From NCBI GenBank assembly GCA_900319235.1, contig ONNR01000008.1:37902-101901 (forward strand): 64,000 bases of DNA, given 5' to 3'. The notes under the pieces are model-generated. The model saw only the letters and a list, made by a program, of their open reading frames with translations. It was not told where the DNA came from and searched no databases. Positions 1 to 64,000 of this stretch are shown here, in pieces. Made by a program: the position numbers and the translations under genes. Origin of the DNA: an uncultured Prevotellaceae bacterium (lineage in GTDB: Bacteria; Bacteroidota; Bacteroidia; Bacteroidales; UBA3663). Positions within the stretch are counted from its first letter, which is position 1, and each line of letters starts with the position of its first letter.

Positions 1-951
1 AATGTGACTAATTCTGAGATCTATACTACTGAATGCGAAGATGATGGCGTTTTCCATTTCCGAAATCTTAGCTATCCCGACAGTACCTTGTTCTGCATTA
101 TGGCCTTCGCTCCCAATGGCAAACCGACTAAGGCAATTGAAATCGATAACTTTTCATTGCCCAAAACCATACAGCATCTGCCGAGCGATGCAAAGCAATA
201 CTACCTCAAGCTTACTTCCGATACGATAGCTGCCGACACTACGGCCAAATCCGCCAAGGCAGAGCCTGACAAAAATAAGGAGAAGCTCGAACAGAAAGTC
301 AAGGAGATGCTTGTTTCCAGTGAACCCGATGACATATACACGCGCTCTGCCCATAAAACCAGATACACCCGTACTCTTTCGGATTATAAATATTACGAAC
401 TCAAGGATATGATCTTGAAGTTCGACGACATTACCTTCGATGGCGAGGTAGCCAAGTATAAGACCAACGGTATGCACGTTCCTGTCCGCTTCGTAGTAGG
501 AACCACCGAAATGCCCATCGAGAAGGACTCTTTAGGTAAATATCTACCTCAAAAAGCCCTGGAGATACCCGTTGAAATGGTCTATGCCGTCGATTTCATT
601 CATCCCGAAGTTGCACGAACCATTGGGCGAACCGAATACCCCGAATCGCCCATCATCCGCATCGACTTGAAGAAGCTCAATGAACTCGTCTATGAATCCG
701 GATGGAATGATGTTCTCAAGCTTGTGATGCCCTTGGGCTACGTCAAGCGACTGCAGTTCCCCAACATTCACGTATCTCGCTCTCCCCGTGCCACCCGCTT
801 CTGGAACCCCGAGTACTTCACAGGTCCTTCAGGCCGGGTTACTCTCGACCTTCCTCTTCCCACCAACTATCACACCACCTACACTCTCCGCGCCGAAGGC
901 ATCACGCCCCTTGGCGAACCGATATCCCTTATCTATAGTATACAAAAGTAA
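1..951 (+). CDS. hypothetical protein; the frame is open to the left window edge, so it is possibly 5'-truncated
   Basis: Long ORF (track 4..951) in frame with position 1. No motif recognised. Compact spacing to the next gene. Confidence 0.5.
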   Translation, partial: NVTNSEIYTTECEDDGVFHFRNLSYPDSTLFCIMAFAPNGKPTKAIEIDNFSLPKTIQHLPSDAKQYYLKLTSDTIAADTTAKSAKAEPDKNKEKLEQKVKEMLVSSEPDDIYTRSAHKTRYTRTLSDYKYYELKDMILKFDDITFDGEVAKYKTNGMHVPVRFVVGTTEMPIEKDSLGKYLPQKALEIPVEMVYAVDFIHPEVARTIGRTEYPESPIIRIDLKKLNELVYESGWNDVLKLVMPLGYVKRLQFPNIHVSRSPRATRFWNPEYFTGPSGRVTLDLPLPTNYHTTYTLRAEGITPLGEPISLIYSIQK

Positions 952-963
952 CTCCAAAATAAT

Positions 964-2247
964 ATGAAAGAACTGAAGTGTCCGAAGTGTGGCAGCGTTT
1001 TTACAGTCGACGAAGCAGACTATGCATTAATTTTGAGCCAAGTGAAGAACGCTGAGTTCAATGCCGAGGTCAATCGTCGCATTGGCGAACTCTATGTGCA
1101 ACATCAGGCAGAACAGGCAGCAGCAGAAGCGAAAGCCGCCTCCACCTACCAGATGGAAATCAGCAAGCGTGAACAGGCGATGGTAAGGAAGGATGCCGAA
1201 ATGCAGACAATGAAGAATCAGTTGTCCTCCGAAATCAGCCGTTTGAAAGGAGAACTTAGTGCCATACGACAGCAGGGAGAAGACGCCAGAAAGATTGCTG
1301 TGATGGAAGCCATGCAGTCCTCCCAAGAAGAGATTCAGCGAAAGAACAATGAAATAGCTGAACTCAAGGCAAACATCAAAGTGGCTGAAAGCAAAGCAGT
1401 GAATGATCTTTCCATTCAAAAGGAGCAGTACGAAACCAAACTGAAAGTCGCCCAGGATCAGGTCGCATATTATAAGGACCTGAAGACCCGCATGAGTACC
1501 AAAATGGTGGGAGAGACCCTTGAACAACACTGCAGCATCCAATACAATCAGATGCTGCGACCCGTTATGCCTCAAGCCTACTTCGAGAAGGATAACGATG
1601 CCTCGGGAGGATCAAAGGGAGACTTCATCTTTCGCGATTTTGATGACGATGGACAAGAGTATGTGAGTATCATGTTCGAGATGAAGAACGAAGTCGATAC
1701 GACTTTATCCCGTCATAAGAACGAGGATTTCTTTGCTAAACTCGACATAGATCGCAAGTCAAAGGGATGTGAGTACGCGGTACTGGTAAGTCTTCTTGAA
1801 CCTGATAACGATCTCTATAACGGTGGTATTGTCTCCGTGCCAAGCAATCAGTATGAGAAAATGTACGTCATTCGTCCGCAATCTTTCCTTCCACTCATCA
1901 GCCTCTTGATTCAAACTTCCAAGAAGAATATTGAGTTGAAGAAAGAGCTTGCCATAGCTCGAAGTCAGTCGCTCGATGTTACCAATTTCGAGGAGCAACT
2001 GAATGATTTCAAGCTGAAGTTTGGCAATAACTATCGTTTAGCATGCGAAAAGTTTACCAAGGCCATCGAGGAAATTGATAAATCCATAGAGCATCTCCAA
2101 AAGATCAAGGAAGCGTTGTTAGGCTCCGACAGAAATCTCCGCCTTGCCAATGACAAGGCAGAAGCCTTGACCATAAAGAAGCTCACGAGGAACAATCCGA
2201 CAATGAAGGCAAAATTCGAGGAAGCTCGATTACTGAATTCCAATTAA
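964..2247 (+). CDS. DUF2130 domain-containing protein
   Basis: N-terminal zinc-ribbon-like [18 protein letters not shown], a long coiled-coil middle and a conserved C-terminal half, as is typical of DUF2130 proteins. Confidence 0.75.
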
Positions 2248-2340
2248 TAGCAATTATTTACAATAATGATTTAATGGCGTGAATTTATTATTGCTGCGTA
2301 TATTTTGATAATCAAATACCAAACCATAAAATTTATTATT

Positions 2341-2949
2341 ATGAATCAAGGTTTTAACAATCAAGGGTCAATCACGGTCAACGGACATGTGTACACAGTA
2401 AGTAAGAGCGGAGAATCGGTGCTCGTTTCGTTTACCAATATTCCTTCTGATGCGAAGGAATTTGAGCAGGTTTATCGCGAACTGTTGGGCAGAAATGAAT
2501 ACACGGTACCTGCCCTCATCCCGATGGCGATGGAGATTTATGCCAGGAATCAGCAGGAAGGTGAGAAGTGCATCACCGTTTTATGCACTTTTACTGCCAA
2601 GGCTGAGATGATACGAATCATCAAGGATAAGTTCAGTCATCCAGATGATCCCTATTGCCAGCGATATCTTCCCGCTGCTTTGTTGCAGGGCGCTTCCAAC
2701 AAGAACGCTTATACGCCCAATACCCCCTATACGGTTTGCATCGAACACTCGGTGAACAAGGACCAGGAAACAGAAATGTATAATGGCACTTACTATTTCC
2801 TTCAGATTATAGCCGACGGATGGGATACCCATCAGCGTGGCGTACAGGTGTTCAGGTCATTCGATAAGGAATTATTTCAGGTCTTCAGTTGTCCTGCTAC
2901 CTATACACAATGCAAGCCAATCCGCGGCACATGGCCGGGACTGGCTTGA
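2341..2949 (+). CDS. hypothetical protein
   Basis: ORF with ATG at 2341 (the track starts at TTG 2305). No family recognised. Ends at a hairpin shared with convergent argS. Confidence 0.5.
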   Translation: MNQGFNNQGSITVNGHVYTVSKSGESVLVSFTNIPSDAKEFEQVYRELLGRNEYTVPALIPMAMEIYARNQQEGEKCITVLCTFTAKAEMIRIIKDKFSHPDDPYCQRYLPAALLQGASNKNAYTPNTPYTVCIEHSVNKDQETEMYNGTYYFLQIIADGWDTHQRGVQVFRSFDKELFQVFSCPATYTQCKPIRGTWPGLA

Positions 2950-2971
2950 TATGTAGGCAAACTGATATTAA

Positions 2972-2986
2972 GGTCGCAAAGCGACC
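2972..2986. terminator. short bidirectional hairpin between convergent genes
   Basis: GGTCGC-AAA-GCGACC lies between the stop at 2949 (+) and the argS stop at 2992 (-). Confidence 0.5.
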
Positions 2987-2991
2987 ATAGA

Positions 2992-4857
2992 TTACATCCG
3001 TTCGGGCACCTCGATGCCGAGGAGGTCCATCGCGGTCTTGATGACGCGGGCCACGCAGGTGCTGAGTACGAGGCGGAACTGACGTTTGCGGGCATCTTCC
3101 TCCTTGAGGATGGAGGTGTCGTGGTAGAACTGGTTGTACTCCTTGGCAAGGTCGTAGGTGTAGTTGGCAATGAGTGCGGGAGAGTATTCAGCGCCAGCAC
3201 GCTTTACGACCTGTTCGAAGTCGAGCAACTTCTGGATGATAGTTTGTTCCTTCTCTGATATTTCAACACCATCGAGACCTTCGGCATTGAGGGTCTCGGC
3301 TTCTGCCTTGCGGAGCACCGACTTGATGCGGGCATGCGTATATTGGATGAAGGGGCCGGTGTTGCCGTTAAAGTCGATAGACTCGGCTGGGTTGAACACC
3401 ATATTGTTGACGGGATTGACCTTGAGGAGGAAGTACTTGAGCGCGCCCAGTCCGATGATGCGGTAGACGTTCTGCTTCTCTTCGTCGCTCATATCGGCTA
3501 GACGCTCGGAACTTGCCTCACGTGCATCGTCGATCATAGCTGCCATTAGGTCGTCGGCATCGACGACAGTGCCTTCGCGGCTCTTCATCTTGCCGTTGGG
3601 CAGTTCGACCATACCATAGGAGAAGTGCACGAGGTCCTTGCCCCACTTGAAGCCGAGACGGTCGAGAAGGAGTGAGAGCACCTGGAAGTGATAGTTCTGC
3701 TCGTTGCCTACCACGTAAATCATCTTGTCGATGGGGTAGTCCTGATAGCGAAGCTTGGCTGTGCCGATGTCCTGTGTCATGTAGACGGAAGTGCCGTCCT
3801 TGCGAAGCAGGATCTTCTGGTCGAGGCCTTCCTTGGTGAAGTCGGCCCATACGGAGCCGTCGGCCTTGCGGAAGAAGAGGCCCTTCTCCAAACCTTCGAG
3901 TACAAGTTCCTTGCCTTCGAGGTAGGTGTTCGACTCGTAGTAAATCTTGTCGAAGCCGACTCCCATCATCTTATAGGTTTCATCGAAACCTGCATAAACC
4001 CACTCGTTCATCTTGGCCCAAAGAGCTCGTACCTCGGGATCGCCGGCCTCCCACTTGCGGAGCATCTCGCGTGCTTCCTGCATGAGGGTGGACTTCATTT
4101 CGGCTACACCCTTGCGAGCCTCGGCAGTTTTCTCAGGATCTTCTGGGAGTGTACCGTCGGGCAGTTGGTCCTTGAAGACGTGGATACCCTGTATCTCGGG
4201 GTCGTTGGCAAGGATATCCTGCAATTCGGCCTTATAGTGCTTGTCGAAGGCTACGTAGCAGTCGCCGATGAGGTGGTCACCTTTCTTTCCTGTGCTTTCG
4301 GGCGTGGCACCATCAAACCACTTCTGCCAAGCAAGCATTGACTTGCAGATATGGATACCACGGTCGTTTACAATGTTGGTCTTCACTACCTTGTTGCCAC
4401 AGGCAGTGATAATCTTTGAGAGTGACCAGCCGAGCAGAATGTTGCGCAGATGGCCCAGATGAAGGGGCTTGTTGGTATTGGGCGACGAATATTCAATCAT
4501 CACGAGTGGTGCATCGTCGCTGATGGGCTGTATGCCAAAGTTCGGGTTGGCAAAGATACCCTGCAACTTCTCGACCCATGAACCGGCATTGATGGAGAGA
4601 TTGAGGAATCCCTTGATGACGTTGAACTTTGCCACGAGCGGCTCGTTGGCCACGAGCCATTCGCCGATGGCCTGTCCTAGCAGCTCGGGATTCTTGACGG
4701 GTGTCTGCTTCATGAAGGGGAACACCATGAGGGTGAGATGACCTTCAAACTCCTTGCGGGTGGGGCTCAACTGAACCTGCTTGTCGGCAAGTTCGATATC
4801 GTAAAGTGACTTAACGGCGGCCTTGATGCTGGCCGATAATTGCTGTTCGATTTCCAT
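2992..4857 (-). CDS. argS: arginine--tRNA ligase
   Basis: 621 aa. Class I HIGH-type motif (PLHLGHLRN), KMSKS-type motif (GKMKSREG) and overall ArgS architecture. Confidence 0.95.
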   Translation of the reverse strand: MEIEQQLSASIKAAVKSLYDIELADKQVQLSPTRKEFEGHLTLMVFPFMKQTPVKNPELLGQAIGEWLVANEPLVAKFNVIKGFLNLSINAGSWVEKLQGIFANPNFGIQPISDDAPLVMIEYSSPNTNKPLHLGHLRNILLGWSLSKIITACGNKVVKTNIVNDRGIHICKSMLAWQKWFDGATPESTGKKGDHLIGDCYVAFDKHYKAELQDILANDPEIQGIHVFKDQLPDGTLPEDPEKTAEARKGVAEMKSTLMQEAREMLRKWEAGDPEVRALWAKMNEWVYAGFDETYKMMGVGFDKIYYESNTYLEGKELVLEGLEKGLFFRKADGSVWADFTKEGLDQKILLRKDGTSVYMTQDIGTAKLRYQDYPIDKMIYVVGNEQNYHFQVLSLLLDRLGFKWGKDLVHFSYGMVELPNGKMKSREGTVVDADDLMAAMIDDAREASSERLADMSDEEKQNVYRIIGLGALKYFLLKVNPVNNMVFNPAESIDFNGNTGPFIQYTHARIKSVLRKAEAETLNAEGLDGVEISEKEQTIIQKLLDFEQVVKRAGAEYSPALIANYTYDLAKEYNQFYHDTSILKEEDARKRQFRLVLSTCVARVIKTAMDLLGIEVPERM

Positions 4858-4949
4858 ATACAGTTAAAATTTTGGCGCAAATATAGCGTTTTTTTTTGAG
4901 AAGAACACACATTTTAAATAAAAAAAGAAGCCTTATCAGTTTTTTTTAT

Positions 4950-4957
4950 TATCTTTG
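4950..4957 (+). promoter_or_regulatory. Bacteroidota -7 box TATCTTTG
   Basis: Matches TAnnTTTG, 22 nt upstream of ATG 4979. Confidence 0.6.
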
Positions 4958-4978
4958 CGCCCGAAAATAATAGTAAAT

Positions 4979-5299
4979 ATGACAGAAAACGAAGTTTTAG
5001 AAATACAAAAGCAGGTGGTCGATGTCTGCAAACTTGTCTATGACCCCGAGATACCTGTGAACATCTACGACCTTGGCCTTATCTACGGCATCGATGTCGA
5101 GGATGGAGGGCACGTACACATCAAGATGACGTTGACGGCGCCTACTTGCCCCGAGGGTGACTTCTTGATGGAGGACCTAAGGATGAAAGTGGAGGGCCTT
5201 CGCGAGGTGTCGTCGTGCGATGTCGAACTGGTCTTTGAGCCTGAGTGGAACCAAGATATGATCACTGAAGAGGCGAAGCTCGAATTAGGTATGCTCTAA
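4979..5299 (+). CDS. DUF59/MIP18-family metal-sulfur cluster assembly factor
   Basis: About 106 aa. Contains VYDPEIPVNIYDLGLIY and the TLTAPTCP motif typical of DUF59 (SufT/PaaD-like) proteins. Confidence 0.8.
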   Translation: MTENEVLEIQKQVVDVCKLVYDPEIPVNIYDLGLIYGIDVEDGGHVHIKMTLTAPTCPEGDFLMEDLRMKVEGLREVSSCDVELVFEPEWNQDMITEEAKLELGML

Positions 5300-6093
5300 T
5301 GGGAAAGATCTATTTCATCAGTGATTGCCATCTTGGCGCCGGAACGCTTGAGAATCCGTTGGAATACGAGCGAAGAGTAGTGCGTTTCCTCGAATCTATT
5401 GAGGACGACTGCGAGGAGCTCTTTCTGATGGGCGACATCATCGACTATTGGTTCGAGTTCAAGTATGTGGTGCCTCGTGGCTTCACACGCTTCTTGGGCA
5501 AACTGGCGATGATGGCCGACAAGGGTGTCAAGATACATTGGTTCACCGGCAATCACGACATTTGGATCTTCGACTATCTTCCCAACGAAATCGGCTGCAC
5601 GCTTCACACGGGACCAGAGGTCTTGGATCGCTATGGACGGAAATTGTACTTGGCTCATGGTGATGGACTTGGTGAGGACTCGAAGATGCTGCAGTTTATG
5701 ACGGGCTTTTTTCACAGTCGCATCTGCCAGAAGATGTACCGTTGGATACATCCAGACCTTTCGACTGCTTTTGCACACTGGTGGAGCCGCAAGAGTCGCC
5801 TTTCGGGCAACGAGTTCCCCGATTATTTGGGCGAAGACCGCGAGCACTTGGTGCAGTTTGCGAAGAAGAAGATCGGTGAGGGTTTCGAGCCCGACTATTT
5901 TATCTTTGGACATCGTCACATTATGCTCGACATTATGCTGAGCCGAAAGAGCCGAATGATGATCCTGGGCGACTGGATTACGCATTTCTCCTATGCCGTG
6001 ATGGACGAGGAGGGCGAGATGATGCTCGATCAGTTTGAATATGGCGACGTCGAGGAGGAGACCCGTGACGGGGTAAGTATCGCGATTTTCTGA
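5299..6093 (+). CDS. lpxH: UDP-2,3-diacylglucosamine diphosphatase
   Basis: Calcineurin-like metallophosphoesterase motifs (ISDCHLG, GDIIDYWFE, GNHD, GHRH). TAATG start/stop overlap with the upstream gene. Confidence 0.9.
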   Translation: MGKIYFISDCHLGAGTLENPLEYERRVVRFLESIEDDCEELFLMGDIIDYWFEFKYVVPRGFTRFLGKLAMMADKGVKIHWFTGNHDIWIFDYLPNEIGCTLHTGPEVLDRYGRKLYLAHGDGLGEDSKMLQFMTGFFHSRICQKMYRWIHPDLSTAFAHWWSRKSRLSGNEFPDYLGEDREHLVQFAKKKIGEGFEPDYFIFGHRHIMLDIMLSRKSRMMILGDWITHFSYAVMDEEGEMMLDQFEYGDVEEETRDGVSIAIF

Positions 6094-6094
6094 T

Positions 6095-6124
6095 CTTTAT
6101 CACAGTCTCTTTATCACGAAATAG
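6095..6124. repeat. intergenic word repeat CTTTATCAC x2, ending in TATCACGAAATA
   Basis: ctttatcacagtctctttatcacgaaatag, located between the lpxH stop and the next start. Related to the CACGAATTA word family. Confidence 0.6.
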
Positions 6125-6125
6125 A

Positions 6126-6875
6126 ATGAATGCAATGATATTTGCGGCAGGTCTGGGAACAAGGCTGCGACCGCTGACCAATGACCGACCCAAAGCGCTG
6201 GTCGAAGTGAACGGCAAAACCCTGCTAGAACATAACATCGTGAAGCTAAAAGAGGCAGGATTTGACCGAATTGTGGTCAACATCCACCACTTTGGTGAGC
6301 AGATCATCGAATTCCTCAAGTCCCACGATAATTTTGGTATTGACATTCGGGTGAGCGACGAACGCCATCAGTTGCTCGACACTGGTGGCGGCATTAAGCA
6401 CGCTATCCCCCTTTTCGACCTGACACAACCCATCTTGATCCACAACGTCGATATCATTTCGGACATCGACCTGCGTAATCTTTATGTCAAGCATTTCGAC
6501 AATGCCAGTATGCACGACGGGGCAAGTCCCTCCGGAGCAACACTTGCCGTGCATCAGCGCAAGACTTCACGCTACCTTCAGTTTACCGACGATATGCGTC
6601 TCTGTGGTTGGACCAACGTCAAGACTGGTGAGGTGAAGGGCGAACTTGGAGAGGCATTTGCTTTTGCTGGTATCCACGTGATAGATCCAAGTCTACTGCC
6701 TTATCTGCTGGCACAGGATGCCGATGTCTTCTCAATCATCGACTTCTACCTGAAGGTCTGCAACGAGATCGCGATATCTGGCGCCGATGTCACAGGCCGG
6801 GAATGGGTCGATTGCGGCAAGCCCGAAGCTTTGGCCAAAGCTGCTCAACTGACAAGCAATAATCTGAAAAAATAA
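6126..6875 (+). CDS. sugar-phosphate nucleotidyltransferase (MurU-like NTP_transferase family)
   Basis: N-terminal AAGLGTRLRPLTNDRPKALV nucleotidyltransferase signature. 249 aa. Confidence 0.8.
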   Translation: MNAMIFAAGLGTRLRPLTNDRPKALVEVNGKTLLEHNIVKLKEAGFDRIVVNIHHFGEQIIEFLKSHDNFGIDIRVSDERHQLLDTGGGIKHAIPLFDLTQPILIHNVDIISDIDLRNLYVKHFDNASMHDGASPSGATLAVHQRKTSRYLQFTDDMRLCGWTNVKTGEVKGELGEAFAFAGIHVIDPSLLPYLLAQDADVFSIIDFYLKVCNEIAISGADVTGREWVDCGKPEALAKAAQLTSNNLKK

Positions 6876-6876
6876 T

Positions 6877-9489
6877 ATGAATCAAAAAATAAGACAAATC
6901 TTTCTTTCCATACTCGCCATCCTTCTGCTTGGAGCTATGCCGGCTACACTGTCGGCACAGAATAGGAATCAAGACAAGCAGGTGGCACGTATCACCGTGC
7001 AGGGACAGGTGCTGGACAGCATCACAGGCGAGCCTCTCGACTTTGTAAACATTGCGGAAAAAGGTACTACCAACGGCACTATCACCAATACACAGGGCAA
7101 CTTTTCGATGCTCGCCCGTCCAGGTAGCGTCATTCAGTTCAGTTATCTTGGCTACGACACGAAGACCATCGTGACTGGCAATCGTAAGATGAATGTGACC
7201 ATCCAGATGCTCTCGCAGGACGTGCAACTGAGCGAAGTGGTGGTCAAGCCTAAGCGTGAACGTTATCGCCGCAAGGATAATCCTGCCGTCATCCTGATAC
7301 GCAACGTCATCGAGCATAAGGACGACCATTCTCCCAAGGAAAATGACTACTTCAGCGAAACTCGATATGACAACATGACCTATTCGCTGAACAACTTCAG
7401 CGGCAGTCACCTTGCCCGTTGGAAGAAGAAGTTCAAGTTCATCGAAAACTTCATCGACACCGCTATTGTGACGGGTACGCCAGTGTTGCCCGTTTCGACC
7501 GACGAACGCATTGAGAAGCATTACTGGAAGAATGCCGGCAACTTGAACCGCATTGTCACCGAGGCTGAGCAGCATGCCGGTATGGATGATATGATGCCCG
7601 AACAGTTTGTGGCCCTCCTCAAGACGGAAGTGTTCCCTGAAATGGATCTCAACGAGGATAACATCTACCTCTATCGCAAGAAGTTCGTCTCGCCCCTTTC
7701 GTCGTTCGGCCCTACGTTCTACAAATACTACATCCTCGACACCCTGAAGCTGGATGATGGGCTCCGGTACATCGACCTTGGCTTTGCACCTGCCATGCCG
7801 CAGTCGTTCGGCTTTGTAGGGCACCTTTATGTGAGCCTCGATAGCACCTATTGGGTGAAGCGTGCCGAACTGAACATCCCGCCTGACATTAACCTCAACT
7901 TCGTGCGTAACCTGCACGTTGAGTTCGAGAACGGACGACTGGCCGACAGCACACGTGTCGTGTTGGGCAAGAGTTTCTACTCAGAGCTCAACGTCACCGC
8001 AGGCTCGCTGGGCCTTTATGCACAGCGTATGATACGCTACAGCGACTTTAGCGATGCGCCCCTCGACAAGAAGATATTCGGTGCTGCTCCAAAGTCCGAT
8101 TCGCCCGACCTGATTCGCAATTCTACCGATCTGGCTTTTTGGCAAACACATCGTCCAGCAAAGGGCTTTGATCCCGACAAGTCGGTCGAAGCGATGATGA
8201 ATCAGATGCGCGGTGTGCCTTTCTATAAATACGGAGAGAAGGTGCTTACCTGGCTCTTCAAGGGCTTTGTGCCCATCGACGACAAGGTGGAGGAGCGCGC
8301 CAAATTCCTCTATGGCCCAATCAATACTTCGGTATCGTGGAACAGTCTGGAACACATTCGTCTGCGCGTTGGCGGCATCACTACGGCTAACCTAAACCAT
8401 CACCTCTTCGGCTCTGGCTATGCCGTGTATGCCATTGAAGACCACAAGTGGAAATATGATGCTGCGCTCGAATATTCGTTCCGTCGCAAGAAGCATTATG
8501 CCAACGAGTTCCCCATCCATTCGCTCAAGCTGGAAAGCACCTATGACTCGAAGGAATTGGGTCTAGTGCTTCAAACCAACCGTGACAACTTCATCACCTC
8601 TTTCCGCAAGGCCGACCAGCCGAAGTTCATCTATGTGCGCAGTAATTCGCTGCTCTATACGTTGGAGTTCTGGAATCACGTAAGCCTCAAGTTGAAGGCC
8701 GACCTACGTCGCGAATATCAGACACGTCTCGGCAAGTTCGAAATGGTAGGAACAGGCATGGAGCAGAGTTACTACGATATGGCTTTGGCAACGGCTTCGT
8801 TGCGCTGGGCACCCAAGGAAGCATTCGCGGAAAACAAGACTTCGCGTGTTCGCGTCGATCATCGCCATCCTGTCTTCGAACTGACGCACAAGATGGCACG
8901 CAACGGCTTGATGGGTACCGACTTCGACTACCAGGCCACCGAGTTCTCGTTCGAGAAGCGTTTCTGGCTTAATGTGCTCGGTCATGCTACGGTCAATATC
9001 GACTTGGGCAAGATTTGGACAAGCGACACTCCTTATCCGCTGCTCTACATGCCCAATGCCAACACCGGCTACACCATCCAGGAAGGCTCGTTCTCACAGC
9101 TCCAATCGATGGAGTTCGTCTATGACCAGTATGCCCACTGGCACGTGTCGTGGCGTATGCTTGGCCTGATGTTCAACAACATTCCCTACGTGCGTCACCT
9201 GAAATGGCGCGAAGTGGTGACGTTCCGTGGTGTCTATGGCAAACTTTCGGAGAAGAACGACCCCGATGCACTCAATGCTGACGGCACGCTGAGGAACCCC
9301 AATCTCTTCCGTCTGCCCAGCAACGGCACCGTCTATCGCTTGGGCAACACGCCCTATATGGAGGTTTCCTTTGGTCTTGAAAACATCTTCAAGGTGCTGA
9401 GAATTGAATACATACGACGTCTGACCTACCTCGACCATCCCGGCATTCGCAAGAATGGTGCACAAGCCACCATCGTGCTGAGCTTCTGA
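6877..9489 (+). CDS. DUF5686 / carboxypeptidase-regulatory-like domain outer-membrane-associated protein
   Basis: Signal peptide and CarboxypepD_reg-like start (ITVQGQVLDSITGEPLDFVNI). The 870-aa size and layout are typical of DUF5686 proteins. Confidence 0.7.
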   Translation: MNQKIRQIFLSILAILLLGAMPATLSAQNRNQDKQVARITVQGQVLDSITGEPLDFVNIAEKGTTNGTITNTQGNFSMLARPGSVIQFSYLGYDTKTIVTGNRKMNVTIQMLSQDVQLSEVVVKPKRERYRRKDNPAVILIRNVIEHKDDHSPKENDYFSETRYDNMTYSLNNFSGSHLARWKKKFKFIENFIDTAIVTGTPVLPVSTDERIEKHYWKNAGNLNRIVTEAEQHAGMDDMMPEQFVALLKTEVFPEMDLNEDNIYLYRKKFVSPLSSFGPTFYKYYILDTLKLDDGLRYIDLGFAPAMPQSFGFVGHLYVSLDSTYWVKRAELNIPPDINLNFVRNLHVEFENGRLADSTRVVLGKSFYSELNVTAGSLGLYAQRMIRYSDFSDAPLDKKIFGAAPKSDSPDLIRNSTDLAFWQTHRPAKGFDPDKSVEAMMNQMRGVPFYKYGEKVLTWLFKGFVPIDDKVEERAKFLYGPINTSVSWNSLEHIRLRVGGITTANLNHHLFGSGYAVYAIEDHKWKYDAALEYSFRRKKHYANEFPIHSLKLESTYDSKELGLVLQTNRDNFITSFRKADQPKFIYVRSNSLLYTLEFWNHVSLKLKADLRREYQTRLGKFEMVGTGMEQSYYDMALATASLRWAPKEAFAENKTSRVRVDHRHPVFELTHKMARNGLMGTDFDYQATEFSFEKRFWLNVLGHATVNIDLGKIWTSDTPYPLLYMPNANTGYTIQEGSFSQLQSMEFVYDQYAHWHVSWRMLGLMFNNIPYVRHLKWREVVTFRGVYGKLSEKNDPDALNADGTLRNPNLFRLPSNGTVYRLGNTPYMEVSFGLENIFKVLRIEYIRRLTYLDHPGIRKNGAQATIVLSF

Positions 9490-9510
9490 TCATTTACTTA
9501 TCGTTTTGAT

Positions 9511-10611
9511 ATGTCAAGAACAGCAGTTATCATACTCAATTGGAACGGCGAACAGAAAGGCCTGATTCGCCGATACCTGCCTTCGGTCGTGAAGAATACT
9601 CCCAAGGAGGTTGCTGAGGTGGTAGTGGCCGACAACGGCTCGACCGACAAGAGCCTTCAAGTGCTGAAGGAAGAATTTCCAAGCGTTAAGGTCATCCCTC
9701 TAGAGAAGAACTATGGTTTTGCCGAAGGCTACAATCAGGCCATCGACATCATTACCGAGCTCAAGCAGGAAGAGCTGAGAAGCCCCTCGGGCAATGTCTT
9801 CGAGGTGCATCGTATGGAGTCGCCTGACTATGTCGTCTTGCTCAACGACGACGTGCGTGTTCCCGAGGGATGGCTCGAACCGATGATAGCCTTTTTGGAT
9901 AGTCACCCCAATTGCGCTGCTCTGCAGCCCAAGATTCTTAAGGATGGCAACGAACAGATGTTCGAGTATGCCGGGGCCTGTGGAGGTTATCTCGATAACC
10001 TGTGCTTCCCTTATTGTCGCGGACGTATCTTCGACACGGTGGAGGAGGATATGGGCCAGTATGACCTGCCCGAAGGCGAGGCGTGGCCCGTGATGTGGGC
10101 CTCGGGAGCGTGCCTGCTGATTCGCACCGAGCTCTATATGAAAGCCGGTGGACTGGACCGTCGTTTCTATGCCCATATGGAGGAGATCGATTTATGTTGG
10201 AGGCTTCGAAGGATGGGCTATGACATCGTTTGCGTACCCCAGTCGAAGGTCTATCATCTGGGAGGTGCCAGTCTGCCTCAGGGCAATCCGAAGAAGACCA
10301 AACTCAACTTCCGTAACAACATCGTGATGATGTGGAAGAATCTTCCTGCAGACCAGTACAAGCACCTATTGCGCCGACGCAAGTTACTCGACGGTGTGGC
10401 TGCCGCCAACTTCCTTCGACAAGGGCAGTTCCGTAACTTCAAAGCCGTGTACGACGCCCATCGCGAGGCTGAGAAGATGATTGCCGAACAATATACAGCA
10501 GCAGAACTTATTGGCTTTGGAACTGCCAAGCCTTTCCTGCAGCAGCAGTTCAGCATCCTTTGGAAATACTTCAAGAAAGGCATCAAACGATATAGTGACC
10601 TGGGACTTTGA
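9511..10611 (+). CDS. glycosyltransferase family 2
   Basis: VIILNWNG, the ADNGSTD motif and the DDD..EDxxLCWR pattern of GT2 (rhamnosyltransferase-like) enzymes. Confidence 0.85.
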   Translation: MSRTAVIILNWNGEQKGLIRRYLPSVVKNTPKEVAEVVVADNGSTDKSLQVLKEEFPSVKVIPLEKNYGFAEGYNQAIDIITELKQEELRSPSGNVFEVHRMESPDYVVLLNDDVRVPEGWLEPMIAFLDSHPNCAALQPKILKDGNEQMFEYAGACGGYLDNLCFPYCRGRIFDTVEEDMGQYDLPEGEAWPVMWASGACLLIRTELYMKAGGLDRRFYAHMEEIDLCWRLRRMGYDIVCVPQSKVYHLGGASLPQGNPKKTKLNFRNNIVMMWKNLPADQYKHLLRRRKLLDGVAAANFLRQGQFRNFKAVYDAHREAEKMIAEQYTAAELIGFGTAKPFLQQQFSILWKYFKKGIKRYSDLGL

Positions 10612-10640
10612 CCATTCAACGTATGGTTCCTTTCTATAAA

Positions 10641-10679
10641 CAAGCAATCCCCGCAACTTTCGGCTGCGGGGATTGCTTG
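10641..10679. terminator. bidirectional rho-independent terminator
   Basis: 15-bp perfect stem CAAGCAATCCCCGCA / TGCGGGGATTGCTTG between convergent genes. Confidence 0.8.
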
Positions 10680-10686
10680 TTCTTTC

Positions 10687-11457
10687 CTAACTTCTCCTCA
10701 TTTCGCTTAGGCAGATGGCGGTGGCAACGCTGACGTTGAGCGACTCGACATGCTGCCCATCTGACGAGAAGTGGGGGATTAGAAGTTTGTCGGTGACCAA
10801 TGCGGCCACTTCGGGCGAAACACCCCGTCCCTCATTGCCCATAACAAGCACGGCATGCTTCTGCAGTCGGGTGGCATAGATGTTGTCGCCTTCAAGGAAT
10901 GTGCCATAGATGGGACATTGTCGGTTTTGGAGCCATGCGCATTCCTCCTCTTTTGAGGCAAAATAATGTACGCGAACGCGAGCCAAAGCACTCATTGTGG
11001 CCTGTACGACCTTCGGATTGAAACAGTCTGCGGAGCCTGGTGCGCAGAAGATGTCCCTCACGCCAAACCAGTCGGCAGTGCGGATGATGGTGCCCAGGTT
11101 GCCCGGATCCTGCACTTCGTCGAGAAGAATGCTCAAGTCATCGTTGGCATCGGCTGCATTGTTTTTGCGTGTCTCATCGAAGACCGCAAGCACGTCCTGT
11201 GGTGCCTGCTGCAGCGACACTCGCTGCATCTCTGTAGGGGTAACCTGATAGCATTCGGCAGCAATATGGGCAAACTCGGGATGAGCCTCCCACCAATCGC
11301 TGGTGGCAACCAGACGACGACAGGCAAAGGCATCGGAAACCAGCAGATCGCCCACCATTCGGTTCCCTTCTGCCAGCCATGCGTGCTGCTCCTTGCGGCC
11401 CTTTCGTTGCTCTAGGGCTCGTATTTCCTTGATTGTGTTTTTTGTCAGAATCTGCAT
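10687..11457 (-). CDS. TrmH/SpoU-family RNA 2'-O-methyltransferase
   Basis: SpoU_sub_bind-like N-terminus and SpoU methylase motifs (DPGNLGTIIRTA, VLVMGNEGRGV, IPHF..ESLNVSVA). Start moved to ATG 11457, downstream of a -7 box. Confidence 0.8.
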   Translation of the reverse strand: MQILTKNTIKEIRALEQRKGRKEQHAWLAEGNRMVGDLLVSDAFACRRLVATSDWWEAHPEFAHIAAECYQVTPTEMQRVSLQQAPQDVLAVFDETRKNNAADANDDLSILLDEVQDPGNLGTIIRTADWFGVRDIFCAPGSADCFNPKVVQATMSALARVRVHYFASKEEECAWLQNRQCPIYGTFLEGDNIYATRLQKHAVLVMGNEGRGVSPEVAALVTDKLLIPHFSSDGQHVESLNVSVATAICLSEMRRS

Positions 11458-11477
11458 CAAAGTGTATTTTATCGCTG

Positions 11478-11485
11478 CAAAATTA
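11478..11485 (-). promoter_or_regulatory. -7 box TAATTTTG
   Basis: TAnnTTTG on the minus strand, 21 nt upstream of start 11457. Confidence 0.55.
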
Positions 11486-11570
11486 AGGTAAAAACAGAAA
11501 AAAAACAAGTATTTTAGTGCCAACTTGCATTTTTTCTTGGTAAAAAGGTCCACAATTCACAAATATTTTG

Positions 11571-11578
11571 TAAATTTG
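11571..11578 (+). promoter_or_regulatory. -7 box TAAATTTG
   Basis: TAnnTTTG 19 nt upstream of the udk ATG at 11597. Confidence 0.55.
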
Positions 11579-11596
11579 CCCCAAAAATATAATAAT

Positions 11597-12208
11597 ATGA
11601 TCATTGGTATAGCAGGCGGCACAGGATCGGGAAAGACGACTGTGGTCCGCAAGATTATCGAGAGTCTACCAGAAGGCAGTGTTGCAGTAGTTTCGCAGGA
11701 CAGTTATTACAAGGACAGTTCGCATCTTCCATGGGAACAGCGTCGAGCTCAGAACTTCGACGAGCCCCGCGCATTCGACTGGGAACTGCTCTACAAGCAC
11801 CTCGCCCTCTTGCGTGAGGGCCGAGCTATCGACGAGCCTGTATATGATTACACAACCTGTTCGCGTCTCTCCAAGACCGTGCGCATCGAGCCTCGTCCGG
11901 TCATCATCCTCGAAGGCATCATGGCCCTGGTCGATCCTTCGATTCGTGCCATCCTCGACATGAAGGTCTTTGTCGATGCCGACAGTGATGAGCGACTGAT
12001 ACGCGTTCTGCGCCGCGATGTGGTGGAGCGTGGGCGTACCATCGAGGACCTCATCAACCGTTATCAGACCATCATCAAACCCATGCACAACCTCCACATT
12101 GAACCCACCAAAGCTTATGCTGACCTGATTGTTCCGCAGGGCGGATCCAATTCGGTGGCCATCAATGTGCTGAAGGAATTCATTCAGCATCTCCTAATCA
12201 AGAAATAG
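11597..12208 (+). CDS. udk: uridine kinase
   Basis: P-loop IGIAGGTGSGKTT, then SQDSYYKD and DHP-type uridine kinase motifs. About 203 aa. Confidence 0.9.
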   Translation: MIIGIAGGTGSGKTTVVRKIIESLPEGSVAVVSQDSYYKDSSHLPWEQRRAQNFDEPRAFDWELLYKHLALLREGRAIDEPVYDYTTCSRLSKTVRIEPRPVIILEGIMALVDPSIRAILDMKVFVDADSDERLIRVLRRDVVERGRTIEDLINRYQTIIKPMHNLHIEPTKAYADLIVPQGGSNSVAINVLKEFIQHLLIKK

Positions 12209-12211
12209 GCT

Positions 12212-13729
12212 GTGGCTAAACAACCTGGCAAAATCTCGAACAAACCAACCTCAGTAAAGGTTTACGATCGCTTGCGCACGCTGCTTGCGATTGGTCTTTT
12301 TGTGCTTGTAGGTTTCCTGTGGTTCAAGGTGAACAAGAAGGTTGAAGTCATTGAAATCGAACGTGCTCCCAAATCGCGTACCTGGTCTGAAATCGTAGCT
12401 TCCGACACGCTGAATGTTGTCACCTTGCCTACCAGTTTTACCGCTTTCCAATATCGTGGCCGATGGTACGGCAATGAGTATGAGAACGCGAAAACGGTGG
12501 CTGAAGCCTTGGGGCTGAAGCTGAATATCATACTCGTGAAAAGCGAAGGCGCAATTGCCGATAGTCTTTTCTATGGGGCTGCCGATGTGGCTATCTGGCC
12601 GATGGCGTATAGTGTGGTCGAAGGCTATTGGTATCTCCGTCCGACAGGTCCCCGTTGGGCCGACGGGCAGTGTATCGCTTCGGCTCGCAAACTGAATATC
12701 GATGCATATAAGGATACGCTCTTGACCGACAGTGCTATTGCCGAACTACCAAAGTACAAGTTGTCGCTCATCAAGGATTCCCACCAGTGGAATGTCTATA
12801 ATGACCGAAATATTCGCAAGCAGTTCGATTTCCGACCATACGTCATCGATACGATTCCCAGCGACAGCCTGAACACCGAGCTCTTGACCGACTCGATGAT
12901 TGTCGGCCTCACTGAGGCTGTGATGTTGCGATGCAATGTTGCCCGACTGATGCGCGACTATTACCCCACGCTTGTTGTGTCGGATACGCTTCCTGGCAGC
13001 ATCGATTCGCTGGCATGGATGTTAACAAATGTGTCGGATACGCTGAGATATAAGATCGACTCGGTTTCTACCGAACAGTTTGACAACCAGACCCCTCACT
13101 ACACCATCGTCGCCCGTCGCAAGAAACAGCCGAAGAACAAGCGTCCCTTGATCGTCAGCAGTTTCAAGATGAAGGATGGTGCCATCTCGCCCTATGACGA
13201 TATCTTCAAGCGTAAAGCCAAGGAATTTAACCTCGATTGGCGTATGCTGGCTGGCATTGCATTCATCGAGAGCCGTTTCAACCATGCCGTCGTTTCGCAT
13301 AAGGGTCCCATCGGTCTGATGCAGTTGATGCCGCAGACTGCACGTATCTTCGGCCATGAGCCTGAGGATGTGCTCGATCCGGATCTTAACATCGAATTGG
13401 CATGTCGACTCTACGTGCGTATTGCCGACCGTATACGCAATCGCGTGCCTGGCATTTCTGACGAAGATCTGATGTGCGTCTCGCTAGCAGGCTACAACGC
13501 TGGCATTGGCCACGTCTATGACGCTATTCGTTTGGCCGAGACACTGGGTTACAAGGCAAATGTTTGGCCTAACAATGTCGAACACTGCCTGCGCCTCAAG
13601 TCCGACCCGCAGTATTATCGTATGTCGGTAGTAAAGCAGGGCAAGTTCAACGGAGCTTTCACCATCAATTATGTCAATCAGGTAATGGCTGCCTATCACA
13701 CCTTCTGCCAGAAGGTTCCTAAAGACTAA
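12212..13729 (+). CDS. membrane-bound lytic transglycosylase (MltF-like: SBP_bac_3-like domain plus SLT domain)
   Basis: SLT catalytic region GIAFIESRFNHAVVSHKGPIGLMQLMPQTA and AGYNAG. N-terminal TM anchor. Confidence 0.8.
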   Translation: MAKQPGKISNKPTSVKVYDRLRTLLAIGLFVLVGFLWFKVNKKVEVIEIERAPKSRTWSEIVASDTLNVVTLPTSFTAFQYRGRWYGNEYENAKTVAEALGLKLNIILVKSEGAIADSLFYGAADVAIWPMAYSVVEGYWYLRPTGPRWADGQCIASARKLNIDAYKDTLLTDSAIAELPKYKLSLIKDSHQWNVYNDRNIRKQFDFRPYVIDTIPSDSLNTELLTDSMIVGLTEAVMLRCNVARLMRDYYPTLVVSDTLPGSIDSLAWMLTNVSDTLRYKIDSVSTEQFDNQTPHYTIVARRKKQPKNKRPLIVSSFKMKDGAISPYDDIFKRKAKEFNLDWRMLAGIAFIESRFNHAVVSHKGPIGLMQLMPQTARIFGHEPEDVLDPDLNIELACRLYVRIADRIRNRVPGISDEDLMCVSLAGYNAGIGHVYDAIRLAETLGYKANVWPNNVEHCLRLKSDPQYYRMSVVKQGKFNGAFTINYVNQVMAAYHTFCQKVPKD

Positions 13730-13738
13730 CGGTTCAGT

Positions 13739-14758
13739 ATGAGAAGACTACAGAAAATCATCCAGGTCCTTTTGCCTCTGGCCTTCGGTATCGGAATCGT
13801 CTGGTTCATCCTCAAGAAGGTCGATATGCAACTGCTGTTCGACACGATTAAAAGCGGTATCAATTGGACCTGGGTCATCATATCCTGGTTTTTTGCATTA
13901 CTCGCCAACGTGGTTCGCGGCATTCGTTGGCGCCAGCAGTTGCGTACTGTTGGCGTCGATCCGTCGCTTCATATGATGAGCATCTCGTTCTTCGGCAACT
14001 ATGGTATGAACCTGGTCTTCCCTCGTCTGGGAGAGTTCTGGCGTTGCAATTACATCGCCCAGAACAACCGCAAGCCTTTTTCAACCATTGCCGGTACGAT
14101 ACTCTCCGAACGTCTCACCGACATCCTGTGCAGTGCTTCGATCATTCTCCTTTGCCTTGTCCTTGAGGGCAAGGTGCTGCTCAGGTTCTTTTTCGACGAT
14201 GACAGTAAGGCCGAAGCCATCGCTGCTGCTGGCGGTGAGATTAGGGCCGAATCCACGTTGGTTGTTCCTGGCTGGCTGTGGGTATTGGTAATTTTGGTGA
14301 TATTGCTCCTTCTCTTCTGGATTTTCCGTCCGAAACTCAAGCGGATGAGTTTCTATCAGTCGTTTGTCAGCGTAGGCCAGAATATGTGGAAAGGCTTCCT
14401 TTCACTGAAGGACCTGCCTAATATATGGAGCTACATCGGTTGGTCCGTGCTTATCTGGTTCTTCTATTTCTTGAACACGCTGACACAATTCTACTTCTTC
14501 GATTTCACCAGTCATCTCGGCCTTCTTGCCTGCCTATCTGTTTTTGTCATGGGCACGATGTCCCAATTGCTGCCCATCCAGGGCGGACTGGGAGCATGGC
14601 AGGCAATGGTGATTTTCGCACTGCTCCAATATGGAATCGACAATCAACACGCGATAATATTTGCCGTTGTGGCATGGATAATCGAACAGGCGTTTGTTCT
14701 CCTGATGGGTCTCTATGCTTTCATCGCTGTAGCACTTAAAAAGAACAATACCAAATGA
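13739..14758 (+). CDS. flippase-like / lysylphosphatidylglycerol-synthase transmembrane-region family protein
   Basis: Polytopic membrane protein. The N-terminal pattern (..VRGIRWRQQL..) is typical of the LPG_synthase_TM/UPF0104 family. Confidence 0.65.
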   Translation: MRRLQKIIQVLLPLAFGIGIVWFILKKVDMQLLFDTIKSGINWTWVIISWFFALLANVVRGIRWRQQLRTVGVDPSLHMMSISFFGNYGMNLVFPRLGEFWRCNYIAQNNRKPFSTIAGTILSERLTDILCSASIILLCLVLEGKVLLRFFFDDDSKAEAIAAAGGEIRAESTLVVPGWLWVLVILVILLLLFWIFRPKLKRMSFYQSFVSVGQNMWKGFLSLKDLPNIWSYIGWSVLIWFFYFLNTLTQFYFFDFTSHLGLLACLSVFVMGTMSQLLPIQGGLGAWQAMVIFALLQYGIDNQHAIIFAVVAWIIEQAFVLLMGLYAFIAVALKKNNTK

Positions 14759-16185
14759 ACCGAATTATTGACCTTGAACCGAAAGCCTTATGGACACAGT
14801 TTGCCAGCATCGCTCAGTTGCCACATCCCAGCGGTTGCCTTGACGAATTGCGCAATTACATCTTGAAAACCGCCCGTCAGCACGCCTTTGAGACGCTTGT
14901 TGACGAAGCTGGTAATATTCTGGTGCGTACAGGCGAAGCACCCGTCCTTTGCCTGCAGGCCCATTATGACATGGTTCCTCAAAAGGACGAGCATGTCACC
15001 TTCGACTTCACCAAAGACTCTCTGCAGCTTCGCATCGAAGGAGATGAAGTGAAGGCTACAGGCACGACGCTCGGTGCTGACAATGGCATCGGAGTCGCCG
15101 CTATGCTCGCCTTGATCGATTCCTCTGAATATACGGATATCTTGAAACACACCCCCTTGGAATTCCTCTTTACGGCCAATGAAGAGACGGGTATGCAGGG
15201 AGCTCGCAAACTGAGTGCCGATTGGCTTAGGTCGCGACAGCTTATTAACCTCGATAGTGAGGAAGAAGGTGTGCTGATGACGGGCTGTGCAGGTGCGGTC
15301 AATATGACAGCCTCGCTGAAATACAAGATGGATACTGCCATCCCACAAGGCGATGCTGCGGTTCTGCTTAGCCTTACAGGTCTACAAGGCGGACATAGCG
15401 GTATGGATATTCATCTCGGTCGTGCCAATGCCTGCAAGCTTATGAATCGTTTTCTCAAGCATGTGGTCGTCAGTTTCGAGGCACGTCTGGGAAGTTTCAA
15501 CAGCGGCACGCTGCGCAATGCCATCCCTCGTGAGGCACAAGCCATCATCACTGTGCCTGAGGAAATAGTCGATGAGGTGATCGACGAAGTGCGTTACTAT
15601 AACGACCTTTTCCGTGAGGAATATCGGCAGAGTGAACCTTATCTAAGTTTTACGGCACAGGCTGTACAGATGCCAGGAGCACTCATCCCTGAAGAAATAC
15701 AGGACGACCTGCTCAATGCCATTGAAGCCTGTCACAATGGAGTGTGGACGATGGGAGAGGGGTATGTCGATACCAGCTCCAATATGGCTCATGTGCAGAC
15801 CAATGCTGAAGGTGAAGCCGAAGTGCTCCTGATGGTTCGCAGTATGAACGAGGAACGCAAACGTGCATGTGCAAGTGCTATCCAGTCAGCTTTCCTGTTA
15901 GGAGGCTTTCGCGTGGATTTTGCCGCAAGTTATGGAGCTTGGGACATCGAGAAGGATGCTCCGATGGTTCAGAAGGCACTCCATGCCAATCCGAATCTCA
16001 AGCTCGACAAGGTGCATTGCGGCCTTGAATGTGGCGTGATTACCGAGAATTATCCCGATATGCAGATTATTTCAGTGGGGCCGACCATCCATCACCCGCA
16101 TTCGCCTCAGGAAAGCGTCGAAATCCCGAGTGTCAGGAAGTTCTGGGACTTCCTCCTCAGCTTCCTCTCCTTAACCAATTGTTAA
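14755..16185 (+). CDS. pepD: aminoacyl-histidine dipeptidase (peptidase M20C)
   Basis: HYDMV, GADNGIG and NEETGMQGA metal-ligand motifs of the PepD/M20 family. 476 aa. Confidence 0.9.
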   Translation: MNRIIDLEPKALWTQFASIAQLPHPSGCLDELRNYILKTARQHAFETLVDEAGNILVRTGEAPVLCLQAHYDMVPQKDEHVTFDFTKDSLQLRIEGDEVKATGTTLGADNGIGVAAMLALIDSSEYTDILKHTPLEFLFTANEETGMQGARKLSADWLRSRQLINLDSEEEGVLMTGCAGAVNMTASLKYKMDTAIPQGDAAVLLSLTGLQGGHSGMDIHLGRANACKLMNRFLKHVVVSFEARLGSFNSGTLRNAIPREAQAIITVPEEIVDEVIDEVRYYNDLFREEYRQSEPYLSFTAQAVQMPGALIPEEIQDDLLNAIEACHNGVWTMGEGYVDTSSNMAHVQTNAEGEAEVLLMVRSMNEERKRACASAIQSAFLLGGFRVDFAASYGAWDIEKDAPMVQKALHANPNLKLDKVHCGLECGVITENYPDMQIISVGPTIHHPHSPQESVEIPSVRKFWDFLLSFLSLTNC

Positions 16186-16213
16186 TTTTTAATTGTTATT
16201 TGTTAATTGATTA
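16176..16213. repeat. TTGTTAATT word stutter (3-4 copies) embedding the pepD stop codon
   Basis: caattgttaatttttaattgttatttgttaattgatta. The pepD TGT-TAA is part of the first word. Confidence 0.7.
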
Positions 16214-16216
16214 TAG

Positions 16217-17005
16217 GTGGCAACAAAGAATAAATTAGCCAAGTTCGCCGATATGGCCAGTTATCCCAACTGTCTTCAATATTCTTTCGAGCAGTTGCAG
16301 GCTACTGGATTCCCGCTGAAGGGACGTTGGCATGAAGATTACTTCCACAACGAGCATCCCATTGTGCTTGAACTGGGTTGCGGTAAGGGCGAATACACCG
16401 TTGGTCTTGCTCGACGTTATCCTGAAAAGAACTTCATCGGCATCGACATCAAGGGCGCACGAATGTGGACAGGAGCTACGGCTGCATTGAAGGAACAACT
16501 TGCCAACGTAGCCTTTGTACGAACTCACATCGAACTCATCGAGCAATTCTTTGCACCCGACGAAGTGTCGGAGATTTGGATCACCTTCTGTGACCCCCAG
16601 ATGAAGAAGGTTTCGAAACGACTCACTTCCACGCGTTTCCTGAACCGTTATACCCACATTATGCGACCTGGTGGATTGGTCCACTTGAAGTGCGACTCGA
16701 ATTTCCTCTTCACCTATACCGAGGAGATGGCGAAGGTCAACCACCTTGAAGTACTGGCCTCAACGCGTGACCTCTATTCGCCCGAGGCAGCTCATGATGC
16801 CGATGCTCATATCGACTGGGATGCCCTTCGAACCATTCAGACTGCCTACGAGAAACAATGGCTTGCACGAGGCAAGGACATCAAGTATATGCTGATCCGT
16901 CTTTGGCCACGCGAAGAATGGGATGAACCCGATGTCGAGATCCCGCTCGACGATTATCGATCCTACAACCGCGACAAGCGCAGTTCGCTCGAGCAGCATT
17001 GTTAA
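16217..17005 (+). CDS. trmB: tRNA (guanine46-N7)-methyltransferase
   Basis: SAM-binding VLELGCGKGEYT, plus the IGIDIKG and FCDPQ motifs of TrmB. Confidence 0.9.
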   Translation: MATKNKLAKFADMASYPNCLQYSFEQLQATGFPLKGRWHEDYFHNEHPIVLELGCGKGEYTVGLARRYPEKNFIGIDIKGARMWTGATAALKEQLANVAFVRTHIELIEQFFAPDEVSEIWITFCDPQMKKVSKRLTSTRFLNRYTHIMRPGGLVHLKCDSNFLFTYTEEMAKVNHLEVLASTRDLYSPEAAHDADAHIDWDALRTIQTAYEKQWLARGKDIKYMLIRLWPREEWDEPDVEIPLDDYRSYNRDKRSSLEQHC

Positions 17006-17026
17006 TTGTTAATTATTAATTTTTAG
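16997..17026. repeat. TTGTTAATT word stutter embedding the trmB stop codon
   Basis: cattgttaattgttaattattaatttttag. The trmB TGT-TAA is part of the first word. Same word as at 16176. Confidence 0.7.
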
Positions 17027-17035
17027 TTGCTATTC

Positions 17036-18148
17036 ATGGCCCTATATCCAAAACTCATCCTTGATGCCCTGGCACAGGTCATCTATCCCGGCACCAAAAA
17101 GAACCTCGTCGAGAGCGAGATGGTAGCCGATGACATGCGTATCGAAGGAAAGCACGTTTCCTTCAGTCTCATCTTCGACAAACAAACCGACCCCTTTATG
17201 AAGTCGGTGCTTCGTGCTGCTGAAGCCAATATCCGACATGCCTGCCAGATGGTAGGTGAAGAGGTCGAACCCGAAATAAATGTAAAGACCAAGCAGGCCC
17301 CACGTCCTGCTCCCGAGAAGCAGTTGCCTAATGTCAAGAACATCATCGCCATCGCTTCTGGCAAAGGCGGAGTAGGCAAGAGCACCGTTTCTGCTAACCT
17401 TGCCGTCGGTCTTTCGATGCTCGGCTACAAGGTAGGTCTGCTCGATGCCGATATCTTCGGCCCATCCATCCCCAAGATGTTCGGCCTCGAGGATTTCCAG
17501 GCCTATGCCATCAATAAGGATGGTCGCGACTTGCTTGTTCCTGCCGAGAAATATGGCGTGAAGATTCTTTCAGTAGGATTCTTCATCGATCCCAATTCTG
17601 CCACCATCTGGCGTGGCTCGATGGCAGGTTCGGCCATCAAGCAGTTCATTGGCGATGCCGACTGGGGCGAATTGGACTATTTCCTCATCGACCTTCCCCC
17701 TGGAACCAGCGACATCCATCTCACCATCGTTCAGACACTTGGCCTCACGGGCGCTGTCGTTGTCAGCACACCACAGGAAGTGGCTTTGGCCGACTGTCGC
17801 AAGGGCATCGATATGTTCCAGAACGAAAAGATCAATGTCCCTGTGCTTGGACTCGTGGAAAATATGGCATGGTTTACACCAGCTGAACTTCCTCAAAACA
17901 AATACTACCTCTTTGGCAAAGAGGGTGTAAAGCGACTGAGCGATGAGACCGGACTACCTCTGCTCGCACAGATTCCCATCGTGCAGAGCATCTGTGAGAA
18001 TGGCGATGGAGGCACGCCTATCGTCCTCAACCATAACTCGATGGTAGGTCAGTCGTTCCTTAGCCTTGCACAATCAGTAGTAACCCAGACGAACATACGC
18101 AATGCTAATCAACCCCGCACACAACGCGTTCGCGTCAACACCGATTAA
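17036..18148 (+). CDS. mrp: Mrp/NBP35-family iron-sulfur cluster carrier ATPase
   Basis: DUF59-like N-terminus, deviant Walker A ASGKGGVGKST and the CxxC-region pattern of ApbC/Mrp. Confidence 0.9.
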   Translation: MALYPKLILDALAQVIYPGTKKNLVESEMVADDMRIEGKHVSFSLIFDKQTDPFMKSVLRAAEANIRHACQMVGEEVEPEINVKTKQAPRPAPEKQLPNVKNIIAIASGKGGVGKSTVSANLAVGLSMLGYKVGLLDADIFGPSIPKMFGLEDFQAYAINKDGRDLLVPAEKYGVKILSVGFFIDPNSATIWRGSMAGSAIKQFIGDADWGELDYFLIDLPPGTSDIHLTIVQTLGLTGAVVVSTPQEVALADCRKGIDMFQNEKINVPVLGLVENMAWFTPAELPQNKYYLFGKEGVKRLSDETGLPLLAQIPIVQSICENGDGGTPIVLNHNSMVGQSFLSLAQSVVTQTNIRNANQPRTQRVRVNTD

Positions 18149-19184
18149 ACCCGAGCTACCGCATGTATTGATCATTTATACCGGTGGTACCATCGGCATG
18201 GTTCAGAACCCCCATACGGGGGCTCATGAGCCAATTGACTTCAGCCATCTGCTGAGTCATGTCCCTGAGTTGCAAAGTGTCTCGGTTAACTTCAATACCA
18301 TTCAGTTTAACCCGCCTTTGGATTCAGCCAATATGAATCCGACCCTTTGGGCCAACATGGTACACGTCATTGTCGACAACTACGACAAGTACGATGGTTT
18401 CGTTGTACTCCATGGCACCGACACGATGGCTTATACGGCCTCTGCGCTCAGTTATATGCTTCAGAACCTCGCCAAGCCCGTGATTCTGACAGGTTCGCAG
18501 TTGCCCATCGGCGTACTGCGTACCGATGGCAAGGAAAATCTGATTACCAGTATCGAGATAGCCGCAGCAAAGGACCGTATCGGTATGCCGATGGTACCCG
18601 AAGTCTGCATCTATTTCCAAGGTGCCTTGTTCCGCGGTAATCGAGCCAAAAAACTCAGCAGCGAAGAGTTCAAGGCATTCTCTTCGCCCAACTACCCTCC
18701 TTTGGCCCGTGTGGGCGTACACATCACCTGGGCACATCACCACATCAACCATATCTCGAACGAGGATCAAATCAAACCCTTCTATAAGATGGGTACCGAT
18801 GTAGTGGTGCTGCGTCTTTTCCCCGGTATCACCCAACAGACCATCGAGGCCGTACTCGGAATCCCATCGCTGAGAGGTGTCGTACTCGAAACGTATGGTG
18901 CGGGCAATGCCATGACCTACGACTGGTTCCTGAATGCACTCCACAATGCCGTCAAACGTGGCATCATCATTATGAATGTGTCGCAATGCCTCGGTGGTTC
19001 GGTCGAAATGGGTATCTACGAAACAGGCAACCAACTCAGCAAGGCAGGCGTCATTGGCGCTATGGATATGACCACCGAAGCCACTGTCGTCAAACTCATG
19101 TTCCTCTTGGGCCAGGGTTATAGCCAGTCGGAGATTGAAAAACTGATGCTTCAGAACATTTCGGGAGAAATCACCGTCCAGTAA
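18102..19184 (+). CDS. ansA: type I L-asparaginase
   Basis: IYTGGTIGM and HGTDTM catalytic motifs. The start is uncertain: ATG 18102 overlaps mrp by 47 nt, and a later TTG is possible. Confidence 0.85.
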   Translation: MLINPAHNAFASTPIKPELPHVLIIYTGGTIGMVQNPHTGAHEPIDFSHLLSHVPELQSVSVNFNTIQFNPPLDSANMNPTLWANMVHVIVDNYDKYDGFVVLHGTDTMAYTASALSYMLQNLAKPVILTGSQLPIGVLRTDGKENLITSIEIAAAKDRIGMPMVPEVCIYFQGALFRGNRAKKLSSEEFKAFSSPNYPPLARVGVHITWAHHHINHISNEDQIKPFYKMGTDVVVLRLFPGITQQTIEAVLGIPSLRGVVLETYGAGNAMTYDWFLNALHNAVKRGIIIMNVSQCLGGSVEMGIYETGNQLSKAGVIGAMDMTTEATVVKLMFLLGQGYSQSEIEKLMLQNISGEITVQ

Positions 19185-19249
19185 TACGTCGCCTCCTGCG
19201 TCTTAAAAGGAGGGAACCAACGCACATCTATTTATAACACACATAAGCT

Positions 19250-20092
19250 ATGCGAAAAATCATCGTTACCGTGGCACCCGTATGCCATGTGGGCAAACCT
19301 ATTCCCGAAGGATGCAAGAATCCGCTCACGCCCGAAGAGATCACCGAAGACGTGCTCAACTGCTATCGAGCTGGAGCATGTCAGGTGCATCTTCACACCC
19401 GTGACTTGAAAGGCAATCCTACTTTTGAACTTGATGTCTTCAGTCAAACCATTCATGCCATTCGCGAGCATTCGGATATGATCATCCAAGGTTCGACGGG
19501 AGGATTGTCAGATCTCTCGCTTGCCGATCGTTGTGTGAGCCTCAACGTTCCCGAGGTTGAGATAGCTTCGTTGAATATGGGTTCGGTTAACTTTGGCGAA
19601 ACTGTCTATATTAACACTATGCCCGACCTGCGCTATTGGGCAAAGCGTCAGCAAGAAGCCAACGTTGTACCCGAGATGGAATTGTTCGATCTCTCGCATG
19701 TCGAATGTTGTACAAGGTTGGCCGACGAAGGCGTCATCCGACGTCCCCTCCATTATAATTTCTGTGTAGGTCCCGGTGGTTCGAGCAATCTCTCGGCTAC
19801 AGGTCGCAACCTCGCCCTGCTTTGTGCCCTCACCGAACCAGGTACGTCGTGGGGCATCAATCACGACTCGATGAAGGACTTCTCGATTCTTGCCTGCGCT
19901 ATCGGCATGGGCGCAAATGCCGTGCGTGTCGGTTTCGAGGACAGCTTCTATTATGCTGAAGGCAAACTTGCTCGCACCAACGCCGAACTCGTTGAGCGCC
20001 TTGTCACTCTCATTCGTGCTATGGGCTGCGAACCTGCCACACCCGCCGAAGCCCGCGAGATGCTTGAAATTGGCACTTATTGGAATAAATAA
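19250..20092 (+). CDS. BKACE-family (DUF849, 3-keto-5-aminohexanoate cleavage enzyme-like) protein
   Basis: N-terminal KIIVTVAP....PLTPEEITEDVLNCYRAGACQVHLHTRD, as is typical of BKACE TIM-barrel enzymes. Confidence 0.8.
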   Translation: MRKIIVTVAPVCHVGKPIPEGCKNPLTPEEITEDVLNCYRAGACQVHLHTRDLKGNPTFELDVFSQTIHAIREHSDMIIQGSTGGLSDLSLADRCVSLNVPEVEIASLNMGSVNFGETVYINTMPDLRYWAKRQQEANVVPEMELFDLSHVECCTRLADEGVIRRPLHYNFCVGPGGSSNLSATGRNLALLCALTEPGTSWGINHDSMKDFSILACAIGMGANAVRVGFEDSFYYAEGKLARTNAELVERLVTLIRAMGCEPATPAEAREMLEIGTYWNK

Positions 20093-20093
20093 A

Positions 20094-21317
20094 ATGAATC
20101 GCAAAAATATCATTCTTGCACTCCTCGTCATCCTGAGTGTCATCACCTTCCTCGATCGTACCTGCATCACCTTCTCGAGCATGGAGATCAAGGCCGACCT
20201 CGGCATTGATCAAAGCGGCTGGGGATGGGTGATGAGCATCTTCACCTTGTCCTACGGCTTGATGCAGATCCCTTTAGGCGCTCTTGGCGACAAGATGGGC
20301 CATCGTTGGATCCTGGCCATCATTGTGCTGTGGTGGTCCGCTTTCACCAGCTTTACGGGATTGGCAGGAGGCCTCATGTCAATGCTGGCCATCCGTTTCT
20401 GCTTCGGAATAGGTGAAGCCGGCGCTTCCCCCTGTTCAACAAGCGTCATCAGCCGATGGTTTGAGAAAGACAAAGTGGGCAAGGCACAGGGCTACGTATG
20501 GGCAGCTACACGTCTCGGAGGCGCTGCCGCTCCGTTCATCGTCATCCCGCTGGTCAACAATCAGGGCTGGCGTTTCTCGTTCTATCTGTTGGGCGCCATC
20601 GGTGTCGTCTGGTCTGTCATCTGGTTCTTTTACTATCGTGACAAAAAACCGCAAGCAACCGCGGTAACCCCACAGGAAACCGCCAATAAAACCTCAGTCA
20701 GAATCCCTTGGTGCACCATCTTCCGAAACAGGCAGTTCTGGATGCTTTGCGCCATGTATTTCTTCTATGCGTTTGGCTCGTGGTTCTTCTTCTCTTGGTT
20801 CCCCGAGTTTATGAAGGCAGGACGTGGCTTCTCAGCCGAACAGTTGAAGTATGCCGTGGCCATTCCCTTCATAATGAGTATGTGTGGAAATATCGCAGGC
20901 GGTTATCTTACAGATAAGCTCACCGCAAAATATGGCATCAAGGTGGGCCGTAAGGCGCTTGGTTCCGTTTGCCTTGCCGTATCGGCAGTTTGTATGGTGC
21001 TCGCTGCGTTCATCCCCGGCAAGATAGCTGTCTTCGTCTTCCTTTCTCTTTGCTTCGGCATCTTCGATCTTATGCTTCCTTCGGCATGGGCGCTTTGCAT
21101 CGATCTGGGCAAGAACTTTGCAGGTTCAATCTCTGGCGCGATGAATACGTTCGGCAATCTTGGCGGATTCTGCTGCATGCTGATGTTCGGCTATCTGCTT
21201 GATGCTACCCACAACTACAATCTTCCCCTTTATATGATTGGTGGCATGTTGATTCTCTCCGCCATCCTTTTTGCTTTCATAAATCCCGAAAAGCCTATCA
21301 TCAATGAAACTAAGTAA
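20094..21317 (+). CDS. MFS transporter (anion:cation symporter / acid-sugar type)
   Basis: 12-TM MFS pattern (FLDR, GALGDKMGHRW). The ATG lies 1 nt after the BKACE stop. Confidence 0.85.
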   Translation: MNRKNIILALLVILSVITFLDRTCITFSSMEIKADLGIDQSGWGWVMSIFTLSYGLMQIPLGALGDKMGHRWILAIIVLWWSAFTSFTGLAGGLMSMLAIRFCFGIGEAGASPCSTSVISRWFEKDKVGKAQGYVWAATRLGGAAAPFIVIPLVNNQGWRFSFYLLGAIGVVWSVIWFFYYRDKKPQATAVTPQETANKTSVRIPWCTIFRNRQFWMLCAMYFFYAFGSWFFFSWFPEFMKAGRGFSAEQLKYAVAIPFIMSMCGNIAGGYLTDKLTAKYGIKVGRKALGSVCLAVSAVCMVLAAFIPGKIAVFVFLSLCFGIFDLMLPSAWALCIDLGKNFAGSISGAMNTFGNLGGFCCMLMFGYLLDATHNYNLPLYMIGGMLILSAILFAFINPEKPIINETK

Positions 21318-22536
21318 TTTGCATCCAACGACGCGTATGGTCGTCTTCGACGATGATCCGACAGGCATCCAAACCGTACATGGTTGTCTGCTGGTCACCG
21401 ATTGGAGCGACGACAACATCCGTATGGCAATGCGCGACGAGGTTCCATTCTTCTATATCCTGACTAATACGCGTGCGCTTACGGCCGAAGCAGCTCGCAA
21501 GACATTGACCACAGCCCTCGAAACCGTCATCCGCGTAAATCAGGAATTTGGTTATCGTCTCATCTGTGTCAGTCGTAGTGACTCCTGTCTGCGGGGACAT
21601 TTCCCGTTGGAGCCCAATGTGATGCGCGAAGTCTTGATGAAGCATGGTTACAAGGTTTGGCCAAAGATTCCTTTTGCACCTGCCTTCATCGAAAGCGGGC
21701 GCTTTACGATTGATGGTACACACTATATGCGCGATGGAGAACGGCTTATTCCGGTCTCTGAAAGCGAATTTGCACGCGATAATGTCTTTGGATACAAGCA
21801 TTCTCATCTCGTGGATTATATCAAGGAGAAAGGAGGAAATCCAGAAGACTACGACATCGTGAATGCCCAGAACTATGAAGAATTGAATTCCTTCCGTGAT
21901 GCCCTATTTGCCGAATTGGAAGGGGAGGAGTGTACTGTCGTGATTCGTAGTTCCTCTTCGTTGCCTCGTTCTATGAGCGGCATAGCCGAAAAGCCCTTCC
22001 TCACACGCGAGGATTTGGGAATCCAGGCGAATGGAACAGGTATCTTCATCGTGGGTTCGCATGTGAAGAAGACCACAGAGCAACTTAGTAATCTGCTCAA
22101 GTTATCCAGTGTAAAAGGTATCGAATTGCCGATTGATGACATCCTCAATCATTCCGATGCCCTTATATCCAGGACCTTGGAATCCATCAAGTCATTATCT
22201 TCCAATGGAATCACGCCAGTAGTTTATACTGCGCGCAAGGAGGTTCGTATCGAAGATGCATCACAACGCCTTAGTTTGGGACAAACTGTTTCGGAGTTCC
22301 TTGTTGATATTGTCCGTCAACTTCCTATCCATCCCAATTATATTGTAGCAAAGGGTGGTATCACAAGTCATGACATCTTGACCAAGGGCCTCGCAGTCAA
22401 GACGGCTCGTGTGATGGGCCAGGTCATCAACAGCGTTCCATGTGTGATGACCGAACGCTTCCCCTACATTATCTTCCCCGGAAATGTGGGTGGTCCGCGC
22501 TCATTGGAAGATATATATAAGGTAATAGCACTCTGA
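21304..22536 (+). CDS. four-carbon acid sugar kinase family protein (DUF1537; OtnK/DtnK-like)
   Basis: N-terminal VVFDDDPTGIQTVHG motif and two-domain size (410 aa). Overlaps the MFS gene by 14 nt. Confidence 0.8.
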   Translation: MKLSNLHPTTRMVVFDDDPTGIQTVHGCLLVTDWSDDNIRMAMRDEVPFFYILTNTRALTAEAARKTLTTALETVIRVNQEFGYRLICVSRSDSCLRGHFPLEPNVMREVLMKHGYKVWPKIPFAPAFIESGRFTIDGTHYMRDGERLIPVSESEFARDNVFGYKHSHLVDYIKEKGGNPEDYDIVNAQNYEELNSFRDALFAELEGEECTVVIRSSSSLPRSMSGIAEKPFLTREDLGIQANGTGIFIVGSHVKKTTEQLSNLLKLSSVKGIELPIDDILNHSDALISRTLESIKSLSSNGITPVVYTARKEVRIEDASQRLSLGQTVSEFLVDIVRQLPIHPNYIVAKGGITSHDILTKGLAVKTARVMGQVINSVPCVMTERFPYIIFPGNVGGPRSLEDIYKVIAL

Positions 22537-22935
22537 CGGCCGTCAAAGTGCTATTTCTTGTAGAAACCAGTATTTGTCGGCCGTTAGAGTGCTATTTCCT
22601 ATAGAATCCAACATTGTGACGGCCGTCATAGTGCTATTTCTTGAAGAATCCAACATTGTGACGGCCGTCATAGTGCTATTTCTTGAAGAATCCAACATTG
22701 TGATGGCCGTCAGAGTGCTATTTCCAATAGAATTCAACATTATGACGGCCGTCAGAGTGCTATTTCCTATAGAATTCAACATTATGACGGCCGTCAGAGT
22801 GCTATTTCCTATAGAATTCAACATTATGACGGCCGTCAGAGTGCTCAATCTGTTTGCGGAAGCATCCTGACGGCCGTTAGAGTGCTAAATTCTAAAGAAG
22901 TAAGTATCCTGATGCCCGACAGAGTGCTTACATAC
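22535..22935. repeat. tandem array of ten 41-42-bp units with core TGACGGCCGTCAGAGTGCTATTTC
   Basis: Unit starts at 22535, 22576, 22618, 22660, 22702, 22744, 22786, 22828, 22869 and 22911. Copies 3=4 and 6=7 are identical. The edge copies are degenerate. Confidence 0.95.
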
Positions 22936-23584
22936 CAAGGAAACTGCGTAATCCCTTCACCCCAAGTACAGGCGACGAAAGGACAGGCTTTCCGGTTATT
23001 TCTGACAAGCGTTTTTCCATACGAGCCATGGAACCTTGAGCCAAAACGAACAGATCCACTTTATCAGCAATGCGAGCAGCAGCCTCGGCAATGAGGCGGT
23101 CGTGGGTAGCACCGTCACCGCTTTGTCCAGCTGCAAATGCTCCATCGGCAAGACCTTCAACAAGTTCCACTTCGGTTCCAGCCTCCTTGGCACAGGCAAG
23201 GAGCAGACGGCACGTAGGATCGAGCGTGGTAGGTAGGGTAGAAATCACTCCGATGCGCTTGGCCTCACGCACGGCCTTCTCAGCCATCGGGCGATCGATG
23301 CGGAACACGGGAACTCGTGCAATCTTGTTTCCAAGATCGGCCACATCACCAACCGAAGAACAGGTATTGAAAATCACATCTGCACCCGAATCAGCGGCAG
23401 CATTATAATAATCGAGCAAACGGCGGCATACGGCAGGAGTTACTGCATTGTTGGCAATCACTTCCTTGATGAGTGAACTCTCGGCGATATGCTCAACCTG
23501 CACCTCTGGAAAGTATTCGTGGAAAATCTCAGTTAATGGCCCCACCAGAGCCATTGCGGTGTGTACGCAAACAACTTTTTTCAT
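22928..23584 (-). CDS. Asp/Glu/hydantoin racemase family protein
   Basis: About 218 aa. The two-lobed pattern, with NTCSS and a second Cys-region, is typical of PF01177-type racemases/isomerases. Start at MKKVVCVH. Confidence 0.7.
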   Translation of the reverse strand: MKKVVCVHTAMALVGPLTEIFHEYFPEVQVEHIAESSLIKEVIANNAVTPAVCRRLLDYYNAAADSGADVIFNTCSSVGDVADLGNKIARVPVFRIDRPMAEKAVREAKRIGVISTLPTTLDPTCRLLLACAKEAGTEVELVEGLADGAFAAGQSGDGATHDRLIAEAAARIADKVDLFVLAQGSMARMEKRLSEITGKPVLSSPVLGVKGLRSFLGM

Positions 23585-23710
23585 AATATAATAATGTGTT
23601 AAGGTGTGTAATAATGCCGCAAAGATATAGAAAAATACAATGATTTGCAAATTTTTACCAATATTTCTGAAATTTAACCCTCAAAATTTGGATGATTCTT
23701 CAATTTGCCA

Positions 23711-23718
23711 TATCTTTG
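23711..23718 (+). promoter_or_regulatory. -7 box TATCTTTG
   Basis: TAnnTTTG 29 nt upstream of ATG 23747. Confidence 0.6.
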
Positions 23719-23746
23719 CAGCCACAAAATTCATTAAATAATTATT

Positions 23747-24493
23747 ATGAAATACTTTTATTCTATTCTACTTTCAGCATTTGCAGCAATCGCTTTGACC
23801 TCTTGTCTTGGCGATTCGGATGAATCCGAAAACACCTACACGGCATACGGTTATTACACCATTACTGGTAACTTCAATTCAAGTTATACTCTCTATAGCG
23901 ATTTGGGAGGCAAGGTCATTCCAACTATGTCGAGTGTCGCTCAATTGACTGATAACAAGGGTTTTGGCAATCACTCTCGTGCTATGCTTTATTTCACCTA
24001 CAAGCCTTCTCAGGTGTCGCAGGATCAGCAGACCATCACTGGAGCTGAACTCTATGACGGCAGATATTTCGACGAGTATTTGCCCCTGAGCAAGCAGAAG
24101 GCCGACGAGGCTCTTGTCACCGCTACCGACAGCATCTTCCAAATCAGGGAGCTGAATGACGTCTGGGCTTATCGTGGCTATCTCAATACTGTGATCAATG
24201 CAACCTATTCGTCTGTCAATGGTGTCAACGTCAAGCCAACCGTCAATCTCGTCTATGATCCCGCAACGATTACAGAGAATGCTATCACATTCAACATATA
24301 TTTCAATCGTCATAGCGACCAGAACGCCACCTCCAACGGCCCCGTCTATTTCTACACCTCTCACTACCTGAACTTCATCGATGAACTCGTCCCCGGCTCT
24401 GGCGATGTCACCATCACCATTAAGGCTAGCGACACTGTATCGAAGCAGATTAAAGTCTCCCGCCAGAATTTCCACACTGGCAACTACGAATAA
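23747..24493 (+). CDS. lipoprotein of unknown function (possibly NigD-like)
   Basis: Lipobox ALTSC followed by acidic DSDESE. Beta-rich 248-aa body. The NigD-like assignment rests only on size and layout. Confidence 0.6.
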   Translation: MKYFYSILLSAFAAIALTSCLGDSDESENTYTAYGYYTITGNFNSSYTLYSDLGGKVIPTMSSVAQLTDNKGFGNHSRAMLYFTYKPSQVSQDQQTITGAELYDGRYFDEYLPLSKQKADEALVTATDSIFQIRELNDVWAYRGYLNTVINATYSSVNGVNVKPTVNLVYDPATITENAITFNIYFNRHSDQNATSNGPVYFYTSHYLNFIDELVPGSGDVTITIKASDTVSKQIKVSRQNFHTGNYE

Positions 24494-24517
24494 GATTTAT
24501 CTCTTCACCATAAACTG

Positions 24518-24558
24518 ACCGAAGATGTCTTTTTGTAGACATTTTCGGTTCTTTTTTT
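24518..24558 (+). terminator. rho-independent terminator
   Basis: 13-bp stem ACCGAAGATGTCT / AGACATTTTCGGT (1 mismatch), then TCTTTTTTTG. Confidence 0.8.
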
Positions 24559-24590
24559 GTTAAATCCTTTTGGAATATAGTTTTTTTAGT

Positions 24591-24598
24591 TATCTTTG
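24591..24598 (+). promoter_or_regulatory. -7 box TATCTTTG
   Basis: TAnnTTTG 21 nt upstream of ATG 24619. Confidence 0.6.
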
Positions 24599-24618
24599 CA
24601 GCGTGTTTGCAAAAATAT

Positions 24619-25191
24619 ATGCCAGATAAACTAACTCCGGAACAGCGCCACAAGTGCATGAGCCGCATTCGTGGCAAGGATACCAAACCCGAACTATGGG
24701 TTAGGAAGTATCTATATGCCCATGGCTTCAGGTATCGTCTGCATGAGAAACGTCTGCCTGGCAAGCCCGACATCGTGATACGTCGTCTCCGCACGGTCAT
24801 CCTCGTGAACGGATGCTTCTGGCATGGTCATACCGAGCCGCCCTTGCCATCGCCCGTTGAGGACGGAAAGGGAGGTGTGCGTTGCAAATATTATGTGACT
24901 CCGCACACTCGCGTCGATTTCTGGCAAAAGAAAATCGAACGCAACAAGGCGCGTGACCTTGAAGATCGAAATGCATTGAAACTTCTTGGCTGGAATGTCA
25001 TCGTCATTTGGGAATGCCAAGTTAATCAGGCGGAGATTAGGGAACAAACCCTTCAAAGCCTGGTTCGGACGCTCAGTCAAATCGAACTTGATATTGCTAA
25101 GATCAAACGTCCAGCTGTAAAGAAATATGATTTCGAAGAAGAACAGCCTTACAGTTTGGTTGCAGATGAAAACGATAATCCTTCTTTATAA
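24619..25191 (+). CDS. vsr: very short patch repair endonuclease
   Basis: TKPEL..R..L...G.RYR, PG.PDIV and VNGCFWHGH motifs of Vsr. Contains an extra segment after WHGH and a roughly 50-aa C-terminal tail. Confidence 0.85.
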   Translation: MPDKLTPEQRHKCMSRIRGKDTKPELWVRKYLYAHGFRYRLHEKRLPGKPDIVIRRLRTVILVNGCFWHGHTEPPLPSPVEDGKGGVRCKYYVTPHTRVDFWQKKIERNKARDLEDRNALKLLGWNVIVIWECQVNQAEIREQTLQSLVRTLSQIELDIAKIKRPAVKKYDFEEEQPYSLVADENDNPSL

Positions 25192-25206
25192 TTGAATTTG
25201 ATTAAA

Positions 25207-26091
25207 ATGAAACAGAGCACACTTTTCCTTGCAGCAGCAACAATGTTGCTGGCATCATGCTCAACACAACCAAAAGTTGAAAGTGGGTACATACCAGTAA
25301 TGAATGGAGGTCAAATTTATTACGAAGCAGTAGGAGAGGGGACCCCCGTGATTCTCCTTCATGGTCACACACTCGACCTGCGTATGTGGGACCCACAGGT
25401 GAAACCATTGCTTGAAGCGGGTTATCGCGTGATTCGTCCCGAGATGCGCGGCTACGGACACTCGTCGAAGCAACAGCCTGACCAGCAGTTCACACATCTC
25501 GACGATATGATGACTGTGATGGATTCGCTTCATATCGCAAAGGCACACGTGGTTGGTCTCTCTATGGGATCGTTTGTGGCCAGCGAGATGGTGGCTATGC
25601 ACTCCGACAGGTTGCTGACAGCTACCCTTGCCTCGGGTAATATCCGCAATATGCCTGGCCCCTCGACACCATTCGATAGCCTCGAACTGGCACGCAAGGA
25701 TTCGATCATTGCCCAAAACCTGGCACAGGGCATCGACAAATGGAAAGAGGAATGGATTGAGAAACTGGTCAGCGGAGGTGGCTCCAATCGTGAAGCCATT
25801 CGAGAATCGGTTACCCAACAGGTGAATGATTGGGACGGGTGGCAATTGATCAACCGCGAGATGCGCAACTATTATGGCTACGAGGCATGGGACACGCTCA
25901 AGGCTCGCCAACCCGAGATTCCTGTCCTAATCCTCTCGGGGGAGAAGGAAGGGAAGGGCAAGAATCCTATGCTGCAGTACCTGCCCAACAGTCGCCAGGT
26001 CATCATTCCAGACTGCGGACATATGTCGAACATGGAGAAGCCAGACGAGTTCACAAGGCTGATTCTGGAACAATTCAAATTCGCTCAATAA
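25207..26091 (+). CDS. alpha/beta hydrolase lipoprotein
   Basis: Lipobox LLASC, HG oxyanion LLHGHT, nucleophile elbow GLSMGS and C-terminal GHM. Confidence 0.8.
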   Translation: MKQSTLFLAAATMLLASCSTQPKVESGYIPVMNGGQIYYEAVGEGTPVILLHGHTLDLRMWDPQVKPLLEAGYRVIRPEMRGYGHSSKQQPDQQFTHLDDMMTVMDSLHIAKAHVVGLSMGSFVASEMVAMHSDRLLTATLASGNIRNMPGPSTPFDSLELARKDSIIAQNLAQGIDKWKEEWIEKLVSGGGSNREAIRESVTQQVNDWDGWQLINREMRNYYGYEAWDTLKARQPEIPVLILSGEKEGKGKNPMLQYLPNSRQVIIPDCGHMSNMEKPDEFTRLILEQFKFAQ

Positions 26092-26107
26092 GTGATAAAA
26101 AAAATAA

Positions 26108-26140
26108 CCACCGCCTTTTAATTGGGCGGTGGCTTGTTTT
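26108..26140 (+). terminator. rho-independent terminator
   Basis: CCACCGCC-loop-GGCGGTGG followed by CTTGTTTTT. Confidence 0.7.
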
Positions 26141-27348
26141 TATCCTCTCTTCATCTTGTCATGCCATTCGGAGGTGATTGTGAAGATGGCATCGCCACTT
26201 GAGTTTAGAGCGGTTTCGACAGAATCCTGCACGACGCCAATGATGAAGCCTACGGCAACGGCCTCCATCGCGATGTCATTGGAGATGCCAAAGAGTGAGC
26301 AGGTCATAGGGATGAGAAGCAGCGAACCGCCAGCCACACCTGATGTGCCACAGGCAGCAAGTGCAGCCAGGATGCTAAGCAGGATGGCCGACATGAAGCT
26401 TACTTCGATGCCGAGTGTGTAACAAGTCGCCAATGTCATCACCGTGATGGTGACGGCAGCACCATCCATATTGATGGTCGAGCCGAGAGGAATACTTACA
26501 GAGTAGAATTTCTCATCGATACCGAATTTCTTGCAAAGCTGCATATTGATGGGAATGTTGGCAGCCGACGAACGGGTGAAGAACGCATGGATGCCACTTT
26601 CCTTCAAGCATGTCCAAACCAATGGATACGGATTTCGACGAATGAACAGAGAAACGATGAATGGATTGATGACAAGCGAAGAGAAAAGCATACAACCCAC
26701 CAAGAGCAGCAGCAACTTTCCATAAACGGTGAAAATTTCCATACCGCTTTCCGAAACCGACGTGAACACCAGGCCGAAGATTCCGAAAGGCGCGAACTGG
26801 ATGATCCAACGTACAACTGTCGAGGTAGCTTCGGCAAAATCTGCTACAGCATCCAATGTGGCAGGTGAAGCAAGTTGTTTGAGCGCTAGACCGATGATGA
26901 TCGCCCAGAAGAGCACTCCCAGATAGTTTGCATTCGCTACAGCCATCACCGGGTTGGCAACCATATTCGTCAGCAGATTCGAGAACACATCGACAAGGGC
27001 TCCTGGTGCAGAATCAGAGGCAGCACCTTCCTTCAGCACCATCGAAACGGGGAAAAGGAAACTGCCCACCACAGCCACGATGGCCGCAATCATAGTCGTC
27101 ACCAGATAGAGGGTGATGACAGTGCGGAAACGAGGTCCAAGACCACCATTTGCCTGAGCTACTGAACTGGCCACCAGGATGGCTACAAGAACTGGAGCAA
27201 TAGCTTTCAACGCTCCAACAAACAATTGACCGAGAATGGAAATACCAGTCCACTCAGGAAGAAACAGGCCCAGGATGGTGCCCAGCACGAGTCCAATCAC
27301 GATGCGCAGCACCAGGCTCGTTTCGGTGTACTTTTTTACGATGCTCAT
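26140..27348 (-). CDS. sstT: serine/threonine:sodium symporter
   Basis: 402-aa DAACS-family transporter with an SstT-like N-terminus and conserved NMDG/ SSAA regions. Confidence 0.85.
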   Translation of the reverse strand: MSIVKKYTETSLVLRIVIGLVLGTILGLFLPEWTGISILGQLFVGALKAIAPVLVAILVASSVAQANGGLGPRFRTVITLYLVTTMIAAIVAVVGSFLFPVSMVLKEGAASDSAPGALVDVFSNLLTNMVANPVMAVANANYLGVLFWAIIIGLALKQLASPATLDAVADFAEATSTVVRWIIQFAPFGIFGLVFTSVSESGMEIFTVYGKLLLLLVGCMLFSSLVINPFIVSLFIRRNPYPLVWTCLKESGIHAFFTRSSAANIPINMQLCKKFGIDEKFYSVSIPLGSTINMDGAAVTITVMTLATCYTLGIEVSFMSAILLSILAALAACGTSGVAGGSLLLIPMTCSLFGISNDIAMEAVAVGFIIGVVQDSVETALNSSGDAIFTITSEWHDKMKRG

Positions 27349-27360
27349 ATTTTACTATTT

Positions 27361-27390
27361 TATCACGAATTATCGAAATAAAGAATTTCT
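27361..27390. repeat. CACGAATTA-family word stutter
   Basis: tatcacgaattatcgaaataaagaatttct, immediately upstream of the sstT start. Confidence 0.6.
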
Positions 27391-27519
27391 TGAAAAGCTT
27401 TTGTTCGATAGGGCGAAACAATGGTGCAAATATACACATTTTCTGTCAATACTTTTATATTTTATTGTGTTTTTTTCATTTTTGACCTTAAAAACCTTTT
27501 TTAATAAGTAAAAAAAGAT

Positions 27520-27527
27520 TATATTTG
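27520..27527 (+). promoter_or_regulatory. -7 box TATATTTG
   Basis: TAnnTTTG 63 nt upstream of ATG 27590. Confidence 0.5.
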
Positions 27528-27589
27528 CAGCGAAATAAACTTGATTTATCGAAATAATCATTAATAAACAATCAAATTTTAATAAGACA

Positions 27590-28825
27590 ATGGCATTCAC
27601 TGAAACTCGAACCACAGGATATGGTTCACGTCTTAGTAATTCCTGCTTGGGAATACCTATGGGTATTTTTCTTTTTGTGGTTGCTACCATCCTGCTGTGG
27701 TGGAACGAAGGACGAGCTGTGCGTCGTGCTCAGGACATCAAGCTGGTTGCCAAGACCGCACAATCCATTGGCGACATCTCGAACGCCAACGCATCACTCG
27801 ACGGCCAGTTGATCCATACTACCGGAACCGCTGCGACCGAAGACATTCTCAGCGATGATCTTTTCGGCATCAAAACAAACGCCTTGGCAATTGTCCGTTC
27901 GGCAGAGTATTACCAATGGATGGAGAAAGAGAAGCATGAAACGAAGAACAAAATGGGTGGAAAGAAGGAAGAGACCATCATCTACACCTACGAAAGAGGT
28001 TGGAGCGCTGATCCCATCAACTCCTCGCAGTTCAAGGACCCCGACTACCAGGGTGTCAACAATGTCATCTGGGAAATCGAGGATATGCGCGTCATCGCCT
28101 CGAATGTTAGTTTCGGTACCTACACACTGCCCGAAATGTTCGTCAGCGACATCGTATCGAAGCAATCCGGCAATGTTTCGCCTCTGATGATTTCGGCCGA
28201 CAATCCTGCGCTGAAGCAACTCAACGAAACTGTGATGAAGGCATTGGGAGAAAATGTTCGTCCGGAAGCTGCTCAGGTGAAGGACAGCCTTGCTTACGTG
28301 CATGTATTCGGTAATCAGGTCTATATCGGCTTCAATCCGTCGAACCCTTCCATCGGTGACATCCGTCTCACCTTTGAGCAACTGGCTCCTAGCTGCAGCA
28401 TTTCGCTGATTGCCGTGCCCACCAACGGAACGTTCACAACCTTCAAGGCCAAGCACGATGATAGCGAATACGAGCTTCGTACCGGCACCTGGACACTCGA
28501 CCAGATGATCAAGCAGGCCAATGACGACAACAATACTATGACCTGGTTCCTCCGTATCCTTGGCGTGATTCTTGTCATTGCTGCCCTCAAGATGATATTC
28601 AGCATCCTCGTCACGCTGCTCCAACTTGTGCCCTTCCTTGCCAGCATCATGAACCTCGGTGTGGGCCTCGTCTGTGGTGTGCTTGGCTTCGTGTGGTCGC
28701 TCATCATCATAGCGATCGCCTGGATTTTCTATCGTCCGATCCTGGGCATTTCCCTGCTCGTCATTGCAGCTGGCCTCGTCTATTGGCTTGTGATCAGGGG
28801 TAAGAAACAACAGGCTGTAGGATGA
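27590..28825 (+). CDS. TMEM43/DUF1625-family membrane protein
   Basis: N-terminal TM followed by WWNEGRAV. Large extracytoplasmic domain and a cluster of C-terminal TM helices, which is the TMEM43-family layout. Confidence 0.7.
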   Translation: MAFTETRTTGYGSRLSNSCLGIPMGIFLFVVATILLWWNEGRAVRRAQDIKLVAKTAQSIGDISNANASLDGQLIHTTGTAATEDILSDDLFGIKTNALAIVRSAEYYQWMEKEKHETKNKMGGKKEETIIYTYERGWSADPINSSQFKDPDYQGVNNVIWEIEDMRVIASNVSFGTYTLPEMFVSDIVSKQSGNVSPLMISADNPALKQLNETVMKALGENVRPEAAQVKDSLAYVHVFGNQVYIGFNPSNPSIGDIRLTFEQLAPSCSISLIAVPTNGTFTTFKAKHDDSEYELRTGTWTLDQMIKQANDDNNTMTWFLRILGVILVIAALKMIFSILVTLLQLVPFLASIMNLGVGLVCGVLGFVWSLIIIAIAWIFYRPILGISLLVIAAGLVYWLVIRGKKQQAVG

Positions 28826-29217
28826 AGCTGATCAGCGGTGTAGCAAGTCTGTTGGCTGGTGCCGTGATCTATCTTCTGTTCCGCAGCAAGAACCTGCTTG
28901 GTTTCGAGTTGCTTAATAGGATAGGGGTGGAGCCATGGGCCGATAGGATGCGCAGCTATACCGCTGATGTCAGGCTTCCCGACGTGGTTGTCAATTCCTT
29001 GCCCGGAGGTCTCTGGGCATTGGGATACATCCTTGTCATCGACAGCATATTCGGCAATCAGTCACGTTCCACGCGCATCGTCTGGGCATCGGTCATTCCC
29101 CTGCTTGGCGTATGCTCCGAAGTGATGCAAGGCGTTGGCCTCCTTCCTGGCGTCTTCGACCTGTGGGACCTCTTCTGCTATGCTTTACCATTCATTATTT
29201 TTGTTACAAGAATATGA
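28822..29217 (+). CDS. small polytopic membrane protein, unknown family
   Basis: 131 aa with 4 predicted hydrophobic helices. ATGA overlaps with both neighbours. Confidence 0.55.
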   Translation: MKLISGVASLLAGAVIYLLFRSKNLLGFELLNRIGVEPWADRMRSYTADVRLPDVVVNSLPGGLWALGYILVIDSIFGNQSRSTRIVWASVIPLLGVCSEVMQGVGLLPGVFDLWDLFCYALPFIIFVTRI

Positions 29218-30263
29218 GTAAACTGACCAATTCACAAGTCGTACTTGGTGCCATCATCATCGGTTTCTTCATTGCATCGGCTATCTTTACCGCATCGGTC
29301 GATACTGATGATGTTGACAATACGCCCGAAGAGCCAGTGCAAATCGACACTACCACAGTTCAGGCCACCCAGGCACAGATGTCGCAAAGTGACAAGCCTG
29401 CCGTAAGCCCCCAGCAACCGGTGGTGAAGACCGAAGCCATCGAGGGTGACCCGATGGAGGAACTCAATTCGCTGATCGGTCTCGAGGAAGTGAAGGCCGA
29501 AGTACGTTCCCTGGCCAATATCGTCAAGGTGCAGAAGGAACGCGAGGCACAGGGTTTGAAGAATACGCCTATCACTTATCATTGCGTCTTCAGCGGCAGT
29601 CCTGGTACCGGCAAAACGACGGTAGCGCGCATCCTTGCTCGCATCTACAAGGACCTTGGCGTGCTGAAATCAGGTCATCTGGTCGAGACTGACCGTTCGG
29701 GACTTGTCGGCGAATACGTCGGCCAGACGGCACCCAAGACCAATGCCTTAATCGATTCGGCATTGGGCGGAGTGCTCTTCATCGACGAGGCTTACGCCTT
29801 GACCGAGAATAAGGGTAACGATTATGGGGGAGAGGCCATCGCGACACTGCTCAAACGCATGGAGGACAATCGCGACAACCTGGTGGTCATCGTGGCAGGA
29901 TACAAGGACGAGATGAAGCGTTTCGTCGATTCAAATCCTGGATTGCGTTCGCGTTTCACCCGCTTCATCGACTTCCCCGATTACACGGGCGAAGAACTGT
30001 ACAAGATCTATCTGATGCGTTCAAACAAATACGGCTACAAACTCGATGCCGACGCTGATGCCCTCCTGCAGGAGCAACTCAACAAGGCTGTGGAGCACAA
30101 GAACCGTTATTTTGGCAACGGACGCTATGTTCGCAATCTCTTCGAAAGCTGCGTCACCCATCAGGCCACCCGCCTGAGCGCCATCAGCAATCCTTCGGTC
30201 GAGCAGTTGCAGCAATTGACCAAGGAGGATGTCGAGAAGGCCTACGAATCGGTATTACAGTAA
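29214..30263 (+). CDS. membrane-anchored AAA+ ATPase (SpoVK/CbbX/EccA-like subfamily)
   Basis: N-terminal TM helix and a Pro/Gln-rich linker. Walker A GSPGTGKTT, Walker B LFIDEAY and the arginine-finger region GLRSRF. Confidence 0.85.
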   Translation: MSKLTNSQVVLGAIIIGFFIASAIFTASVDTDDVDNTPEEPVQIDTTTVQATQAQMSQSDKPAVSPQQPVVKTEAIEGDPMEELNSLIGLEEVKAEVRSLANIVKVQKEREAQGLKNTPITYHCVFSGSPGTGKTTVARILARIYKDLGVLKSGHLVETDRSGLVGEYVGQTAPKTNALIDSALGGVLFIDEAYALTENKGNDYGGEAIATLLKRMEDNRDNLVVIVAGYKDEMKRFVDSNPGLRSRFTRFIDFPDYTGEELYKIYLMRSNKYGYKLDADADALLQEQLNKAVEHKNRYFGNGRYVRNLFESCVTHQATRLSAISNPSVEQLQQLTKEDVEKAYESVLQ

Positions 30264-30371
30264 GGACCCTCTCTAATCCCCCTTTAAGGGGGAGGAGTGT
30301 CATCCAGAATAAAGATAATGATATTAATGCGCCCCGCAATTCATCCCTCTTTAAGGGTGACTGAGAGGGTC
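30264..30371 (+). other. nested inverted-repeat element (outer 9-bp stem enclosing two CCC..TTTAAGGG hairpins)
   Basis: GACCCTCTC (30265) pairs with GAGAGGGTC (30363). Inside are the palindrome TCCCCCTTTAAGGGGGA and a second CCCTCTTTAAGGG. TTTTAATTT follows. Confidence 0.6.
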
Positions 30372-30389
30372 TTTTAATTTAGTAAGATA

Positions 30390-31520
30390 ATGAAAAAGAG
30401 AATTTCGCTGCTATTCACAAGCATGTTGTTTGCAGCAACGGCAAGTGCCAATGATGCTGCATATTTCACTTCAGGCAATCAACTCATCCCCGTCAAGGAA
30501 ACCGACATCAGCATCCGGAAGGAAATCCTTACCATCGGCCTGCAGGATGATGGCAAAGCCGACATAACCGTCTATTATGAGTTCTTCAACCCAGGCACGA
30601 CCGACAAGACGATTCTGATGGGCTTCGAGGCTGATCCTTCGTACAACGATGACTACGAATTTCATGCCGATGGTGTTCACCCGCACATCTTCGATTTCAC
30701 CGTCGAGATGAACGGTGAAAAACTTTCGTACAAGAATGCTGTCTGTCTGGAGGGCCTGCCCGATGGTTTGCAGCCACTTGACATGAATAAATACGAGATA
30801 ACTGAAGAGACCGTTACCTCGGTGCGTCCCGTCGGCAACGACACACTCTTTATTCCCTTCGCTTACGTCTATTATTTCGAAGCCACCTTTAAGCCTGGTA
30901 TCAATAAGATACAGCATACCTATAAATATACGGAATCCAATGGTGTGGGCTTCTCTTACCAGATTGACTACAAATTGTCGCCTGCCACTCGTTGGGCAAA
31001 TCATCAGATCGACGACTTCACGCTCGTCATCCGTGCCAACAACACAGCAAAGCACTTCTTCCTCGACGAACAAGCCTTCAACATGGCACCCTGGGTGCTG
31101 TCAGAAGGGGAGGGCAAGCAGCGTGTCACCAACAATTATGATGAATCCTTACGCGAGTTTTCGCTCCGCAATGGTGCATTCACCTGGCACAAAACCAACT
31201 TTTGCCCTAGTAGAGAATTAACGATCACTTCAGCCGACGAGATTTACTTGTTCAACGATAATGCTCCATTCGGCTCATTCTACGACCGCGGTTCTTCACT
31301 GGAATTGTATTATGGAGAAGGAAGGACCAAATACACTATGGAAGAAAGTCTGCGACGCCGCGTCGCTCACAACCTTCCCTATGCTCACCGTGGCCACGTC
31401 TTCAAGGATCCTGTGCTTAACGCATACTTCCGCGCACTCTGGTGGTATATGCCCAATCCTTATTACAAGGACGACCAGAGCGACTTCACCGATGTTGATA
31501 GGCAGTATTTGAGTTATTAA
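30390..31520 (+). CDS. secreted YARHG domain-containing protein
   Basis: Signal peptide. C-terminal LPYAHRGHVFKD..LNAYF matches the YARHG motif. The N-terminal beta-rich domain is unassigned (DUF4424-like impression only). Confidence 0.7.
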   Translation: MKKRISLLFTSMLFAATASANDAAYFTSGNQLIPVKETDISIRKEILTIGLQDDGKADITVYYEFFNPGTTDKTILMGFEADPSYNDDYEFHADGVHPHIFDFTVEMNGEKLSYKNAVCLEGLPDGLQPLDMNKYEITEETVTSVRPVGNDTLFIPFAYVYYFEATFKPGINKIQHTYKYTESNGVGFSYQIDYKLSPATRWANHQIDDFTLVIRANNTAKHFFLDEQAFNMAPWVLSEGEGKQRVTNNYDESLREFSLRNGAFTWHKTNFCPSRELTITSADEIYLFNDNAPFGSFYDRGSSLELYYGEGRTKYTMEESLRRRVAHNLPYAHRGHVFKDPVLNAYFRALWWYMPNPYYKDDQSDFTDVDRQYLSY

Positions 31521-31609
31521 GTTGGTCTCGGTTTTTCGGTATTTTGAAATACCGGTTTACCATAATACCGAAATGCCGATATTCCGATAAATATAACCTC
31601 ATACAAAAA

Positions 31610-31640
31610 CATCGCCATAATGTCTTTGGCGGTGTTTTTA
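31610..31640. terminator. bidirectional terminator between convergent genes
   Basis: CATCGCCA-loop-TGGCGGTG, flanked by AAAAA upstream and TTTTTATTTTT downstream. Confidence 0.65.
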
Positions 31641-31644
31641 TTTT

Positions 31645-32583
31645 TCAAAACTTCTTGACACGGAGATGGCAATAAGGTTCGCCACCCGTCTTTTCGTAAT
31701 AGCGCTGATGATATGCCTCGCCGATGTAGAATTTCTGAGCGGGGAGGAGTAGGGTGTTCACCACGTCGCCACGACTTCGAAGATAATCAATCACATTTTC
31801 AGCTGTCTTCTTTTGAGCCTCATTGCGATAGAAGAGGCAACTGCGGTATTGTGGACCAAGGTCGGGACCGACTCCATCGGTTTGCGCGGGATCATGAATC
31901 TCGAAAAACACTTGACATAGTTTCTCGTAAGTCGTCACCTTCGGATCGTACTCGACGATGATGGCTTCGACGTGGTGCGTCTTGTGGTCGCGTACGTCGG
32001 CGTAGGTCGGGTATTCCTCATCGCCTCCCGTATAGCCTGCCAGGGTGCGCTTGATGCCTGGCTCCTTGTCGTATTGATGCTGCACGCCCCAGAAGCATCC
32101 GCAGGCGAAGATAGCCACTTCGGTGTCGGAATCCTTTGGCGCCACATAAAGATCGACCTTCGAACATTCTTCAATCGCCTTTCGAACCATCTCCAATGCA
32201 GGGCCATGTTTCTGCTGGAGGTCAGGATAGGCTTTGCCTCGTGCAAAATTGTGCTGCAAGTCATTGTATTTCACTTGCAATGCGATTGGGTTGCCCGAAT
32301 CAATAATCCTTTGTACATAGTCGTAGTAAGGCATGTCTTTCGGATGGGTGAGGAGGCGGAGCGCATTGACCACACCCACGGGAATGCCAGCCTCGAGAAG
32401 GTCGTTGAAGGTGTAGTCGCTGTCCTCCACCACGTCGTGCAGGAATCCAGCCATCTTCTCTTCGTCGGTATGGCCCATATGGCCAACGGTCAGCGGATGA
32501 AGGATCACGGGATAACCATCTCGGTCGAGTTGCCCGGCATAGGCAGTTGTCGCAATCTTGAGCGCAATATCTATGGGATGCAT
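31645..32583 (-). CDS. msrA: fusion protein: HD-domain (RelA/SpoT-hydrolase-like) N-terminus plus peptide-methionine (S)-S-oxide reductase
   Basis: N-terminus has AYAGQ.DR.G.P...HPL.V and FLHDVVEDSD (alarmone-hydrolase HD signature). C-terminus has the GCFWG MsrA active site and GYTGG. Confidence 0.85.
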   Translation of the reverse strand: MHPIDIALKIATTAYAGQLDRDGYPVILHPLTVGHMGHTDEEKMAGFLHDVVEDSDYTFNDLLEAGIPVGVVNALRLLTHPKDMPYYDYVQRIIDSGNPIALQVKYNDLQHNFARGKAYPDLQQKHGPALEMVRKAIEECSKVDLYVAPKDSDTEVAIFACGCFWGVQHQYDKEPGIKRTLAGYTGGDEEYPTYADVRDHKTHHVEAIIVEYDPKVTTYEKLCQVFFEIHDPAQTDGVGPDLGPQYRSCLFYRNEAQKKTAENVIDYLRSRGDVVNTLLLPAQKFYIGEAYHQRYYEKTGGEPYCHLRVKKF

Positions 32584-32597
32584 TATTACTAAATGAT

Positions 32598-32713
32598 AAT
32601 AAGGAATATTAAGGGATAAGAAGGGTCATTAGAGGATAATAAGGGATATTAGGAGATATTATTAAGGGATATTAAGGGACAAATGATTGTTGTGGCCCAT
32701 TCTATCCCTTAAT
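32598..32713. repeat. about 8 direct copies of a 10-11-nt word TAAGGGATAT, plus one inverted copy overlapping the upstream gene's stop
   Basis: taaggaatattaagggataagaagggtcattagaggataataagggatattaggagatattattaagggatattaaggga, then tatcccttaa at 32703. Confidence 0.8.
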
Positions 32714-33950
32714 AACCATCTTGCTGAGAATTACTCTTTGAGCCCTTGCTGAATCGTCGCAGCGCTTCGGTTACAATGATGATGCCGAACACGATAGCAA
32801 CGGTTACCTTCAACGCCAGGAATCCGCTTTGAAGGGCTGCACCGAGTTGGTCGCTGACGATGTTGTAACTCGTCCAAAACACACCCGCACCAGGCACAAG
32901 CGGGAAGATGCCGCACACCAGAAAGACGATGACCGGACATTTCAGACGTTTGGCGAAGAAATAGGCTGTTAGCACCACCACAATTGTGGCAAAGAACGTC
33001 GCTTCGACAGGGCTAGCTCCGGCCAGACGTGTCAGGCACATATAGGCTATCCACCCGAATGTACCCGAAATGCCGCATGCCACATAGTAACGGCGAGGTA
33101 CTCCGAAGAGTACGGCAAAGGCACCGGTACCGAAGAAGGCAGCAAGGATTTGGAAAAGCCAATTGCTTGTAAATGGGTCGGTTAGCATACCATGCAGTTC
33201 AATCATACTGCCCTCGATATGACTATCGACGAGAAAGGTGATACTCACACCTATGGCGATGCATAGGAACACCATCAGGGCGTCCAGCAGTCGTGTGGCA
33301 CCAGCAATATAGTCTTCGGCAGCAAGGTCACGGATACCGTTGGTGAAAGGCACACCAGGGATGAGCGGAATGATGGCGCCGATCATGATGTTGCCCAAAT
33401 GTCCAAGTCCCAAGTTATGAGCCAGGATGCAGAACACCGTTACCAGAGCGCCTCCCAGGATGTTAGCAGTTACTTTCGAGAAGTTCGGGGCGCTGAAAAA
33501 CAAGACGAAACACCAAAGCAGGATACCTGAAAGGAACGAGATGGCGCAATCAATCAGTCCACCGCCGAAGATGGCACAGAAACCAGCAGAACCAACTGCC
33601 GACGCCGCAATCTGCTCCCAAGCAGGATGGGGCGGGAGCGTGCGAATGCGTTGCAGTTCCTTGTTGGCATCATCGAGCGTATATTTGCCCGCTTCGATGT
33701 CACGCGACAATTTGGTAACAGCCACCACCTTGTCAAGCTGGGTGCCATGGAATGGGATAAACTCCACATTCGCATAACCGCCTTGACCTGTGGTGAAGAT
33801 GCCATTGCTGAGCACAAAGAAGTTGCTCGAACTCACGCCATAACACGCCGAGATGCGTTGCATGACTTCTTCGACACGCGATATCTCGGCTCCGTTTTCG
33901 AGCATGATGTGTCCGGCTTGACTGGCAATATCTAAGGCACTTTCTTTCAT
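32709..33950 (-). CDS. threonine/serine exporter family protein (ThrE; fused DUF1212 and DUF3815 halves)
   Basis: GAEISRVEE motif and a 10-TM layout. Start moved to MKESALD because a -7 box lies inside the longer ORF. Confidence 0.8.
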   Translation of the reverse strand: MKESALDIASQAGHIMLENGAEISRVEEVMQRISACYGVSSSNFFVLSNGIFTTGQGGYANVEFIPFHGTQLDKVVAVTKLSRDIEAGKYTLDDANKELQRIRTLPPHPAWEQIAASAVGSAGFCAIFGGGLIDCAISFLSGILLWCFVLFFSAPNFSKVTANILGGALVTVFCILAHNLGLGHLGNIMIGAIIPLIPGVPFTNGIRDLAAEDYIAGATRLLDALMVFLCIAIGVSITFLVDSHIEGSMIELHGMLTDPFTSNWLFQILAAFFGTGAFAVLFGVPRRYYVACGISGTFGWIAYMCLTRLAGASPVEATFFATIVVVLTAYFFAKRLKCPVIVFLVCGIFPLVPGAGVFWTSYNIVSDQLGAALQSGFLALKVTVAIVFGIIIVTEALRRFSKGSKSNSQQDGY

Positions 33951-33971
33951 TTGTTCTTCATTTTTCGGGCA

Positions 33972-33979
33972 CAAAAATA
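33972..33979 (-). promoter_or_regulatory. -7 box TATTTTTG
   Basis: TAnnTTTG on the minus strand, 22 nt upstream of ATG 33950. Confidence 0.55.
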
Positions 33980-34062
33980 GTATTTTTTTCATGAAATGCG
34001 CAAAAATATGCCCGAAAATACGATTTTTACCCTCAGTCTTTGTCTGATTAATCTATTTTTGC

Positions 34063-34070
34063 TATCTTTG
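34063..34070 (+). promoter_or_regulatory. -7 box TATCTTTG
   Basis: TAnnTTTG 37 nt upstream of ATG 34107. A second match, TATTTTTG, lies at 34054. Confidence 0.55.
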
Positions 34071-34106
34071 TACCGCTTTTATTAATACATTATTTAATTT
34101 AAAACT

Positions 34107-34685
34107 ATGAAAAAAATTCTTTCATTATTTATGGTTGCGGCTGCACTTTTCGCTACAACCTCGTGTGCACAAAAAGCTTCAAGTGTGGAGATTTCCTTCA
34201 ATTACGAGCATCAGGATGGACCTGGTTCGAACCAGTATGCCGTATGGGTAGAGAATGCCCAAGGTAAGGTGGTTCGAACGCTCTTCGTCACCTCATTTAC
34301 CACCAAGGGAAGAGCTCGTGGCGACGAGGAACTTGTCCGCGGATATATCAAGCGACCTGCTTGCGTTCCTGATTGGGTTAAGGCTGTGAATGCCAACGAG
34401 TTGAGCGATGAGGAACTGGATGCTTTCACTGGTGCCACACCTCAGAGTAATGGTGTTCAGACATTTACCTGGGACTTCAAGGATCAGCGTGGTGTGATTG
34501 TTCCGAAAGGCGAGTACAAGATTATTGTCGAAGCTACGCTCATCTTCGATAGCGATGTGAAGTACGTGGCAACTATCTCGACTGACGACGAAATCAACAA
34601 GACGCTGGAATTCACCGAAACTATCACGAAAGAGAACTATACGCATAGGGGTATGATCAAGAACGTGACTGGTATCACAAAGTGA
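34107..34685 (+). CDS. lipoprotein, DUF2271-like
   Basis: Lipobox TTSC. The QYAVWVENAQGKVVRTLFVT pattern recalls DUF2271 periplasmic proteins. Confidence 0.55.
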   Translation: MKKILSLFMVAAALFATTSCAQKASSVEISFNYEHQDGPGSNQYAVWVENAQGKVVRTLFVTSFTTKGRARGDEELVRGYIKRPACVPDWVKAVNANELSDEELDAFTGATPQSNGVQTFTWDFKDQRGVIVPKGEYKIIVEATLIFDSDVKYVATISTDDEINKTLEFTETITKENYTHRGMIKNVTGITK

Positions 34686-34697
34686 TCTATTTCTTTA

Positions 34698-34803
34698 ACA
34701 CGAATTATCACGAATTAGTCACGATTTTTCCATAAAGTTTTTTTCTGTGAAGTCATTCAACTCTGATGTTTTTATCACGAATTAGCGAATTAGCGAATTA
34801 TTA
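34698..34803. repeat. two CACGAATTA-family word stutters
   Basis: aacacgaattatcacgaattagtcacgatt (34698) and ttatcacgaattagcgaattagcgaattatt (34772). Confidence 0.75.
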
Positions 34804-34836
34804 TTTACTCTAAGGATTAAGACGGATTATTACAGT

Positions 34837-34891
34837 AGGATAGCCAAAAGTTCTTTGGGGACTCCAAAGGGTAGAAGGCTATCCTATTTTT
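34837..34891 (+). terminator. nested long hairpin with U-run (terminator or small RNA 3' end)
   Basis: The outer stem AGGATAGCC...GGCTATCCT encloses CTTTGG-GGACT-CCAAAG. ATTTTT follows. Confidence 0.5.
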
Positions 34892-35021
34892 CAATAAACC
34901 AACTTAACATAATCCCAATTAAAGAATAATAATATAGGTTTTCCTAAGCAAATTGACCAATGGTAAACGCAGATGGCTGAATAATGATTATTCAAATACT
35001 GATATTACACCTTATTATATA

Positions 35022-35051
35022 TAAAAAGCCCCAAACTTAATGTCTGGGGCT
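35022..35051 (-). terminator. rho-independent terminator of the minus-strand operon
   Basis: AGCCCCA-loop-TGGGGCT with TTTTT on the minus strand, about 100 nt downstream of the stop at 35152. Confidence 0.7.
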
Positions 35052-35151
35052 AAATTTGATAAATGAATTAGAAATAATCTGAAATTATTACTCTTTCATA
35101 AAATACGATAATATTCGAATTCGCGATAATAAAAAATTATGCAATAGCAAA

Positions 35152-36180
35152 TCAAAGATTTTCGTAACGTGGTGAGAATGTATCACCCTTCGTGATGTCG
35201 CCAGTCCTGATGCCGAGTTTCAGCCAACGGTTACGCTGTTCGCTTGTACCATGGTTGAACGACTCAGGCACAACGTATCCACGAGCCTTCTTCTGCAGAT
35301 AGTCGTCGCCGATCTTCGAAGCGGCATTCAGACCTTCTTCGATATCGCCTTCCTCCAGCGAGCCGAACATTGCATTGTCCTGATGAGCCCAAACGCCAGC
35401 ATAGAAGTCGGCCTGCAACTCAAGACGTACGCTGAGCTGGTTGGCTTCCTTGCTGTCCTGACCATAACGAGCCATCTGAGCATGCACTTTTTCAAGCGTG
35501 CCGAGCTGGTTCTGAACATGATGTCCAATCTCGTGGGCAATCACGTAAGCATAGGCAAAGTCGCCATCGGCACCAATCTGCTGCTTCATAGTCATAAAGA
35601 ACGAAAGGTCGATGTAAACAGTCTGATCAGCAGAGCAATAGAATGGTCCTGTGCTCGACGAAGCAGCGCCACAGCCCGAACGAACGGCATCGGTAAAGAG
35701 CACGAGCTTCGGAGCCTGATAGGTCTTGCCCATCTTCTGGAAATATGCTGTCCACACGTCTTCGGTGCCAGCCAGAATCTTCTTGGTGAAGGTTGCAAGT
35801 TCCTCCTCTTGTTCGCTGCCTTGGTAAGGTGTGGTTGGCTGCTCGGTGTCGTCATCGCCGTAGCTGGCACCCAGGCCACCACCCGACATCATACCGCCGA
35901 GGATGTCAGAGCATCCACTGTTGCCACCCATGCCACCCAACAGGAAGAAGAGCACCAGCAGAACCAGCAGGATCATGATGCAACCGCATCCACCCTTACC
36001 GCCGCCGGCAGCATTGTTTGTACCGCCGCCCGAGCCGCGCTTCATCAGGAAAAGCTGAAGCAAGAGCTGAAGCAGGTTAAAGCCACCACCGCCGGAGCTG
36101 AATCCTCCGAATCCACCGCCGCTCGATTGACCGCGACGATCCACTACATTACCGCTTTCGCGACGTCCATTTAGATCCAT
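35152..36180 (-). CDS. ypfJ: YpfJ-family neutral zinc metallopeptidase
   Basis: Gly-rich N-terminus, TM segment, HExxH (AHEIGHHVQ) and the C-terminal HGTSEQR motif. Confidence 0.85.
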   Translation of the reverse strand: MDLNGRRESGNVVDRRGQSSGGGFGGFSSGGGGFNLLQLLLQLFLMKRGSGGGTNNAAGGGKGGCGCIMILLVLLVLFFLLGGMGGNSGCSDILGGMMSGGGLGASYGDDDTEQPTTPYQGSEQEEELATFTKKILAGTEDVWTAYFQKMGKTYQAPKLVLFTDAVRSGCGAASSSTGPFYCSADQTVYIDLSFFMTMKQQIGADGDFAYAYVIAHEIGHHVQNQLGTLEKVHAQMARYGQDSKEANQLSVRLELQADFYAGVWAHQDNAMFGSLEEGDIEEGLNAASKIGDDYLQKKARGYVVPESFNHGTSEQRNRWLKLGIRTGDITKGDTFSPRYENL

Positions 36181-36197
36181 GTTATTAAGTTTTTTGG

Positions 36198-36659
36198 TTA
36201 AAGATTGATTTTTTCCTTCACGATAAACATATCCTTGGCATAGCCAGGGAATGTCTTGCGCAATTTGGCCAACATCGAACTGGCCTCTTCCGAGGTGCGG
36301 AAGTCACCTACCGACACGCGCCAGTTGGGCGTCTTGAATGCCACATAGGTAGGCAGTTCGGGCATTTCCTGGTTGATATACGCCTGGATGGAATAGCAGC
36401 GATTCTTGGATTGCGTCTGCTGATTGCCCGAGAAAACGCGTATGCGATAACCCATGACATTCTGCGCGGTTTCACCCGAACGGGTGCCGTTGGCATAGTA
36501 TGCATGCGGCTCATTTCCAACGAGTTCGGTGAGACGACTATCCTGCTGGATGGTCACACGTCCAGTCTCCTGCAGGTAGGTACAGATATCCTGCGATTCC
36601 TGCCCGTGGGCAAATGCGATCGAACAAATGAAGAAGAGCGAGATAAGGATTCTTTTCAT
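36198..36659 (-). CDS. SPOR domain-containing protein
   Basis: Signal peptide MKRILISLFFICSIAFA. C-terminal YRIRVFSG...WRVSVGDFRTSEEA SPOR pattern. Confidence 0.8.
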   Translation of the reverse strand: MKRILISLFFICSIAFAHGQESQDICTYLQETGRVTIQQDSRLTELVGNEPHAYYANGTRSGETAQNVMGYRIRVFSGNQQTQSKNRCYSIQAYINQEMPELPTYVAFKTPNWRVSVGDFRTSEEASSMLAKLRKTFPGYAKDMFIVKEKINL

Positions 36660-36724
36660 CACGAATGAAAGCCACGAAGGGTGAAACTGCAATGCGTCCA
36701 CCCTTCGCGTCAGATGGTTAAAGA

Positions 36725-37480
36725 TTACTTCCAAGCCTCGATGATAGGCATAAAGGTATCTACCTTGAGGGCAGCACCACCGATCAGGCCACCGTCGATG
36801 TCGGGCTGGGCAAAGAGCTCAGGAGCATTGGAGCCCTTGCAGCTGCCGCCATAGAGAATGCTGGTGTTGTCAGCCACGGCTGCATCGTACTTCTTGGCAA
36901 TAGATGCGCGGATGAAGGCGTGAACCTCCTCAGCCTGCTCGCTGGTAGCGGTCAGACCGGTACCGATAGCCCAAACGGGCTCGTAAGCAACGACGCACTT
37001 GGCAAAGTCCTCAGCCGAAAGGGTGTAGAGAGCCTCCATCTGGCCTTCGATAACCTCCTTGTAGGTGCCATTGACACGCTCCTCCTTCACTTCGCCAACG
37101 CAGAAGATTGGAGTAAGGCCATTGGCAAGAGCCTGCTGGAGCTTGGCAACGAGCAGCTCGTTGTTCTCGCCGTGGTACTGGCGACGCTCAGAATGACCGA
37201 GGATGACATACTTGGCACCCGTCGAAGCGATCATGTTGGCAGCAACCTCGCCTGTATAGGCGCCCTTCTCGTGAGCAGAGCAATCCTCGGCACCAACGCC
37301 GATGACGCTACCCTCGACAGCCTTGACTACCGATGCTACAGAGATGAATGGAGTACAAACGACAACGTCGCAATTGACCTTCTTGCCTGCAAGGGCCTCC
37401 TTGAGACCTTCAGCAAGTGCTATGCCTTCCTGGAGAGTGGTATTCATCTTCCAGTTGCCGGCTACGATTTTCTTACGCAT
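36725..37480 (-). CDS. tpiA: triose-phosphate isomerase
   Basis: [19 protein letters not shown], the VGE catalytic Glu region and GGASLK-like GGAALK. 251 aa counted from the internal ATG at 37480. Confidence 0.95.
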
Positions 37481-38770
37481 TTTTTTAGAATTATTTATTA
37501 ATGTTTGTTTATGTAGAAATTGTACTATTTCAACGAGCAAAAATAGAAAAAATGGAGCAAACAGCAAAAACAAAACCAATAAAATTCGGTTATGGTAGTT
37601 AATTTCTTCAATATCGCCGCTTGTTTGCTCATTTAACTTGCCACTTGTGAGACCTTCGGCATCGAGTCGCGAAAGAGGCGTTTTCCAGCAGATGACCCCA
37701 TCGCGCAGCAACATCACCGCTGGATTCGAGCGGCACATCGTCTCGATGATCGAAGCATCGGTGAACACAAACGGGTATTCAGCGCCCGTGTTGAACTTCC
37801 ATCGTTCGAGCTGTTTCTCGTCGCGTGCCGTAAGGCAAAGGAAGCCGTAGTCGTTGTCACCGGCATATTCCGAAAGGAGTTCGATGCGGTCGATGTCGTG
37901 CTGCGAAGCCTTGTCGAGCGAATGACTGAGTAAAAGCAGCGTATATCCAGGTCTCGACAAAAGTTCGTCGGTGATGACCTCGCCATCGGCGGTTTTTACG
38001 AAGAAGTCGATGTGCTTTGGTTCGGCCTTGCTCCTATCGTCTGAAACCTTGCCATCGGCGTGACGTTCAATCGTTTCGACAAACTCCCAGCCCTCGGCTT
38101 CGTCGGGAAGGCTGTCGAGCGAAAACTCCTGGCGAACGCCGTTGCGCTGATAGATGCAGACCCACTCCGAGTCGGAGTCCGTTGTTTGCTCCTGCCCCTC
38201 TCCCATCACGGCTTCCTTCAGATTGGTTCCGGGGGTGAACGGGCGAAAGTCGATGAAGGGTTCGCGCCAGCTGCCCATCCAGCAGAGCCACACGGCCAAA
38301 CCTAAGGCACAATAGCTGTAGAACACGTAGAACGTGCGTCCCATAAGCCGGTACATCAGCTCGCTCTTCGTCCAGAGTAGGGCAAGCATCACGATGAGAA
38401 TCAGGTTCTTGCCGAATGTTTGCCAGTTGGTCAGATGGACGGCATCGCCGAAGCATCCGCATTCGCTGATGGCATCGGTAAGCGCCAACCAAAGCGTCAA
38501 CGGGGTGAACAAGAGCAGCAGCAGGGTGCTGACCACAAGGGTGAGATGTCGTGCATGGCCCAACAGTATGTTCACACCGCAGATAAACTCCACGATGCAC
38601 AACAGCCACGCTATGCCCATCGACAGGTCGGTCAGCATCCCAAACCCGAAATATTGCAGGTATTCGGTCACCTTGATCGAGGTACCTGCCGGATCGACAC
38701 ACTTGGCCAGACCGCTGAAAATGAACACGGCGGCAAAAAGGAACTGAACGATGCGTACGACAATCTTCAT
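37481..38770 (-). CDS. BT_3928-like membrane protein (DoxX-like N-terminus plus thioredoxin-like domain plus C-terminal TM); no stop codon before tpiA
   Basis: N-terminus [27 protein letters not shown]. The frame runs uninterrupted into tpiA (track ORF 36725..38770, 681 aa). Confidence 0.7.
37538..37545 (-). promoter_or_regulatory. -7 box TATTTTTG inside the fused ORF, upstream of the tpiA ATG
   Basis: TAnnTTTG on the minus strand, 58 nt upstream of ATG 37480, in an AT-rich stretch. Confidence 0.45.
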
Positions 38771-38788
38771 CCCTTCGAGTCCAAGTCT

Positions 38789-39346
38789 TTAGCCTTCCTC
38801 CTTGCCCTCGCCTTCGCAAACCAGCTTGATAAGTGCGAAGAGCGAATAGTTCACCATATCCATATAGTTGGCGTCGATGCCTTCGCTGATGAGCGTATGA
38901 CCCTTGTGGTCCTCGATCTGCTTGGTGCGTTCAAGCTTCATCAGGATAAGGTCCACGTAGCTCGAGATGCGCATCAGTCGCCACGCCTCGTCGTAGTCGT
39001 GGTTCTTGGCTTCGAGCAGGGTGAGCGTCTTCTCCATATACTTGTCGTAGAGCGCCACCACCTTGTCGGCGTCCATATCGACGCCATCAGCAGGACCGTA
39101 TTCAAGCTGTATCAGGCCCATCAGTCCGTAATTGACGATGCCGATGAATTCGGGCAGGATGCCCTCTCCCACCTTCGATTCGCCCTTGATCTGTAGCGAA
39201 CGTATGCGGGTGGCCTTGATCAGCAGCTGGTCGGTGACCGAAGTGGGACGCATAATGCGCCACGATGCACCATAGTCGTAGGTCTTTTTCGTGAATATGT
39301 CACGGCAAATCTTAGTGACGGCCTTAAGTTCTTCGTTTGTAGTCAT
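38789..39346 (-). CDS. DUF1599 domain-containing protein
   Basis: ICRDIFTKKTYDYGASWRIMR...DQLLIKATRI pattern. Conserved synteny with BT_3928-like, tpiA and SPOR genes in Bacteroidales. Confidence 0.8.
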   Translation of the reverse strand: MTTNEELKAVTKICRDIFTKKTYDYGASWRIMRPTSVTDQLLIKATRIRSLQIKGESKVGEGILPEFIGIVNYGLMGLIQLEYGPADGVDMDADKVVALYDKYMEKTLTLLEAKNHDYDEAWRLMRISSYVDLILMKLERTKQIEDHKGHTLISEGIDANYMDMVNYSLFALIKLVCEGEGKEEG

Positions 39347-39352
39347 TATCTG

Positions 39353-39880
39353 TTATTTCTGATTGATTGTCACGGGTTCGAAGAAGTTGAATGGAGCATT
39401 CACCAGCTCCTTCATCTGATCGTCGGGCGTATAGGCCACGCGCTGTATCTCGCCCTGGTTCGAATTGATGGTTCGGAATGTGCCGATGCCCTTCACCTCC
39501 ACCTCCTCGCCGCGGGCCAGCACGGCCAGGATGCTTTTGGCCAAGGCTGCCACAAAGCGGCTTGCTTCCTCGATGGGTGTCTTGGTCGATTCGGCCAAAT
39601 GGTGGTCGAGCCACTCGCGCCCTACGCCTTCTTCCTCGACCTGCATACGGTAGGAGATGCGAGGTGGATAGAGGGTCAGTTGGCCAGTTTCGGGGTCGTT
39701 GGCGATGTATTCGGGATGCTTGTGCGAAGCGAAGGTGCCCAGCCCGGGTAGGGTCACAGGGATTTGTTCGACGCCTGCATTGGCCATCTGTCGGCCCACG
39801 GCGTTCAGAAGCACGGCGCATTGCTGTCGATCAAGATGGCATAACTTTTGCAAGTATGTGATAAAATCCTTCTGTGTCAT
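39353..39880 (-). CDS. HU/IHF-family DNA-binding protein with two HU-like halves
   Basis: Each half carries the GLGTF / GIGTF beta-arm motif. Start at MTQKDFITYL. Confidence 0.7.
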   Translation of the reverse strand: MTQKDFITYLQKLCHLDRQQCAVLLNAVGRQMANAGVEQIPVTLPGLGTFASHKHPEYIANDPETGQLTLYPPRISYRMQVEEEGVGREWLDHHLAESTKTPIEEASRFVAALAKSILAVLARGEEVEVKGIGTFRTINSNQGEIQRVAYTPDDQMKELVNAPFNFFEPVTINQK

Positions 39881-39994
39881 ATTTTTTATAATATTGGTGT
39901 GCAAAAATAGTGATTTTTCTCCAATCTTGTGACATTTTTAGGTAATAATTGTGAATTTTTTTCGAAAAACCACCCGATTCTCGAAAATTATTCT

Positions 39995-40002
39995 TATTTT
40001 TG
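39995..40002 (+). promoter_or_regulatory. -7 box TATTTTTG
   Basis: TAnnTTTG 51 nt upstream of the clpC ATG at 40053. Confidence 0.55.
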
Positions 40003-40052
40003 CATCAAATTATGGGACTTTTTGTCCAAATGATTTATTTTTGACAACGAAA

Positions 40053-42713
40053 ATGACAAACAAATTCAACTCGCGTATTCAGGAGATACTGCAACTCAGC
40101 CAGCGGGAAGCCGAGCGTTTCCACAGCCCCCTCATCAAGACCGAGCATCTGATGCTGGGTATCCTTCGTGACGGCAAGGGACGCGGGGTCGAGGCGTTGT
40201 TGCGCCATGGCGTCGATCTTGTTCGTCTGCGAATGAATATCGAGCAGAGTCTCTACAACACCACGAGCGACAACTTCGACAGCGTGCCGACGGCCGATAG
40301 CGGTGCCACCGACACCCTCGACGAGAACGAACAGCATCTGTCGCGTGATTGCGACCGCACGATGAAGCTCAGCCAGCTCGAGGCGCGCATGATGAAGGAG
40401 CAGAACGTGGCTCCCGAGCACATCATTCTGGCTATGCTGAAGGACGATCGGAGTGTGGTCAGCCAGCTGCTTATGCAGTACAATGTGGATTACTCGTCCT
40501 ACTACAAGCAGGTTGCTGAAATCGGACACATCGACCCCAGCGAGCAGAACAATGCCCGCGCACACGGCCTGGCACGCGACGACGACCAGCCCGACGACCA
40601 GCCGCAGGCCTCTGCTGACGAGGGAAACAACGATATGTACAGCGACGGCTACGATGATGATGCCGAAGAAGAGGAGGAAGAAGACGGTCCGTTGGGCGGT
40701 CAGCGTTCGCGTACCCGTCAGCGCAAGCAGGGACAGCAGGCCGAATCGAGCACACCGGCTCTCGACAAGTTCGGCTTCGACCTCACGCAGGCTGCCAAGG
40801 AAGGAAAACTTGATCCCGTAGTGGGTCGTCACGACGAAATCGAGCGTCTCACACAGATTCTTTCGCGCCGCAAGAAGAACAACCCCATCCTCATCGGCGA
40901 ACCCGGTGTGGGCAAGAGCGCCATCGTCGAAGGCCTCGCCCAGCGCATCGTCGAGAAGAAGGTCTCGTGGCTGCTTACCGACAAGCGCGTCATCAGCCTT
41001 GATATGGCTGGTCTTGTGGCCGGCACCAAGTATCGTGGACAGTTCGAGGAGCGCCTCAAGGCTGTCATCAAGGAACTGGAGGACAACAAGGACATCATCC
41101 TCTTCATCGACGAGATCCACACCATGGTAGGTGCCGGCAATGCTCAGGGCTCGATGGATGCTGCCAATATGCTCAAGCCCGCCCTCAGCCGTGGCGAGAT
41201 CCAGTGCATCGGCTCGACCACCATCGACGAGTACCGCAAGACCATCGAGAAGGACGGTGCCCTCGAGCGCCGATTCCAGAAGGTAATGGTTGAACCTACG
41301 TCGGCCGACGACACCCTCACCATCCTGCGTAACATCCGCGACCGCTACGAGGAGCACCACAACGTGCACTTCACCGACGAGGCCCTCGAAGCCTGCGTGC
41401 GCCTTACCGACCGCTACGTCACCGACCGCAACTTCCCCGACAAGGCCATCGACGCCATGGACGAGGCAGGCTCGCGTATGCACCTCTATTCTGCCGACCA
41501 GCCCTCCATCTTTGCCGAACTCGAAGCCAAGATCGAGGAGACCAAGCGCCTCAAGGACGAGGCCATCATCAGTCAGACGTTCGAAGTGGCTGCCTCGTGC
41601 CGCGACCGTCAGCGCACCCTCGAGCAGCAGCTCAAAGAGGAACGCCGCAAGTGGGCCGAAGAGCAGAAGAGCAACCGCGCCGAAGTAACACCCGAAATCA
41701 TTGCCGAATGTGTGGCCAAGATGACGGGCATTCCCGTGCAGAAGGTGGCCGCCACCGAAGGTCAGAAGCTCCTCGCCCTCAAGGACATCATGAAGAGCAA
41801 GGTCATCGGGCAGGATGCTGCCATCGACAAGGTGGTACGTGCCATCCAGCGCAACCGCATCGGTCTGAAGGACCCCGCCAAGCCCATCGGAACCTTCCTC
41901 TTCCTCGGTCCTACGGGTGTGGGCAAGACCTATCTTGCCAAGATCCTGGCCGAAGAAATGTTCTCTACCAAGGACAGCCTTATCCGCGTGGATATGAGTG
42001 AGTTCATGGAGAAGTACAGCGTGTCGCGTCTCATCGGCGCGCCTCCTGGCTACGTAGGTTACGATGAGGGCGGACAGCTCACCGAGCGCGTGCGTCGTCA
42101 CCCCTACTCTGTCGTCCTCTTCGATGAGATCGAGAAGGCTCATCCCGACGTGTTCAACCTTATGCTGCAGATCTTCGACGAAGGTCACCTCACCGACTCG
42201 CTCGGTCACAGGGTTTCGTTCAAGAACACCATCATCATCCTCACCTCCAACGTCGGCAGTCGCCAGGTGAAGGAGTTCGGTTCGGGCATCGGTTTCTCGG
42301 CTCGCACCGACCAGGAGGAGAACGAGGCAGCACAGTCGATAGTGATGAAGGCGCTCCGCAAGACCTTCGCTCCCGAGTTCCTCAACCGTATTGACGACAT
42401 CATTAGCTTCAACCAGCTCGGAAAGAACGAGATACGCAGGATTGTCGATCTCGAACTCGGCGCCGTCATCAAGCGTCTCACTGGTCTCGGCTACGACATC
42501 ACGGTCACCGATGCCGCCAAGGAGTTCCTCGGCGTGAAGGGCTACGACAAGCAGTATGGTGCCCGTCCACTCAAGCGTGCCGTGCAGCAGTATGTCGAGG
42601 ATATGCTCTGCGAGCAGATGCTCGAGCACCAGGGCGAAACCGGTGTGCGCATCACCATTGACAAGGACCCCGACAAGGATTCCACGATCGCTCGTTTCGA
42701 GTCCACGAATTAA
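40053..42713 (+). CDS. clpC: ATP-dependent Clp protease ATP-binding subunit ClpC-like
   Basis: Two Clp_N repeats, two AAA+ modules ([17 protein letters not shown]) and a UVR-like middle region. Long acidic linker after the N-domain. Confidence 0.9.
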
Positions 42714-42808
42714 TATTTATTTTATCACGAATTAGAGAATTAAAGAATTTTTTAACCTTTCCTTATTATTTTAATTCCATAATTCTCAAATTCGCTAATT
42801 CGTGATAA
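42705..42808. repeat. CACGAATTA-family element as an imperfect inverted pair, embedding the clpC stop
   Basis: Left arm ttatcacgaattagagaattaaagaatt (42722). The right arm aattccataattctcaaattcgctaattcgtgataa (42773) is its reverse complement (14 nt perfect plus extensions). The clpC stop lies in CACGAATTAA at 42705. Confidence 0.8.
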
Positions 42809-42828
42809 GAAAAAAAGTCCCCCTCTTA

Positions 42829-45800
42829 ATGAATCCCCGAAGAAAGGTCCTGACCGTCCTCTTGGCCGTCGTGACCATCTTGACCCAAGCGCAGCAGGCT
42901 ACATCCCTGCAAATCAACGAGATCTGCCCATCGAACATCGATCAATGGGTTGATCCTTCGTTTAATTATGGCGGTTGGGTCGAGCTTTATAATCCCACTT
43001 CCACGGCCGTCAATATCACCGGCTGGTATCTGAGCGACAAGAAGGAAAAGCTGCAGAAGGCCAAGGTCACGCAGACAACCTCCGTGCCCGCCAAGGGCTT
43101 CACAACCCTTTGGTTCGACCATTACAGCAAATGGTCGAAGAAGACCATCGATATGAAGCTCGATTGCGATGGCGGCACGCTCTATCTCAGCGACGCCCAG
43201 GGCAACCTCGTCACTTCGCGCGAATATCCCGAGGCCGTGTCGCGCTGCTCGTGGGCACGTACGTCCGATGGTGGCGACACGTGGAGCTATTGTGCCAATC
43301 CCACCCCAGGCAAGACCAATGCGGGCTGCAAGTTCGCCACCGAGCGTCTTGAAGAACCGGAAATCGACACACCCTCGCAGGTCTTCGGTACGTCAAGCAT
43401 CGCCGTCCACGTCACCATTCCCGAAGGCTGCACTTTGCGCTACACCACCGACGGCAGCGCGCCCACCGAGAAGAACGGCTACAATTCGCTGACGGGCGTC
43501 TTTTCGACCACTGTCACGCGCACGTTCCGCTTCCGTCTCTTCCGCGACGGCTACCTGCCCAGCGCCGTGGCTACGCGAACATTCATCAAGAGCACGCGCG
43601 ACATCGACCTGCCCATCCTCTCCATCACGGGCACGCAGGCCAATTTCTACGGCGACTCGCTGGGCATCTTCGTACAGGGAGTCAACGGACGCCCGGGCAA
43701 CGGACAGAGCTTCAAATGCAATTTCAATATGGATTGGGAGCGTCCCTCGGTGTTCGAATATTTCACGGCCGATGGCAAACTGCTCTTTGAGCAGGAGGCG
43801 GGCATCGAGCGTTGCGGTGGCTGGAGCCGAGCCTGGTCGCCCGCTTCGTTCAAGATCAAGGCCAACAAGCGCTACGAGGGCCAGAAGCACCTCCTCTATC
43901 CTTTCTTCGAGGAGAAACCCTACCTCAAGCACAAGACCGTGCAGATTCGCAATGGTGGCAACGACAACGGTTGTCGCGTGCTGGACGTCATTCTCCAGCA
44001 GATAGCTGCCACCTCGGGCCTCGACATCGACTACCAGGCCTATCAGCCCGTCGCCCATTTCGTCAACGGCGTGTGGAAGGGTGCCATCAATATGCGCGAG
44101 CCCAACAACAAGCACTTCGTCTATTCGAACTACGGCTACGACGAGGACGAGATCGACCAGTTCGAGATGTCGCCCGATTCGGGCTATTGCCAGAAGTGCG
44201 GCACCTACGAGGCGATGCAGGACCTGCTCACCCTTTCTAAGTCGGCTTCCGACGCCAATACCTACAAAGCCATCTGCGACCTCATCGATATGGACGAGTT
44301 CTGCAACTATATGGCCATCGAATTCTACCTGCGCAACAGCGACTGGCCGCAGAACAACCTCAAGGCCTGGCGCCCGCGTCGCGAGGACGGCCGCTTCCGC
44401 TTCGTGCTTTACGACCTCGATGGCTTCGACTGGACAAGTTCGCCGTTCAACGACTTCACCAACAAGCGCATCTATACCTTCAATCGCCTCTATGGCGAAT
44501 CGCAGCAGTACATCACCAAGGAGATCGAGGTGGTCACCATCTTCCTCAATCTGCTCAACAACGAGACCTTCCGCAAGAAGTTCATCGACACGTTCTGCCT
44601 CATTACCTATTCGGTGTTCGAACCTTCGCGTTGTGCCGAAATCTGCGAAAGTGTGGCCAACCGCGTGGCGCACACCCAAGGCCTTTACAACAACGAAAGT
44701 CCTTGGGGCACAGCCAACAACGTGAGGTCGGCGCTCTCGACATCGCGGCAGAACACCCTGATGAATTTGCTCAAAAGCTACAGCCGTATGAAGCTGTCGT
44801 CGCAATCCCCCCGCACGGCAAAGCTTGAGGCGAATATTCCTGAGGCGCGCCTTTCGTTCAACGGCATGCCCATCCCCACCGGCAAGTTCAACGGCAAATA
44901 CTACGCGCCCGTCACCGTCAAGGCCGAAGCCCCGTCGGGCTACGTCTTCACGGGTTGGCGTGTCGCTTCTACCACCAGCAGCGAGCTCTTCCCCACCACG
45001 CAAACCTGGCGCTACTACGACAAGGGTTCGCTCGACGGAATCAACTGGAGTGATGCCGACTACAACGATGGTTCGTGGGCTTCGGGACCTGCTCCGTTGG
45101 GTTACTACGTGGGCGGAAGTCGAGCCTATGGCACCACCATCAGCTACGGATACAACGTCAACAGCAAGTATCCGACCTACTATTTCCGCACGTCGTTCGA
45201 CCTCGCCGAAGCGCCCATGGGCAACGAGACGTTCCGCCTTTCGTTCACCGTCGACGACGGAATGATTGTCTATGTCAACGGCGTTGAGGCCATACGCTAC
45301 AATATGCCCGGTGGCAACGTCACCTACAACACCTACGCCACAACTTACGCCCAGGGCAACCCCGACAGCGGCACCGCCAACCTCAATGCCTCGCTCTTCA
45401 GGCAGGGCACCAACGTCATCGCCGTCGAAGTGCACAACAACTCCGGCTCTTCGACCGATATCTATTGGAGTGCCTCGTTGTCGAAAAACCTGACGTCGGG
45501 CGGAGAACTGGTGTGCAGCGATCCCGAATATGAACTCCCAGCAAGCAGCCGCGACCTCATCGCCTGCTTCGAACCCATCGCTTCTGCCGACACCCCTCTC
45601 CCACCTGTTGTCATCAACGAGGTGAGTGCCGACAATGGCATCTACATCAACGACTTGTGGAAGAAATCCGATTGGATTGAACTCCACAACACCACCAATC
45701 AGGACATCGACCTCGCGGGTATGTATCTCTCCGACAAGGTGGGTAAACCCGACAAGTGGCAGATAGGCGCAGACCTCGCTGAAGATTCCTCCATCTCGAC

Positions 45801-46257
45801 CATCATTCCCGCCCACGGCTACCGCATCATCTGGTGCGACAAGGAGGAGGGCATCCGTGACCTCCACGCCCCCTTCAAGCTCGAAAACGTCGATCAGAGC
45901 CAGGTCATCCTCTCGGCTGCCGATGGCTCGTGGAGCGACACGCTCACCTATTGCGCCCATCTCCCTGCCGAAACCGTCGGGCGCTATCCCGATGCTTCGC
46001 GCAACGTCTATCTGATGACGCGCACCACCATCGAGCGCACCAACCAGCTCACCACCATCGCCGCCACCGTCGAGCAACCTGCCGAGAGTGCCATCCAGCA
46101 GGTACTCTCCGACGACATCCTCGATGACAGCTATTCCATCTTCGACCTCAATGGCCGCCTTGTCCGCGAAGGCCGTGGCTCCCTCACTGAGGACCTTCCC
46201 TCGGGCGTCTATATCGTCCGCAGCAAGGGCTCGGCGTATAAGGTCGTGGTGCCGTGA
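42829..46257 (+). CDS. CotH kinase family protein with two lamin-tail (LTD) domains, Fn3-associated domains and a T9SS C-terminal sorting domain
   Basis: Two LTD signatures (LQINEI...WVELYNPT..ITGWYLSD and VVINEV...WIELHNTT..LAGMYLSD). The central CotH region is homologous to the other two CotH ORFs here. C-terminus IFDLNGRLV...GVYIVRSKGSAYKVVV. Confidence 0.85.
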   Translation: MNPRRKVLTVLLAVVTILTQAQQATSLQINEICPSNIDQWVDPSFNYGGWVELYNPTSTAVNITGWYLSDKKEKLQKAKVTQTTSVPAKGFTTLWFDHYSKWSKKTIDMKLDCDGGTLYLSDAQGNLVTSREYPEAVSRCSWARTSDGGDTWSYCANPTPGKTNAGCKFATERLEEPEIDTPSQVFGTSSIAVHVTIPEGCTLRYTTDGSAPTEKNGYNSLTGVFSTTVTRTFRFRLFRDGYLPSAVATRTFIKSTRDIDLPILSITGTQANFYGDSLGIFVQGVNGRPGNGQSFKCNFNMDWERPSVFEYFTADGKLLFEQEAGIERCGGWSRAWSPASFKIKANKRYEGQKHLLYPFFEEKPYLKHKTVQIRNGGNDNGCRVLDVILQQIAATSGLDIDYQAYQPVAHFVNGVWKGAINMREPNNKHFVYSNYGYDEDEIDQFEMSPDSGYCQKCGTYEAMQDLLTLSKSASDANTYKAICDLIDMDEFCNYMAIEFYLRNSDWPQNNLKAWRPRREDGRFRFVLYDLDGFDWTSSPFNDFTNKRIYTFNRLYGESQQYITKEIEVVTIFLNLLNNETFRKKFIDTFCLITYSVFEPSRCAEICESVANRVAHTQGLYNNESPWGTANNVRSALSTSRQNTLMNLLKSYSRMKLSSQSPRTAKLEANIPEARLSFNGMPIPTGKFNGKYYAPVTVKAEAPSGYVFTGWRVASTTSSELFPTTQTWRYYDKGSLDGINWSDADYNDGSWASGPAPLGYYVGGSRAYGTTISYGYNVNSKYPTYYFRTSFDLAEAPMGNETFRLSFTVDDGMIVYVNGVEAIRYNMPGGNVTYNTYATTYAQGNPDSGTANLNASLFRQGTNVIAVEVHNNSGSSTDIYWSASLSKNLTSGGELVCSDPEYELPASSRDLIACFEPIASADTPLPPVVINEVSADNGIYINDLWKKSDWIELHNTTNQDIDLAGMYLSDKVGKPDKWQIGADLAEDSSISTIIPAHGYRIIWCDKEEGIRDLHAPFKLENVDQSQVILSAADGSWSDTLTYCAHLPAETVGRYPDASRNVYLMTRTTIERTNQLTTIAATVEQPAESAIQQVLSDDILDDSYSIFDLNGRLVREGRGSLTEDLPSGVYIVRSKGSAYKVVVP

Positions 46258-46285
46258 TCACTTTCCACGGAATATAGATAAACAC

Positions 46286-46445
46286 CCCTTCGTACCGCGC
46301 GGCGCAGCCTCGCCAAAAGATTGCACCACTCCGTACCAAGCGGAGCAGCCTCGTCGCAAGATTGCTCCCTTTCGTACCAAGTGGAGCAGTCACGCTGCAA
46401 GATTGCACCACTCCGTCCCTCGGGGAGCAGCCGTCATCGCAACCC
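46286..46445. repeat. 41-bp tandem repeat x4, each unit hairpin-capable
   Basis: CGTACC-type unit starts at 46291, 46332, 46373 and 46414 (exact 41-bp period). Units contain GGAGCAGC..GCAAGATTGCTCC type inverted segments. Confidence 0.9.
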
Positions 46446-46546
46446 GCCTTGTCCCGTTTGTTATTGTCGCAGCTATGTTTGGCTGCCGCTCCAATAGGGA
46501 CCACGCAGCGCATCCCTCCCCGCAATATCCCCCATCTACAAACAAA

Positions 46547-46581
46547 GGGCCCGCATCAAACGATACGGACCCTTTTCCTTT
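46547..46581 (+). terminator. terminator-like hairpin about 290 nt downstream of the CotH stop
   Basis: GGGCCCG-loop-CGGACCC (1 mismatch), followed by TTTTCCTTTATT. Confidence 0.5.
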
Positions 46582-46986
46582 ATTGAGAGTGAGCATTCTC
46601 ACAATATTTCGAGCTTTACCCCATATCGGTGAGTGAGAGGTGATGCCTTTAGCCGTCAATACGTTTTACGCTTCATCGGGCTGATCCTCATTGTCAGCCT
46701 TATTATCTCTACTTTCGGCTTCAAGATGGGCCATTTGACCACAAAATCTTTCCAAGTAAGGTCTGGATATAAGAATTCCACACCGCTCATTTGTGCGCCA
46801 AGTATGGGAAAAAGCATCGGAAAGAGGGGTCCTTGTGTGTCTTTTGATGTCTGTGAGAGCTGAATTTTGATGATTTCTGTCCTTTTTTCGAGTTTGTGCG
46901 TCTTGGATACGATTGATATTGAGATATCGTACATAATTGATATTCAGCTTAATAGGTGAAAACTTGGAAAGGTTCACTGCTTCAAT

Positions 46987-47150
46987 TTCAGTTATTTCAG
47001 TTCTTCAGTTGTTTTTTCGAAGGGTGTGTCTTTTCTTCTTTTATTTTAAAATATTATATATAATTAATTATTAATAAGTTATATATTATTAATAAAGGCC
47101 TTAAAAAAATAGACCCTCTAAAATCTAACTGAAGAACTGAAATAACTGAA
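46987..47150. repeat. perfect 24-bp inverted repeat flanking a 116-bp extremely AT-rich core
   Basis: Left arm ttcagttatttcagttcttcagtt (46987-47010). Right arm aactgaagaactgaaataactgaa (47127-47150). The arms are themselves TTCAGTT word stutters. Confidence 0.9.
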
Positions 47151-47328
47151 GAACTGAAATACTTTGTTGCGAACTACTCAACTGCTTTCCCCCTACAAGG
47201 CCTGGGAGTGCTCGGAGGATCTCGTCACTCATTCACAACTCTGTTTTTTTTTTGGGTAAACGGCTGGATTAATCCTCAAAAAATATAAAAAATTATTCAA
47301 TTTTCTTTGCCATCTCCCCGAAAACACG

Positions 47329-47336
47329 TAACTTTG
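47329..47336 (+). promoter_or_regulatory. -7 box TAACTTTG
   Basis: TAnnTTTG 27 nt upstream of ATG 47363. Confidence 0.6.
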
Positions 47337-47362
47337 CAGCGCATAATTATTGCAGCGAAAAT

Positions 47363-48040
47363 ATGGATATTCAGCACTATTATATCGAGAAGGGACAGGG
47401 CGAGGAGACCATCATCCTGCTGCATGGCAATGGGGAGGACTGCACCTACTTTGTGGGGCAGATCGACGAGTTTGCCAGGCGATACCACGTGTATGCCATC
47501 GACACGCGCGGACATGGCAGGACACCGCGAGGCAACGCACCCTTCACCATCCGTCAGTTTGCCGATGACCTGCTCGAGTTTATGGACCTGCACCACATTG
47601 CGAAAGCCCACATCCTCGGCTTCTCGGATGGCGGCAACATCGCCATGATCTTCGCACTGCGGCATCCCGAACGCGTCGATAGGCTGATACTGAACGGTGC
47701 CAACCTCAATGCACGCGGCGTGAAGTTCCTGACGCAGTTCCCCATCGAAGTCGGTTACCGCATCGCCCGCCTGTCAGCAAGGTGGAGCGCTAAGGCCAAG
47801 GCAAACGCCGAGATGCTTGGTCTGATGGTGAACGACCCCAACGTTGCCCCTTCCGAACTCGCTGCCATCCGTGCCAGGACGCTGGTGATAGCGGGCACCC
47901 ACGATATGATAAAGGATGCCCACACGCGACTCATCGCGCGGAGCATCCCCAATGCTGAGCTCGTGCTGATCGATGGCTCCCATTTCATCGCCAATGAGAA
48001 GCCGGAGGAGTTCAATCGTGCCGTGCTCGCGTTTTTATAG
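47363..48040 (+). CDS. alpha/beta hydrolase
   Basis: LLHGNG, nucleophile elbow GFSDGG and C-terminal GSHF. 225 aa. Confidence 0.8.
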   Translation: MDIQHYYIEKGQGEETIILLHGNGEDCTYFVGQIDEFARRYHVYAIDTRGHGRTPRGNAPFTIRQFADDLLEFMDLHHIAKAHILGFSDGGNIAMIFALRHPERVDRLILNGANLNARGVKFLTQFPIEVGYRIARLSARWSAKAKANAEMLGLMVNDPNVAPSELAAIRARTLVIAGTHDMIKDAHTRLIARSIPNAELVLIDGSHFIANEKPEEFNRAVLAFL

Positions 48041-48042
48041 TG

Positions 48043-49413
48043 TTACTTGATCAGCACCTTGCGACCGTTGTGGATGTAGAGGCCCTTGGCAGCGGGCTTG
48101 GTTGTGAGGCGACGGCCATCGAGGGTGAACCAGGCATCGGAAGCTGGGATGTCGTTGTTGGAGTCGATGGTCGGGATGGCAACGGTAGTGTTGGCAATGT
48201 AGTCGGCCTCGAGAGCCCCGATCTTGCTGATGACATTCATGACGAAGAGCAAGGCTGCGTCGACGTGTCTGCCTTCGGAGGTATAGGTTTCGAGCTTGTC
48301 GTCGCCGATGCCGCATTTGTCACGCAGGAAGTCGCGCATGTGCTCCATGTTGAAGTAAGGCACCACCTCGTCGTCGGCTGAATGATAGAGGAAGAAGCGG
48401 GTGTCGGGATTGGGCGTCCAGTCGTAGCAGACGGAGTTGTCGTAGATAGCCTGGAAGTAGGAATCCATTGCGGGGTTGGTACGTGAGATGTTGTCGGTGC
48501 GAATCATCTTGTCGACCCGGATTCCGGTGGAGGGATTGCCGCCGATGCAAGCGAAGATGGAGTCGTTGATTTCGTCGGTGGTGAGCGCCTTGCTGTCGTT
48601 CCATTCGATGAGTTTGGTATCGAGGGGAGCGTAGAAGATGTCGCTATAGCTGATGTCGAGGTTTGCACCTTCGATCTGACCTTCGACGATGAGCGAGATG
48701 CCACACGGATAGGGGAAGGTAGCATCGGGAATGAGCAGCGTATCCATCATTGCCTTGAGGTCGTAGGGACCGTCGCCGCAGAGGGTATAGTCGATGCGGG
48801 AGATGACTGCGGGATCGACCTCGTGGGTGTCGAAATAGCGCTGAACGGCCATTGAGGAGTGTCCACCCTGCGAATAGCCGAACTGTGCAAAGAGGTCGGC
48901 GACGGAGTAACCCATCTTCTTGAGCAGACGGCGTGCGGCACCGACGGCATCGATGTGGTTGATGGCAGTGGCGTCGGCAATGAGGTAGGCCTGCGGCTTG
49001 TCATCGGTCACGCCAAAGCCGTAGCTGTCGGGGCTGACGATGATGAGGCTGGGGCCGAGGGTGGCGAAGGGGCCTTCGATCAGTGGGTTACTGTTGACGG
49101 TAGGCGCCTCGTCGCGCTTGGTGATGGTGAAGTGGTTGTTGAGCACGAGTCCGCTGGCGTTGAATTCCTTGCCAGCGATTTCGAGCATCGCAGTGCGCTC
49201 GAAGATGCGCTGGGGGAAGAAGAGAGCCGAGGAGAGTGTGACGGGTGTGACGCCGTCGGGGGCCACGCTCTCGTAGGTGTAGTTGACGCGATAGTAGGGC
49301 ATCGCGCCCATCATGTTGAACGTCATCAGCGTGGTGTCGGTGATGACTTCTTCGGCCGAAAGGCTCAGGGTGCACGCCATGAGGAGTGCGGAGAGGTAGA
49401 ATTTCTTGTTCAT
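48043..49413 (-). CDS. secreted lipase/esterase-like alpha/beta hydrolase with T9SS C-terminal sorting domain
   Basis: Signal peptide and nucleophile elbow GYSQGG. C-terminus WFTLDGRRL..KGLYIHNGRKVLIK. Confidence 0.7.
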   Translation of the reverse strand: MNKKFYLSALLMACTLSLSAEEVITDTTLMTFNMMGAMPYYRVNYTYESVAPDGVTPVTLSSALFFPQRIFERTAMLEIAGKEFNASGLVLNNHFTITKRDEAPTVNSNPLIEGPFATLGPSLIIVSPDSYGFGVTDDKPQAYLIADATAINHIDAVGAARRLLKKMGYSVADLFAQFGYSQGGHSSMAVQRYFDTHEVDPAVISRIDYTLCGDGPYDLKAMMDTLLIPDATFPYPCGISLIVEGQIEGANLDISYSDIFYAPLDTKLIEWNDSKALTTDEINDSIFACIGGNPSTGIRVDKMIRTDNISRTNPAMDSYFQAIYDNSVCYDWTPNPDTRFFLYHSADDEVVPYFNMEHMRDFLRDKCGIGDDKLETYTSEGRHVDAALLFVMNVISKIGALEADYIANTTVAIPTIDSNNDIPASDAWFTLDGRRLTTKPAAKGLYIHNGRKVLIK

Positions 49414-49548
49414 AAATAAAGTGTTTTATGAATTAGTTATACGCCGCAAAGATAAGCTTTTGGGGTGAGAATACCAAAATAATGATTAAAAAATAATGCC
49501 GAAAAGTGAAATATAATTATTTTTTATGGTTGATTGAATAAAAATCAG

Positions 49549-49556
49549 TATCTTTG
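49549..49556 (+). promoter_or_regulatory. -7 box TATCTTTG
   Basis: TAnnTTTG 29 nt upstream of ATG 49585. Confidence 0.6.
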
Positions 49557-49584
49557 CGCAGTTTTAACAATAAAGAAGAAAGTT

Positions 49585-49884
49585 ATGATTAAAATGTTTG
49601 TTATGCCGACTTGTCCATACTGCGACTATGTGGAGAAGCAGGTCGAAGGAAATCCTCGTTTTGAGGTGATTGACATTAGTAAACACGTCCACAACCTGCA
49701 AATGTTCATCGACTTGAGGGACAACAATCCTGCTTTCGATGAGGCAAAGAAGATTGGGGACATTGGTATTCCCTGCTATGTGCTTGAGGACGGCACGGTG
49801 ACACTTTCGTCGAAGGATGTTGGCCTGGAGCCCCTACCCGATGACTTTGGTGCCACCTGCAGCATTGACGGAAAGGGATGTTGA
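49585..49884 (+). CDS. glutaredoxin-like (thioredoxin-fold) protein
   Basis: The CPYC active site sits in MPTCPYCDY, followed by a GIPCY cis-Pro region. About 99 aa. Confidence 0.75.
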   Translation: MIKMFVMPTCPYCDYVEKQVEGNPRFEVIDISKHVHNLQMFIDLRDNNPAFDEAKKIGDIGIPCYVLEDGTVTLSSKDVGLEPLPDDFGATCSIDGKGC

Positions 49885-49892
49885 CGTCATTT

Positions 49893-49927
49893 TTAACACG
49901 AATTATCAGGAATTTACGTGAATCATT
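49893..49927. repeat. CACGAATTA-family word stutter
   Basis: ttaacacgaattatcaggaatttacgtgaatcatt fills the spacer between two co-directional genes. Confidence 0.6.
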
Positions 49928-50620
49928 ATGGGTATTACGCAACGTATATTTGCAGTTATGCTGGGACTGAGCGTCCTGACAGGCTGCAGTCAGAAGAACA
50001 ATCAAAACATTAACGAAGACATGAAGAATGAGAATGTGCAGGCCGTAGAAGGCCGCAAGAACTTTGGCACAAGCCAGGCATTGATGACCACGCCCCAACC
50101 GTGCGTGATGCTCGCCACGTGGGACAAGGACCACAATCCCGACGTGATGATGGCCGCGTGGGCAGGACAGTATGACTACAAGCAGATTGTTGTCAGCCTG
50201 AGCAAGCACAAGACCACCGACAACCTGGAACTCACAGGCGCCTTTACCGTCAGCTTTGCCGACGAGCGCACGGTGGCCGAGTCGGACTATTTCGGTCTTG
50301 TGAGCGGCAACGATGTGCCCGACAAGGTGGCCAGGGTAGGCTTTACGGTTACTCCCAGCCCCAATGTGGATGCCCCCATCATCAACGAGTATCCGCTGAC
50401 TTTGGAGTGCAAGGTGATCAGTTTTGCCGACGGTATTCTGGTTGGCGAAGTTGTGAACATGAGTGCCGACGAGAGCATCCTGGATGAAAAGGGGCGCGTC
50501 GATCTGGGCAAGCTCAAGCCAATCGTATTCGATGCCGCTGCTATGTGCTATCGTGCCATTGGCGACAGCGTCGGCCAGGCTTGGGGAGCTGGAAAGAAGT
50601 TTGCTGGACAACAGGAATGA
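49928..50620 (+). CDS. flavin reductase-like (FMN-binding split-barrel) protein with lipoprotein signal
   Basis: Lipobox VLTGC. The body resembles PF01613-type flavin reductase domains (..VMLATWD....N.M.AAW.G..). Confidence 0.65.
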   Translation: MGITQRIFAVMLGLSVLTGCSQKNNQNINEDMKNENVQAVEGRKNFGTSQALMTTPQPCVMLATWDKDHNPDVMMAAWAGQYDYKQIVVSLSKHKTTDNLELTGAFTVSFADERTVAESDYFGLVSGNDVPDKVARVGFTVTPSPNVDAPIINEYPLTLECKVISFADGILVGEVVNMSADESILDEKGRVDLGKLKPIVFDAAAMCYRAIGDSVGQAWGAGKKFAGQQE

Positions 50621-50750
50621 TAATCGGGACTTTAATTTAGAGAAGGTGAAAATGGCAGACAACCTCGGCCTCAATGGCCTGGTTGTTTTTGCCGGAAAAT
50701 GTGCTGCCTCAATGGCAGCAGAAAATTGCGCAAATGCTCAGAAAATAAAA

Positions 50751-50783
50751 CGGGCGGAGATGACATCGATTCATCCCCGCCCG
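50751..50783. terminator. bidirectional rho-independent terminator
   Basis: 13-bp stem CGGGCGGAGATGA / TCATCCCCGCCCG (1 mismatch). T-runs on both strands. Confidence 0.8.
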
Positions 50784-50790
50784 AAAATTT

Positions 50791-52611
50791 TTATCTGATT
50801 TGTATCTTCTTGACCAGAGGGCCCTGGCGCACGATATAGATGCCCGTGGGAAGAGCGTTGAGGTCGGTGCCGAGGGTTTGGCCACTGAGCGAATAGACGC
50901 TGTAGGGGCGGCTGAAGTCGATGTCGTCGGGGTCGGAATCGGAGATGATTGAGATGCTTTCGGGAACATAGGTGTAGCCCAGGCGATTGTCCATCCATTC
51001 GACGCGCTTTCGGATGAAGTCGCGCACATTCTCCACCTCGGCGGCATAACTGCCCCAGATCCTGGGGTTCTGGTGCACAATCTTCTTCATGATGGGCCAA
51101 CGGAGGAAGTTGAGTTCCTGCGACAGGAGGAGCTCCTCCTCCATCGAATCGACGAAGGCGACGAGATGTTCCTGGTCGATGCCATTGTGTCGAGCCTCGC
51201 CCCATATCGCGAGCAGCTGGTCCTTCGTGCTTTCGTTATTGATGATGATCTTATCGACAAAACTGCGCATATTGCCCGCACAGCTTCCTCCCGATCGATA
51301 GACGTAGTCGCTCATATCGTTGGGGTTCCTGATGCGCCCGTCGTTGTTGAAAGCGAGGTCGAAGTCCCAGACGGGACCTGTGTAGATGGTGTCGTTCAGA
51401 CGTTGCTTGTACATGAAGACGCTCCAATAGGTGTCGATGTTGCCCGAGAGTTCGCCCACGAGGAAATGTCGCAGGAAGGTGTTGAGGTCGAGGTAACTGC
51501 TCCAGTTGCTCTCCATCCTGTTGAAGTGATTGCGGATGTAGTTCTTCTGGACGGAGGTGATGCTGTCGCTATCGGGCGACTTGATGGTGACGGGCTTCCA
51601 CTGATTGGAGTAGAAATAGGATGCTTCGCGATCGGCATAAGCATCGATTTCGAAGAAGTAGCCGCCTGTGAGCGCATCGCCGCTATTGTCGCGCGGCGTC
51701 ATCTCCTCGATCTGGACACGATCCTTGTGAACCTGGATGTGGTCGCAAAGCTGGTAACAGCCCTTGTATTCGCCGTTGAGCAGCACATCGACGGCACGGC
51801 CGTAGGGAGTGTAGGGCATGCCCAACCGTCGACTCAATTCGAAGGCCAGCAGGTTGCGCATCAGCGTCTTGTCGCCATAATTGTTGATGAGTGTCCACTT
51901 TTTGGCGTGGGCAGGAGCATCGAGCACGTGCTGCTTCTTTTCGAACTTGATGCGCCAGGGCTTCTTGGGAAAATCGCGCGAAGCATTGCCGCGTTCGCGG
52001 ATGGTGCCGGGTTCGGAGAGCAGGGCATAAGAGCTGTCGCCGATGATGGTGAACTGCGCCTCTATTTCGTGCTCTTTATCGTAGGGAATTACCCCATCGA
52101 GGGTGTGGATGCTGACGGTGGGGAGGTTGGTGATGCGAGTGAGATTGGAATGGTCGCCCATGCCTTTATGGCCATAGAATTCGAGCTCAGCGACTTGAGA
52201 AAAACTGGTAGCCGGTCCTACATAGCGCACATAACGAAAACCTACGGAACAAGTGATCTCAGCATAATTCATCTCCCCCGGTTTGCCCACCTCGCCGACA
52301 CTTCTGATGATGTGAAGGGGCAAGGCATCCATAAAGTCGGGGCTATTGGCGCCTTCGAACACGCCGAGGATCATACGGCTGGGGACGTTGTCGCGCGGCA
52401 TCCACCCTACCCTGGTGATGACGTGACGTTCACCCAGGTCGAGGCCTGCCCAACCGTAGTTGAAGTTCGTGGCAGAGAAGTAAGTGCCAGGATTTCCGTC
52501 GAAAGCCTTGTCGGCGTTGTTGAGTACGGTTCCCGTCAACAGGTCATCTGCAGCCAGCGACACCATGCTGACTGCCCATAGAATGACCAATGATGTATAG
52601 AATCTTAACAT
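50791..52611 (-). CDS. CotH kinase family protein with N-terminal F5/8 type C (discoidin) domain and T9SS sorting domain
   Basis: Discoidin-like N-terminus (AFDGNPGTYF...VAELEFYG). CotH core homologous to 56031..58664. C-terminus VYSLSGQ...GIYIVRQGPLVKKIQIR. Confidence 0.85.
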   Translation of the reverse strand: MLRFYTSLVILWAVSMVSLAADDLLTGTVLNNADKAFDGNPGTYFSATNFNYGWAGLDLGERHVITRVGWMPRDNVPSRMILGVFEGANSPDFMDALPLHIIRSVGEVGKPGEMNYAEITCSVGFRYVRYVGPATSFSQVAELEFYGHKGMGDHSNLTRITNLPTVSIHTLDGVIPYDKEHEIEAQFTIIGDSSYALLSEPGTIRERGNASRDFPKKPWRIKFEKKQHVLDAPAHAKKWTLINNYGDKTLMRNLLAFELSRRLGMPYTPYGRAVDVLLNGEYKGCYQLCDHIQVHKDRVQIEEMTPRDNSGDALTGGYFFEIDAYADREASYFYSNQWKPVTIKSPDSDSITSVQKNYIRNHFNRMESNWSSYLDLNTFLRHFLVGELSGNIDTYWSVFMYKQRLNDTIYTGPVWDFDLAFNNDGRIRNPNDMSDYVYRSGGSCAGNMRSFVDKIIINNESTKDQLLAIWGEARHNGIDQEHLVAFVDSMEEELLLSQELNFLRWPIMKKIVHQNPRIWGSYAAEVENVRDFIRKRVEWMDNRLGYTYVPESISIISDSDPDDIDFSRPYSVYSLSGQTLGTDLNALPTGIYIVRQGPLVKKIQIR

Positions 52612-52662
52612 GACGTATCAATCATCAGGACTAAATATCCGATTTCCAGTTTCTTCGAGCCG

Positions 52663-52670
52663 CAAATTTA
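52663..52670 (-). promoter_or_regulatory. -7 box TAAATTTG
   Basis: TAnnTTTG on the minus strand, 52 nt upstream of ATG 52611. Confidence 0.5.
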
Positions 52671-52860
52671 TGTAAAACCGCTCAAAACCCCAAACTTTTG
52701 TCTCAAGTTTGTCGATGATGGACCAAATTCGATATTTCATGGTGACAAAAACCGAAATATTGCATGGTGAAGATGGCAATAATATGCTAAAATATAAAAT
52801 CTAGTGACTAAGTGTCGTCTTTTTTGTAGAAATAGCGTCGATTGTTTCGGGAAAAGTGAT

Positions 52861-52868
52861 TATCTTTG
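52861..52868 (+). promoter_or_regulatory. -7 box TATCTTTG
   Basis: TAnnTTTG 81 nt upstream of ATG 52949. Confidence 0.5.
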
Positions 52869-52948
52869 CATAAAGAAAACAGTTGTCAATTACCTCACCC
52901 ACTCTATTTTTTGATAATCCTAATACATATCTAATTCTAATAAACATC

Positions 52949-55567
52949 ATGAAACATCTTTCTACGTTTCTGGCTTTACTTTCGGCATTAACCGTAAATG
53001 TAGCCGTGGCTCAGGAAGTTAGCATCGATGAGGCACAAGGCCGTGCCGTCGATTTCCTGAAGAGCCAGACCGATGGCGCCAAGCGCGTCAAGGGGGCAGA
53101 CGTTGCCCCACATGTTTCGTTGGCCTATACCTCGAAGAGCGAGGACAAGACATGTTTCTACGTCTTCAATGCCGGTGAGGACGAGGGTTTCGTCATCGTC
53201 GGTGGTGACGAGGCTGCGCATGAGATTTTGGGTTATTGTGACCATGGCTCGTTCGATTATGACACTGCTCCTGCCAACTTAAAGTGGTGGCTGAGCCAGT
53301 ACACCGAGCAGATTGCCCATGCCGCAAAGGCTGGGGTTAAGGGTGCACGTAGAGCGAAGGCAGAAACGACGACACGAGCAGAAATAACTCCTTTGATAAG
53401 CACGAAGTGGGATCAAGATGCTCCCTATAATGGTTTGATTCCTAAATACACAAGTGGAAATAATGAATATTCTTTCATCACAGGATGTGTGGCAACGGCT
53501 ATGGCACAAGTGATGAAATACCATCACTTTACCCCTTTTGCTGGTGTTACTATACCAAGCTATAATAGTCTGATTACGTATCCAAACAGTAGCAAGGATG
53601 AAAAGATGGAGATACCAAGTATTACGGTTCCATCTAATTATTCATGGGATGCTATGTTAGATTTGTATCCATCGTCTTACGATCCTCAGAATGCCAATGA
53701 TGTTGCAGTAGCTGAGCTGATGTATCATGCAGGAGCTTCGGTGCTAATGAAGTATGGCACTATGCAAACCGGTGGTTCGAGCGCTAGTTCAGCAAAAATA
53801 CCTGGAGCTCTATCTTCATATTTCGGATACGACAAATCGGCGCACAATGAGTATAGAGGATGCTATTCGGATGAGGTGTGGGAAGACATGGTTTATGCAG
53901 AACTGTCAAATGGTAAGCCTGTACTATATAGCGGAAGTACAATAGAAGGTGCTGGTCATCAATTCATTTGTGACGGTTATAAAGATGTCGGTTATCATAT
54001 CAATTGGGGATGGAGCGGTGCTTATAATGGCTTTTTTCTGTTGACTCCATATAACAACACTCCCGCCTTAACTCCTGACGGTACTGGAAGTGGTGGTGGA
54101 GCTGCTGGATCATCATACGACCAAGGTCAACTGATTACTTTGGGACTGAAACAAAATGCAGGAGGTTCAGAAACTCCACATCTTGTTCAGATCACAGATA
54201 ATTCTACACTCACTACTCCAATGTATATGAAGGTAGGAAATGAACAAGTAAATAATTATACATACAATGTTTCTACCGACAATAGTCAGTGTTATCTTTC
54301 TACTACAATCTATAATATCAGTTGCCTTTCTAGCCAGTTTGACTATGGCGTTAAAGCAGTTAATAAGGAATCTGGCGAGGTAAAATATATACTATCACAA
54401 TATGAGGGTCAAAATTTAAGTGTTGGTAATTACTATAGTAGTCTGGTTAATCTTCATTTTACCCCATCCAACCTTACTGATGGCACATATCAGCTATTTC
54501 CTGCATTCAGAATGTATGGAAGTAGTGATTGGATGGATGTTCAGTTGAATTGTTCTGCTACTATTCCAGAAATAACGATAACAAGAGATGTGCAACCAAG
54601 CACACAACTGATTCAATTGACAAGGAGCCCGGAATTCAATAATGACAACAATCCATATTCCGGAGATCTTGTATTTAATATTTATTTTAGGATTAATGTT
54701 GCGGATGCTGGGAACGATAAAATTCCCTCAGTTTCTTTATATGCTAAAATAGATAAAGAAGATGGAACAAACGTAGCTAATCATACTATCAATTTTTCCA
54801 ATGTTCAACCAAATGCTAATTTAAGTGGTACAGTCAACTTATCAAGTTTGTCAGAATCACTAGTTACCAACAACAAATACACTTTGACATTCTTTTCTGA
54901 TGCAAGTTATACAGAATCACTTGGTGATAATTCTTCCATCGACTTCACTTATCGTGAAGGATTAACTGTATATTACGGCGTAAGTCCTGCTGGATACGGC
55001 ACACTCATCTTGCCATTCAATGCTAAGGTGCCCGAAGGTATGACTCTCTATAGTTGCGATTTGACTGATAATAATAATGCTATTTTATTGTCTCCATTGA
55101 CAACAACTGTTATCGAACGCAACAAGCCCTACATCGTAAAGGCAAATTATGATTCTAATGATCCTAGTCCTTATTCGTTTACAGGCCCCAAGGCAATAGA
55201 TGATGACCATCTATTCGTAGATGGCTTCTTGTGTGGAGCAGTGGCTAACGATGTGCCACTTACCCATAATGATTATATTTTGCAATATAATTCTGAGACT
55301 CAAACCGCTGGATTCTATTTGTACGTCAGCGAAACTGAAAATCGCAAAGCAGCACCTTATCGTGCGTTTTTACGTATTCAGAATCGTAATTTGGCACCTC
55401 CTGTTCTACCTAATGAAGAGCCAGAAAGCATCGAGGAAATACGGATGAACCACAGCATTCCTGCCGGCATCTACTCGCTCGACGGCAAACGCCAATCGGA
55501 GCTGAAGAAGGGTCTGAATGTGATTATCCTCGACGATGGAACTTCTAAAAAAGTATATGTCAAATAA
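52949..55567 (+). CDS. C10-family (streptopain-like) cysteine peptidase with Spi-type propeptide, a long C-terminal extension and a T9SS sorting domain
   Basis: Signal peptide and pro-region VSIDEAQGRAVDFL. Catalytic Cys in TGCVATAMAQVMKYHHF and catalytic His in AGHQFICDGY..YHINWGWSG. C-terminus GIYSLDGKR...KKVYVK. Confidence 0.85.
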   Translation: MKHLSTFLALLSALTVNVAVAQEVSIDEAQGRAVDFLKSQTDGAKRVKGADVAPHVSLAYTSKSEDKTCFYVFNAGEDEGFVIVGGDEAAHEILGYCDHGSFDYDTAPANLKWWLSQYTEQIAHAAKAGVKGARRAKAETTTRAEITPLISTKWDQDAPYNGLIPKYTSGNNEYSFITGCVATAMAQVMKYHHFTPFAGVTIPSYNSLITYPNSSKDEKMEIPSITVPSNYSWDAMLDLYPSSYDPQNANDVAVAELMYHAGASVLMKYGTMQTGGSSASSAKIPGALSSYFGYDKSAHNEYRGCYSDEVWEDMVYAELSNGKPVLYSGSTIEGAGHQFICDGYKDVGYHINWGWSGAYNGFFLLTPYNNTPALTPDGTGSGGGAAGSSYDQGQLITLGLKQNAGGSETPHLVQITDNSTLTTPMYMKVGNEQVNNYTYNVSTDNSQCYLSTTIYNISCLSSQFDYGVKAVNKESGEVKYILSQYEGQNLSVGNYYSSLVNLHFTPSNLTDGTYQLFPAFRMYGSSDWMDVQLNCSATIPEITITRDVQPSTQLIQLTRSPEFNNDNNPYSGDLVFNIYFRINVADAGNDKIPSVSLYAKIDKEDGTNVANHTINFSNVQPNANLSGTVNLSSLSESLVTNNKYTLTFFSDASYTESLGDNSSIDFTYREGLTVYYGVSPAGYGTLILPFNAKVPEGMTLYSCDLTDNNNAILLSPLTTTVIERNKPYIVKANYDSNDPSPYSFTGPKAIDDDHLFVDGFLCGAVANDVPLTHNDYILQYNSETQTAGFYLYVSETENRKAAPYRAFLRIQNRNLAPPVLPNEEPESIEEIRMNHSIPAGIYSLDGKRQSELKKGLNVIILDDGTSKKVYVK

Positions 55568-55585
55568 TCTATAATTTAGAATGTT

Positions 55586-55759
55586 ATGAAAAAGCAATAT
55601 AATACCCCAAAACTTGATGTAGTCAATTTGGAGCTTAATGATATAGTAACTCAATCGAATGGAGGTGAAACATTGGGTGTTTCTGCAACCGGTTATACCT
55701 CAGGAGCTACTCAATGGGGCAAGCGCCGTCCGGACATCTGGGGAGAGGACGAAGACTAA
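55586..55759 (+). CDS. small ORF (57 aa), below the track threshold; paralog of 58692..58853
   Basis: MKKQYNTPKLDVVNLELNDIVTQSNGGETLGVSATGYTSGATQWGKRRPDIWGEDED. Starts 19 nt after the C10 stop and is followed by a terminator. Confidence 0.45.
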   Translation: MKKQYNTPKLDVVNLELNDIVTQSNGGETLGVSATGYTSGATQWGKRRPDIWGEDED

Positions 55760-55782
55760 TTCGAAATAACTACCCTATCAAT

Positions 55783-55817
55783 AAGCCTTGGCCGATTGTG
55801 GTCAAGGCTTTATTTTG
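55783..55817 (+). terminator. rho-independent terminator (copy 1 of a near-identical pair)
   Basis: AAGCCTTGGCC-GATTGT-GGTCAAGGCTT, then TATTTTG. Confidence 0.8.
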
Positions 55818-55926
55818 CGTTCAAAAATTGTTCGACAAACATGGCAAAAATAAAATATAGAAATATTTTAGAGAAACAATAGTGAATTTTTTGGTGTTTG
55901 AATTTGTTTAATTCAGAAAAAAGTTG

Positions 55927-55934
55927 TATTTTTG
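55927..55934 (+). promoter_or_regulatory. -7 box TATTTTTG
   Basis: TAnnTTTG 97 nt upstream of ATG 56031. Confidence 0.45.
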
Positions 55935-56030
55935 CAAAGTTATGTTCGAAAATTCGGAAACTAGCCTATTGTAAAAGGTATCGAATCACAGAATATGGTT
56001 GTAAGTATATTTTATTTTAGAAAGAACTGA

Positions 56031-58664
56031 ATGTTTTTAGAACTACTATCTAATGTGCTGAAACGGTTTTGTTTCTGTTTGATATTTATGAGCTCAGCCA
56101 CTGCGATGTCTTTGGCTGAAGATGTTGTATTGTCTGGCACGGTGCTCAATGGTTCAAATAATGCTTTTGACCAAAACGCAAGCACATACTATTCGGGCAA
56201 TTCCAAGAACTATGCATGGGCAGGTTTGGATTTGGGAGACCCGTGCATTATTACTAAGGTGGGATGGATGCCTCGTAGCGGTTATGTTAGTCGTATGCAA
56301 CTTGGCGTCTTTGAAGGAGCTAACGACCCGAACTTTATGGATGCCTTGCCTCTCACGATTATTCGTGTTGCTGGACAAGCGGGAAAAATGAACTATGCCG
56401 AAGTCTCCTGTTCTCGTGGTTTTCGCTATGTGCGCTATGTCGGTCCTTCGGGTAGTTTTGGAAATGTCGCAGAACTAGAATTCTATGGGCATCCAGGCGA
56501 GGGTGATATGTCCAATCTCTATCGTATCACCAATCTGCCTACTATCAGCCTCCATACTCTCAATAATGAGCTTCCCGTAGATAAGGAAAATGATGTGAAT
56601 GTACAAATTATCATCATTGGTGATAACGTCAGTCAATATCTGATTGAACCAGGATCATTCCGTGAGCGAGGCAATGTGTCGCGTTATTTTGACAAGAAAC
56701 CCTGGCGAATAAAGTTTGAGAGCAAGCAACGCGTGCTTGATGCACCTGCCAAGGCCAAGAAATGGACCCTTATCCCTAACTATAGTGACAAGACCTTGAT
56801 GCGTAACCTTTTAGCCTTCGAGCTAAGTCGATGTGTCGGTATGCCTTATACTCCTTATGGACGTTCCGTAGATGTTCTTGTGAATGGCGAGTACAAAGGT
56901 AATTATCAGTTATGTGATCAGATTCAGGTCCATAAGAAACGTGTCAATATCGAGGAGATGACACCTCGTGATGACTCTGGAGATGCCCTTACTGGTGGAT
57001 ATCTGTTTGAGATTGATGCTTATGCTGACGATGAGAAGTCCTTTTTTTATTCTGAGAAGAATACTCCTGTGACCATCAAGTCGCCTGATGATGACAGTAT
57101 CACCGACAATCAGAGGAATTATATCGAGACTCATTTTAACAAATTGGAGAACGATTGGCGCAAATATCTTGACCTGAATACATTCCTGCGACACTTTCTT
57201 GTTGGAGAGCTATCGGGCAATACTGACACCTATTGGAGCGTCTACATGTACAAGCATAGGATGAATGATACCATCTATACAGGCCCCGTATGGGATTTCG
57301 ACATAGCTTTTCAAAACGATTATCGTACCTACCCCATCAATGACAAGAGCGATTTTATTTATCGCTCGGGAGGAAGTTGTGCGGGCAACATGCTGAATTT
57401 TGTAGATGATATCGTCATTAACAATGATAGCGCATCTCAACGACTTGTTTCCATTTGGGAAGAAGCTCGTCATAAAGTATTGGATGAAGAACATGTTGTT
57501 GCATATATAGATTCACTTGAGGAGGAAATGCAGCAATCGCAGGAGCTTAATTTCAAGCGCTGGCCTATTTTGAAAGAGAGGGTACAAATGAATCCAATTG
57601 TCTGGGGCAGTTATGAAGCCGAGGTCGGAAATGTGCGCGACTTTGTCGTCAATCGTATTAAATGGATGGACAATCGCCTGGGTGCTGTGATTGACCCGGC
57701 ACTATTTGTTGATCAGCCTTTTGTCAACAATGGCAATAATGCATACGAAGATGATCTGGTGATGCACTTCAATCTCAAGAGTGAATCCCGGTATGAGTCA
57801 AATGCCCATGTATATTATTCGATCAATGCCGATCAGTTGGCATGGAATGGTCGAAATGATTATGCTTCGATTCCTGTTGGCGGAGAATTGACGGGAGAAT
57901 TGGACCTTGCTCAGTCTTTTGCAGACATCAAGAATGACTTGACGCCAAATCAGAGCTACACGGTCTATTTCTATACCGATAAGAACCGGAACAAGCCCTA
58001 CAACTATCCTTCGGCCACCTTTACCTATCGTTCGAAACTGACGGTTGACTATAGTGTTGAATCTATGGGATATGGCACGCTGATACTTCCATTTGACCAC
58101 GAACTTCCCGAAGGCTGGAAAGTGTATGGTTGTTCGGGCGTAGATGAAAATGGCGTGCTGACCTTGGACGAAGATGTCAGCATCAGGCGCAATGTGCCAT
58201 ACATCATACAGGCCACTCCAGGCACTACCTACCAGTTTGTGGGCCCTAAGGCCATCGATGCCGATAAACCTACATTTACCGAAGGTGTGTTGGTCGGAGT
58301 TGTTGCCGACAACGTCCCGCTCGTTGCAGGAACAGACTACATCATGCAGGATCAGGCTGGCAGGGTCGCATTCTATAAATACACGGGCACTCCCTCGACC
58401 GACCCATTGGAGAATGACAGCAATAATAATCGGCTTGCTACACCTTTCCGTGCTTATCTGAGGCTCAATAATTCAGCCAATGCCAAGTTATTCTTGCCTA
58501 ATCATATTGCTGGCGAGACTGAGGGTATCGAGGAAATTGGCAACGAAAATGCCCGTCGTGCCGGCTTCTACTCCATCGACGGCAAGCGACATGAATCTCT
58601 CCAGAAGGGCTTTAACCTAATCATCAGCGAAGATGGCTCGGTTCAAAAAGTTTTCGTCAAATAA
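56031..58664 (+). CDS. CotH kinase family protein with N-terminal discoidin domain, a C-terminal module shared with the C10 peptidase, and a T9SS sorting domain
   Basis: Strongly similar by eye to 50791..52611 over the discoidin and CotH regions. The last ~300 aa align with the C-terminus of 52949..55567. Confidence 0.85.
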   Translation: MFLELLSNVLKRFCFCLIFMSSATAMSLAEDVVLSGTVLNGSNNAFDQNASTYYSGNSKNYAWAGLDLGDPCIITKVGWMPRSGYVSRMQLGVFEGANDPNFMDALPLTIIRVAGQAGKMNYAEVSCSRGFRYVRYVGPSGSFGNVAELEFYGHPGEGDMSNLYRITNLPTISLHTLNNELPVDKENDVNVQIIIIGDNVSQYLIEPGSFRERGNVSRYFDKKPWRIKFESKQRVLDAPAKAKKWTLIPNYSDKTLMRNLLAFELSRCVGMPYTPYGRSVDVLVNGEYKGNYQLCDQIQVHKKRVNIEEMTPRDDSGDALTGGYLFEIDAYADDEKSFFYSEKNTPVTIKSPDDDSITDNQRNYIETHFNKLENDWRKYLDLNTFLRHFLVGELSGNTDTYWSVYMYKHRMNDTIYTGPVWDFDIAFQNDYRTYPINDKSDFIYRSGGSCAGNMLNFVDDIVINNDSASQRLVSIWEEARHKVLDEEHVVAYIDSLEEEMQQSQELNFKRWPILKERVQMNPIVWGSYEAEVGNVRDFVVNRIKWMDNRLGAVIDPALFVDQPFVNNGNNAYEDDLVMHFNLKSESRYESNAHVYYSINADQLAWNGRNDYASIPVGGELTGELDLAQSFADIKNDLTPNQSYTVYFYTDKNRNKPYNYPSATFTYRSKLTVDYSVESMGYGTLILPFDHELPEGWKVYGCSGVDENGVLTLDEDVSIRRNVPYIIQATPGTTYQFVGPKAIDADKPTFTEGVLVGVVADNVPLVAGTDYIMQDQAGRVAFYKYTGTPSTDPLENDSNNNRLATPFRAYLRLNNSANAKLFLPNHIAGETEGIEEIGNENARRAGFYSIDGKRHESLQKGFNLIISEDGSVQKVFVK

Positions 58665-58691
58665 TTTTATGATTTTACAACATTATTCGAT

Positions 58692-58853
58692 ATGAAAAAG
58701 TCATATGATTCTCCGATATTTCGGGTTCGGTTTGTAAAAGTGTCTGACGTGATAGTCACCTCCGACCCACAACTTACTGACGATCCTTCTGACGACGGCA
58801 AGCAGTTGGCAAAGCCTACGGGTCGTTCTAATGATTGGGAAAGTTACGAGTAA
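58692..58853 (+). CDS. small ORF (53 aa), below the track threshold; paralog of 55586..55759
   Basis: MKKSYDSPIFRVRFVKVSDVIVTSDPQLTDDPSDDGKQLAKPTGRSNDWESYE. Starts 28 nt after the CotH stop and is followed by the paired terminator. Confidence 0.45.
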   Translation: MKKSYDSPIFRVRFVKVSDVIVTSDPQLTDDPSDDGKQLAKPTGRSNDWESYE

Positions 58854-58867
58854 TCTTTGGATTAGAA

Positions 58868-58900
58868 AAGCCTTGGCCAATGTGGTCAAGGCTTTATTTT
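58868..58900 (+). terminator. rho-independent terminator (copy 2); overlaps the 3' end of the convergent AraC-type gene
   Basis: AAGCCTTGGCC-AATGT-GGTCAAGGCTT, then TATTTTC. Confidence 0.8.
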
Positions 58901-59221
58901 CTTCATATATGATCGTGGCGAATCGTTCATGATCTGTTTGAACTTGCGGAAGAATGCCGTCTCTGAAACGAAACCCGATTCGGTGGCAACATTTTCCATC
59001 GTCATCATGGGATGTTCGGCCATCACGGCGATTGAATATTCGATGCGCTTTCGATTAAGGTAAACGGTAAACGAATAGCCGAATGTCGTGTTTATCGCCC
59101 TTGATACGTAAAGGCGATTGGTGGCAAGTTCCCTGGCAACATCCCGGATTGTGAGTTCGGGGTTTCGGAACAGTAGCTCATCGTTCATGATGGCTTCTAT
59201 CTTTTGAATAAGCTCTTCCAT
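58886..59221 (-). CDS. stand-alone AraC-type helix-turn-helix DNA-binding protein
   Basis: 111 aa consisting of an HTH_18-type double HTH (LTIRDVARELATNRLYVSRAI...ESGFVSETAFFRKFK). No sensor domain. Confidence 0.8.
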   Translation of the reverse strand: MEELIQKIEAIMNDELLFRNPELTIRDVARELATNRLYVSRAINTTFGYSFTVYLNRKRIEYSIAVMAEHPMMTMENVATESGFVSETAFFRKFKQIMNDSPRSYMKKIKP

Positions 59222-59573
59222 TATTGAATATCGTCAGTTAATAATGAGATACAAAATGAGAAAACTATGTTTTCGGTTTTTACTGCTTGTATAACGCGGC
59301 AAAGGTATGCCTTTATTATCATCAAAGCAAGCCCAAACAGCAATATTTTCTATATTTAACGTTAATTAACAAATGGGGGGGGTAAAAACTAGTGTTTATG
59401 TGGGTAAATATAGTTTGAAATGGCTTGAGAGGCTGATTGAACAACATTGTGACAGGTTGGTTGAAGGTTTGGAAATTTACGTTTTGCCTCGCTATAATCA
59501 CCATAAATGTAACATTTTATTCACTAATTTGCGTTTTTTGGCCGAAATACTTTGTGGAATGAAGAATTTTAAT

Positions 59574-59581
59574 TAACTTTG
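59574..59581 (+). promoter_or_regulatory. -7 box TAACTTTG
   Basis: TAnnTTTG 51 nt upstream of ATG 59632. Confidence 0.55.
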
Positions 59582-59631
59582 CGGCGTATATTATTATTTA
59601 TGAGTAAACATCCTTACTAAAACCAACACAA

Positions 59632-62112
59632 ATGAAAAAGACATTTCTTTTGACACTTGCCCTGGCTGTGGTTGCAACCGCTTGTAACAAGCAGCAGACG
59701 ACCGAGCCGGCAATTCCTCGTGATGCAGAACTTGAAGCCAAGATCGAGAAGAAACTGGCTGAGATGTCGCTCGATGAGAAGATCGGTCAGATGCTCGAAC
59801 TCAATCTCGACGTCCTGGGGGGTATGAAGTTTGAGAATGCGAAGATTGACCGCGATAAACTTCGCAAGACATTGCTTCAGTTCGGACAGGGCGAACAGGC
59901 TGTGGCCGAAGTGCTGAAGCTCACCGATGAAGAGATCATGCAGCGTATGGGCGGCTATGGCCTCGACATCTTCACAAGCGACACCAAGCGTTCGTGGGAA
60001 CTCAACGAGACCGTGCTCGACACCACCATCAGCAAATGGAAGGTGGGTTCGGTGCTCAATGCCCCTGGCAAAGCCGGTACGGTGGAGCAATGGCAGCGCT
60101 GGATTCCGCAGATCCAGGCGAAGTCGATGGAGTACCTCGGCATCCCCGACATCTATGGCCTTGACAACAACCACGGCGTGACCTACGTGCAGGGCGGCAC
60201 ACTCTTCCCGCAGCCCATCAACCTCGGCGCATCGTTCAACATCGCCTTGGCAAAGGAGATGGCCGAAATCACCGCCTACGAGAGCCGTGCCGCCAACTGC
60301 CCTTGGGTGTATAATCCTGTGCTCGACCTGGGTCGTGACCCGCGCTGGTCGCGTATCTGGGAAAGCTTCGGCGAAGATGCCATCGTCAATTCGCGTATGG
60401 TTGAGGCCGAGATTGCAGGTTATCAGGGCGACGATCCCAACCACCTCGGCAAGTACCATGTGGCAACGAGCGTGAAGCATTACTTCGCCTATGGCGCTCC
60501 CTTCACCGGCAAGGACCGTACTCCTGCCTACCTCTCCCCTGCTATGCTTCGCGAGAAGTATTTCGAGCCCTTCAAGAACGCCATCAAGGCGGGCGCCCTG
60601 ACCATTATGGTCAATTCCGCTTCGATCAATGGTGTTCCCGTACACGCAAGCTACAAGTACCTGACCCAATGGCTGAAGGAAGACCTGCAGTGGGACGGTA
60701 TGATTGTGACCGACTGGGCCGACATCAACAACCTCTATCAGCGCGAAAGGGTTGCCAAGGACAAGAAGGATGCCATCCGCATCGCCATCAACGCCGGTAT
60801 CGATATGAGCATGGACCCCTACAGCGTGGAGTTCTGCGTATTGCTGAAGGAACTGGTTGAGGAAGGAAAGGTGCCTATGTCGCGCATCGATGATGCCACT
60901 CGCCGCGTGCTTCGCGTGAAGTATCGTCTCGGCTTGTTTGATAACCCCAACACCGGTGGCGAGGGTTATGAGAAGTTCGGATGTGACGAGTTTGCCCAGA
61001 AGGCCCTCCATTCGGCTGAGGAAGGCGAGATCCTGCTCAAGAACGAAGGCGGCATCCTCCCGCTCAAGCAGGGCGTCCGCATTCTGCTCACCGGACCTAA
61101 TGCCAACCAGATGCGCTGCCTCAATGGCGGCTGGAGCTACACCTGGCAGGGTTCGAACATCGAGGAGATGGCTGAGAAGTACAACACCATCTACGAGGCA
61201 TTCTGCAACAAGTTCGGTGCGAAGAACGTTGTCCTCGAGAAGGGCGTCGAATACAACGAGGCTGGTGCCTACTATGACGAACTTCCTCCACGCATCGAAA
61301 AGGCTGTGGCTGCTGCCCGTGGCGTCGATGTCATCGTGGCCTGCATTGGTGAGAACAGCTACTGCGAGACTCCTGGTAACCTCACTGACCTTTGGCTGAG
61401 CGAGAACCAGCGCAATCTCGTGAAGGCTTTGGCAAAGACCGGCAAGCCCATCATCCTCGTGCTCAACGAAGGCCGTCCACGTCTGATTGCCGACATCGAG
61501 CCTTTGGCAAAGGGTGTCATCGACATTCTGCTTCCAGGCAACTACGGTGCCGATGCGCTTGCAAACCTGATGGCTGGCGATGCCAACTTCTCGGCAAAGC
61601 TGCCTTACACCTATCCGCGTGAAATCAACTCGCTTGCCAACTATGACTACAAGGTGAGCGAAGAGGTAGGAACCATGGCAGGCGCCTACAACTACGATGC
61701 CAAGGTTTCGCTGCAATGGCCCTTCGGCTACGGTTTGAGCTACACTACCTTCGAATACAGCAACCTGAAAGTGGATAAGACCGACTTTGGTGTGAACGAC
61801 GAACTGACAGTTACCGTCGATGTGAAGAACACCGGTTCGGTGGCTGGCAAGGAGCCTGTCCTCCTCTACTCGAGCGATGTGGTTGCAAGCATCGTGCCCG
61901 ACAATCGTCGTCTGCGCTGCTTCGACAAGGTGGATCTGAATCCGGGTGAGAGCACAACTGTTACCTTCAAGCTTCCAGCCAAGAACCTCGCTTTCGTCAA
62001 CGAAGACGGCAAGTGGACGCTCGAAGAAGGCGAATTCATCCTCAAGGTGGGCCAGTTGACCCAAAGCGTCAATTGCACGACCACCAAGGTTTGGGATGAG
62101 CCGAACATCTAA
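59632..62112 (+). CDS. glycoside hydrolase family 3 (beta-glucosidase/xylosidase-type) lipoprotein
   Basis: Lipobox VATAC. GH3 N-domain (KHYFAYG, GMIVTDW nucleophile region), GH3 C-domain and a Fn3-like C-terminus. Confidence 0.9.
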   Translation: MKKTFLLTLALAVVATACNKQQTTEPAIPRDAELEAKIEKKLAEMSLDEKIGQMLELNLDVLGGMKFENAKIDRDKLRKTLLQFGQGEQAVAEVLKLTDEEIMQRMGGYGLDIFTSDTKRSWELNETVLDTTISKWKVGSVLNAPGKAGTVEQWQRWIPQIQAKSMEYLGIPDIYGLDNNHGVTYVQGGTLFPQPINLGASFNIALAKEMAEITAYESRAANCPWVYNPVLDLGRDPRWSRIWESFGEDAIVNSRMVEAEIAGYQGDDPNHLGKYHVATSVKHYFAYGAPFTGKDRTPAYLSPAMLREKYFEPFKNAIKAGALTIMVNSASINGVPVHASYKYLTQWLKEDLQWDGMIVTDWADINNLYQRERVAKDKKDAIRIAINAGIDMSMDPYSVEFCVLLKELVEEGKVPMSRIDDATRRVLRVKYRLGLFDNPNTGGEGYEKFGCDEFAQKALHSAEEGEILLKNEGGILPLKQGVRILLTGPNANQMRCLNGGWSYTWQGSNIEEMAEKYNTIYEAFCNKFGAKNVVLEKGVEYNEAGAYYDELPPRIEKAVAAARGVDVIVACIGENSYCETPGNLTDLWLSENQRNLVKALAKTGKPIILVLNEGRPRLIADIEPLAKGVIDILLPGNYGADALANLMAGDANFSAKLPYTYPREINSLANYDYKVSEEVGTMAGAYNYDAKVSLQWPFGYGLSYTTFEYSNLKVDKTDFGVNDELTVTVDVKNTGSVAGKEPVLLYSSDVVASIVPDNRRLRCFDKVDLNPGESTTVTFKLPAKNLAFVNEDGKWTLEEGEFILKVGQLTQSVNCTTTKVWDEPNI

Positions 62113-62187
62113 CTAGTCTAAAAGATCGGAGTACTCGGAATGATCGGAATGTTCTGGGTACTCCGATTATTAGAGATTAAACACATT

Positions 62188-64000
62188 ATGAAAAAATTCT
62201 TTCTATCACTTTTGGCAACCGCGCTGATTGCCAATGTTCAGGCTGGCGTTGAGGTCCAGCAGGTTGGTGGATGGTTTGAGTCTGGGTATGTCACTTGGAC
62301 GGGTGTGTCGGGCGCTACCGACTACAATGTTTATGTGAAAGCTGGTGAAGGCGGCGATTGGACGCAACTTGACAAGGAACTTGTTCGCCAATATCCCTCC
62401 TACTTCCGTGCTGATGCCGTGGGCTTAAAGGCGGGAACGTATCTGTTCAAGGTCGTTCCGGTGAATGCAAGCGGCGAGATGAACGGAGAGGCGACAGAGA
62501 CCGAAGCGTTTACTGCCTCGGCTCACGATCGCTCAGGATTTGCGCACGTGGGTATGGACGATGGCATTGGTGCCTACAAGAACGATGGCGCGTTGAAAGA
62601 GAGTGCCAAGGTGATCTATGTCTGGGCAGATAATGCCAAGACGGTGAGCACCGACGTGAAGACTTCATCGTCGAAATACACTACCGCCAAAGGCTTGCAG
62701 GACATCATCTACTATTATCAGAAAGGCTACGACACCACGCCATTGGCCATTCGTGTGATCGGCACCATCAAGGATGGCGATATGGACCGCTTTGAGTCGA
62801 GTGGCGAAGGCCTTCAGGTAAAGGGCAAGAACGAATACAGCAATGTGCCCATCACCATCGAGGGCGTTGGCGAAGATGCCGCGTTCCATGGTTTCGGTAT
62901 GCTGGTGCGTAACTGCAAAGGCGTGGAGATTCGTAACCTCGGTATCCTTTGTTGCATGGACGATGCCATCTCGCTCGACACGGGCAATTCGAACGTGTGG
63001 GTTCATAACTGTGACTTCTTCTATGGCAAACCCGGCAGCGATGCCGATCAAGCCAAGGGCGATGGCACAGTGGACATCAAGGGTGAATCGAAGAACATTA
63101 CGGTTTCGTACAACCATTTCTTCGACACGGGCAAGTCGAGCCTCGGTGGTATGAAGAGCGAAACAATTGCCTGCTGGCACAGCTATCATCACAACTGGTT
63201 CGACCATAGCGACTCGCGTCATCCACGCATTCGCACGATGTTCTTCCACGTCTATAACAACTATTTCGATGGCGTGTCGAAATACGGCGTGGGTGTGACG
63301 ATGGGCGGTTCGGCTTTCGTCGAAGGCAATTACTTCCGCAACTGCAAGTACCCGATGCTCATCTCGAAGCAGGGTACGGATGCCGAAGGAAGCGGCACTT
63401 TCTCGGGCGAGAATGGCGGCGTGATCAAGGCATTCAACAACGAGATCGTCAATCCGCGAAAAGTTCAGTATTACGATGGTAGTCAAACCAATGGCCGTTG
63501 GGATGCCGTGCTCGTAGCCAATCGTGCTGACGAAGTGACTGCCAAGGCTTACGCAGGTGGTACGACCTACAACGAAGAGGCCGATGCCGCTGCTAGAAGC
63601 ACCTATGTCGAGAACAAGATGGATGCTCCTGCTGATGTGCCCGCTATCGTTCGTGGTACGTTGGGTGCCGGACGTATGAACCATGGCGACTTCAAGTGGA
63701 CCTTCAACAACTTGAAGCAGGATGAGAACTATGGTGTGATTGCTGAGCTCAAGACCGCTTTGCTCAATTACAAGAGCACGCTCGTAGGCTTTGCCGATGG
63801 CACGACAATCAGCAATGGCGGCGCTACGGAAACGGTGAATGGTGGCGATGGCGTGGGTATGGATCAGGCCGAGAACGATGCCTATGTTCCCTCGTGGGCA
63901 GGTGGTGGTGGCACTACCCCAACATCCGAAGGTGAGGCATATATTGCCACCGACAAGGGTGACGGCACGTATGATTACTTCTGGTTCAATGCTGACAATG
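62188..64000 (+). CDS. pectate lyase (PL1-like), 3'-truncated by the window edge
   Basis: Absent from the ORF track because it has no stop in the window. My translation from ATG 62188 gives a signal peptide, then DAISLD..NVWVHNCDF, DGTVDIKGESKNITVSYNHF and HHNWFDHSDSRHPRIR..HVYNNYF, a parallel beta-helix pectate lyase signature. Confidence 0.85.
   Translation, partial: MKKFFLSLLATALIANVQAGVEVQQVGGWFESGYVTWTGVSGATDYNVYVKAGEGGDWTQLDKELVRQYPSYFRADAVGLKAGTYLFKVVPVNASGEMNGEATETEAFTASAHDRSGFAHVGMDDGIGAYKNDGALKESAKVIYVWADNAKTVSTDVKTSSSKYTTAKGLQDIIYYYQKGYDTTPLAIRVIGTIKDGDMDRFESSGEGLQVKGKNEYSNVPITIEGVGEDAAFHGFGMLVRNCKGVEIRNLGILCCMDDAISLDTGNSNVWVHNCDFFYGKPGSDADQAKGDGTVDIKGESKNITVSYNHFFDTGKSSLGGMKSETIACWHSYHHNWFDHSDSRHPRIRTMFFHVYNNYFDGVSKYGVGVTMGGSAFVEGNYFRNCKYPMLISKQGTDAEGSGTFSGENGGVIKAFNNEIVNPRKVQYYDGSQTNGRWDAVLVANRADEVTAKAYAGGTTYNEEADAAARSTYVENKMDAPADVPAIVRGTLGAGRMNHGDFKWTFNNLKQDENYGVIAELKTALLNYKSTLVGFADGTTISNGGATETVNGGDGVGMDQAENDAYVPSWAGGGGTTPTSEGEAYIATDKGDGTYDYFWFNADN

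Follow-up and report, generated by a model that had tools for sequence, protein, structure and literature searches.

A dispersed family of palindromic 42-bp minisatellite arrays in rumen Bacteroidales, a candidate phased DNA lattice

MIRU-VNTR loci of Mycobacterium tuberculosis consist of tandem units of 40-100 bp at tens of intergenic loci, where they abut or overlap stop codons and vary in copy number. The MIRUs are non-palindromic, lie inside operons and are oriented with the genes; their copy numbers range widely, and no size is preferred. In centromere or iteron arrays such as plasmid F sopC, tandem units of about 43 bp, each carrying a short inverted repeat, are present in a defined number and form a nucleoprotein complex. 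Such arrays occur once per replicon beside their cognate parA/parB or rep genes. The REP/BIME elements of Enterobacteria and Pseudomonas are 20-40-bp imperfect palindromes in which an internal mismatch is conserved (PMC2817692, PMC3733652). They are extragenic, located at 3' ends and in convergent gaps, and form regularly spaced mosaics of more than one palindrome type. Gyrase and IHF binding and termination have been proposed as their roles (PMC2817692, PMC3733652). RAYT genes of the Bacteroidetes subclass 2.6 are flanked by atypical weak structures without GTAG, copies of which are found elsewhere in the genome (PMC6006769). BrickBuilt of Porphyromonas gingivalis is a MITE-borne non-coding minisatellite present at 19 intergenic loci of one genome, with a 23-nt unit without spacers, leader and tail subunits, small inverted-repeat ends and promoter activity (PMC4596501). 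Leptospira interrogans is a rare case of non-coding tandem arrays, with units of 37-69 nt, at several places in one genome, and among 119 reference bacteria surveyed, Leptospira alone had dispersed non-coding satellites with long units (PMC6749651).

The window analyzed here is a stretch of 64,000 nucleotides from an uncultured Prevotellaceae bacterium. It contains an array at 22525-22928 (plus strand) that opens with the left arm of palindrome 1, closes with the last core and comprises nine full units of 41-42 bp and a tenth core. Array orientation was set by the asymmetric linkers (AGCAYTN-core-GAGTGCTATTTCC). The ten units start at 22534, 22575, 22617, 22659, 22701, 22743, 22785, 22827, 22868 and 22910, giving a period of 41-42 bp. 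TRF called the region 22534-22845 with a period of 42, 7.5 copies, 90% matches and a score of 449. The ten phased units described in the initial annotation were thus borne out by unit mapping and TRF; the unit starts given there were each 1 nt too high. With up to three mismatches allowed, the 15-mer core matched 19 times in the window compared to 1.49 ± 1.18 times in shuffled sequences. Only two of the 19 matches lay outside the array, and no solitary units were found beyond it within the window. The 12-bp palindromic core reported earlier, TGACGGCCGTCA, is perfect in six units. Units 1-7 (22534-22826, plus strand) form a homogenized interior, as evidenced by unit comparison, with unit 3 identical to unit 4 and unit 6 identical to unit 7. 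The edge units 8-10 (22827-22928, plus strand) carry the unique linkers CAATCTGTTTGCGGAAGCATCC and AAATTCTAAAGAAGTAAGTATCC. Both linker sub-variants, the identical pairs and the contrast between a homogenized interior and decayed edges had been noticed before and were recovered here; the linkers of units 8-10 differ from the two sub-variants. The unit-8 type is also the penultimate unit in the paralogous arrays of loci L004 and L017. The first palindrome (22525-22554) is 30 bp long with one mismatch and overlaps the last three codons and the stop codon of the upstream kinase gene, in agreement with the near-perfect palindrome first described.

The array lies between two convergent genes. A four-carbon acid sugar kinase gene (21304-22536, plus strand; Pfam SBD_N and NBD_C) precedes it. 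Unit 1 begins at the kinase stop codon TGA (22534-22536), and the final codons of the gene (I-A-L-stop) come from the array. An Asp/Glu racemase-family gene encoding 218 amino acids follows on the minus strand (22928-23584). The racemase stop codon spans 22928-22930 and shares its first base (22928) with the end of the unit 10 core, and the native C-terminus of the racemase is intact. The gap is filled from stop codon to stop codon by the ten units, a fit that the initial annotation had recognized. Neighboring genes encode an asparaginase, BKACE, an MFS transporter, the kinase, the racemase, a NigD-like protein, Vsr, a hydrolase and an SDF transporter. These genes are metabolic and chromosomal, and their synteny is conserved. 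No par or rep genes were present in the approximately 5 kb around the array, as had been stated for ParA, ParB and Rep.

The identical racemase was found on eight other contigs, from other samples and different assemblers, with the same ordered array of 9 or 10 units; one of the eight (L148) is a scaffold whose array contains an N gap, so that its unit count is a minimum. Given these eight contigs the window array is not an assembly artefact, a concern that had been raised at the start. The order and sequence of interior units 1-7 vary among strains with an identical racemase gene. The order and unique linkers of edge units 8-10 are constant in all nine contigs (the window and the eight others), with few point differences. 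A unit number that varies between strains, a homogenized interior and fixed edges place the array among VNTRs or minisatellites. The hypervariable VNTR proposed earlier was seen in part: copy number differs between strains, but modestly (9 versus 10 units). Prevotella sp. relatives have no array at this locus, and gene order there differs from that of the window, so that they provide no direct empty-site counterpart. They have canonical terminators after the racemase gene. No terminator other than the array was found between the convergent kinase and racemase genes.

An orthologous 10-unit array (L021) was found in a MAG 96% identical to the window genome. Two paralogous arrays (L004 and L010) in the same MAG bring it to at least three array loci. 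Five other rumen Bacteroidales MAGs also carried arrays, as did more than 120 metagenome contigs. The metagenomes contained 59 independent array lineages after related copies were collapsed. Non-Bacteroidales genomes gave only isolated single matches, of the order expected by chance (about 17 by our own estimate). Single copies scattered behind many genes had been envisaged as the mark of a generic repeat. The unit is indeed dispersed, but as arrays of about ten units; no singlets or doublets were seen. The viral contigs, plasmids and phages searched contained no match to the array, and it was therefore rejected as a phage or plasmid module. Rfam searches with the window region (permissive threshold) and five related loci (gathering threshold) returned only chance microRNA-like hairpin matches. 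No description of a 42-bp repeat in Bacteroidales or Prevotella was found in the literature, and the family is apparently undescribed so far. There is little doubt that the array is one copy of a dispersed non-coding minisatellite family of an uncultured rumen Bacteroidales clade related to Prevotella/Palleniella.

Across the family, palindrome types A (the window type), B, D and E occupy one lattice in register. The consensus A unit is taGgAGcAAGCAtTcTGTCGG|CCGTCAGAGTGCTaTaTCCta and the consensus B unit is TCGaaGCATgACC...GGTTATgC. Each palindromic arm is about 13 bp long, and 9-10 of the 13 positions match. Neighboring centers were 41 or 42 bp apart in 812 of 875 cases; the remainder were multiples, with few deviations of 1-2 bp. 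This spacing held for A-A, A-B, B-A and B-B pairs, and the distance from the last A center to the first D center was 125-126 bp (3 × 42). The mean spacing was 41.8 bp (4 × 10.45), which corresponds to four helical turns. About one fifth of the spacings (n = 168) were 41 bp and break any reading frame. The arrays are therefore non-coding and a coding repeat was rejected; ORFs through arrays are merely stop-free repeats. Among 99 arrays well inside contigs, 50 had 10 units, 20 had 9 and 8 had 11, counts which take in related sequences rather than independent events and whose upper end may be censored by short-read assembly, with many arrays at contig ends. After related copies were collapsed, 44 of the 59 lineages had 9-11 units and 10 had short arrays of 2-7 units. 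D arrays mostly had about 8-12 copies, with a few shorter. The mode of about ten units was also seen in arrays of very different composition, some with highly diverged, non-collapsible units. The orthologous loci L028 and L036 had 9 and 11 units, respectively. A 0.9-kb composite of an A array, two spacer units and a D array is conserved at at least eight loci. Unit identity within an array was 0.70-0.86, similar to that between orthologous arrays and higher than that between paralogous arrays (0.65-0.78). We are confident that recombination inside each array homogenizes its units, with same-locus arrays being closest to each other.

All arrays are intergenic. Convergent gaps were preferred: where both neighbors were known the gene context was convergent in 27 cases, tandem in 22 and divergent in 5, again including related sequences. 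The distance from array to stop codon was typically 0-60 bp. Every unit within an array has the same orientation by its linkers, and array-level scores were strongly one-sided. Relative to the abutting gene 3' end the arrays showed no orientation preference (47 versus 54). The only recurrent neighbors were BspA-type LRR proteins and one HTH_18 cluster. Arrays do adjoin the gene of a small AraC-type HTH_18 protein, but with just two independent cases it was rejected as a recurrent DNA-binding neighbor. A perfect "founder" first unit was not upheld as a general rule, the first unit matching at 10.1 of 13 positions compared to about 9.3, a marginal difference. A restriction-modification link through the GGCC center and the nearby Vsr was also rejected. 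The observed/expected ratio of GGCC in the window was 0.76, which resembles that of several other 4-bp palindromes there and is no notable avoidance.

The array units are similar to REP/BIME in being imperfect extragenic palindromes in multiple copies, with an internal mismatch and several types regularly spaced. However, they are all direct whereas REP/BIME units alternate. The arrays have no GTAG or CGTC foot, keep a strict 41-42-bp grid and are quantized in size at about ten units. Neither singlets nor doublets were observed, a RAYT gene was not found in the vicinity, and the host belongs to the Bacteroidales. REP/BIME are a classic, still poorly understood feature of Proteobacteria, and this family would add a Bacteroidales example with an unusually strict geometry. 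With BrickBuilt it shares a Bacteroidales host and the character of a many-locus non-coding minisatellite restricted to a species or clade. Its unit, however, is 42 bp and palindrome-centered, neither a leader nor a tail nor terminal inverted repeats were found, and there is no evident sequence relationship between the units. Like MIRU-VNTR the family is dispersed, tandem, stop-codon-abutting and strain-variable, but it is palindromic, occurs in either orientation and has a preferred size of about ten units. The Leptospira satellites are unrelated in sequence and phylum, and neither a palindromic lattice nor a preferred size is reported for them (PMC6749651). The comparison with sopC, made in the initial annotation, failed because the family has many chromosomal copies, is not locus-specific and has no cognate par or rep genes.

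A six-frame scan of the window and of approximately 970 kb surrounding 140 arrays found no ORFs with HUH + Y (YxxNP) motifs. A GT[AG]G or CGTC foot was absent from the A and B consensus, CGTC being confined to the paired core. In 13 representative arrays and composites the flanks shared no termini and contained no terminal inverted repeat, direct repeat or target-site duplication. No transposase gene was found by the arrays at array-bearing loci or in the window. A MITE was rejected as the ends of the 13 arrays and composites have neither terminal inverted repeats nor target-site duplication. A CRISPR array was rejected based on the 42-bp period and the 16-23-bp linkers, which are themselves repeated within the array, whereas CRISPR spacers are unique and about 26-72 bp long; no cas genes were among the annotated neighbors. 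A type III toxin-antitoxin RNA array (ToxI type), which lies directly upstream of its toxin gene and is oriented with it, was rejected as the downstream genes vary, are often convergent and include no recurrent family. No consistent promoter or toxin gene adjoined the arrays.

Within the array only the first palindrome folds into a strong hairpin, at -16.4 (plus strand) and -20.2 (minus strand) kcal/mol. It is followed on the plus strand by the U-rich run AUUUCUU, and by its predicted fold it probably terminates the kinase operon. Six other single-unit folds (three further units, both strands) had energies of -5 to -11 kcal/mol and z scores of +0.5 to -2.1; five were no better than shuffled sequence and one was marginal. 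A lenient terminator scan was passed by two of the ten units, and interior U tracts were poor. Of the expanded bidirectional terminator suggested at first, the strong hairpin of the first palindrome stood, but the other units, with their weak folds, lent it little support. The whole-array fold was well below shuffled energy (z = -15 plus strand, -13 minus strand) because self-complementary cores of different units pair together. Compensatory covariation was absent from the stems. About 99% invariance was seen at some symmetric positions (e.g., A12/T31), while adjacent "pairs" were just 35-65% Watson-Crick. A mid-stem T/T mismatch was found at A pair 4 (358 TT versus 178 Watson-Crick) and likewise at B pair 7 and D pair 4. 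In oriented A units T/T was 4.4 times commoner than A/A, so that the hairpins on the two strands are unlike. G-U exceeded A-C by 1043 to 743 (1.4 to 1), a weak bias whose direction was inconsistent between pairs. Arrays at L073/L129 and L077 were directly downstream of a canonical terminator.

The reading we favor, with a probability of roughly 45%, is a REP/BIME-like interspersed minisatellite working as a phased DNA lattice for a putative binding protein. Of the possible functions, a protein-binding array is still the best guess, in the form of a genome-wide architectural repeat and not of a plasmid-type site. The mechanism is put forward tentatively. The lattice would act as duplex DNA rather than RNA and each palindrome would be a site for the putative protein. 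The four-turn spacing would put about ten sites on one helix face, giving a nucleoprotein block about 420 bp long, a roughly constant size, at transcription-unit ends. Its role may be architectural or topological, by analogy with that proposed for enterobacterial BIME/REP clusters binding gyrase and IHF. Duplex DNA was preferred to a hairpin or RNA based on the weak single-unit folds, the lack of covariation, the near-invariant symmetric bases, the indifferent orientation, the arrays downstream of canonical terminators and the weakness of the G-U bias. The operator reading is weakened by the conserved T/T mismatch, a hallmark of hairpins used by single-strand-DNA enzymes (REP/RAYT, attC), and by the palindromes of 26-28 bp, which are long for operator sites. 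That mismatch, with Watson-Crick pairs depleted in three palindrome families and different hairpins on the two strands, would suit a selfish REP-type element. Its hairpins would be read as single-stranded DNA by an HUH tyrosine transposase or a structure-specific recombinase, a candidate being the Bacteroidetes RAYT subclass 2.6, whose genes are flanked by atypical weak structures (PMC6006769). Such an element would have no host function and would persist where least harmful, behind stop codons. REPs and MITEs typically lie at 3' ends and avoid divergent promoter regions, as the arrays do, and the arrays are lineage-specific, being absent from this locus in the Prevotella sp. relatives. We consider this origin unlikely. 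Neither an HUH + Y ORF nor a foot, terminal inverted repeat or target-site duplication was found in the searches above, and the window has no solitary units. Direct units on a strict 42-bp grid are not expected from individual hairpin insertions, the greater divergence of same-genome paralogous arrays argues against recent transposition, and the mode of about ten units is left unexplained.

That mode also bears on a neutral minisatellite, in which a tandem duplication was spread and homogenized by slippage and unequal crossing-over with no binding partner. The ten-unit size would then reflect 10-unit ancestry and the inability of short-read assemblers to resolve longer arrays. Strain changes of one or two units, identical adjacent units and decayed edges are classic behavior of this kind, the 9 and 11 units of L028 and L036 fit it, and the arrays at contig ends and the scaffold gap are consistent with failed assembly. 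It is nevertheless a rather improbable account. Arrays of 2-7 units are easy to assemble yet rare, one size mode persists despite very different composition, including diverged units unable to collapse, and the 41-42-bp register, several invariant symmetric bases and the A-spacer-D composite have been kept across families or loci. A little less probable again is an RNA-level element, carried at the 3' end of the flanking-gene transcripts and either acting as a bidirectional terminator or 3' stabilizer or yielding, by processing, small hairpin RNAs or a protein sponge. It would account for array starts 0-60 bp past stop codons, for a kinase-racemase gap with no other terminator where array-less relatives have canonical ones, and for the strong first hairpin with its U-rich run; the whole-array folding and the excess of G-U also point this way. 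The global energy, however, is due to cross-pairing between cores, and the interior hairpins and U tracts are weak. The stems do not covary, array orientation is indifferent to the abutting gene and some arrays sit just past a canonical terminator. Rfam gave no family match and no consistent promoter or toxin gene lies beside the arrays. A locus-specific iteron or centromere-like loading array of the sopC type is hardly credible: tandem units of about 42 bp, each with a short inverted repeat and four helical turns apart, resemble it, but the neighbors are metabolic genes with conserved synteny and without Par or Rep, plasmid and phage records show no similarity, and the many paralogous arrays per genome and across species refute it.

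Against the phased lattice, the 42-bp register could be kept merely because inter-array gene conversion needs in-register units. The 42-bp grid common to unrelated palindromes and the preference for about ten units make a structural or protein-scaffold role directly testable. A bolder version, which we regard as a long shot, is a new class of chromosomal architectural element in rumen Bacteroidales. About ten sites four helical turns apart, with a putative cognate protein for each family (A, B, D and E), would form a particle of about 420 bp or a closed loop at transcription-unit ends, and array length would be under stabilizing selection.

In short-read assemblies of abundant rumen bacteria the arrays cause breaks or scaffold gaps. 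They could serve as markers for strain typing. Arrays were also observed to coincide with rearrangement junctions.

The array in the window consists of ten plus-strand units, each centered on a palindrome. A fuzzy search with a 19-nt core placed their starts at 22534, 22575, 22617, 22659, 22701, 22743, 22785, 22827, 22868 and 22910. TRF returned a repeat at 22534-22845 (period 42, 7.5 copies, 90% identity). The tandem palindrome array of the initial annotation was therefore recovered with the same number of units, each start lying one base lower than had been given. A 15-nt core with up to three mismatches occurred 19 times in the window compared to 1.5 expected from shuffles. Units 3 and 4 were identical, as were units 6 and 7, in agreement with the earlier reading. 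The linkers of units 8-10 were unique. On its left the array is bounded by a plus-strand ORF for a four-carbon acid sugar kinase (21304-22536; SBD_N/NBD_C) and on its right by a minus-strand ORF at 22928-23584, which encodes a protein of the Asp/Glu racemase family. The proposed fit from stop codon to stop codon was borne out, as unit 1 opens with the kinase stop codon TGA and the unit 10 core ends on base 1 of the racemase stop codon. The 30-bp near-perfect palindrome said to involve the last kinase codons was also found (22525-22554, palindrome 1). It has one mismatch, and its left arm is the last three kinase codons (I-A-L). Because the kinase I-A-L and TGA form the start of the array and the racemase stop abuts its last core, its functional extent is 22525-22928, or nine full units and a terminal core.

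An assembly artifact, by which the initial annotation could have been overturned, is not indicated. The longest exactly periodic stretch in the window array is 119 nt, shorter than the assembler k-mer length of 127, which makes collapse unlikely. The same ordered units were present in eight other contigs from other samples with an identical racemase. Phased arrays are likely a recurrent source of contig breaks in rumen assemblies, and many of those fetched were at contig ends. L148, a scaffold from ERZ28653799, has a run of N within the orthologous array which the scaffolder failed to close.

One genome per species was scanned with the query TGACGGCCGTCANAGTGCT, giving 22 stretches. Thirteen were isolated single sites in unrelated phyla, a number estimated to be of chance order (our own estimate was about 17). 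The other nine came from rumen or gut Bacteroidales MAGs and eight of these had arrays. The ninth was L014, interrupted at a contig end after one unit; the break comes 138 nt past this first unit and is followed by unrelated sequence. Locus L021, from the sheep omasum MAG RGIG6006, was 96% identical to window 22300-24604 and carried an orthologous 10-unit array, and the same MAG had two more arrays of the window's unit on separate contigs (L004 and L010). Arrays were also found in buffalo, cattle and reindeer MAGs (L009, L012, L016, L017 and L018). When metagenomes were scanned with a core made slightly degenerate, at least 120 contigs matched, nearly all with arrays. Unit profiles detected no solitary A unit (the type in the window's array) or B unit elsewhere in the 64-kb window, and the family is therefore one of arrays, not of scattered single hairpins. 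The core thus does recur at other loci, as had been proposed for checking, but its copies form arrays rather than scattered single copies. Racemase homologues with 86-88% identity point to Prevotella and Palleniella as the closest named relatives of the host.

The A unit has the core TGWCGG/CCGWCA between AGCAYTN and NAGTGCT. The B palindrome is ATGACCAATCTTGG followed by CCAAGATTGGTTAT and shares the GGCC center of A. A alternates or mixes with B in many arrays. Centers were located in 143 sequences (795 A and 231 B). Neighbor distances were 41 or 42 bp in 812 of 875 cases, the others being multiples (83/84 and 125/126) or a few deviations of 1-2 bp, and this grid was independent of the A/B pair type. 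Mean unit spacing was 41.8 bp, or 4 x 10.45. At no fewer than eight distinct loci, some 0.9 kb of sequence formed a composite super-array in one 42-bp register (L037 312-1193; also L141, L065, L050, L053, L083, L073, L097, L101 and L136). Around ten A/B units are followed by two conserved non-palindromic 42-bp spacers and then by mostly 8-12 D units (ATGTCCnCnAACGAACGTTnGnGGACAT), with a 41-bp E array following at some loci. A short phased E-like array of 3.7 copies of a 41-bp unit is present at window 46283-46432, beginning 26 bp past the stop of ORF 42802-46257; the initial 17 nt of its unit match the E unit beside the A/D arrays in L037 and L141. The reindeer locus L018, with flanks 82-87% identical, has an 11-unit A/B array at the syntenic position.

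Array size was counted in 99 arrays whose distance to the contig ends exceeded 150 bp. Ten units were present in 50, nine in 20 and eleven in 8, and some nine-unit arrays had an extra degenerate unit. When related copies were collapsed, 44 of 59 lineages had 9-11 units. The preferred size was common to A-only, BA9, (AB)5 and B-rich arrays, and D arrays fell in the same range. The rarity of short arrays is real, since short arrays assemble without difficulty. The upper bound is less secure, as arrays are often at contig ends and L148 has an N gap.

The iteron/centromere-like reading was not confirmed. With a probability of about 0.9, the array belongs to a dispersed, REP/BIME-like family whose phased palindrome arrays follow a strict 42-bp grid and favor a size of around ten units. 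The family is apparently undescribed so far: no description of this 42-bp repeat was found in the literature and no match in Rfam or in phage, plasmid and viral collections.

Contigs with an identical racemase protein had nine or ten units. The last three units kept their order and unique linkers, and units 1-7 were shuffled or converted among strains. The homogenized interior and decayed edge units noted earlier were upheld. The orthologous loci L028 and L036 had 9 and 11 units. Copy number therefore varies, as the suggested VNTR would, but modestly and around a preferred size of about ten. Mean unit identity was 0.70-0.86 within an array, similar for orthologous arrays, and 0.65-0.78 for paralogous arrays of the same genome. 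The higher identity within arrays indicates concerted evolution of each array, and the arrays did not arise by recent copying from each other. Prevotella sp. relatives whose racemase is 88% identical have kinase and racemase co-directional and 53 bp apart without an array, so the array at this locus is lineage-specific. A canonical terminator follows the racemase in these relatives. The kinase end I-A-L-stop is encoded by the array (22525-22536) while the Prevotella sp. MAG orthologue ends ...YEKYSMKA* (L153 2420-2510). As the racemase of L153 is co-directional with the kinase, the racemase gene is flipped in the window lineage, and the window array is located at what appears to be an inversion junction.

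Whole-array folds were far below those of shuffled sequence (z = -15 and -13 for the two strands), largely because self-complementary cores of different units pair. Among single units a strong hairpin was found in palindrome 1 only (-16.4 and -20.2 kcal/mol), and this palindrome probably doubles as the kinase operon terminator. Six folds of three further units on both strands gave -5 to -11 kcal/mol; five were not better than shuffled and one was marginal (z = -2.1). Only two units passed a lenient terminator scan. Pair statistics on 638 distinct A, 201 B and 165 D units showed no compensatory covariation in the stems. Some symmetric positions were about 99% invariant, such as A12/T31, and the Watson-Crick share of adjacent "pairs" was just 35-65%. 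G-U exceeded A-C pairs only 1.4-fold, with the direction varying from pair to pair. Gene 3' ends adjoined arrays on either side about equally (47 compared to 54 cases), contexts were convergent in 27, tandem in 22 and divergent in 5, and a canonical terminator directly preceded several arrays. Taken as a whole, the fold, pair and context results speak against selection for a simple stem-loop as well as against an RNA function tied to one strand.

Each of A, B and D has one mid-stem position poor in Watson-Crick pairs and rich in T/T (A pair 4: TT 358, AA 81, AT 103, TA 75; B pair 7: TT 110, AA 46, AT 25, TA 8; D pair 4: TT 49, AA 46, AT 33, TA 21). This mismatch keeps alive the alternative that a mismatched hairpin is recognized by a single-strand DNA enzyme. 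Recognition as duplex DNA is favored over such an enzyme because unrelated palindromes have kept the grid and the array size. The palindromes would then be bound sequence-specifically on a four-turn lattice, loaded by protein at the ends of transcription units. That the arrays are such a phased protein-binding DNA lattice is put forward tentatively, at somewhat less than even odds.

REP/BIME clusters are the nearest functional analogue. They share with the arrays imperfect palindromes with an internal mismatch, location at 3' ends, regularly spaced units and mosaics in which several unit types combine. Two defining features differ, since array units are in direct orientation where those of REP/BIME alternate, and the GTAG or CGTC foot is absent from them. 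For a third defining feature, no RAYT gene was found in the 970 kb scanned. According to PMC6006769, the structures that flank Bacteroidetes RAYTs of subclass 2.6 are atypical and weak and recur at other places in the genome, making these RAYTs a candidate lead for an array enzyme. A Bacteroidales precedent is BrickBuilt, the dispersed intergenic MITE minisatellite of P. gingivalis, which has a 23-nt unit and inverted-repeat ends (PMC4596501). Among 119 reference bacteria surveyed, Leptospira alone had dispersed non-coding satellites with long units (PMC6749651). CRISPR, sopC/iteron, ToxI-type array and MITE identities were rejected, as the array misses a defining feature of each.

Small AraC-type HTH_18 genes encoding 138-162 aa proteins end 3-33 bp from arrays in L009 (796-1215), L041 (4489-4905), L042 (2202-2618), L057 (1336-1752), L059 (4386-4802), L099 (735-1151) and L089 (3718-4206), most of them in a DUF6261-amidase-HTH cluster. 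As they comprise six orthologues and one 27%-identical paralogue, only two associations are independent. At five loci (L049, L050, L077, L085 and L112) about 75 nt of very AT-rich sequence, 60-300 bp from arrays, is bracketed by 20-25-nt inverted repeats whose sequences vary by locus with complementarity kept. It resembles a large, conserved element of hairpin or cruciform type. A Vsr (very-short-patch repair endonuclease) gene is located at window 24607-25191, with no cytosine methyltransferase gene among its annotated neighbors. GGCC, the A and B palindrome center, showed no marked avoidance across the window (observed/expected 0.76). In one strain an IS110-family transposase gene (L143 336-1703) lies between the Vsr gene and a 248-aa gene, about 1.3 kb from the array; its absence from the window and other strains marks an insertion polymorphism. 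TRF also predicted two small tandem repeats in the window, a 10/20-bp unit GATAATAAGG of about 8 copies at 32595-32679 and the 7-bp unit AATTGTT with 4.7 copies at 16177-16209.

Follow-up and report, generated by a model that had tools for sequence, protein, structure and literature searches.

Extracellular CotH proteins combined with binding modules are already known from the apparatus with which anaerobic microbes degrade plant walls. The cellulosomes of Clostridium (Acetivibrio) thermocellum carry CseP (Cthe_0044), a CotH protein, and Cthe_0239, which has the order LTD-LTD-Fn3-CotH; Ccel_1101 and the dockerin-bearing CotH proteins of rumen fungi belong to the same kind of apparatus. The locus described here, from an uncultured Prevotellaceae bacterium, resembles these systems in pairing a long CotH protein that contains LTD with a short one of about 60-70 kDa, and in the co-occurrence of a protease. 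A preliminary description of this DNA remarked on exported CotH proteins combined with binding domains, a combination that is not new. What differs is the way in which the proteins would be displayed, since the cellulosomal ones have a dockerin whereas these have a T9SS C-terminal sorting domain (CTD); a Pfam search for dockerins gave no match in any protein, and by membership the locus is not cellulosomal. Moreover, there is a CBM62 on the short forms, one copy has a tail borrowed from a C10 peptidase, and the genes are coupled to a C10 peptidase, to small ORFs and to a gene for an AraC-type HTH protein.

Two other systems are close in part. The Bacillus CotH spore-coat kinase (PDB 5JD9/5JDA) shares the fold (E 1e-12, TM 0.69) and both catalytic aspartates, but identity is only 14-16%, it has no signal peptide, CBM or CTD, and its targets are CotB and CotG within the mother cell; nothing like these two is encoded at this locus. 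Clusters of CAZymes with T9SS CTDs are already known in rumen Bacteroidales, where Ca. Paraporphyromonas polyenzymogenes has one that is, like this locus, a non-PUL set of CTD-bearing secreted proteins linked to plant fibre; it consists of GH5 cellulases, whereas the core here (CotH, C10) is made of non-CAZymes and has CAZymes as neighbours. We consider it fairly probable that we are dealing with a conserved chromosomal locus of uncultured cow-rumen Bacteroidales (Prevotellaceae-like) that encodes accessory proteins of an extracellular plant-fibre apparatus, and that would be the T9SS analogue of the cellulosomal CotH proteins.

Gene content and sorting signals

The window, that is the whole stretch of 64,000 nucleotides that was analysed, is identical to a cow-rumen metagenome contig (46031-64000 correspond to 1-17970 of L014, at 100% identity), and the sequence analysed comprised the window and about 4.6 kb of additional contig. 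The gut or oral origin assumed at the outset thus gives way to a rumen metagenome, with no human gut or oral isolate involved. A scan of genome contigs returned relatives at 46-49% identity only. The three CotH-family proteins, the C10 zymogen and the LipA-like esterase were all found as first described (Table 1), and so was the beginning of the secreted-gene stretch at clpC: CTD-bearing genes are limited to 42.8-64 kb of the window, and no gene scored in a tail HMM search of 0-42.8 kb. The large ORFs of the window include no SusC or SusD, as had also been noted, and no adjacent pair of the two, which is the criterion for a PUL; in the relatives L004-L006, the CotH pair has a SusC/SusD/GH115 set immediately upstream.

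Table 1. Features of the locus, in window coordinates; signal peptides, CTDs and hairpins are predictions.
Feature	Coordinates	Strand	Product and matches	Parts
CotH-1	42829..46257	+	1142 aa; Pfam LTD x2, CotH, CHB_HEX_C_1	signal peptide; LTD 42889-43227; CHB_HEX_C_1 43393-43575; CotH 43816-44718; weak CBM-like region 45076-45453; LTD 45601-45951; CTD about 46075-46254
LipA-like alpha/beta-hydrolase (esterase)	48043..49413	-	456 aa; PDB 3h2g match	signal peptide; short CTD 48046-48168
Terminator-like hairpin at CotH-2	50751-50783			
CotH-2	50791..52611	-	606 aa; Pfam CotH 2.4e-44	signal peptide; CBM62 52159-52527; CotH 50992-52002; CTD 50794-50955
C10 cysteine peptidase zymogen	52949..55567	+	872 aa; Pfam Peptidase_C10, Inhibitor_I69	signal peptide; I69 propeptide 53009-53314; C10 domain 53408-54037; middle region; shared beta-sandwich module about 54629-55429; short CTD 55430-55564
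pepA	55586..55759	+	conserved 57-aa ORF directly downstream of C10	
Terminator-like hairpin after pepA	55783-55810			
CotH-3	56031..58664	+	877 aa; Pfam CotH 1.9e-42	signal peptide; CBM62 56148-56504; CotH 56661-57668; shared two-beta-sandwich module 57696-58523; short CTD 58524-58661
pepB	58692..58853	+	conserved 53-aa ORF adjoining CotH-3	
Hairpin after pepB	58867-58895			
Small AraC-type HTH protein	58886..59221	-	111 aa, DNA-binding domain only; Pfam	
GH3 beta-glucosidase-type lipoprotein	59632..62112	+	Pfam Glyco_hydro_3, _3_C, Fn3-like	
PL1 pectate lyase	62188..64000, cut by window end	+	780 aa in full contig	

Signal peptides and C-terminal T9SS signals are present on all five proteins, from which we infer, in agreement with the preliminary description, that they are exported as T9SS cargo. 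The accompanying claim of a recognisable CTD on each protein survives against the Prevotella short-CTD definition and in profile comparisons, but not against the generic models: CotH-1 stays below the cut-offs of TIGR04183 (20.8 bits, cut-off 23) and PF18962 (18.9 bits, cut-off 27), and neither model matches the other four, as full proteins or as isolated tails, up to an E-value of 10. A strict regular expression for the tails flagged CotH-2 alone. We replaced the generic HMMs with profile-profile tests and with the published definition, in which Ye et al. 2025 describe the short CTD of P. intermedia as 40-51 residues at the extreme C-terminus, after a PT/GI cleavage motif, with a motif B (Y..G and a basic residue), a motif D (GxY or GxN, then Ile) and a basic motif E, structured as a flexible linker with the cleavage site followed by a single three-stranded sheet.

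By motif inspection against this description, rather than by HMM score, three tails are of the short type: those of CotH-3 (TE/GIEEI...FYSIDGKR...KGFNLII...QKVFVK; 46 aa, TE/GI, GxN type), of the C10 peptidase (45 aa, GxN type) and of the esterase (IPT/ID...FTLDGRR...KGLYIHNGRKVLIK; 41 aa, PT/ID, GxY type). Motif B of the tails shows Y..G with a basic residue, motif D is GxY or GxN with I or L as the next residue, and motif E is basic. The CTDs of CotH-1 and CotH-2 are of medium length. In the model of the CotH-3 tail, residues 265-286 have pLDDT below 50 and include the T/GI site at 276/277, and strands at 290-293, 305-310 and 316-321 form a three-stranded sheet as in the short CTD. The profiles link the tails to one another and to PF18962-positive CTDs: hhalign gave a probability of 88% (E 3e-6) for CotH-1 against the CTDs of PF18962-positive orthologs, and 94% (E 1e-7) for CotH-2 against PF18962-positive CTDs. 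The esterase and PL1 tails are linked weakly; this and the failure of the generic CTD models count against the explanation that we favour. P. intermedia cargo shares with these proteins the motifs, the length and the three-strand structure, but comes from a different niche and host, and the sections consulted of that study mention no CotH cargo. The proteins would leave the cytoplasm through Sec by their signal peptides and cross by T9SS through the short or medium CTD, whose cleavage in the flexible linker would probably leave them glycan-anchored on the surface of the cell or of vesicles.

The neighbouring genes extend this picture. The hydrolase first described as lipase-like has no Pfam or NCBIfam match, and a LipA-like character is suggested by similarity to Xanthomonas oryzae LipA (PDB 3h2g) at 3.6e-7, which covers residues 121-286 only and includes an identical GYSQGGH nucleophile motif. 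The LipA type is defined by a full catalytic triad and a carbohydrate-anchoring module. Directly after the 16-kb stretch come the GH3 gene, whose product has a lipoprotein-like N-terminus (...ATAC|NKQ), and the PL1 gene (L014 16158-18500, matching Pectate_lyase_4), whose signal peptide and tail AYDLMGRKVRTEQRGVLVKGGRVVVVK make it the predicted sixth CTD-bearing cargo. The small HTH protein matches HTH_18 (4.6e-13) and HTH_AraC (7.3e-11). A sigma-70 promoter scan is uninformative for Bacteroidota.

CotH domains, their CBM62 heads and the question of catalysis

All three CotH proteins pass the gathering score of PF08757 (23.8 bits) with 76.6 bits for CotH-1, 152.6 for CotH-2 and 146.4 for CotH-3. 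CotH-2 and CotH-3 are the close, inverted paralogs around the peptidase that had been announced (68% identity over 550 aa), but the idea of three paralogs holds for family membership only, since CotH-1 is a distant member and has no BLAST similarity to CotH-3. The two lamin-tail domains of CotH-1 proved sound (Pfam LTD 2.3e-25 and 9.5e-11, next to CotH at 3.2e-21), and its public gene call is also 1142 aa. The discoidin domains of CotH-2 and CotH-3 had to be renamed: F5_F8_type_C scores 21 bits against a cut-off of 28, and the N-terminal domain is clearly a CBM62, given the matches to PDB 2yb7 (4.3e-23 for CotH-2, 4.2e-26 for CotH-3, 8e-32 with a profile) and the superposition of the CotH-2 model on 2yg0 (Foldseek 7e-12, TM 0.82, 40% identity). 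CBM62 targets galactose side chains and is known from plant-xylan enzymes; CtCBM62 of C. thermocellum Xyl5A (PDB 2YB7/2YG0) has the same length, but is appended to a glycoside hydrolase, whereas here the module lies N-terminal to a kinase-fold domain. It would hold CotH-2 and CotH-3 on galactose-decorated plant polysaccharides, and CotH-1 may be targeted by its lamin-tail and CBM-like domains.

The AF2 model of CotH-2 (pLDDT 81.6) matches 5jda and 5jd9 (5jda at 9.5e-13, TM 0.69), which supports the CotH assignment with an atypical protein kinase-like fold; a sequence search with CotH-3 reached 5jd9 at 0.004. The catalytic aspartates are retained. D393 and D416 of CotH-2 align to D224 and D247 of B. 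cereus CotH, and D393, D416 and D418 are invariant across 34 CBM62-CotH sequences. By a numbering offset of +4, the B. cereus residues should be D228 and D251 of B. subtilis CotH, whose mutation inactivates the kinase (Freitas et al. 2020). D505, N510, D529 and D531 of CotH-1 do not vary among 30 homologues; its putative catalytic residues D505 and D529 were placed by motif and not by alignment to the PDB, because PDB searches with the single sequence and with a 30-sequence profile gave no match and the A3-versus-A1 profile comparison returned the CTD alone, without the CotH domains. The Asn five residues past the catalytic Asp is present in B. cereus CotH and in CotH-1, and is replaced by Val in CotH-2 and CotH-3, a substitution that counts against the kinase explanation.

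Kinase activity outside the cell is open to doubt, since little ATP is available there. The CotH domains of this locus might instead be pseudo-enzymes, that is binding or scaffolding modules that help cells or enzymes adhere to plant particles. No source of extracellular ATP is obvious, the role of the cellulosomal CotH proteins is undefined in the literature, where an extracellular CotH kinase activity has been termed unexpected, and plant cell walls have been put forward, as a speculation, as what the dockerin-bearing CotH proteins of anaerobic fungi bind; the missing Asn of CotH-2 and CotH-3 points the same way. Yet 34 diverged sequences of the CotH-2/3 type, and 30 of the CotH-1 type, keep both catalytic aspartates and many residues around them without variation, and binding is already supplied by a separate, dedicated CBM. 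We find a role limited to binding unlikely, and in the plant-fibre apparatus proposed above the CotH domains would most likely use a nucleotide to phosphorylate a protein, or possibly a glycan, outside the cell.

The C10 peptidase, its tail and the small ORFs

The streptopain-like nature of the peptidase is well founded: it matches Peptidase_C10 at 5.7e-53 (180.5 bits) and Inhibitor_I69 at 1.2e-24 (87.1 bits), SpeB at 1.5e-45 and interpain A at 3e-42, and its catalytic Cys (TGCVATA) and His (GHQF) align to those of SpeB. It shares the C10 domain and I69 propeptide with streptopain and with interpain A of P. intermedia, but has a C-terminal extension of 480 aa, and the host organism and niche differ. 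The enzyme would be secreted as an I69-inhibited zymogen. Over its last 310 aa it shows 37% identity to the tail of CotH-3 (E 2e-47), of which residues 556-877 are modelled as two beta-sandwiches, a disordered linker and a three-strand tail (AF2 pLDDT 84). CotH-3 is a chimera of a CBM62-CotH head and a beta-sandwich tail typical of C10 peptidases. A simple local duplication of CotH-2 and CotH-3 is unlikely, because their GC3 differs strongly (0.73 and 0.47, respectively) and CotH-3 has its 300-aa tail in common with the peptidase. Since both have the same beta-sandwich stalk, the peptidase and CotH-3 would be displayed alike. A word-index search found the tail module in 11 proteins, and an exhaustive profile search in 8,868; its other carriers include LRR proteins of the BspA type and a protein that has a hyaluronate-lyase N-terminal beta-sheet domain, which counts against a plant-fibre explanation.

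In Prevotella and Porphyromonas, C10 peptidases are better known for acting on the host, which also counts against such an explanation. Proteases of the interpain and gingipain type and the CotH invasins of Mucorales are the models for a surface module whose C10 and CotH proteins would be directed at other microbes or at epithelial or immune proteins of the host. Streptopain and interpain A are the closest matches of the C10 domain, the company of its tail just described fits such targets, P. intermedia T9SS cargo is treated as virulence factors, and Big_1 and TPR proteins, not CAZymes, follow the module in two synteny variants. We nevertheless hold a host- or competitor-directed module to be improbable. 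All related contigs with a recorded source environment come from ruminant digesta, the targeting module is a CBM62, and the locus contains no host-ligand-specific element. Plant fibre is favoured over host tissue as the target because of this CBM62, the putative LipA-type cell-wall esterase, the GH3, the CTD-bearing PL1 and the SusC/SusD/GH115 set of the relatives. The early suggestion of a coordinated surface or host-interaction module thus stands for the link between CotH and C10, which recurs in four loci, but its host role is poorly supported.

The C10 and CotH-3 genes are each followed by a conserved ORF of 53-57 aa, pepA and pepB, and then by the same terminator-like hairpin, the two hairpins being almost identical. 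In all related loci the C10 gene has an ORF of the pepA type after it, and in L004-L006 one of the pepB type is located upstream of CotH-3; the public annotation of pepA is hypothetical protein. Inhibitors encoded beside their cysteine proteases are familiar from Spi and the staphostatins. The small proteins could likewise be dedicated partners of C10 and CotH-3, either substrates that yield cleaved or phosphorylated signals or cognate inhibitors or chaperones, with the locus built around them. Each type keeps to its own enzyme through rearrangements and shares a terminator with the enzyme gene; at the protein level their conservation is similar to that of their neighbours, their centres are acidic and rich in Ser/Thr, and genes for secreted proteins with a CTD precede the more distant members as well. 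Against this, pepA and pepB have no signal peptide while the enzymes are exported, their translation is predicted only, CotH-1 and CotH-2 have no such ORF, and no family matches them save for a sub-threshold similarity of 11 residues to a lasso-peptide leader. We regard dedicated partnership as unlikely. The same holds for the core as a new exported enzyme-peptide system, in which a T9SS-displayed CotH kinase and a C10 protease on the same stalk would each be tied to their own acidic, Ser/Thr-rich peptide (pepB and pepA), the peptides acting as inhibitors or chaperones or yielding phosphorylated or cleaved signals that possibly feed back through the AraC-type HTH protein, and the CBM62-CotH head would be swapped between strains as a retargeting cassette; this too has low probability in our view.

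Two further assignments of the small ORFs were discarded. Lasso-peptide precursors are recognised by a family HMM above its cut-off, an acidic residue at core position 7-9 and adjacent B/C maturases; NF033528 gives 17 bits against a cut-off of 33 and covers no more than 11 residues, the position of the acidic residue is inconsistent, and the locus has no maturase genes. The 'MKKxYNTP' ORFs of L025-L027 and L030, which adjoin genes for unrelated secreted proteins and SASA/metallo-beta-lactamase genes, were excluded from the pepA/pepB family because only their first 24-29 residues are common to it.

Conservation of the locus and its significance

Four synteny variants in diverged rumen Bacteroidales share a core made of CotH-2 (-), C10 (+) and the AraC-type HTH gene (-). 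The HTH protein closes the module in four of four variants and is 71-100% conserved in L001-L006 and L016-L023. CotH-3 and the esterase vary between the variants and CotH-1 stays beside clpC, so that the 16 kb cannot be maintained as the one island of the preliminary description. It is very unlikely that the locus is a mobile island that brought in these secreted proteins recently: C10 and CotH-3 have a lower GC3 (0.36-0.47) than the flanks (0.68-0.80), they diverge between strains in a mosaic manner (one 2-kb block is 100% identical, 1.5 kb only about 70%), with a variable segment of C10 at 54536-55031, and the 90%-identity clusters have four members for C10, five for CotH-3 and 64-149 for neighbours, but the same core occupies conserved chromosomal contexts in diverged lineages, CotH-1 adjoins clpC in a genome with an 82%-identical ortholog, there are no tRNA genes, the proteins scanned include no integrase or transposase, and the low GC3 of C10 is common to three lineages and thus old.

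Why fibre-degrading microbes export proteins with the CotH kinase fold is a question that dates from the discovery of CseP and arises in anaerobic fungi too. Our best reading is that rumen Bacteroidales dealt with the same problem independently, by means of T9SS signals and CBM62. The locus offers new experimental handles on this question, namely a conserved partner protease with a shared display module, candidate partner peptides and a putative local regulator. Both CotH families are very abundant and number over 4,700 and over 3,500 clusters in the databases. Should no enzymatic activity emerge, the family would amount to a large set of pseudo-kinase adhesins. If kinase activity and a substrate are identified, they would represent a new activity in the turnover of plant biomass, with a bearing on ruminant nutrition and on enzyme cocktails.

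Gene content and arrangement

The five genes that the preliminary description had listed as an island of T9SS cargo (42829-58664) are all present in the ORF listing and by Pfam search, including the two lamin-tail domains of CotH-1. The C10 peptidase is streptopain-like as proposed: it matches streptopain (1.5e-45) and interpain A (3e-42) with catalytic Cys and His aligned, and carries an I69 propeptide. The putative esterase had no Pfam or NCBIfam match, and was recognized by its similarity to LipA, a cell-wall esterase of Xanthomonas oryzae (PDB 3h2g, 3.6e-7), with an identical GYSQGGH nucleophile elbow. CotH-2 and CotH-3 are indeed close paralogs (68% identity over the first 550 residues) in inverted orientation around C10. 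CotH-1 lacks BLAST-level similarity to CotH-3 and is therefore a distant family member, not a close paralog. A GH3 gene and then a PL1 pectate lyase gene follow the locus. The PL1 gene overruns the window end and is therefore absent from the ORF list; a listed 339-aa ORF lies antisense within it and is probably spurious.

Features of the window discussed in the text
Feature	Coordinates	Strand	Remarks
DUF5686 protein	6877-9489		870 aa; signal peptide; CarbopepD_reg_2
MauE/triose-phosphate isomerase ORF	36725-38770	-	681 aa
ClpC-type ATPase	ends 42713
CotH-1	42829-46257	+	CotH, CHB_HEX_C_1; lamin-tail at 42889-43227 and 45601-45951
Alpha/beta hydrolase	47363-48040		cytoplasmic-looking; no obvious export role
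Esterase	48043-49413	-	LipA-like
Flavin-reductase lipoprotein	49928-50620		no obvious export role
CotH-2	50791-52611	-	full-length Pfam CotH match, 2.4e-44
C10 peptidase	52949-55567	+	I69 propeptide; between CotH-2 and CotH-3
pepA	55586-55759		57 aa; downstream of C10
Terminator-like hairpin	55783-55810		after pepA; strong, T-run
CotH-3	56031-58664	+	full-length Pfam CotH match, 1.9e-42
pepB	58692-58853		53 aa; downstream of CotH-3
Terminator-like hairpin	58867-58895		after pepB; strong, T-run
AraC-type HTH protein	58886-59221	-	111 aa; no obvious export role
PL1 pectate lyase	62188-64000		continues past window end
Antisense ORF	62665-63684	-	within PL1 gene

The 16 kb do not hold together as one island, since the four arrangements recovered share only the core CotH-2(-)/C10(+)/HTH(-). 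In the window (variant A) the order is ClpC, CotH-1, hydrolase, esterase, flavin reductase, CotH-2(-), C10, CotH-3, HTH(-), GH3 and PL1. In variant B (contigs L001-L003) nothing of the window's order is kept to the left of the esterase, where a type I restriction HsdR gene lies instead: the synteny breakpoint with the 93% identical L001 strain is right next to the esterase gene on that side (window 48042, L001 2023), and HsdR stands where the hydrolase, CotH-1 and clpC lie in the window. Variant C (L016, L017, L020, L021; full order seen in L016/L017) runs ClpC, CotH-1, flavin reductase, CotH-2(-), C10, HTH(-), Big_1 and TPR, without esterase or CotH-3. Variant D (L004-L006) runs SusC, SusD, GH115, CotH-2(-), CotH-3, C10 (with Big_2), HTH(-), Big_1 and TPR. 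CotH-1 keeps a stable linkage with clpC. Among CBM-CotH homologues that are more distant (46-50% identity), none had a C10 nearby. The flavin-reductase-like lipoprotein gene adjoins CotH-2 in three of the four variants (A, B and C), which would place a periplasmic or surface flavin reductase beside exported kinase-fold proteins. Elsewhere in the window, MauE and triose-phosphate isomerase share a single ORF and are two slightly overlapping genes in L016; the single ORF could reflect a genuine fusion or a frameshift, or have arisen as an ORF-calling artefact.

CBM62 domains and predicted sorting signals

The N-terminal domains of CotH-2 and CotH-3 had been called discoidin, which is right for the fold at the superfamily level; the specific family is CBM62. 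Pfam F5_F8_type_C reached 21 bits on CotH-2 (threshold 28) and had no match in CotH-3, while CtCBM62 of Clostridium thermocellum Xyl5A matched CotH-2 at 4.3e-23, CotH-3 at 4.2e-26 and the family profile at 8e-32. The AlphaFold model of CotH-2 superposes on CBM62 (TM 0.82, 40% identity). The literature links this family to side chains that contain galactose in complex plant xylans (PMC5063996). To judge from sequence, the N-termini thus point to plant glycans, and the host-interaction reading proposed earlier is weak. Window positions 46031-64000 are 100% identical to a 137-kb cow-rumen metagenome contig (project PRJEB21624), and the related contigs with a recorded source come from ruminant digesta. 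As previously noted, SusC/SusD were not found among the large ORFs scanned in the window; the DUF5686 protein is of outer-membrane type, not SusC. A more distant relative has a SusC/SusD/GH115 set directly upstream of the CotH pair, and clusters of CAZymes with T9SS C-terminal sorting domains (CTDs) outside PULs are known from rumen Bacteroidales (PMC5831590).

The generic CTD models TIGR04183 and PF18962 stayed below threshold in all five proteins, which taken literally counts against the proposed sorting domains, but four other lines of evidence support them. CotH-1 orthologues at ~50% identity do match PF18962, and the CTDs of these orthologues align with the CotH-1-family and CotH-2-family tails (hhalign probability 88% and 94%). 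The CotH-2 tail is in turn matched by the C10/CotH-3 tail (86%) and the esterase tail (76%), and when the CotH-1 and CotH-2 families are compared profile to profile, they match best at the C-terminus. A tail HMM built from CotH-2-family tails alone and run against 493 six-frame ORFs ranked CotH-1 (8e-7), C10 (0.005) and CotH-3 (0.02) at the top, each at the extreme C-terminus. Decisive was the comparison with the 'short' CTDs that mass spectrometry showed on Prevotella intermedia T9SS cargo, which needed dedicated HMMs. Ye et al. (2025) describe these as 40-51 aa in length, with a flexible linker that holds a PT/GI cleavage motif and a single 3-stranded sheet; Y..G and a basic residue make up motif B, GxY/GxN then Ile motif D, and motif E is basic. 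The tails of CotH-3 (46 aa, TE/GIEEI...FYSIDGKR...KGFNLII...QKVFVK), C10 (45 aa, GxN type) and the esterase (41 aa, IPT/ID...FTLDGRR...KGLYIHNGRKVLIK) fit that description, and the CotH-3 tail model has the T/GI site in a disordered linker followed by three strands. All five proteins have signal peptides. The PL1 pectate lyase has one too, with a tail of the same kind, and is therefore a predicted sixth cargo.

Shared tail, small ORFs and mosaic divergence

The last ~310 residues of C10 and CotH-3 are homologous (37% identity, E 2e-47). The two proteins share it in variant D as well, where identity with the module of the window is 62% and 47%. The module is modelled as two beta-sandwich domains, a linker and the short CTD (pLDDT 84), with only generic Ig-like structural neighbours. 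Its profile matched 8,868 representative proteins, nearly always at the extreme C-terminus. Because a sample of these (n=46) held 16 C10 peptidases, 12 Big_2 carriers and no CotH, CotH-3 is a chimera that joins a CBM62-CotH head to the kind of tail usual in C10 peptidases.

Base composition and divergence also vary within the locus. Across 52949-59221, GC3 is 0.36 in C10, 0.47 in CotH-3 and 0.55 in HTH, against 0.68-0.80 in the flanking genes, CotH-2 among them; in variants C and D (L016, L005) C10 likewise has a low value. The window and the L001 strain are 94-100% identical across most of the locus, and exactly so over a 2-kb block (51036-53035), but identity falls to ~70% in the CotH-3 head (56032-57519) and 75% in a 0.5-kb segment of C10 (54536-55031). 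The head in L001 has GC3 0.62 and lies closer to CotH-2. At 90% identity, C10 and CotH-3 form clusters of 4-5 members and their neighbours of 64-149. A recent island does not fit, with no tRNA genes in the window and no integrase among the proteins scanned. Composition, divergence and cluster sizes together have the pattern expected when cassettes of a variable surface protein are exchanged by recombination.

The small ORFs pepA and pepB are homologous, both begin MKKxYxxP, and are the sole matches to M[KR]K.Y..P in the whole window. The pepA type directly follows C10 in every variant and the pepB type adjoins CotH-3 even under changed gene order; both types are conserved, and each stays with its own enzyme when loci are rearranged. 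Two more distant ORFs of this type likewise follow genes for CTD-bearing secreted proteins. Publicly annotated as hypothetical proteins, pepA and pepB have no signal peptide and could be assigned to no family; a lasso-peptide leader match, sub-threshold over 11 residues only, does not hold up. Since the GC-rich hairpins after them (12-13 bp, AAGCCTTGGCC.AT.GTGGTCAAGGCTT) are nearly identical, we suggest that at each 3' end the tail module, the small ORF and the terminator were copied or relocated together.

Catalytic residues and putative function

Structure comparison supports the CotH fold for CotH-2, whose AlphaFold model (pLDDT 81.6) matches the Bacillus cereus CotH kinase (5jda/5jd9, E ~1e-12, TM 0.69). 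The catalytic residues are kept: in a 34-sequence profile D393 and D416 (WDFD) are invariant across the family and align to B. cereus D224 and D247. By the numbering offset they should correspond to D228 and D251 of the Bacillus subtilis CotH kinase, mutation of which inactivates it. PDB sequence searches gave no alignment for CotH-1, so its mapping is motif-based only; D505, N510, D529 and D531 are invariant in its family. Five residues past the catalytic Asp, B. cereus CotH and CotH-1 have Asn, where CotH-2 and CotH-3 have Val. Both CotH families of the locus are very abundant in Bacteroidales metagenomes (>4,758 and >3,508 matches), and matches with a name are annotated 'CotH kinase family protein'. 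Other ruminant-gut Bacteroidaceae MAGs carry an unusual fusion, CotH in one ~1512-aa ORF with an N-terminal voltage-gated channel-like ion-transport domain (L008 9137-13675, L009 9095-13639, L011 9005-13543); the L009 copy matches Ion_trans at 9.6e-34 and CotH at 2.9e-38.

CotH proteins are known outside the cell from the cellulosomes of bacteria and fungi, where their presence still awaits an explanation. That of C. thermocellum includes CseP (CotH, 62 kDa) and Cthe_0239 (LTD-LTD-Fn3-CotH, 117 kDa), and both architectures exactly match those of the window locus. The latter would thus resemble in function the cellulosomal accessory set of CotH and protease, although display here would be via T9SS. 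In the literature searched we found no paper linking CotH with T9SS or treating CotH in Prevotella, nor a description of the conserved core of CotH, C10 and HTH, the stalk that C10 and CotH-3 share, the small ORFs beside them or the cassette-like variation. Overall, the observation first made on this region is confirmed and its interpretation in part. As to function, phosphotransfer and proteolysis displayed at the cell surface and directed at plant-particle substrates are the most likely. The parts of the locus are ordinary and widespread, but together they give concrete handles on the long-standing CotH question.

Follow-up and report, generated by a model that had tools for sequence, protein, structure and literature searches.

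Two neighbouring genes in a 64,000 nt stretch of DNA from an uncultured Prevotellaceae bacterium (the window) encode proteins with unrelated catalytic heads, a C10 cysteine peptidase and the CotH protein CotH-3, and both appear to end in the same region. What is this region, what does it do, and how did it come to stand behind both heads? We consider it probable that it is a self-contained C-terminal extension of T9SS cargo with a role in export and anchoring, and that the CotH protein gained it from a C10(+Big_2) gene. The genes and the parts of the shared region (the module) are as follows.

50791..52611, minus strand: CotH-2, 606 aa, the module-free comparator; CotH domain joined directly to a GxY-type CTD
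52949..55567, plus strand: C10 cysteine peptidase gene; 872 aa from ATG 52949, ORF open from TTG 52883
54629..54952, plus strand: C10 module, N sub-domain, aa 583-690; AF2 pLDDT 88-97; C10-only HMM, E 9.4e-18
54953..55381, plus strand: C10 module, central 'pre-CTD' beta-sandwich, aa 691-833; AF2 pLDDT mostly above 90
55382..55426, plus strand: C10 linker, aa 834-848; disordered, terminating at a predicted PorU site between E848 and S849-I850
55427..55564, plus strand: C10 putative short T9SS CTD, aa 849-894, 46 aa; three predicted strands and motifs B, D and E
56031..58664, plus strand: CotH-3 gene, 877 aa
57699..58025, plus strand: CotH-3 module, N sub-domain, aa 557-665; located with the C10-only HMM
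58026..58469, plus strand: CotH-3 module, central pre-CTD beta-sandwich, aa 666-813; pairwise with C10
58470..58661, plus strand: CotH-3 linker, aa 814-831, and putative short CTD, aa 832-877 (46 aa); CTD 53% identical to that of C10

The region shared by the C10 peptidase and CotH-3

The C10 gene is annotated from TTG 52883; homologues (866-872 aa) favour ATG 52949. Its product consists of a signal peptide, an Inhibitor_I69 prodomain (Pfam, E 1.2e-24, 87.1 bits; cut-off 25), a Peptidase_C10 domain (5.7e-53, 180.5 bits; cut-off 26), a middle region without an assigned domain and the module, and belongs to both Pfam families. CotH-3 has a signal peptide, an F5/8-type-C-like N-terminus, a CotH domain and the module. 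By their Pfam scores, CotH-3 (E 1.9e-42, 146.4 bits) and CotH-2 (152.6 bits; cut-off 23.8) are assigned to the CotH kinase family. The two are 68% identical over 550 aa, and their homology ends at CotH-3 aa 556; module homology in CotH-3 begins about 6 aa further on. CotH-2 runs from its CotH domain directly into its own tail with no module in between, as the original prediction had stated. This tail is of another type, with a GxY motif, an 11-aa spacing between motifs B and D and no BLAST similarity to the short CTDs of C10 and CotH-3.

Comparison of the whole proteins by BLASTP placed C10 aa 583-894 and CotH-3 aa 563-877 in a single colinear alignment (121/331 identities, 37%, E 2e-47), which confirms the colinear C-terminal match originally predicted; the coordinates proposed for it, 54590-55564 and about 57700-58661, proved accurate. 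By sub-region, pairwise identity is 41% over 154 aa for the central domain (E 3e-29), 50-53% for the linker and tail (E about 1e-15) and 24% over 96 aa for the N sub-domain (E 0.009). The weak score of the N sub-domain is the sole point in favour of a chance or compositional similarity, or of a likeness restricted to the CTD. However, an HMM made from 56 C10-only sequences, with CotH and window sequences left out, matched CotH-3 aa 559-666 end to end at E 1.8e-28, and from this profile match we take the N sub-domain homology to be real despite its pairwise score. With the central domain alone reaching E 3e-29, the similarity clearly extends beyond the CTD, and we regard the chance or CTD-only explanation as ruled out. 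A tblastn search of the whole window with either module as query found no third copy, only these two. Elsewhere, the 872-aa protein P0019 is 99% identical to the C10 peptidase in the module.

Anatomy of the module and its tail

The module is a composite of ~315 residues, made up of two beta-sandwich domains, a disordered linker and a short T9SS CTD, and contains three nested units with very different distributions. Structure prediction, which had been suggested as a check, returned a high-confidence AF2 model (pLDDT 89, pTM 0.77) in which two beta-sandwiches are followed by the disordered linker and a tail of three strands. The possibility that one sandwich is an internal duplicate of the other was rejected (hhalign probability 0.5%). 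The N sub-domain, a variable Ig-like beta-sandwich with the conserved entry motif P-x-F-N-N-D-N-N-x-Y-x-x-D, is distributed among C10 and long-CotH proteins only. Within it, bases 54722-54870 of the C10 gene are unalignable to the sibling strain L034, and the flanks are 96% identical.

The central domain (~140 aa; motifs GYGTLILPF, NKPYIV, Y-I-L-Q and PYRAFL in C10) is distributed far more widely. An exhaustive search returned at least 6,363 representatives of clusters made at 50% identity. The domain is nearly always placed C-terminally, behind C10, CotH, Big_2, BspA-type LRR (LRR_5, LRR_8), CBM (CBM_4_9), lectin (RicinB) and DUF5013 heads; the prediction that the module is portable between unrelated heads is thus borne out. 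Among the matches listed, the module ends no more than 12 aa from the C-terminus in 128 of 143 relatives. The proteins come from rumen and gut Bacteroidales, Prevotella and Paraprevotella. They include a stand-alone family of ~380 aa with little beyond an N-terminal domain, the central domain and the CTD. In a few relatives (P0140, P0146 and P0166) the central domain is internal or duplicated without a CTD.

The original prediction could not name a family for the module, and we likewise found no Pfam, NCBIfam or PDB relative of its sandwiches. Pfam and NCBIfam gave no match to the module at E <= 1 and none to seven of its relatives at E <= 0.1, and no Big_2, Ig-like, CBM or lectin profile in these databases matched either sandwich. 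In a PDB profile search only the 46-aa tail was matched, by chain 8bbl_A, which ends in the same type of tail; the remaining matches were spurious. Foldseek matches were generic (E 1e-5 to 1e-3, query TM-score at most 0.26); those of ~130 aligned columns include the Wzt O-antigen-binding domain. It had been foreseen that the module might match a well-characterised domain that is ubiquitous in T9SS cargo. The central domain is indeed ubiquitous in Prevotellaceae-type cargo, but it is not well characterised.

The module had been pictured as sandwiched between the head and a CTD of ~70 aa. This was wrong: the CTD is part of the module and is of a 46-aa, three-strand short type. Short CTDs have been described in Prevotella intermedia (Ye et al. 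2025, Open Biol, PMC11969387). In that paper they are 40-51 aa long in 22 seed CTDs and 43-55 aa across all 48 predicted, with motifs B (Y, an invariant G and a basic residue), D (GxY or GxN, then Ile) and E (an invariant basic residue), and a spacing of 1-6 aa from B to D. Their cleavage motif has a conserved Ile at +2 and lies in a flexible linker, and a single three-stranded beta-sheet is predicted.

The tails of C10 and CotH-3 resemble this description closely. Both close their ORFs, at the extreme C-terminus of proteins whose N-termini, MKHLSTFLALLSALTVNVAVAQE and MFLELLSNVLKRFCFCLIFMSSATAMSLAED, are judged by eye to be signal-peptide-like. From the predicted [S/G]-I site onwards (between E831 and G832-I833 in CotH-3), both are 46 aa long, a length inside both ranges given for P. 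intermedia. In C10, motif B (IYSLDGKR, a Y..G plus a basic residue) is followed after 6 aa by a motif D of the GxN subtype (KGLNVI; Ile or Val after the GxN) and by a basic motif E (KKVYVK). The Ile at +2, module residue 280, is at least 90% conserved in alignments of 11 and of 121 sequences, in agreement with the published cleavage motif. Conservation in the 121 sequences also reaches at least 90% for G298, G307 and K320, which are near-invariant in the 11 as well. The four most conserved positions of the tail in the larger alignment are exactly the hallmark residues of short CTDs (Ile +2, the Gly of motifs B and D and the basic residue of motif E). Ile280 lies within the only run of the model with pLDDT below 50 (module residues 276-287), which spans the predicted cleavage site, that is, the end of the linker and the annotated CTD start. 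The model then has a single sheet of three strands (module residues 292-294, 307-312 and 318-323).

Curated sorting-domain models describe the same kind of element, a C-terminal sorting signal of secreted Bacteroidota proteins. The short tail is beneath their detection: Pfam Por_Secre_tail and NCBIfam TIGR04183 (type A) and TIGR04131 (type B) did not match C10, CotH-3 or CotH-2 at E <= 1, and none of the three proteins reaches the TIGR04183 or Por_Secre_tail cut-off for a type A CTD. With no curated CTD model scoring at this level, the assignment as a putative CTD is based on the motifs, the position, the predicted fold and a single paper that deals with another Prevotella species. A scan of 21 window ORFs, described as housekeeping genes and a third CotH, revealed no genes for T9SS machinery. 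Standard CTD models miss such cargo entirely, and the T9SS secretomes of abundant gut and rumen Prevotellaceae are therefore probably under-counted. In rumen and gut Prevotellaceae, the very large domain family that precedes the short T9SS signal represents an annotation gap.

Probable transfer of the module, and its downstream small ORFs

The original prediction left it open whether the module was inserted into, or lost from, one CotH lineage. Long proteins account for just 7 of the 120 nearest CotH heads; the other 113 are in proteins of 579-638 aa. In a neighbour-joining tree the CotH modules are nested among C10(+Big_2) modules, with 91% bootstrap for a core four-member CotH clade. Bootstrap values at the deep nodes of this tree are low. 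Nor do the five CotH modules form a strictly monophyletic group, since P0126 (C10+Big_2) and P0015 intermix. The comparison of module and head phylogenies that had been proposed thus places the CotH modules within the C10(+Big_2) modules. Taken together, the sequence data largely show that the three-part extension belongs primarily to C10 peptidases and that the CotH lineage gained it from a C10(+Big_2) gene. Because CotH-2 has a different CTD, the gain was by replacement of the whole 3' end and not by insertion beside a tail that was kept. A gain is therefore retained from the original alternatives, and an insertion is not.

The neighbouring C10 gene was rejected as the recent donor. The CotH-3 module is 36-39% identical to its module as against 53-59% to C10+Big_2 modules from elsewhere (59% for one of them), and the CotH-3 central domain is 53-59% identical to the modules of the C10+Big_2 proteins P0126 and P0125. 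The long-form CotH heads form two groups in the head tree, so either a second transfer or a head conversion is needed. Such a distribution could also be produced by multiple losses from an ancestral long form, with CotH-2-type proteins having lost the module. We consider this highly improbable, however, since the 113 short relatives are spread across several deep clades, the CotH modules lie deep within a C10-dominated radiation, and the short forms have another type of CTD that simple deletion cannot yield. Module and head identities are also decoupled in a way that speaks against it (100% vs 72%; 90% vs 67%).

Evidence of ongoing exchange comes from a sibling-strain allele with a 100% identical module and a head interior of 47-87% identity. 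The breakpoints observed lie within coding homology, near aa 525 of the CotH head and inside the module. Recent conversion of the head interior of P0267 from the adjacent CotH-2 was rejected, amino acid identity being 70-95% over most of the head interior (40-column windows) and nucleotide identity 80%. GC3 is 0.73 in CotH-2 compared with 0.44 in the CotH-3 head. The comparisons largely show the locus to be a low-GC3, mosaic and variable array of C10 and CotH genes that is still recombining. The case would thus be a dated, directional example of a secretion-and-anchoring extension moving from a C10 peptidase to CotH in an actively recombining array.

Each of the two module genes is followed by a small ORF and a terminator-like hairpin.

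55586..55759, plus strand: sORF-A, 57 aa; 18 nt past the C10 stop codon; found with the family HMM
55783..55810, plus strand: C10/sORF-A terminator-like hairpin; 12-bp stem then a T run; ends the unit
58692..58853, plus strand: sORF-B, 53 aa; 27 nt past the CotH-3 stop codon; conserved small gene
58867..58895, plus strand: CotH-3/sORF-B terminator-like hairpin; ends the unit and overlaps the 3' end of a convergent AraC gene

An HMM of the sORF family matches the window and 15 related loci (L001-L007, L013, L020, L024 and L029-L033), and most family members lie 18-280 nt downstream of a gene ending in the module and short CTD. The products have no signal peptide and are homologous to one another (52-57 aa in the exchanged unit). 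The exact sequence of sORF-A is present on 21 contigs, and it has no Pfam match. Differences between sORF-B and its homologues fall mainly at third codon positions (4/5/22 and 3/3/22 at first, second and third positions), and the gene is therefore judged to be coding. The hairpin at 55783-55810 is near-identical to that at 58867-58895 and is also present after sORFs in L001, L003, L004, L030 and L031. A known RNA in this region was rejected, Rfam giving only a chance sub-threshold match (rli42, 25 bits vs 80). For the sORFs, NCBIfam gave just one sub-threshold match, to a lasso leader over 11 residues. The sORF type co-varies with the module type, and the comparisons largely show that the transfer also carried the downstream sORF and hairpin.

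It may be asked whether the module, sORF and hairpin form a dedicated cassette, moved by a specific mechanism with the hairpin as recombination site, and with the sORF as the module's dedicated partner (a factor for secretion or folding, a regulator or a modified peptide). In favour, about 28 nt of hairpin are near-identical between cassettes whose proteins share just 37% identity, and the hairpin is found again in other genomes. Of about 16 cases that could be evaluated, 15 have the sORF behind a module gene; it is never found behind CotH-2-type genes. Among 21 more distant genes with a short CTD, about 10 are likewise followed by similar sORFs, and the sORF N-terminus weakly matches the lasso-leader-like YxxPxL (17 bits vs a cut-off of 33). 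That match is far under threshold, however, and a hairpin with a T run is a plain intrinsic terminator. The locus has no recombinase or integrase gene, its breakpoints in coding homology are typical of homologous recombination or gene conversion, and in L033 sORF-B is upstream, not downstream, of the CotH gene. We find such a dedicated system improbable. A broader suggestion, which we offer as speculative and rather doubtful, is that the exchanged unit is a complete cassette (pre-CTD sandwich, short CTD, 45-60-aa cytoplasmic-looking protein and conserved hairpin) and that the protein is a general partner of short-CTD cargo in Prevotellaceae. If so, the small protein would be a previously unrecognised partner, for example a factor that couples the expression, folding or secretion of cargo, or a modified peptide; within the cargo it would work with the uncurated pre-CTD domain. 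A small-ORF partner and a conserved hairpin that accompany the extension offer an experimental handle.

Proposed working and comparison with known systems

The most likely role of the module is that of an export, cleavage and surface-anchoring pedestal. In steps taken from the T9SS literature, the N-terminal signal peptides would direct Sec export, the short CTD would dock on PorV and the translocon, and PorU would cleave before [G/S]-I in the linker, the new C-terminus being joined to a surface glycan. The conserved beta-sandwich would thereby become a membrane-proximal pedestal, and the variable sandwich might serve as a spacer or exposed face that keeps the protease or CotH head off the cell surface.

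The occurrence of the central domain internally and without a CTD in P0140, P0146 and P0166 argues for a role beyond secretion. The original prediction proposed a targeting or adhesion unit. On such a reading, one or both sandwiches would bind a ligand, which might be a glycan of plant or host, the surface of another cell or the LPS of the cell itself. Different heads would so be brought to the same target, with the CTD merely adjacent. Consistent with this are the copies of the domain away from the CTD, its co-occurrence with adhesin-type heads (BspA LRR, lectins, CBMs), the stand-alone family, the Wzt domain among the fold matches and the hypervariability of the N sub-domain between sibling strains, as expected of an exposed interaction face. 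On the other hand, the central domain is highly conserved over thousands of cargo proteins with very different heads, which better fits a shared housekeeping role. Its conserved positions are mostly strand-core hydrophobics, the fold matches are generic with low TM-scores, and lectin, CBM and adhesin families give no sequence score. Adhesion is thus possible but unproven, and we lean against it; a spacer or anchoring role fits the evidence at least equally well.

The finding is real, but it is fairly ordinary module swapping among surface-secreted proteins. Shared C-terminal extensions are, as a principle, already familiar to T9SS specialists from the KLIKK proteases and gingipains. The tails differ from the P. 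intermedia short CTDs in that the host here belongs to rumen or gut Bacteroidales and that cleavage and glycosylation are predicted only; a conserved beta-sandwich before the CTD and a downstream small ORF were not found described in the consulted portions of that paper (PMC11969387).

A precedent for the spacer role is the RgpB gingipain of Porphyromonas gingivalis, in which an IgSF domain precedes a disordered linker and a CTD (de Diego et al. 2016, PMC4804311). There the IgSF domain is proposed to serve as spacer or insulator, and anchoring is governed by the length and geometry of the linker. The order of catalytic head, Ig-like domain, disordered PorU-cut linker and CTD resembles that of the module proteins. 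However, the RgpB IgSF domain is a seven-strand fold of ~85 aa and its CTD is of the seven-strand long type, whereas the two sandwiches of the module are larger (about 108 and 143 aa) and its CTD has three strands. RgpB and the module showed no sequence relationship.

The KLIKK proteases of Tannerella forsythia (Ksiazek et al. 2015, PMC4404884) likewise join unrelated catalytic domains to a common C-terminal extension, in which a variable region lies between a conserved entry motif and a conserved CTD, and their genes lie in arrays with a small ORF beside each. In contrast, KLIKK heads are only metallo- and serine proteases, as against a cysteine protease and the non-protease CotH here, and the KLIKK CTD is of the long type (86 aa) compared with 46 aa here. 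The tails studied here, ending KVYVK and KVFVK, are not of the KLIKK type, in which a conserved region A and a variable region precede a CTD ending in KLIKK. The likeness is architectural only. The KLIKK small ORFs are upstream, 360-550 bp long, predicted to encode lipoproteins and mutually unrelated, whereas those described here are downstream, about 160 bp long, without a signal peptide and mutually homologous.

A shared C-terminal module with a predicted short sorting domain

The features of the window that bear on the module are as follows:
42802-46257, plus strand, third CotH gene, CotH-1 (1151 aa; Lamin-tail, CHB_HEX_C and CotH domains)
50791-52611, minus strand, CotH-2, a CotH gene without the module (606 aa)
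52883-55567, plus strand, C10 peptidase ORF (likely start ATG 52949, giving 872 aa)
55586-55759, plus strand, type A small ORF 3' of C10 (57 aa)
55783-55810, plus strand, terminator-like hairpin closing the C10 and small ORF unit
56031-58664, plus strand, CotH-3 (877 aa)
58692-58853, plus strand, type B small ORF 3' of CotH-3 (53 aa)
58867-58895, plus strand, terminator-like hairpin closing the CotH-3 and small ORF unit

The mechanical C10 ORF opens at TTG 52883 (894 aa); we take ATG 52949 as the real start because homologues are 866-872 aa long and there is a typical signal peptide. A single BLASTP alignment of the full proteins joins C10 583-894 to CotH-3 563-877 (37% identity, 331 columns, E 2e-47), in agreement with the original observation that the two C-terminal regions are colinear. 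No third copy was found in the window by tblastn. CotH-2 is 68% identical to CotH-3 across 550 aa, and this homology stops at CotH-3 aa 556, a few residues ahead of the module homology. Between C10 and CotH-3 the N-terminal third of the module has 24% identity (E 0.009), the central third 41% (E 3e-29) and the linker and tail 50-53% (E about 1e-15). The N-terminal third is homologous despite its weak pairwise score, since an HMM of 56 sequences, all from C10 proteins, matches CotH-3 559-666 end to end (E 1.8e-28). As both the N-terminal and central parts score, the likeness extends beyond the secretion tail, which rules out similarity limited to the C-terminal sorting domain (CTD) of type IX secretion (T9SS).

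An AlphaFold2 model of the module from an 11-sequence alignment was mediocre (pLDDT 71), and one from 121 sequences reached pLDDT 89 and pTM 0.77. The structure prediction, proposed originally with a beta-sandwich or lectin-like fold in mind, gives two beta-sandwiches: the N sub-domain (module residues about 7-120) and a second of ~140 aa (residues 121-262) with the motifs GYGTLILPF, PYIV, Y-x-L-Q and PYRAFL. There follow a linker, in which residues 276-287 are the only run below pLDDT 50, and three closing strands. There is no detectable relatedness between the two sandwiches. The family was originally left unnamed and stays so: no Pfam or NCBIfam model matches the module at E <= 1, or seven diverse relatives at E <= 0.1. 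Foldseek found nothing in the PDB beyond generic tandem Ig-like sandwiches (query TM-score <= 0.26). A PDB-wide sequence profile search matched just the last 50 residues, to the C-terminus of the beta-N-acetylhexosaminidase chain 8bbl_A (...QQGLNVVLFADGTAQKVFMK). At residues 849-901 its deposited sequence closes with the same GxN-type short CTD (…VYNAQGMRLNGMQQGLNVVLFADGTAQKVFMK) but has no beta-sandwich before it, so the short CTD tail is an independent unit.

According to Ye et al. (2025; PMC11969387), the CTDs of Prevotella intermedia cargo are either long, with seven strands, or short (40-51 aa in 22 seeds, 43-55 aa in all 48 predicted), forming one three-strand sheet. In the short CTDs the Ile at +2 of the cleavage motif, in a flexible linker, is strongly conserved, Gly is invariant in motifs B and D, motif E is basic and one subgroup has a GxN variant of motif D. 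Cleavage sites of five short CTDs were mapped experimentally, and C-terminal glycosylation was found on six cargo, short- and long-CTD pooled. The predicted CTDs of C10 (SIEEIRMNHSIPAGIYSLDGKRQSELKKGLNVIILDDGTSKKVYVK) and CotH-3 (GIEEIGNENARRAGFYSIDGKRHESLQKGFNLIISEDGSVQKVFVK) are each 46 aa. Four tail positions are near-invariant among 121 sequences (I280, G298, G307 and K320) and coincide exactly with the four residues that define short CTDs. Both window tails share the sequence and predicted-fold features described by Ye et al. and are predicted short T9SS CTDs by that definition. Standard CTD HMMs detect neither tail. The CotH-2 tail (…VYSLSGQTLGTDLNALPTGIYIVRQGPLVKKIQIR) is of GxY type with motifs B and D 11 aa apart, and there is no BLAST similarity between it and the module's CTD. 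The CotH-1 tail is like that of CotH-2 and unlike the module's.

Distribution of the module and its gain by CotH

The module profile was searched exhaustively against 1.84 billion cluster representatives. With a cut-off of E <= 1e-3 it matched at least 6,363 proteins; at E <= 1e-10 the number was 2,204. In most of the 6,363 the central domain and tail are the sole part matched, and of the 143 matches listed, 128 stop no more than 12 aa short of the C-terminus. Proteins with the complete three-part module are C10+I69 peptidases, some having Big_2 repeats and some lacking them, and a few CotH proteins. The proposal that unrelated heads carry the module thus holds for C10 and CotH and, as regards the central domain and CTD, extends to heads of Big_2, BspA-type LRR_5, LRR_8, CBM_4_9, RicinB and DUF5013 type. 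Many other heads have no assigned domain, and a large stand-alone family of ~380 aa is built mostly of central domain and CTD. The genomes are rumen and gut Bacteroidales, Prevotella and Paraprevotella MAGs. There is a hint of an adhesive role for either sandwich, in that some partner heads are of adhesin type and the central domain is internal or duplicated in a few proteins (P0140, P0146 and P0166). P0140 (C10+Big_2) has the module at aa 653-971, and after it come BspA-type LRRs and then, in place of a CTD, a type I dockerin.

Among the best 120 relatives of the CotH-3 head, 113 are 579-638 aa long and seven are 863-881 aa. A neighbour-joining tree was built for 62 three-part modules, of which 52 have C10 heads. 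In it the five CotH modules sit deep among those of C10(+Big_2) type; bootstrap is 91% for the core CotH clade, and support at deep nodes is weak. Compared with the module of P0126, a C10+Big_2 protein, that of CotH-3 shows 59% identity; the figure is 53% for several others and only 36-39% for the adjoining C10 module. The module was gained by CotH. It had been supposed to be inserted or lost: gain stands, insertion does not, since the CotH-2-type CTD differs and the whole 3' end of the gene was replaced.

A recombining array with a linked small ORF

The same gene frame recurs in related genomes: a minus-strand CotH-2-type gene, a plus-strand array and a minus-strand AraC gene. The array is variable and holds C10, C10+Big_2 and long-CotH genes. 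GH3 is next after AraC in the window and in the related loci L030/L031 and L034/L035, and is absent there in L032/L033. Window 52949-58853 is a compositional island: GC3 is 0.26-0.52 in its C10, CotH-3 and small ORF genes, against 0.72-0.78 in the flanks (CotH-2, GH3, ClpB and CotH-1). The same contrast in L030 accompanies it, and CotH-3 is therefore no fresh in-genome duplicate of CotH-2.

Recombination at the array is ongoing. A sibling strain with flanks 96% identical in nucleotides has a mosaic allele in the place of CotH-3 (P0267; L034/L035 7001-9646 against window 56031-58664). It is 97% identical to CotH-3 over the first 40 alignment columns and 47-87% in the head interior, where it is closer to CotH-2-type proteins; beyond about aa 525 the figure climbs from 90% to 100%, with no difference at all over the final 322 aa, which take in the whole module. 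P0010 and P0011, tandem long-CotH genes of L030, show 100% identity in the N sub-domain and through most of the central domain, 67% in the heads and 57-87% in the linker/CTD region. Breakpoints therefore fall within coding homology, which speaks for homologous recombination or gene conversion of the ordinary kind and against a dedicated mechanism. A patch of ~150 nt in the C10 N sub-domain (54722-54870) fails to align between siblings amid surroundings 96% identical, suggesting a hypervariable, probably exposed and fast-evolving face.

The exchanged unit exceeds the protein module, as a small ORF and hairpin are linked to it. Small ORFs of 45-60 aa lie directly 3' of short-CTD cargo genes in the window, L001-L007, L013 and L030-L035, the family following module genes in L001-L007, L013 and L030-L033; in the window the gap from the stop is 18-27 nt. 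They never follow CotH-2-type genes in the loci examined. The products share the pattern MKKxxYxxPxhxh...S, then an acidic stretch with Trp near the end, have no signal peptide and are labelled 'hypothetical protein' in the sources. Differences by codon position are 4/5/22 and 3/3/22, and this third-position dominance shows that the ORF is coding. Its type tracks module type: type B follows long-CotH genes and the C10+Big_2 genes that have a module 57-58% identical to that of CotH-3, and type A the other C10 genes. Among 21 short-CTD genes that are more distant, about 10 also have a similar ORF behind them. Distant homologues also follow genes ending in dockerin-like repeats (L020, L024 and L029). 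Both hairpins are strong, have a 12-13-bp stem (AAGCCTTGGCC..GGTCAAGGCTT) and a T run and are nearly identical in DNA; the sequence recurs 3' of small ORFs in five other loci, and the hairpin at 58867-58895 overlaps the AraC stop codon, AraC being convergent. Nothing in Pfam or Rfam accounts for either element, the sole small-ORF match being 11 residues of a lasso-peptide leader, below threshold.

Proposed working and known systems

Alongside the homology and boundaries, predicted fold, CTD motifs, distribution, CotH gain, cassette linkage and mosaicism found here, working steps may be proposed from the literature (PMC4804311 and PMC11969387). The short CTD would dock on PorV and the translocon, and the sortase PorU would cleave ahead of [S/G]-I, joining the new C-terminus to surface glycan. 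The conserved sandwich would then adjoin the membrane and the variable one would space the catalytic head outward. The gingipain RgpB, with its IgSF-linker-CTD tandem, works along these lines.

The shared module is real and more than was first seen, yet known in kind. What is new is an abundant pre-CTD domain without a curated family, its transfer across classes, out of a protease and into a CotH protein, and the small ORF and hairpin linked to it. The nearest precedents are the P. intermedia short CTDs, the KLIKK proteases and the gingipain IgSF-CTD tandem. The KLIKK proteases are alike in architecture and locus organisation, although the window proteins are not KLIKK members. RgpB is an IgSF-linker-CTD tandem in which the IgSF is proposed as a spacer and linker length governs anchoring (PMC4804311); its likeness to the window module is one of functional analogy.
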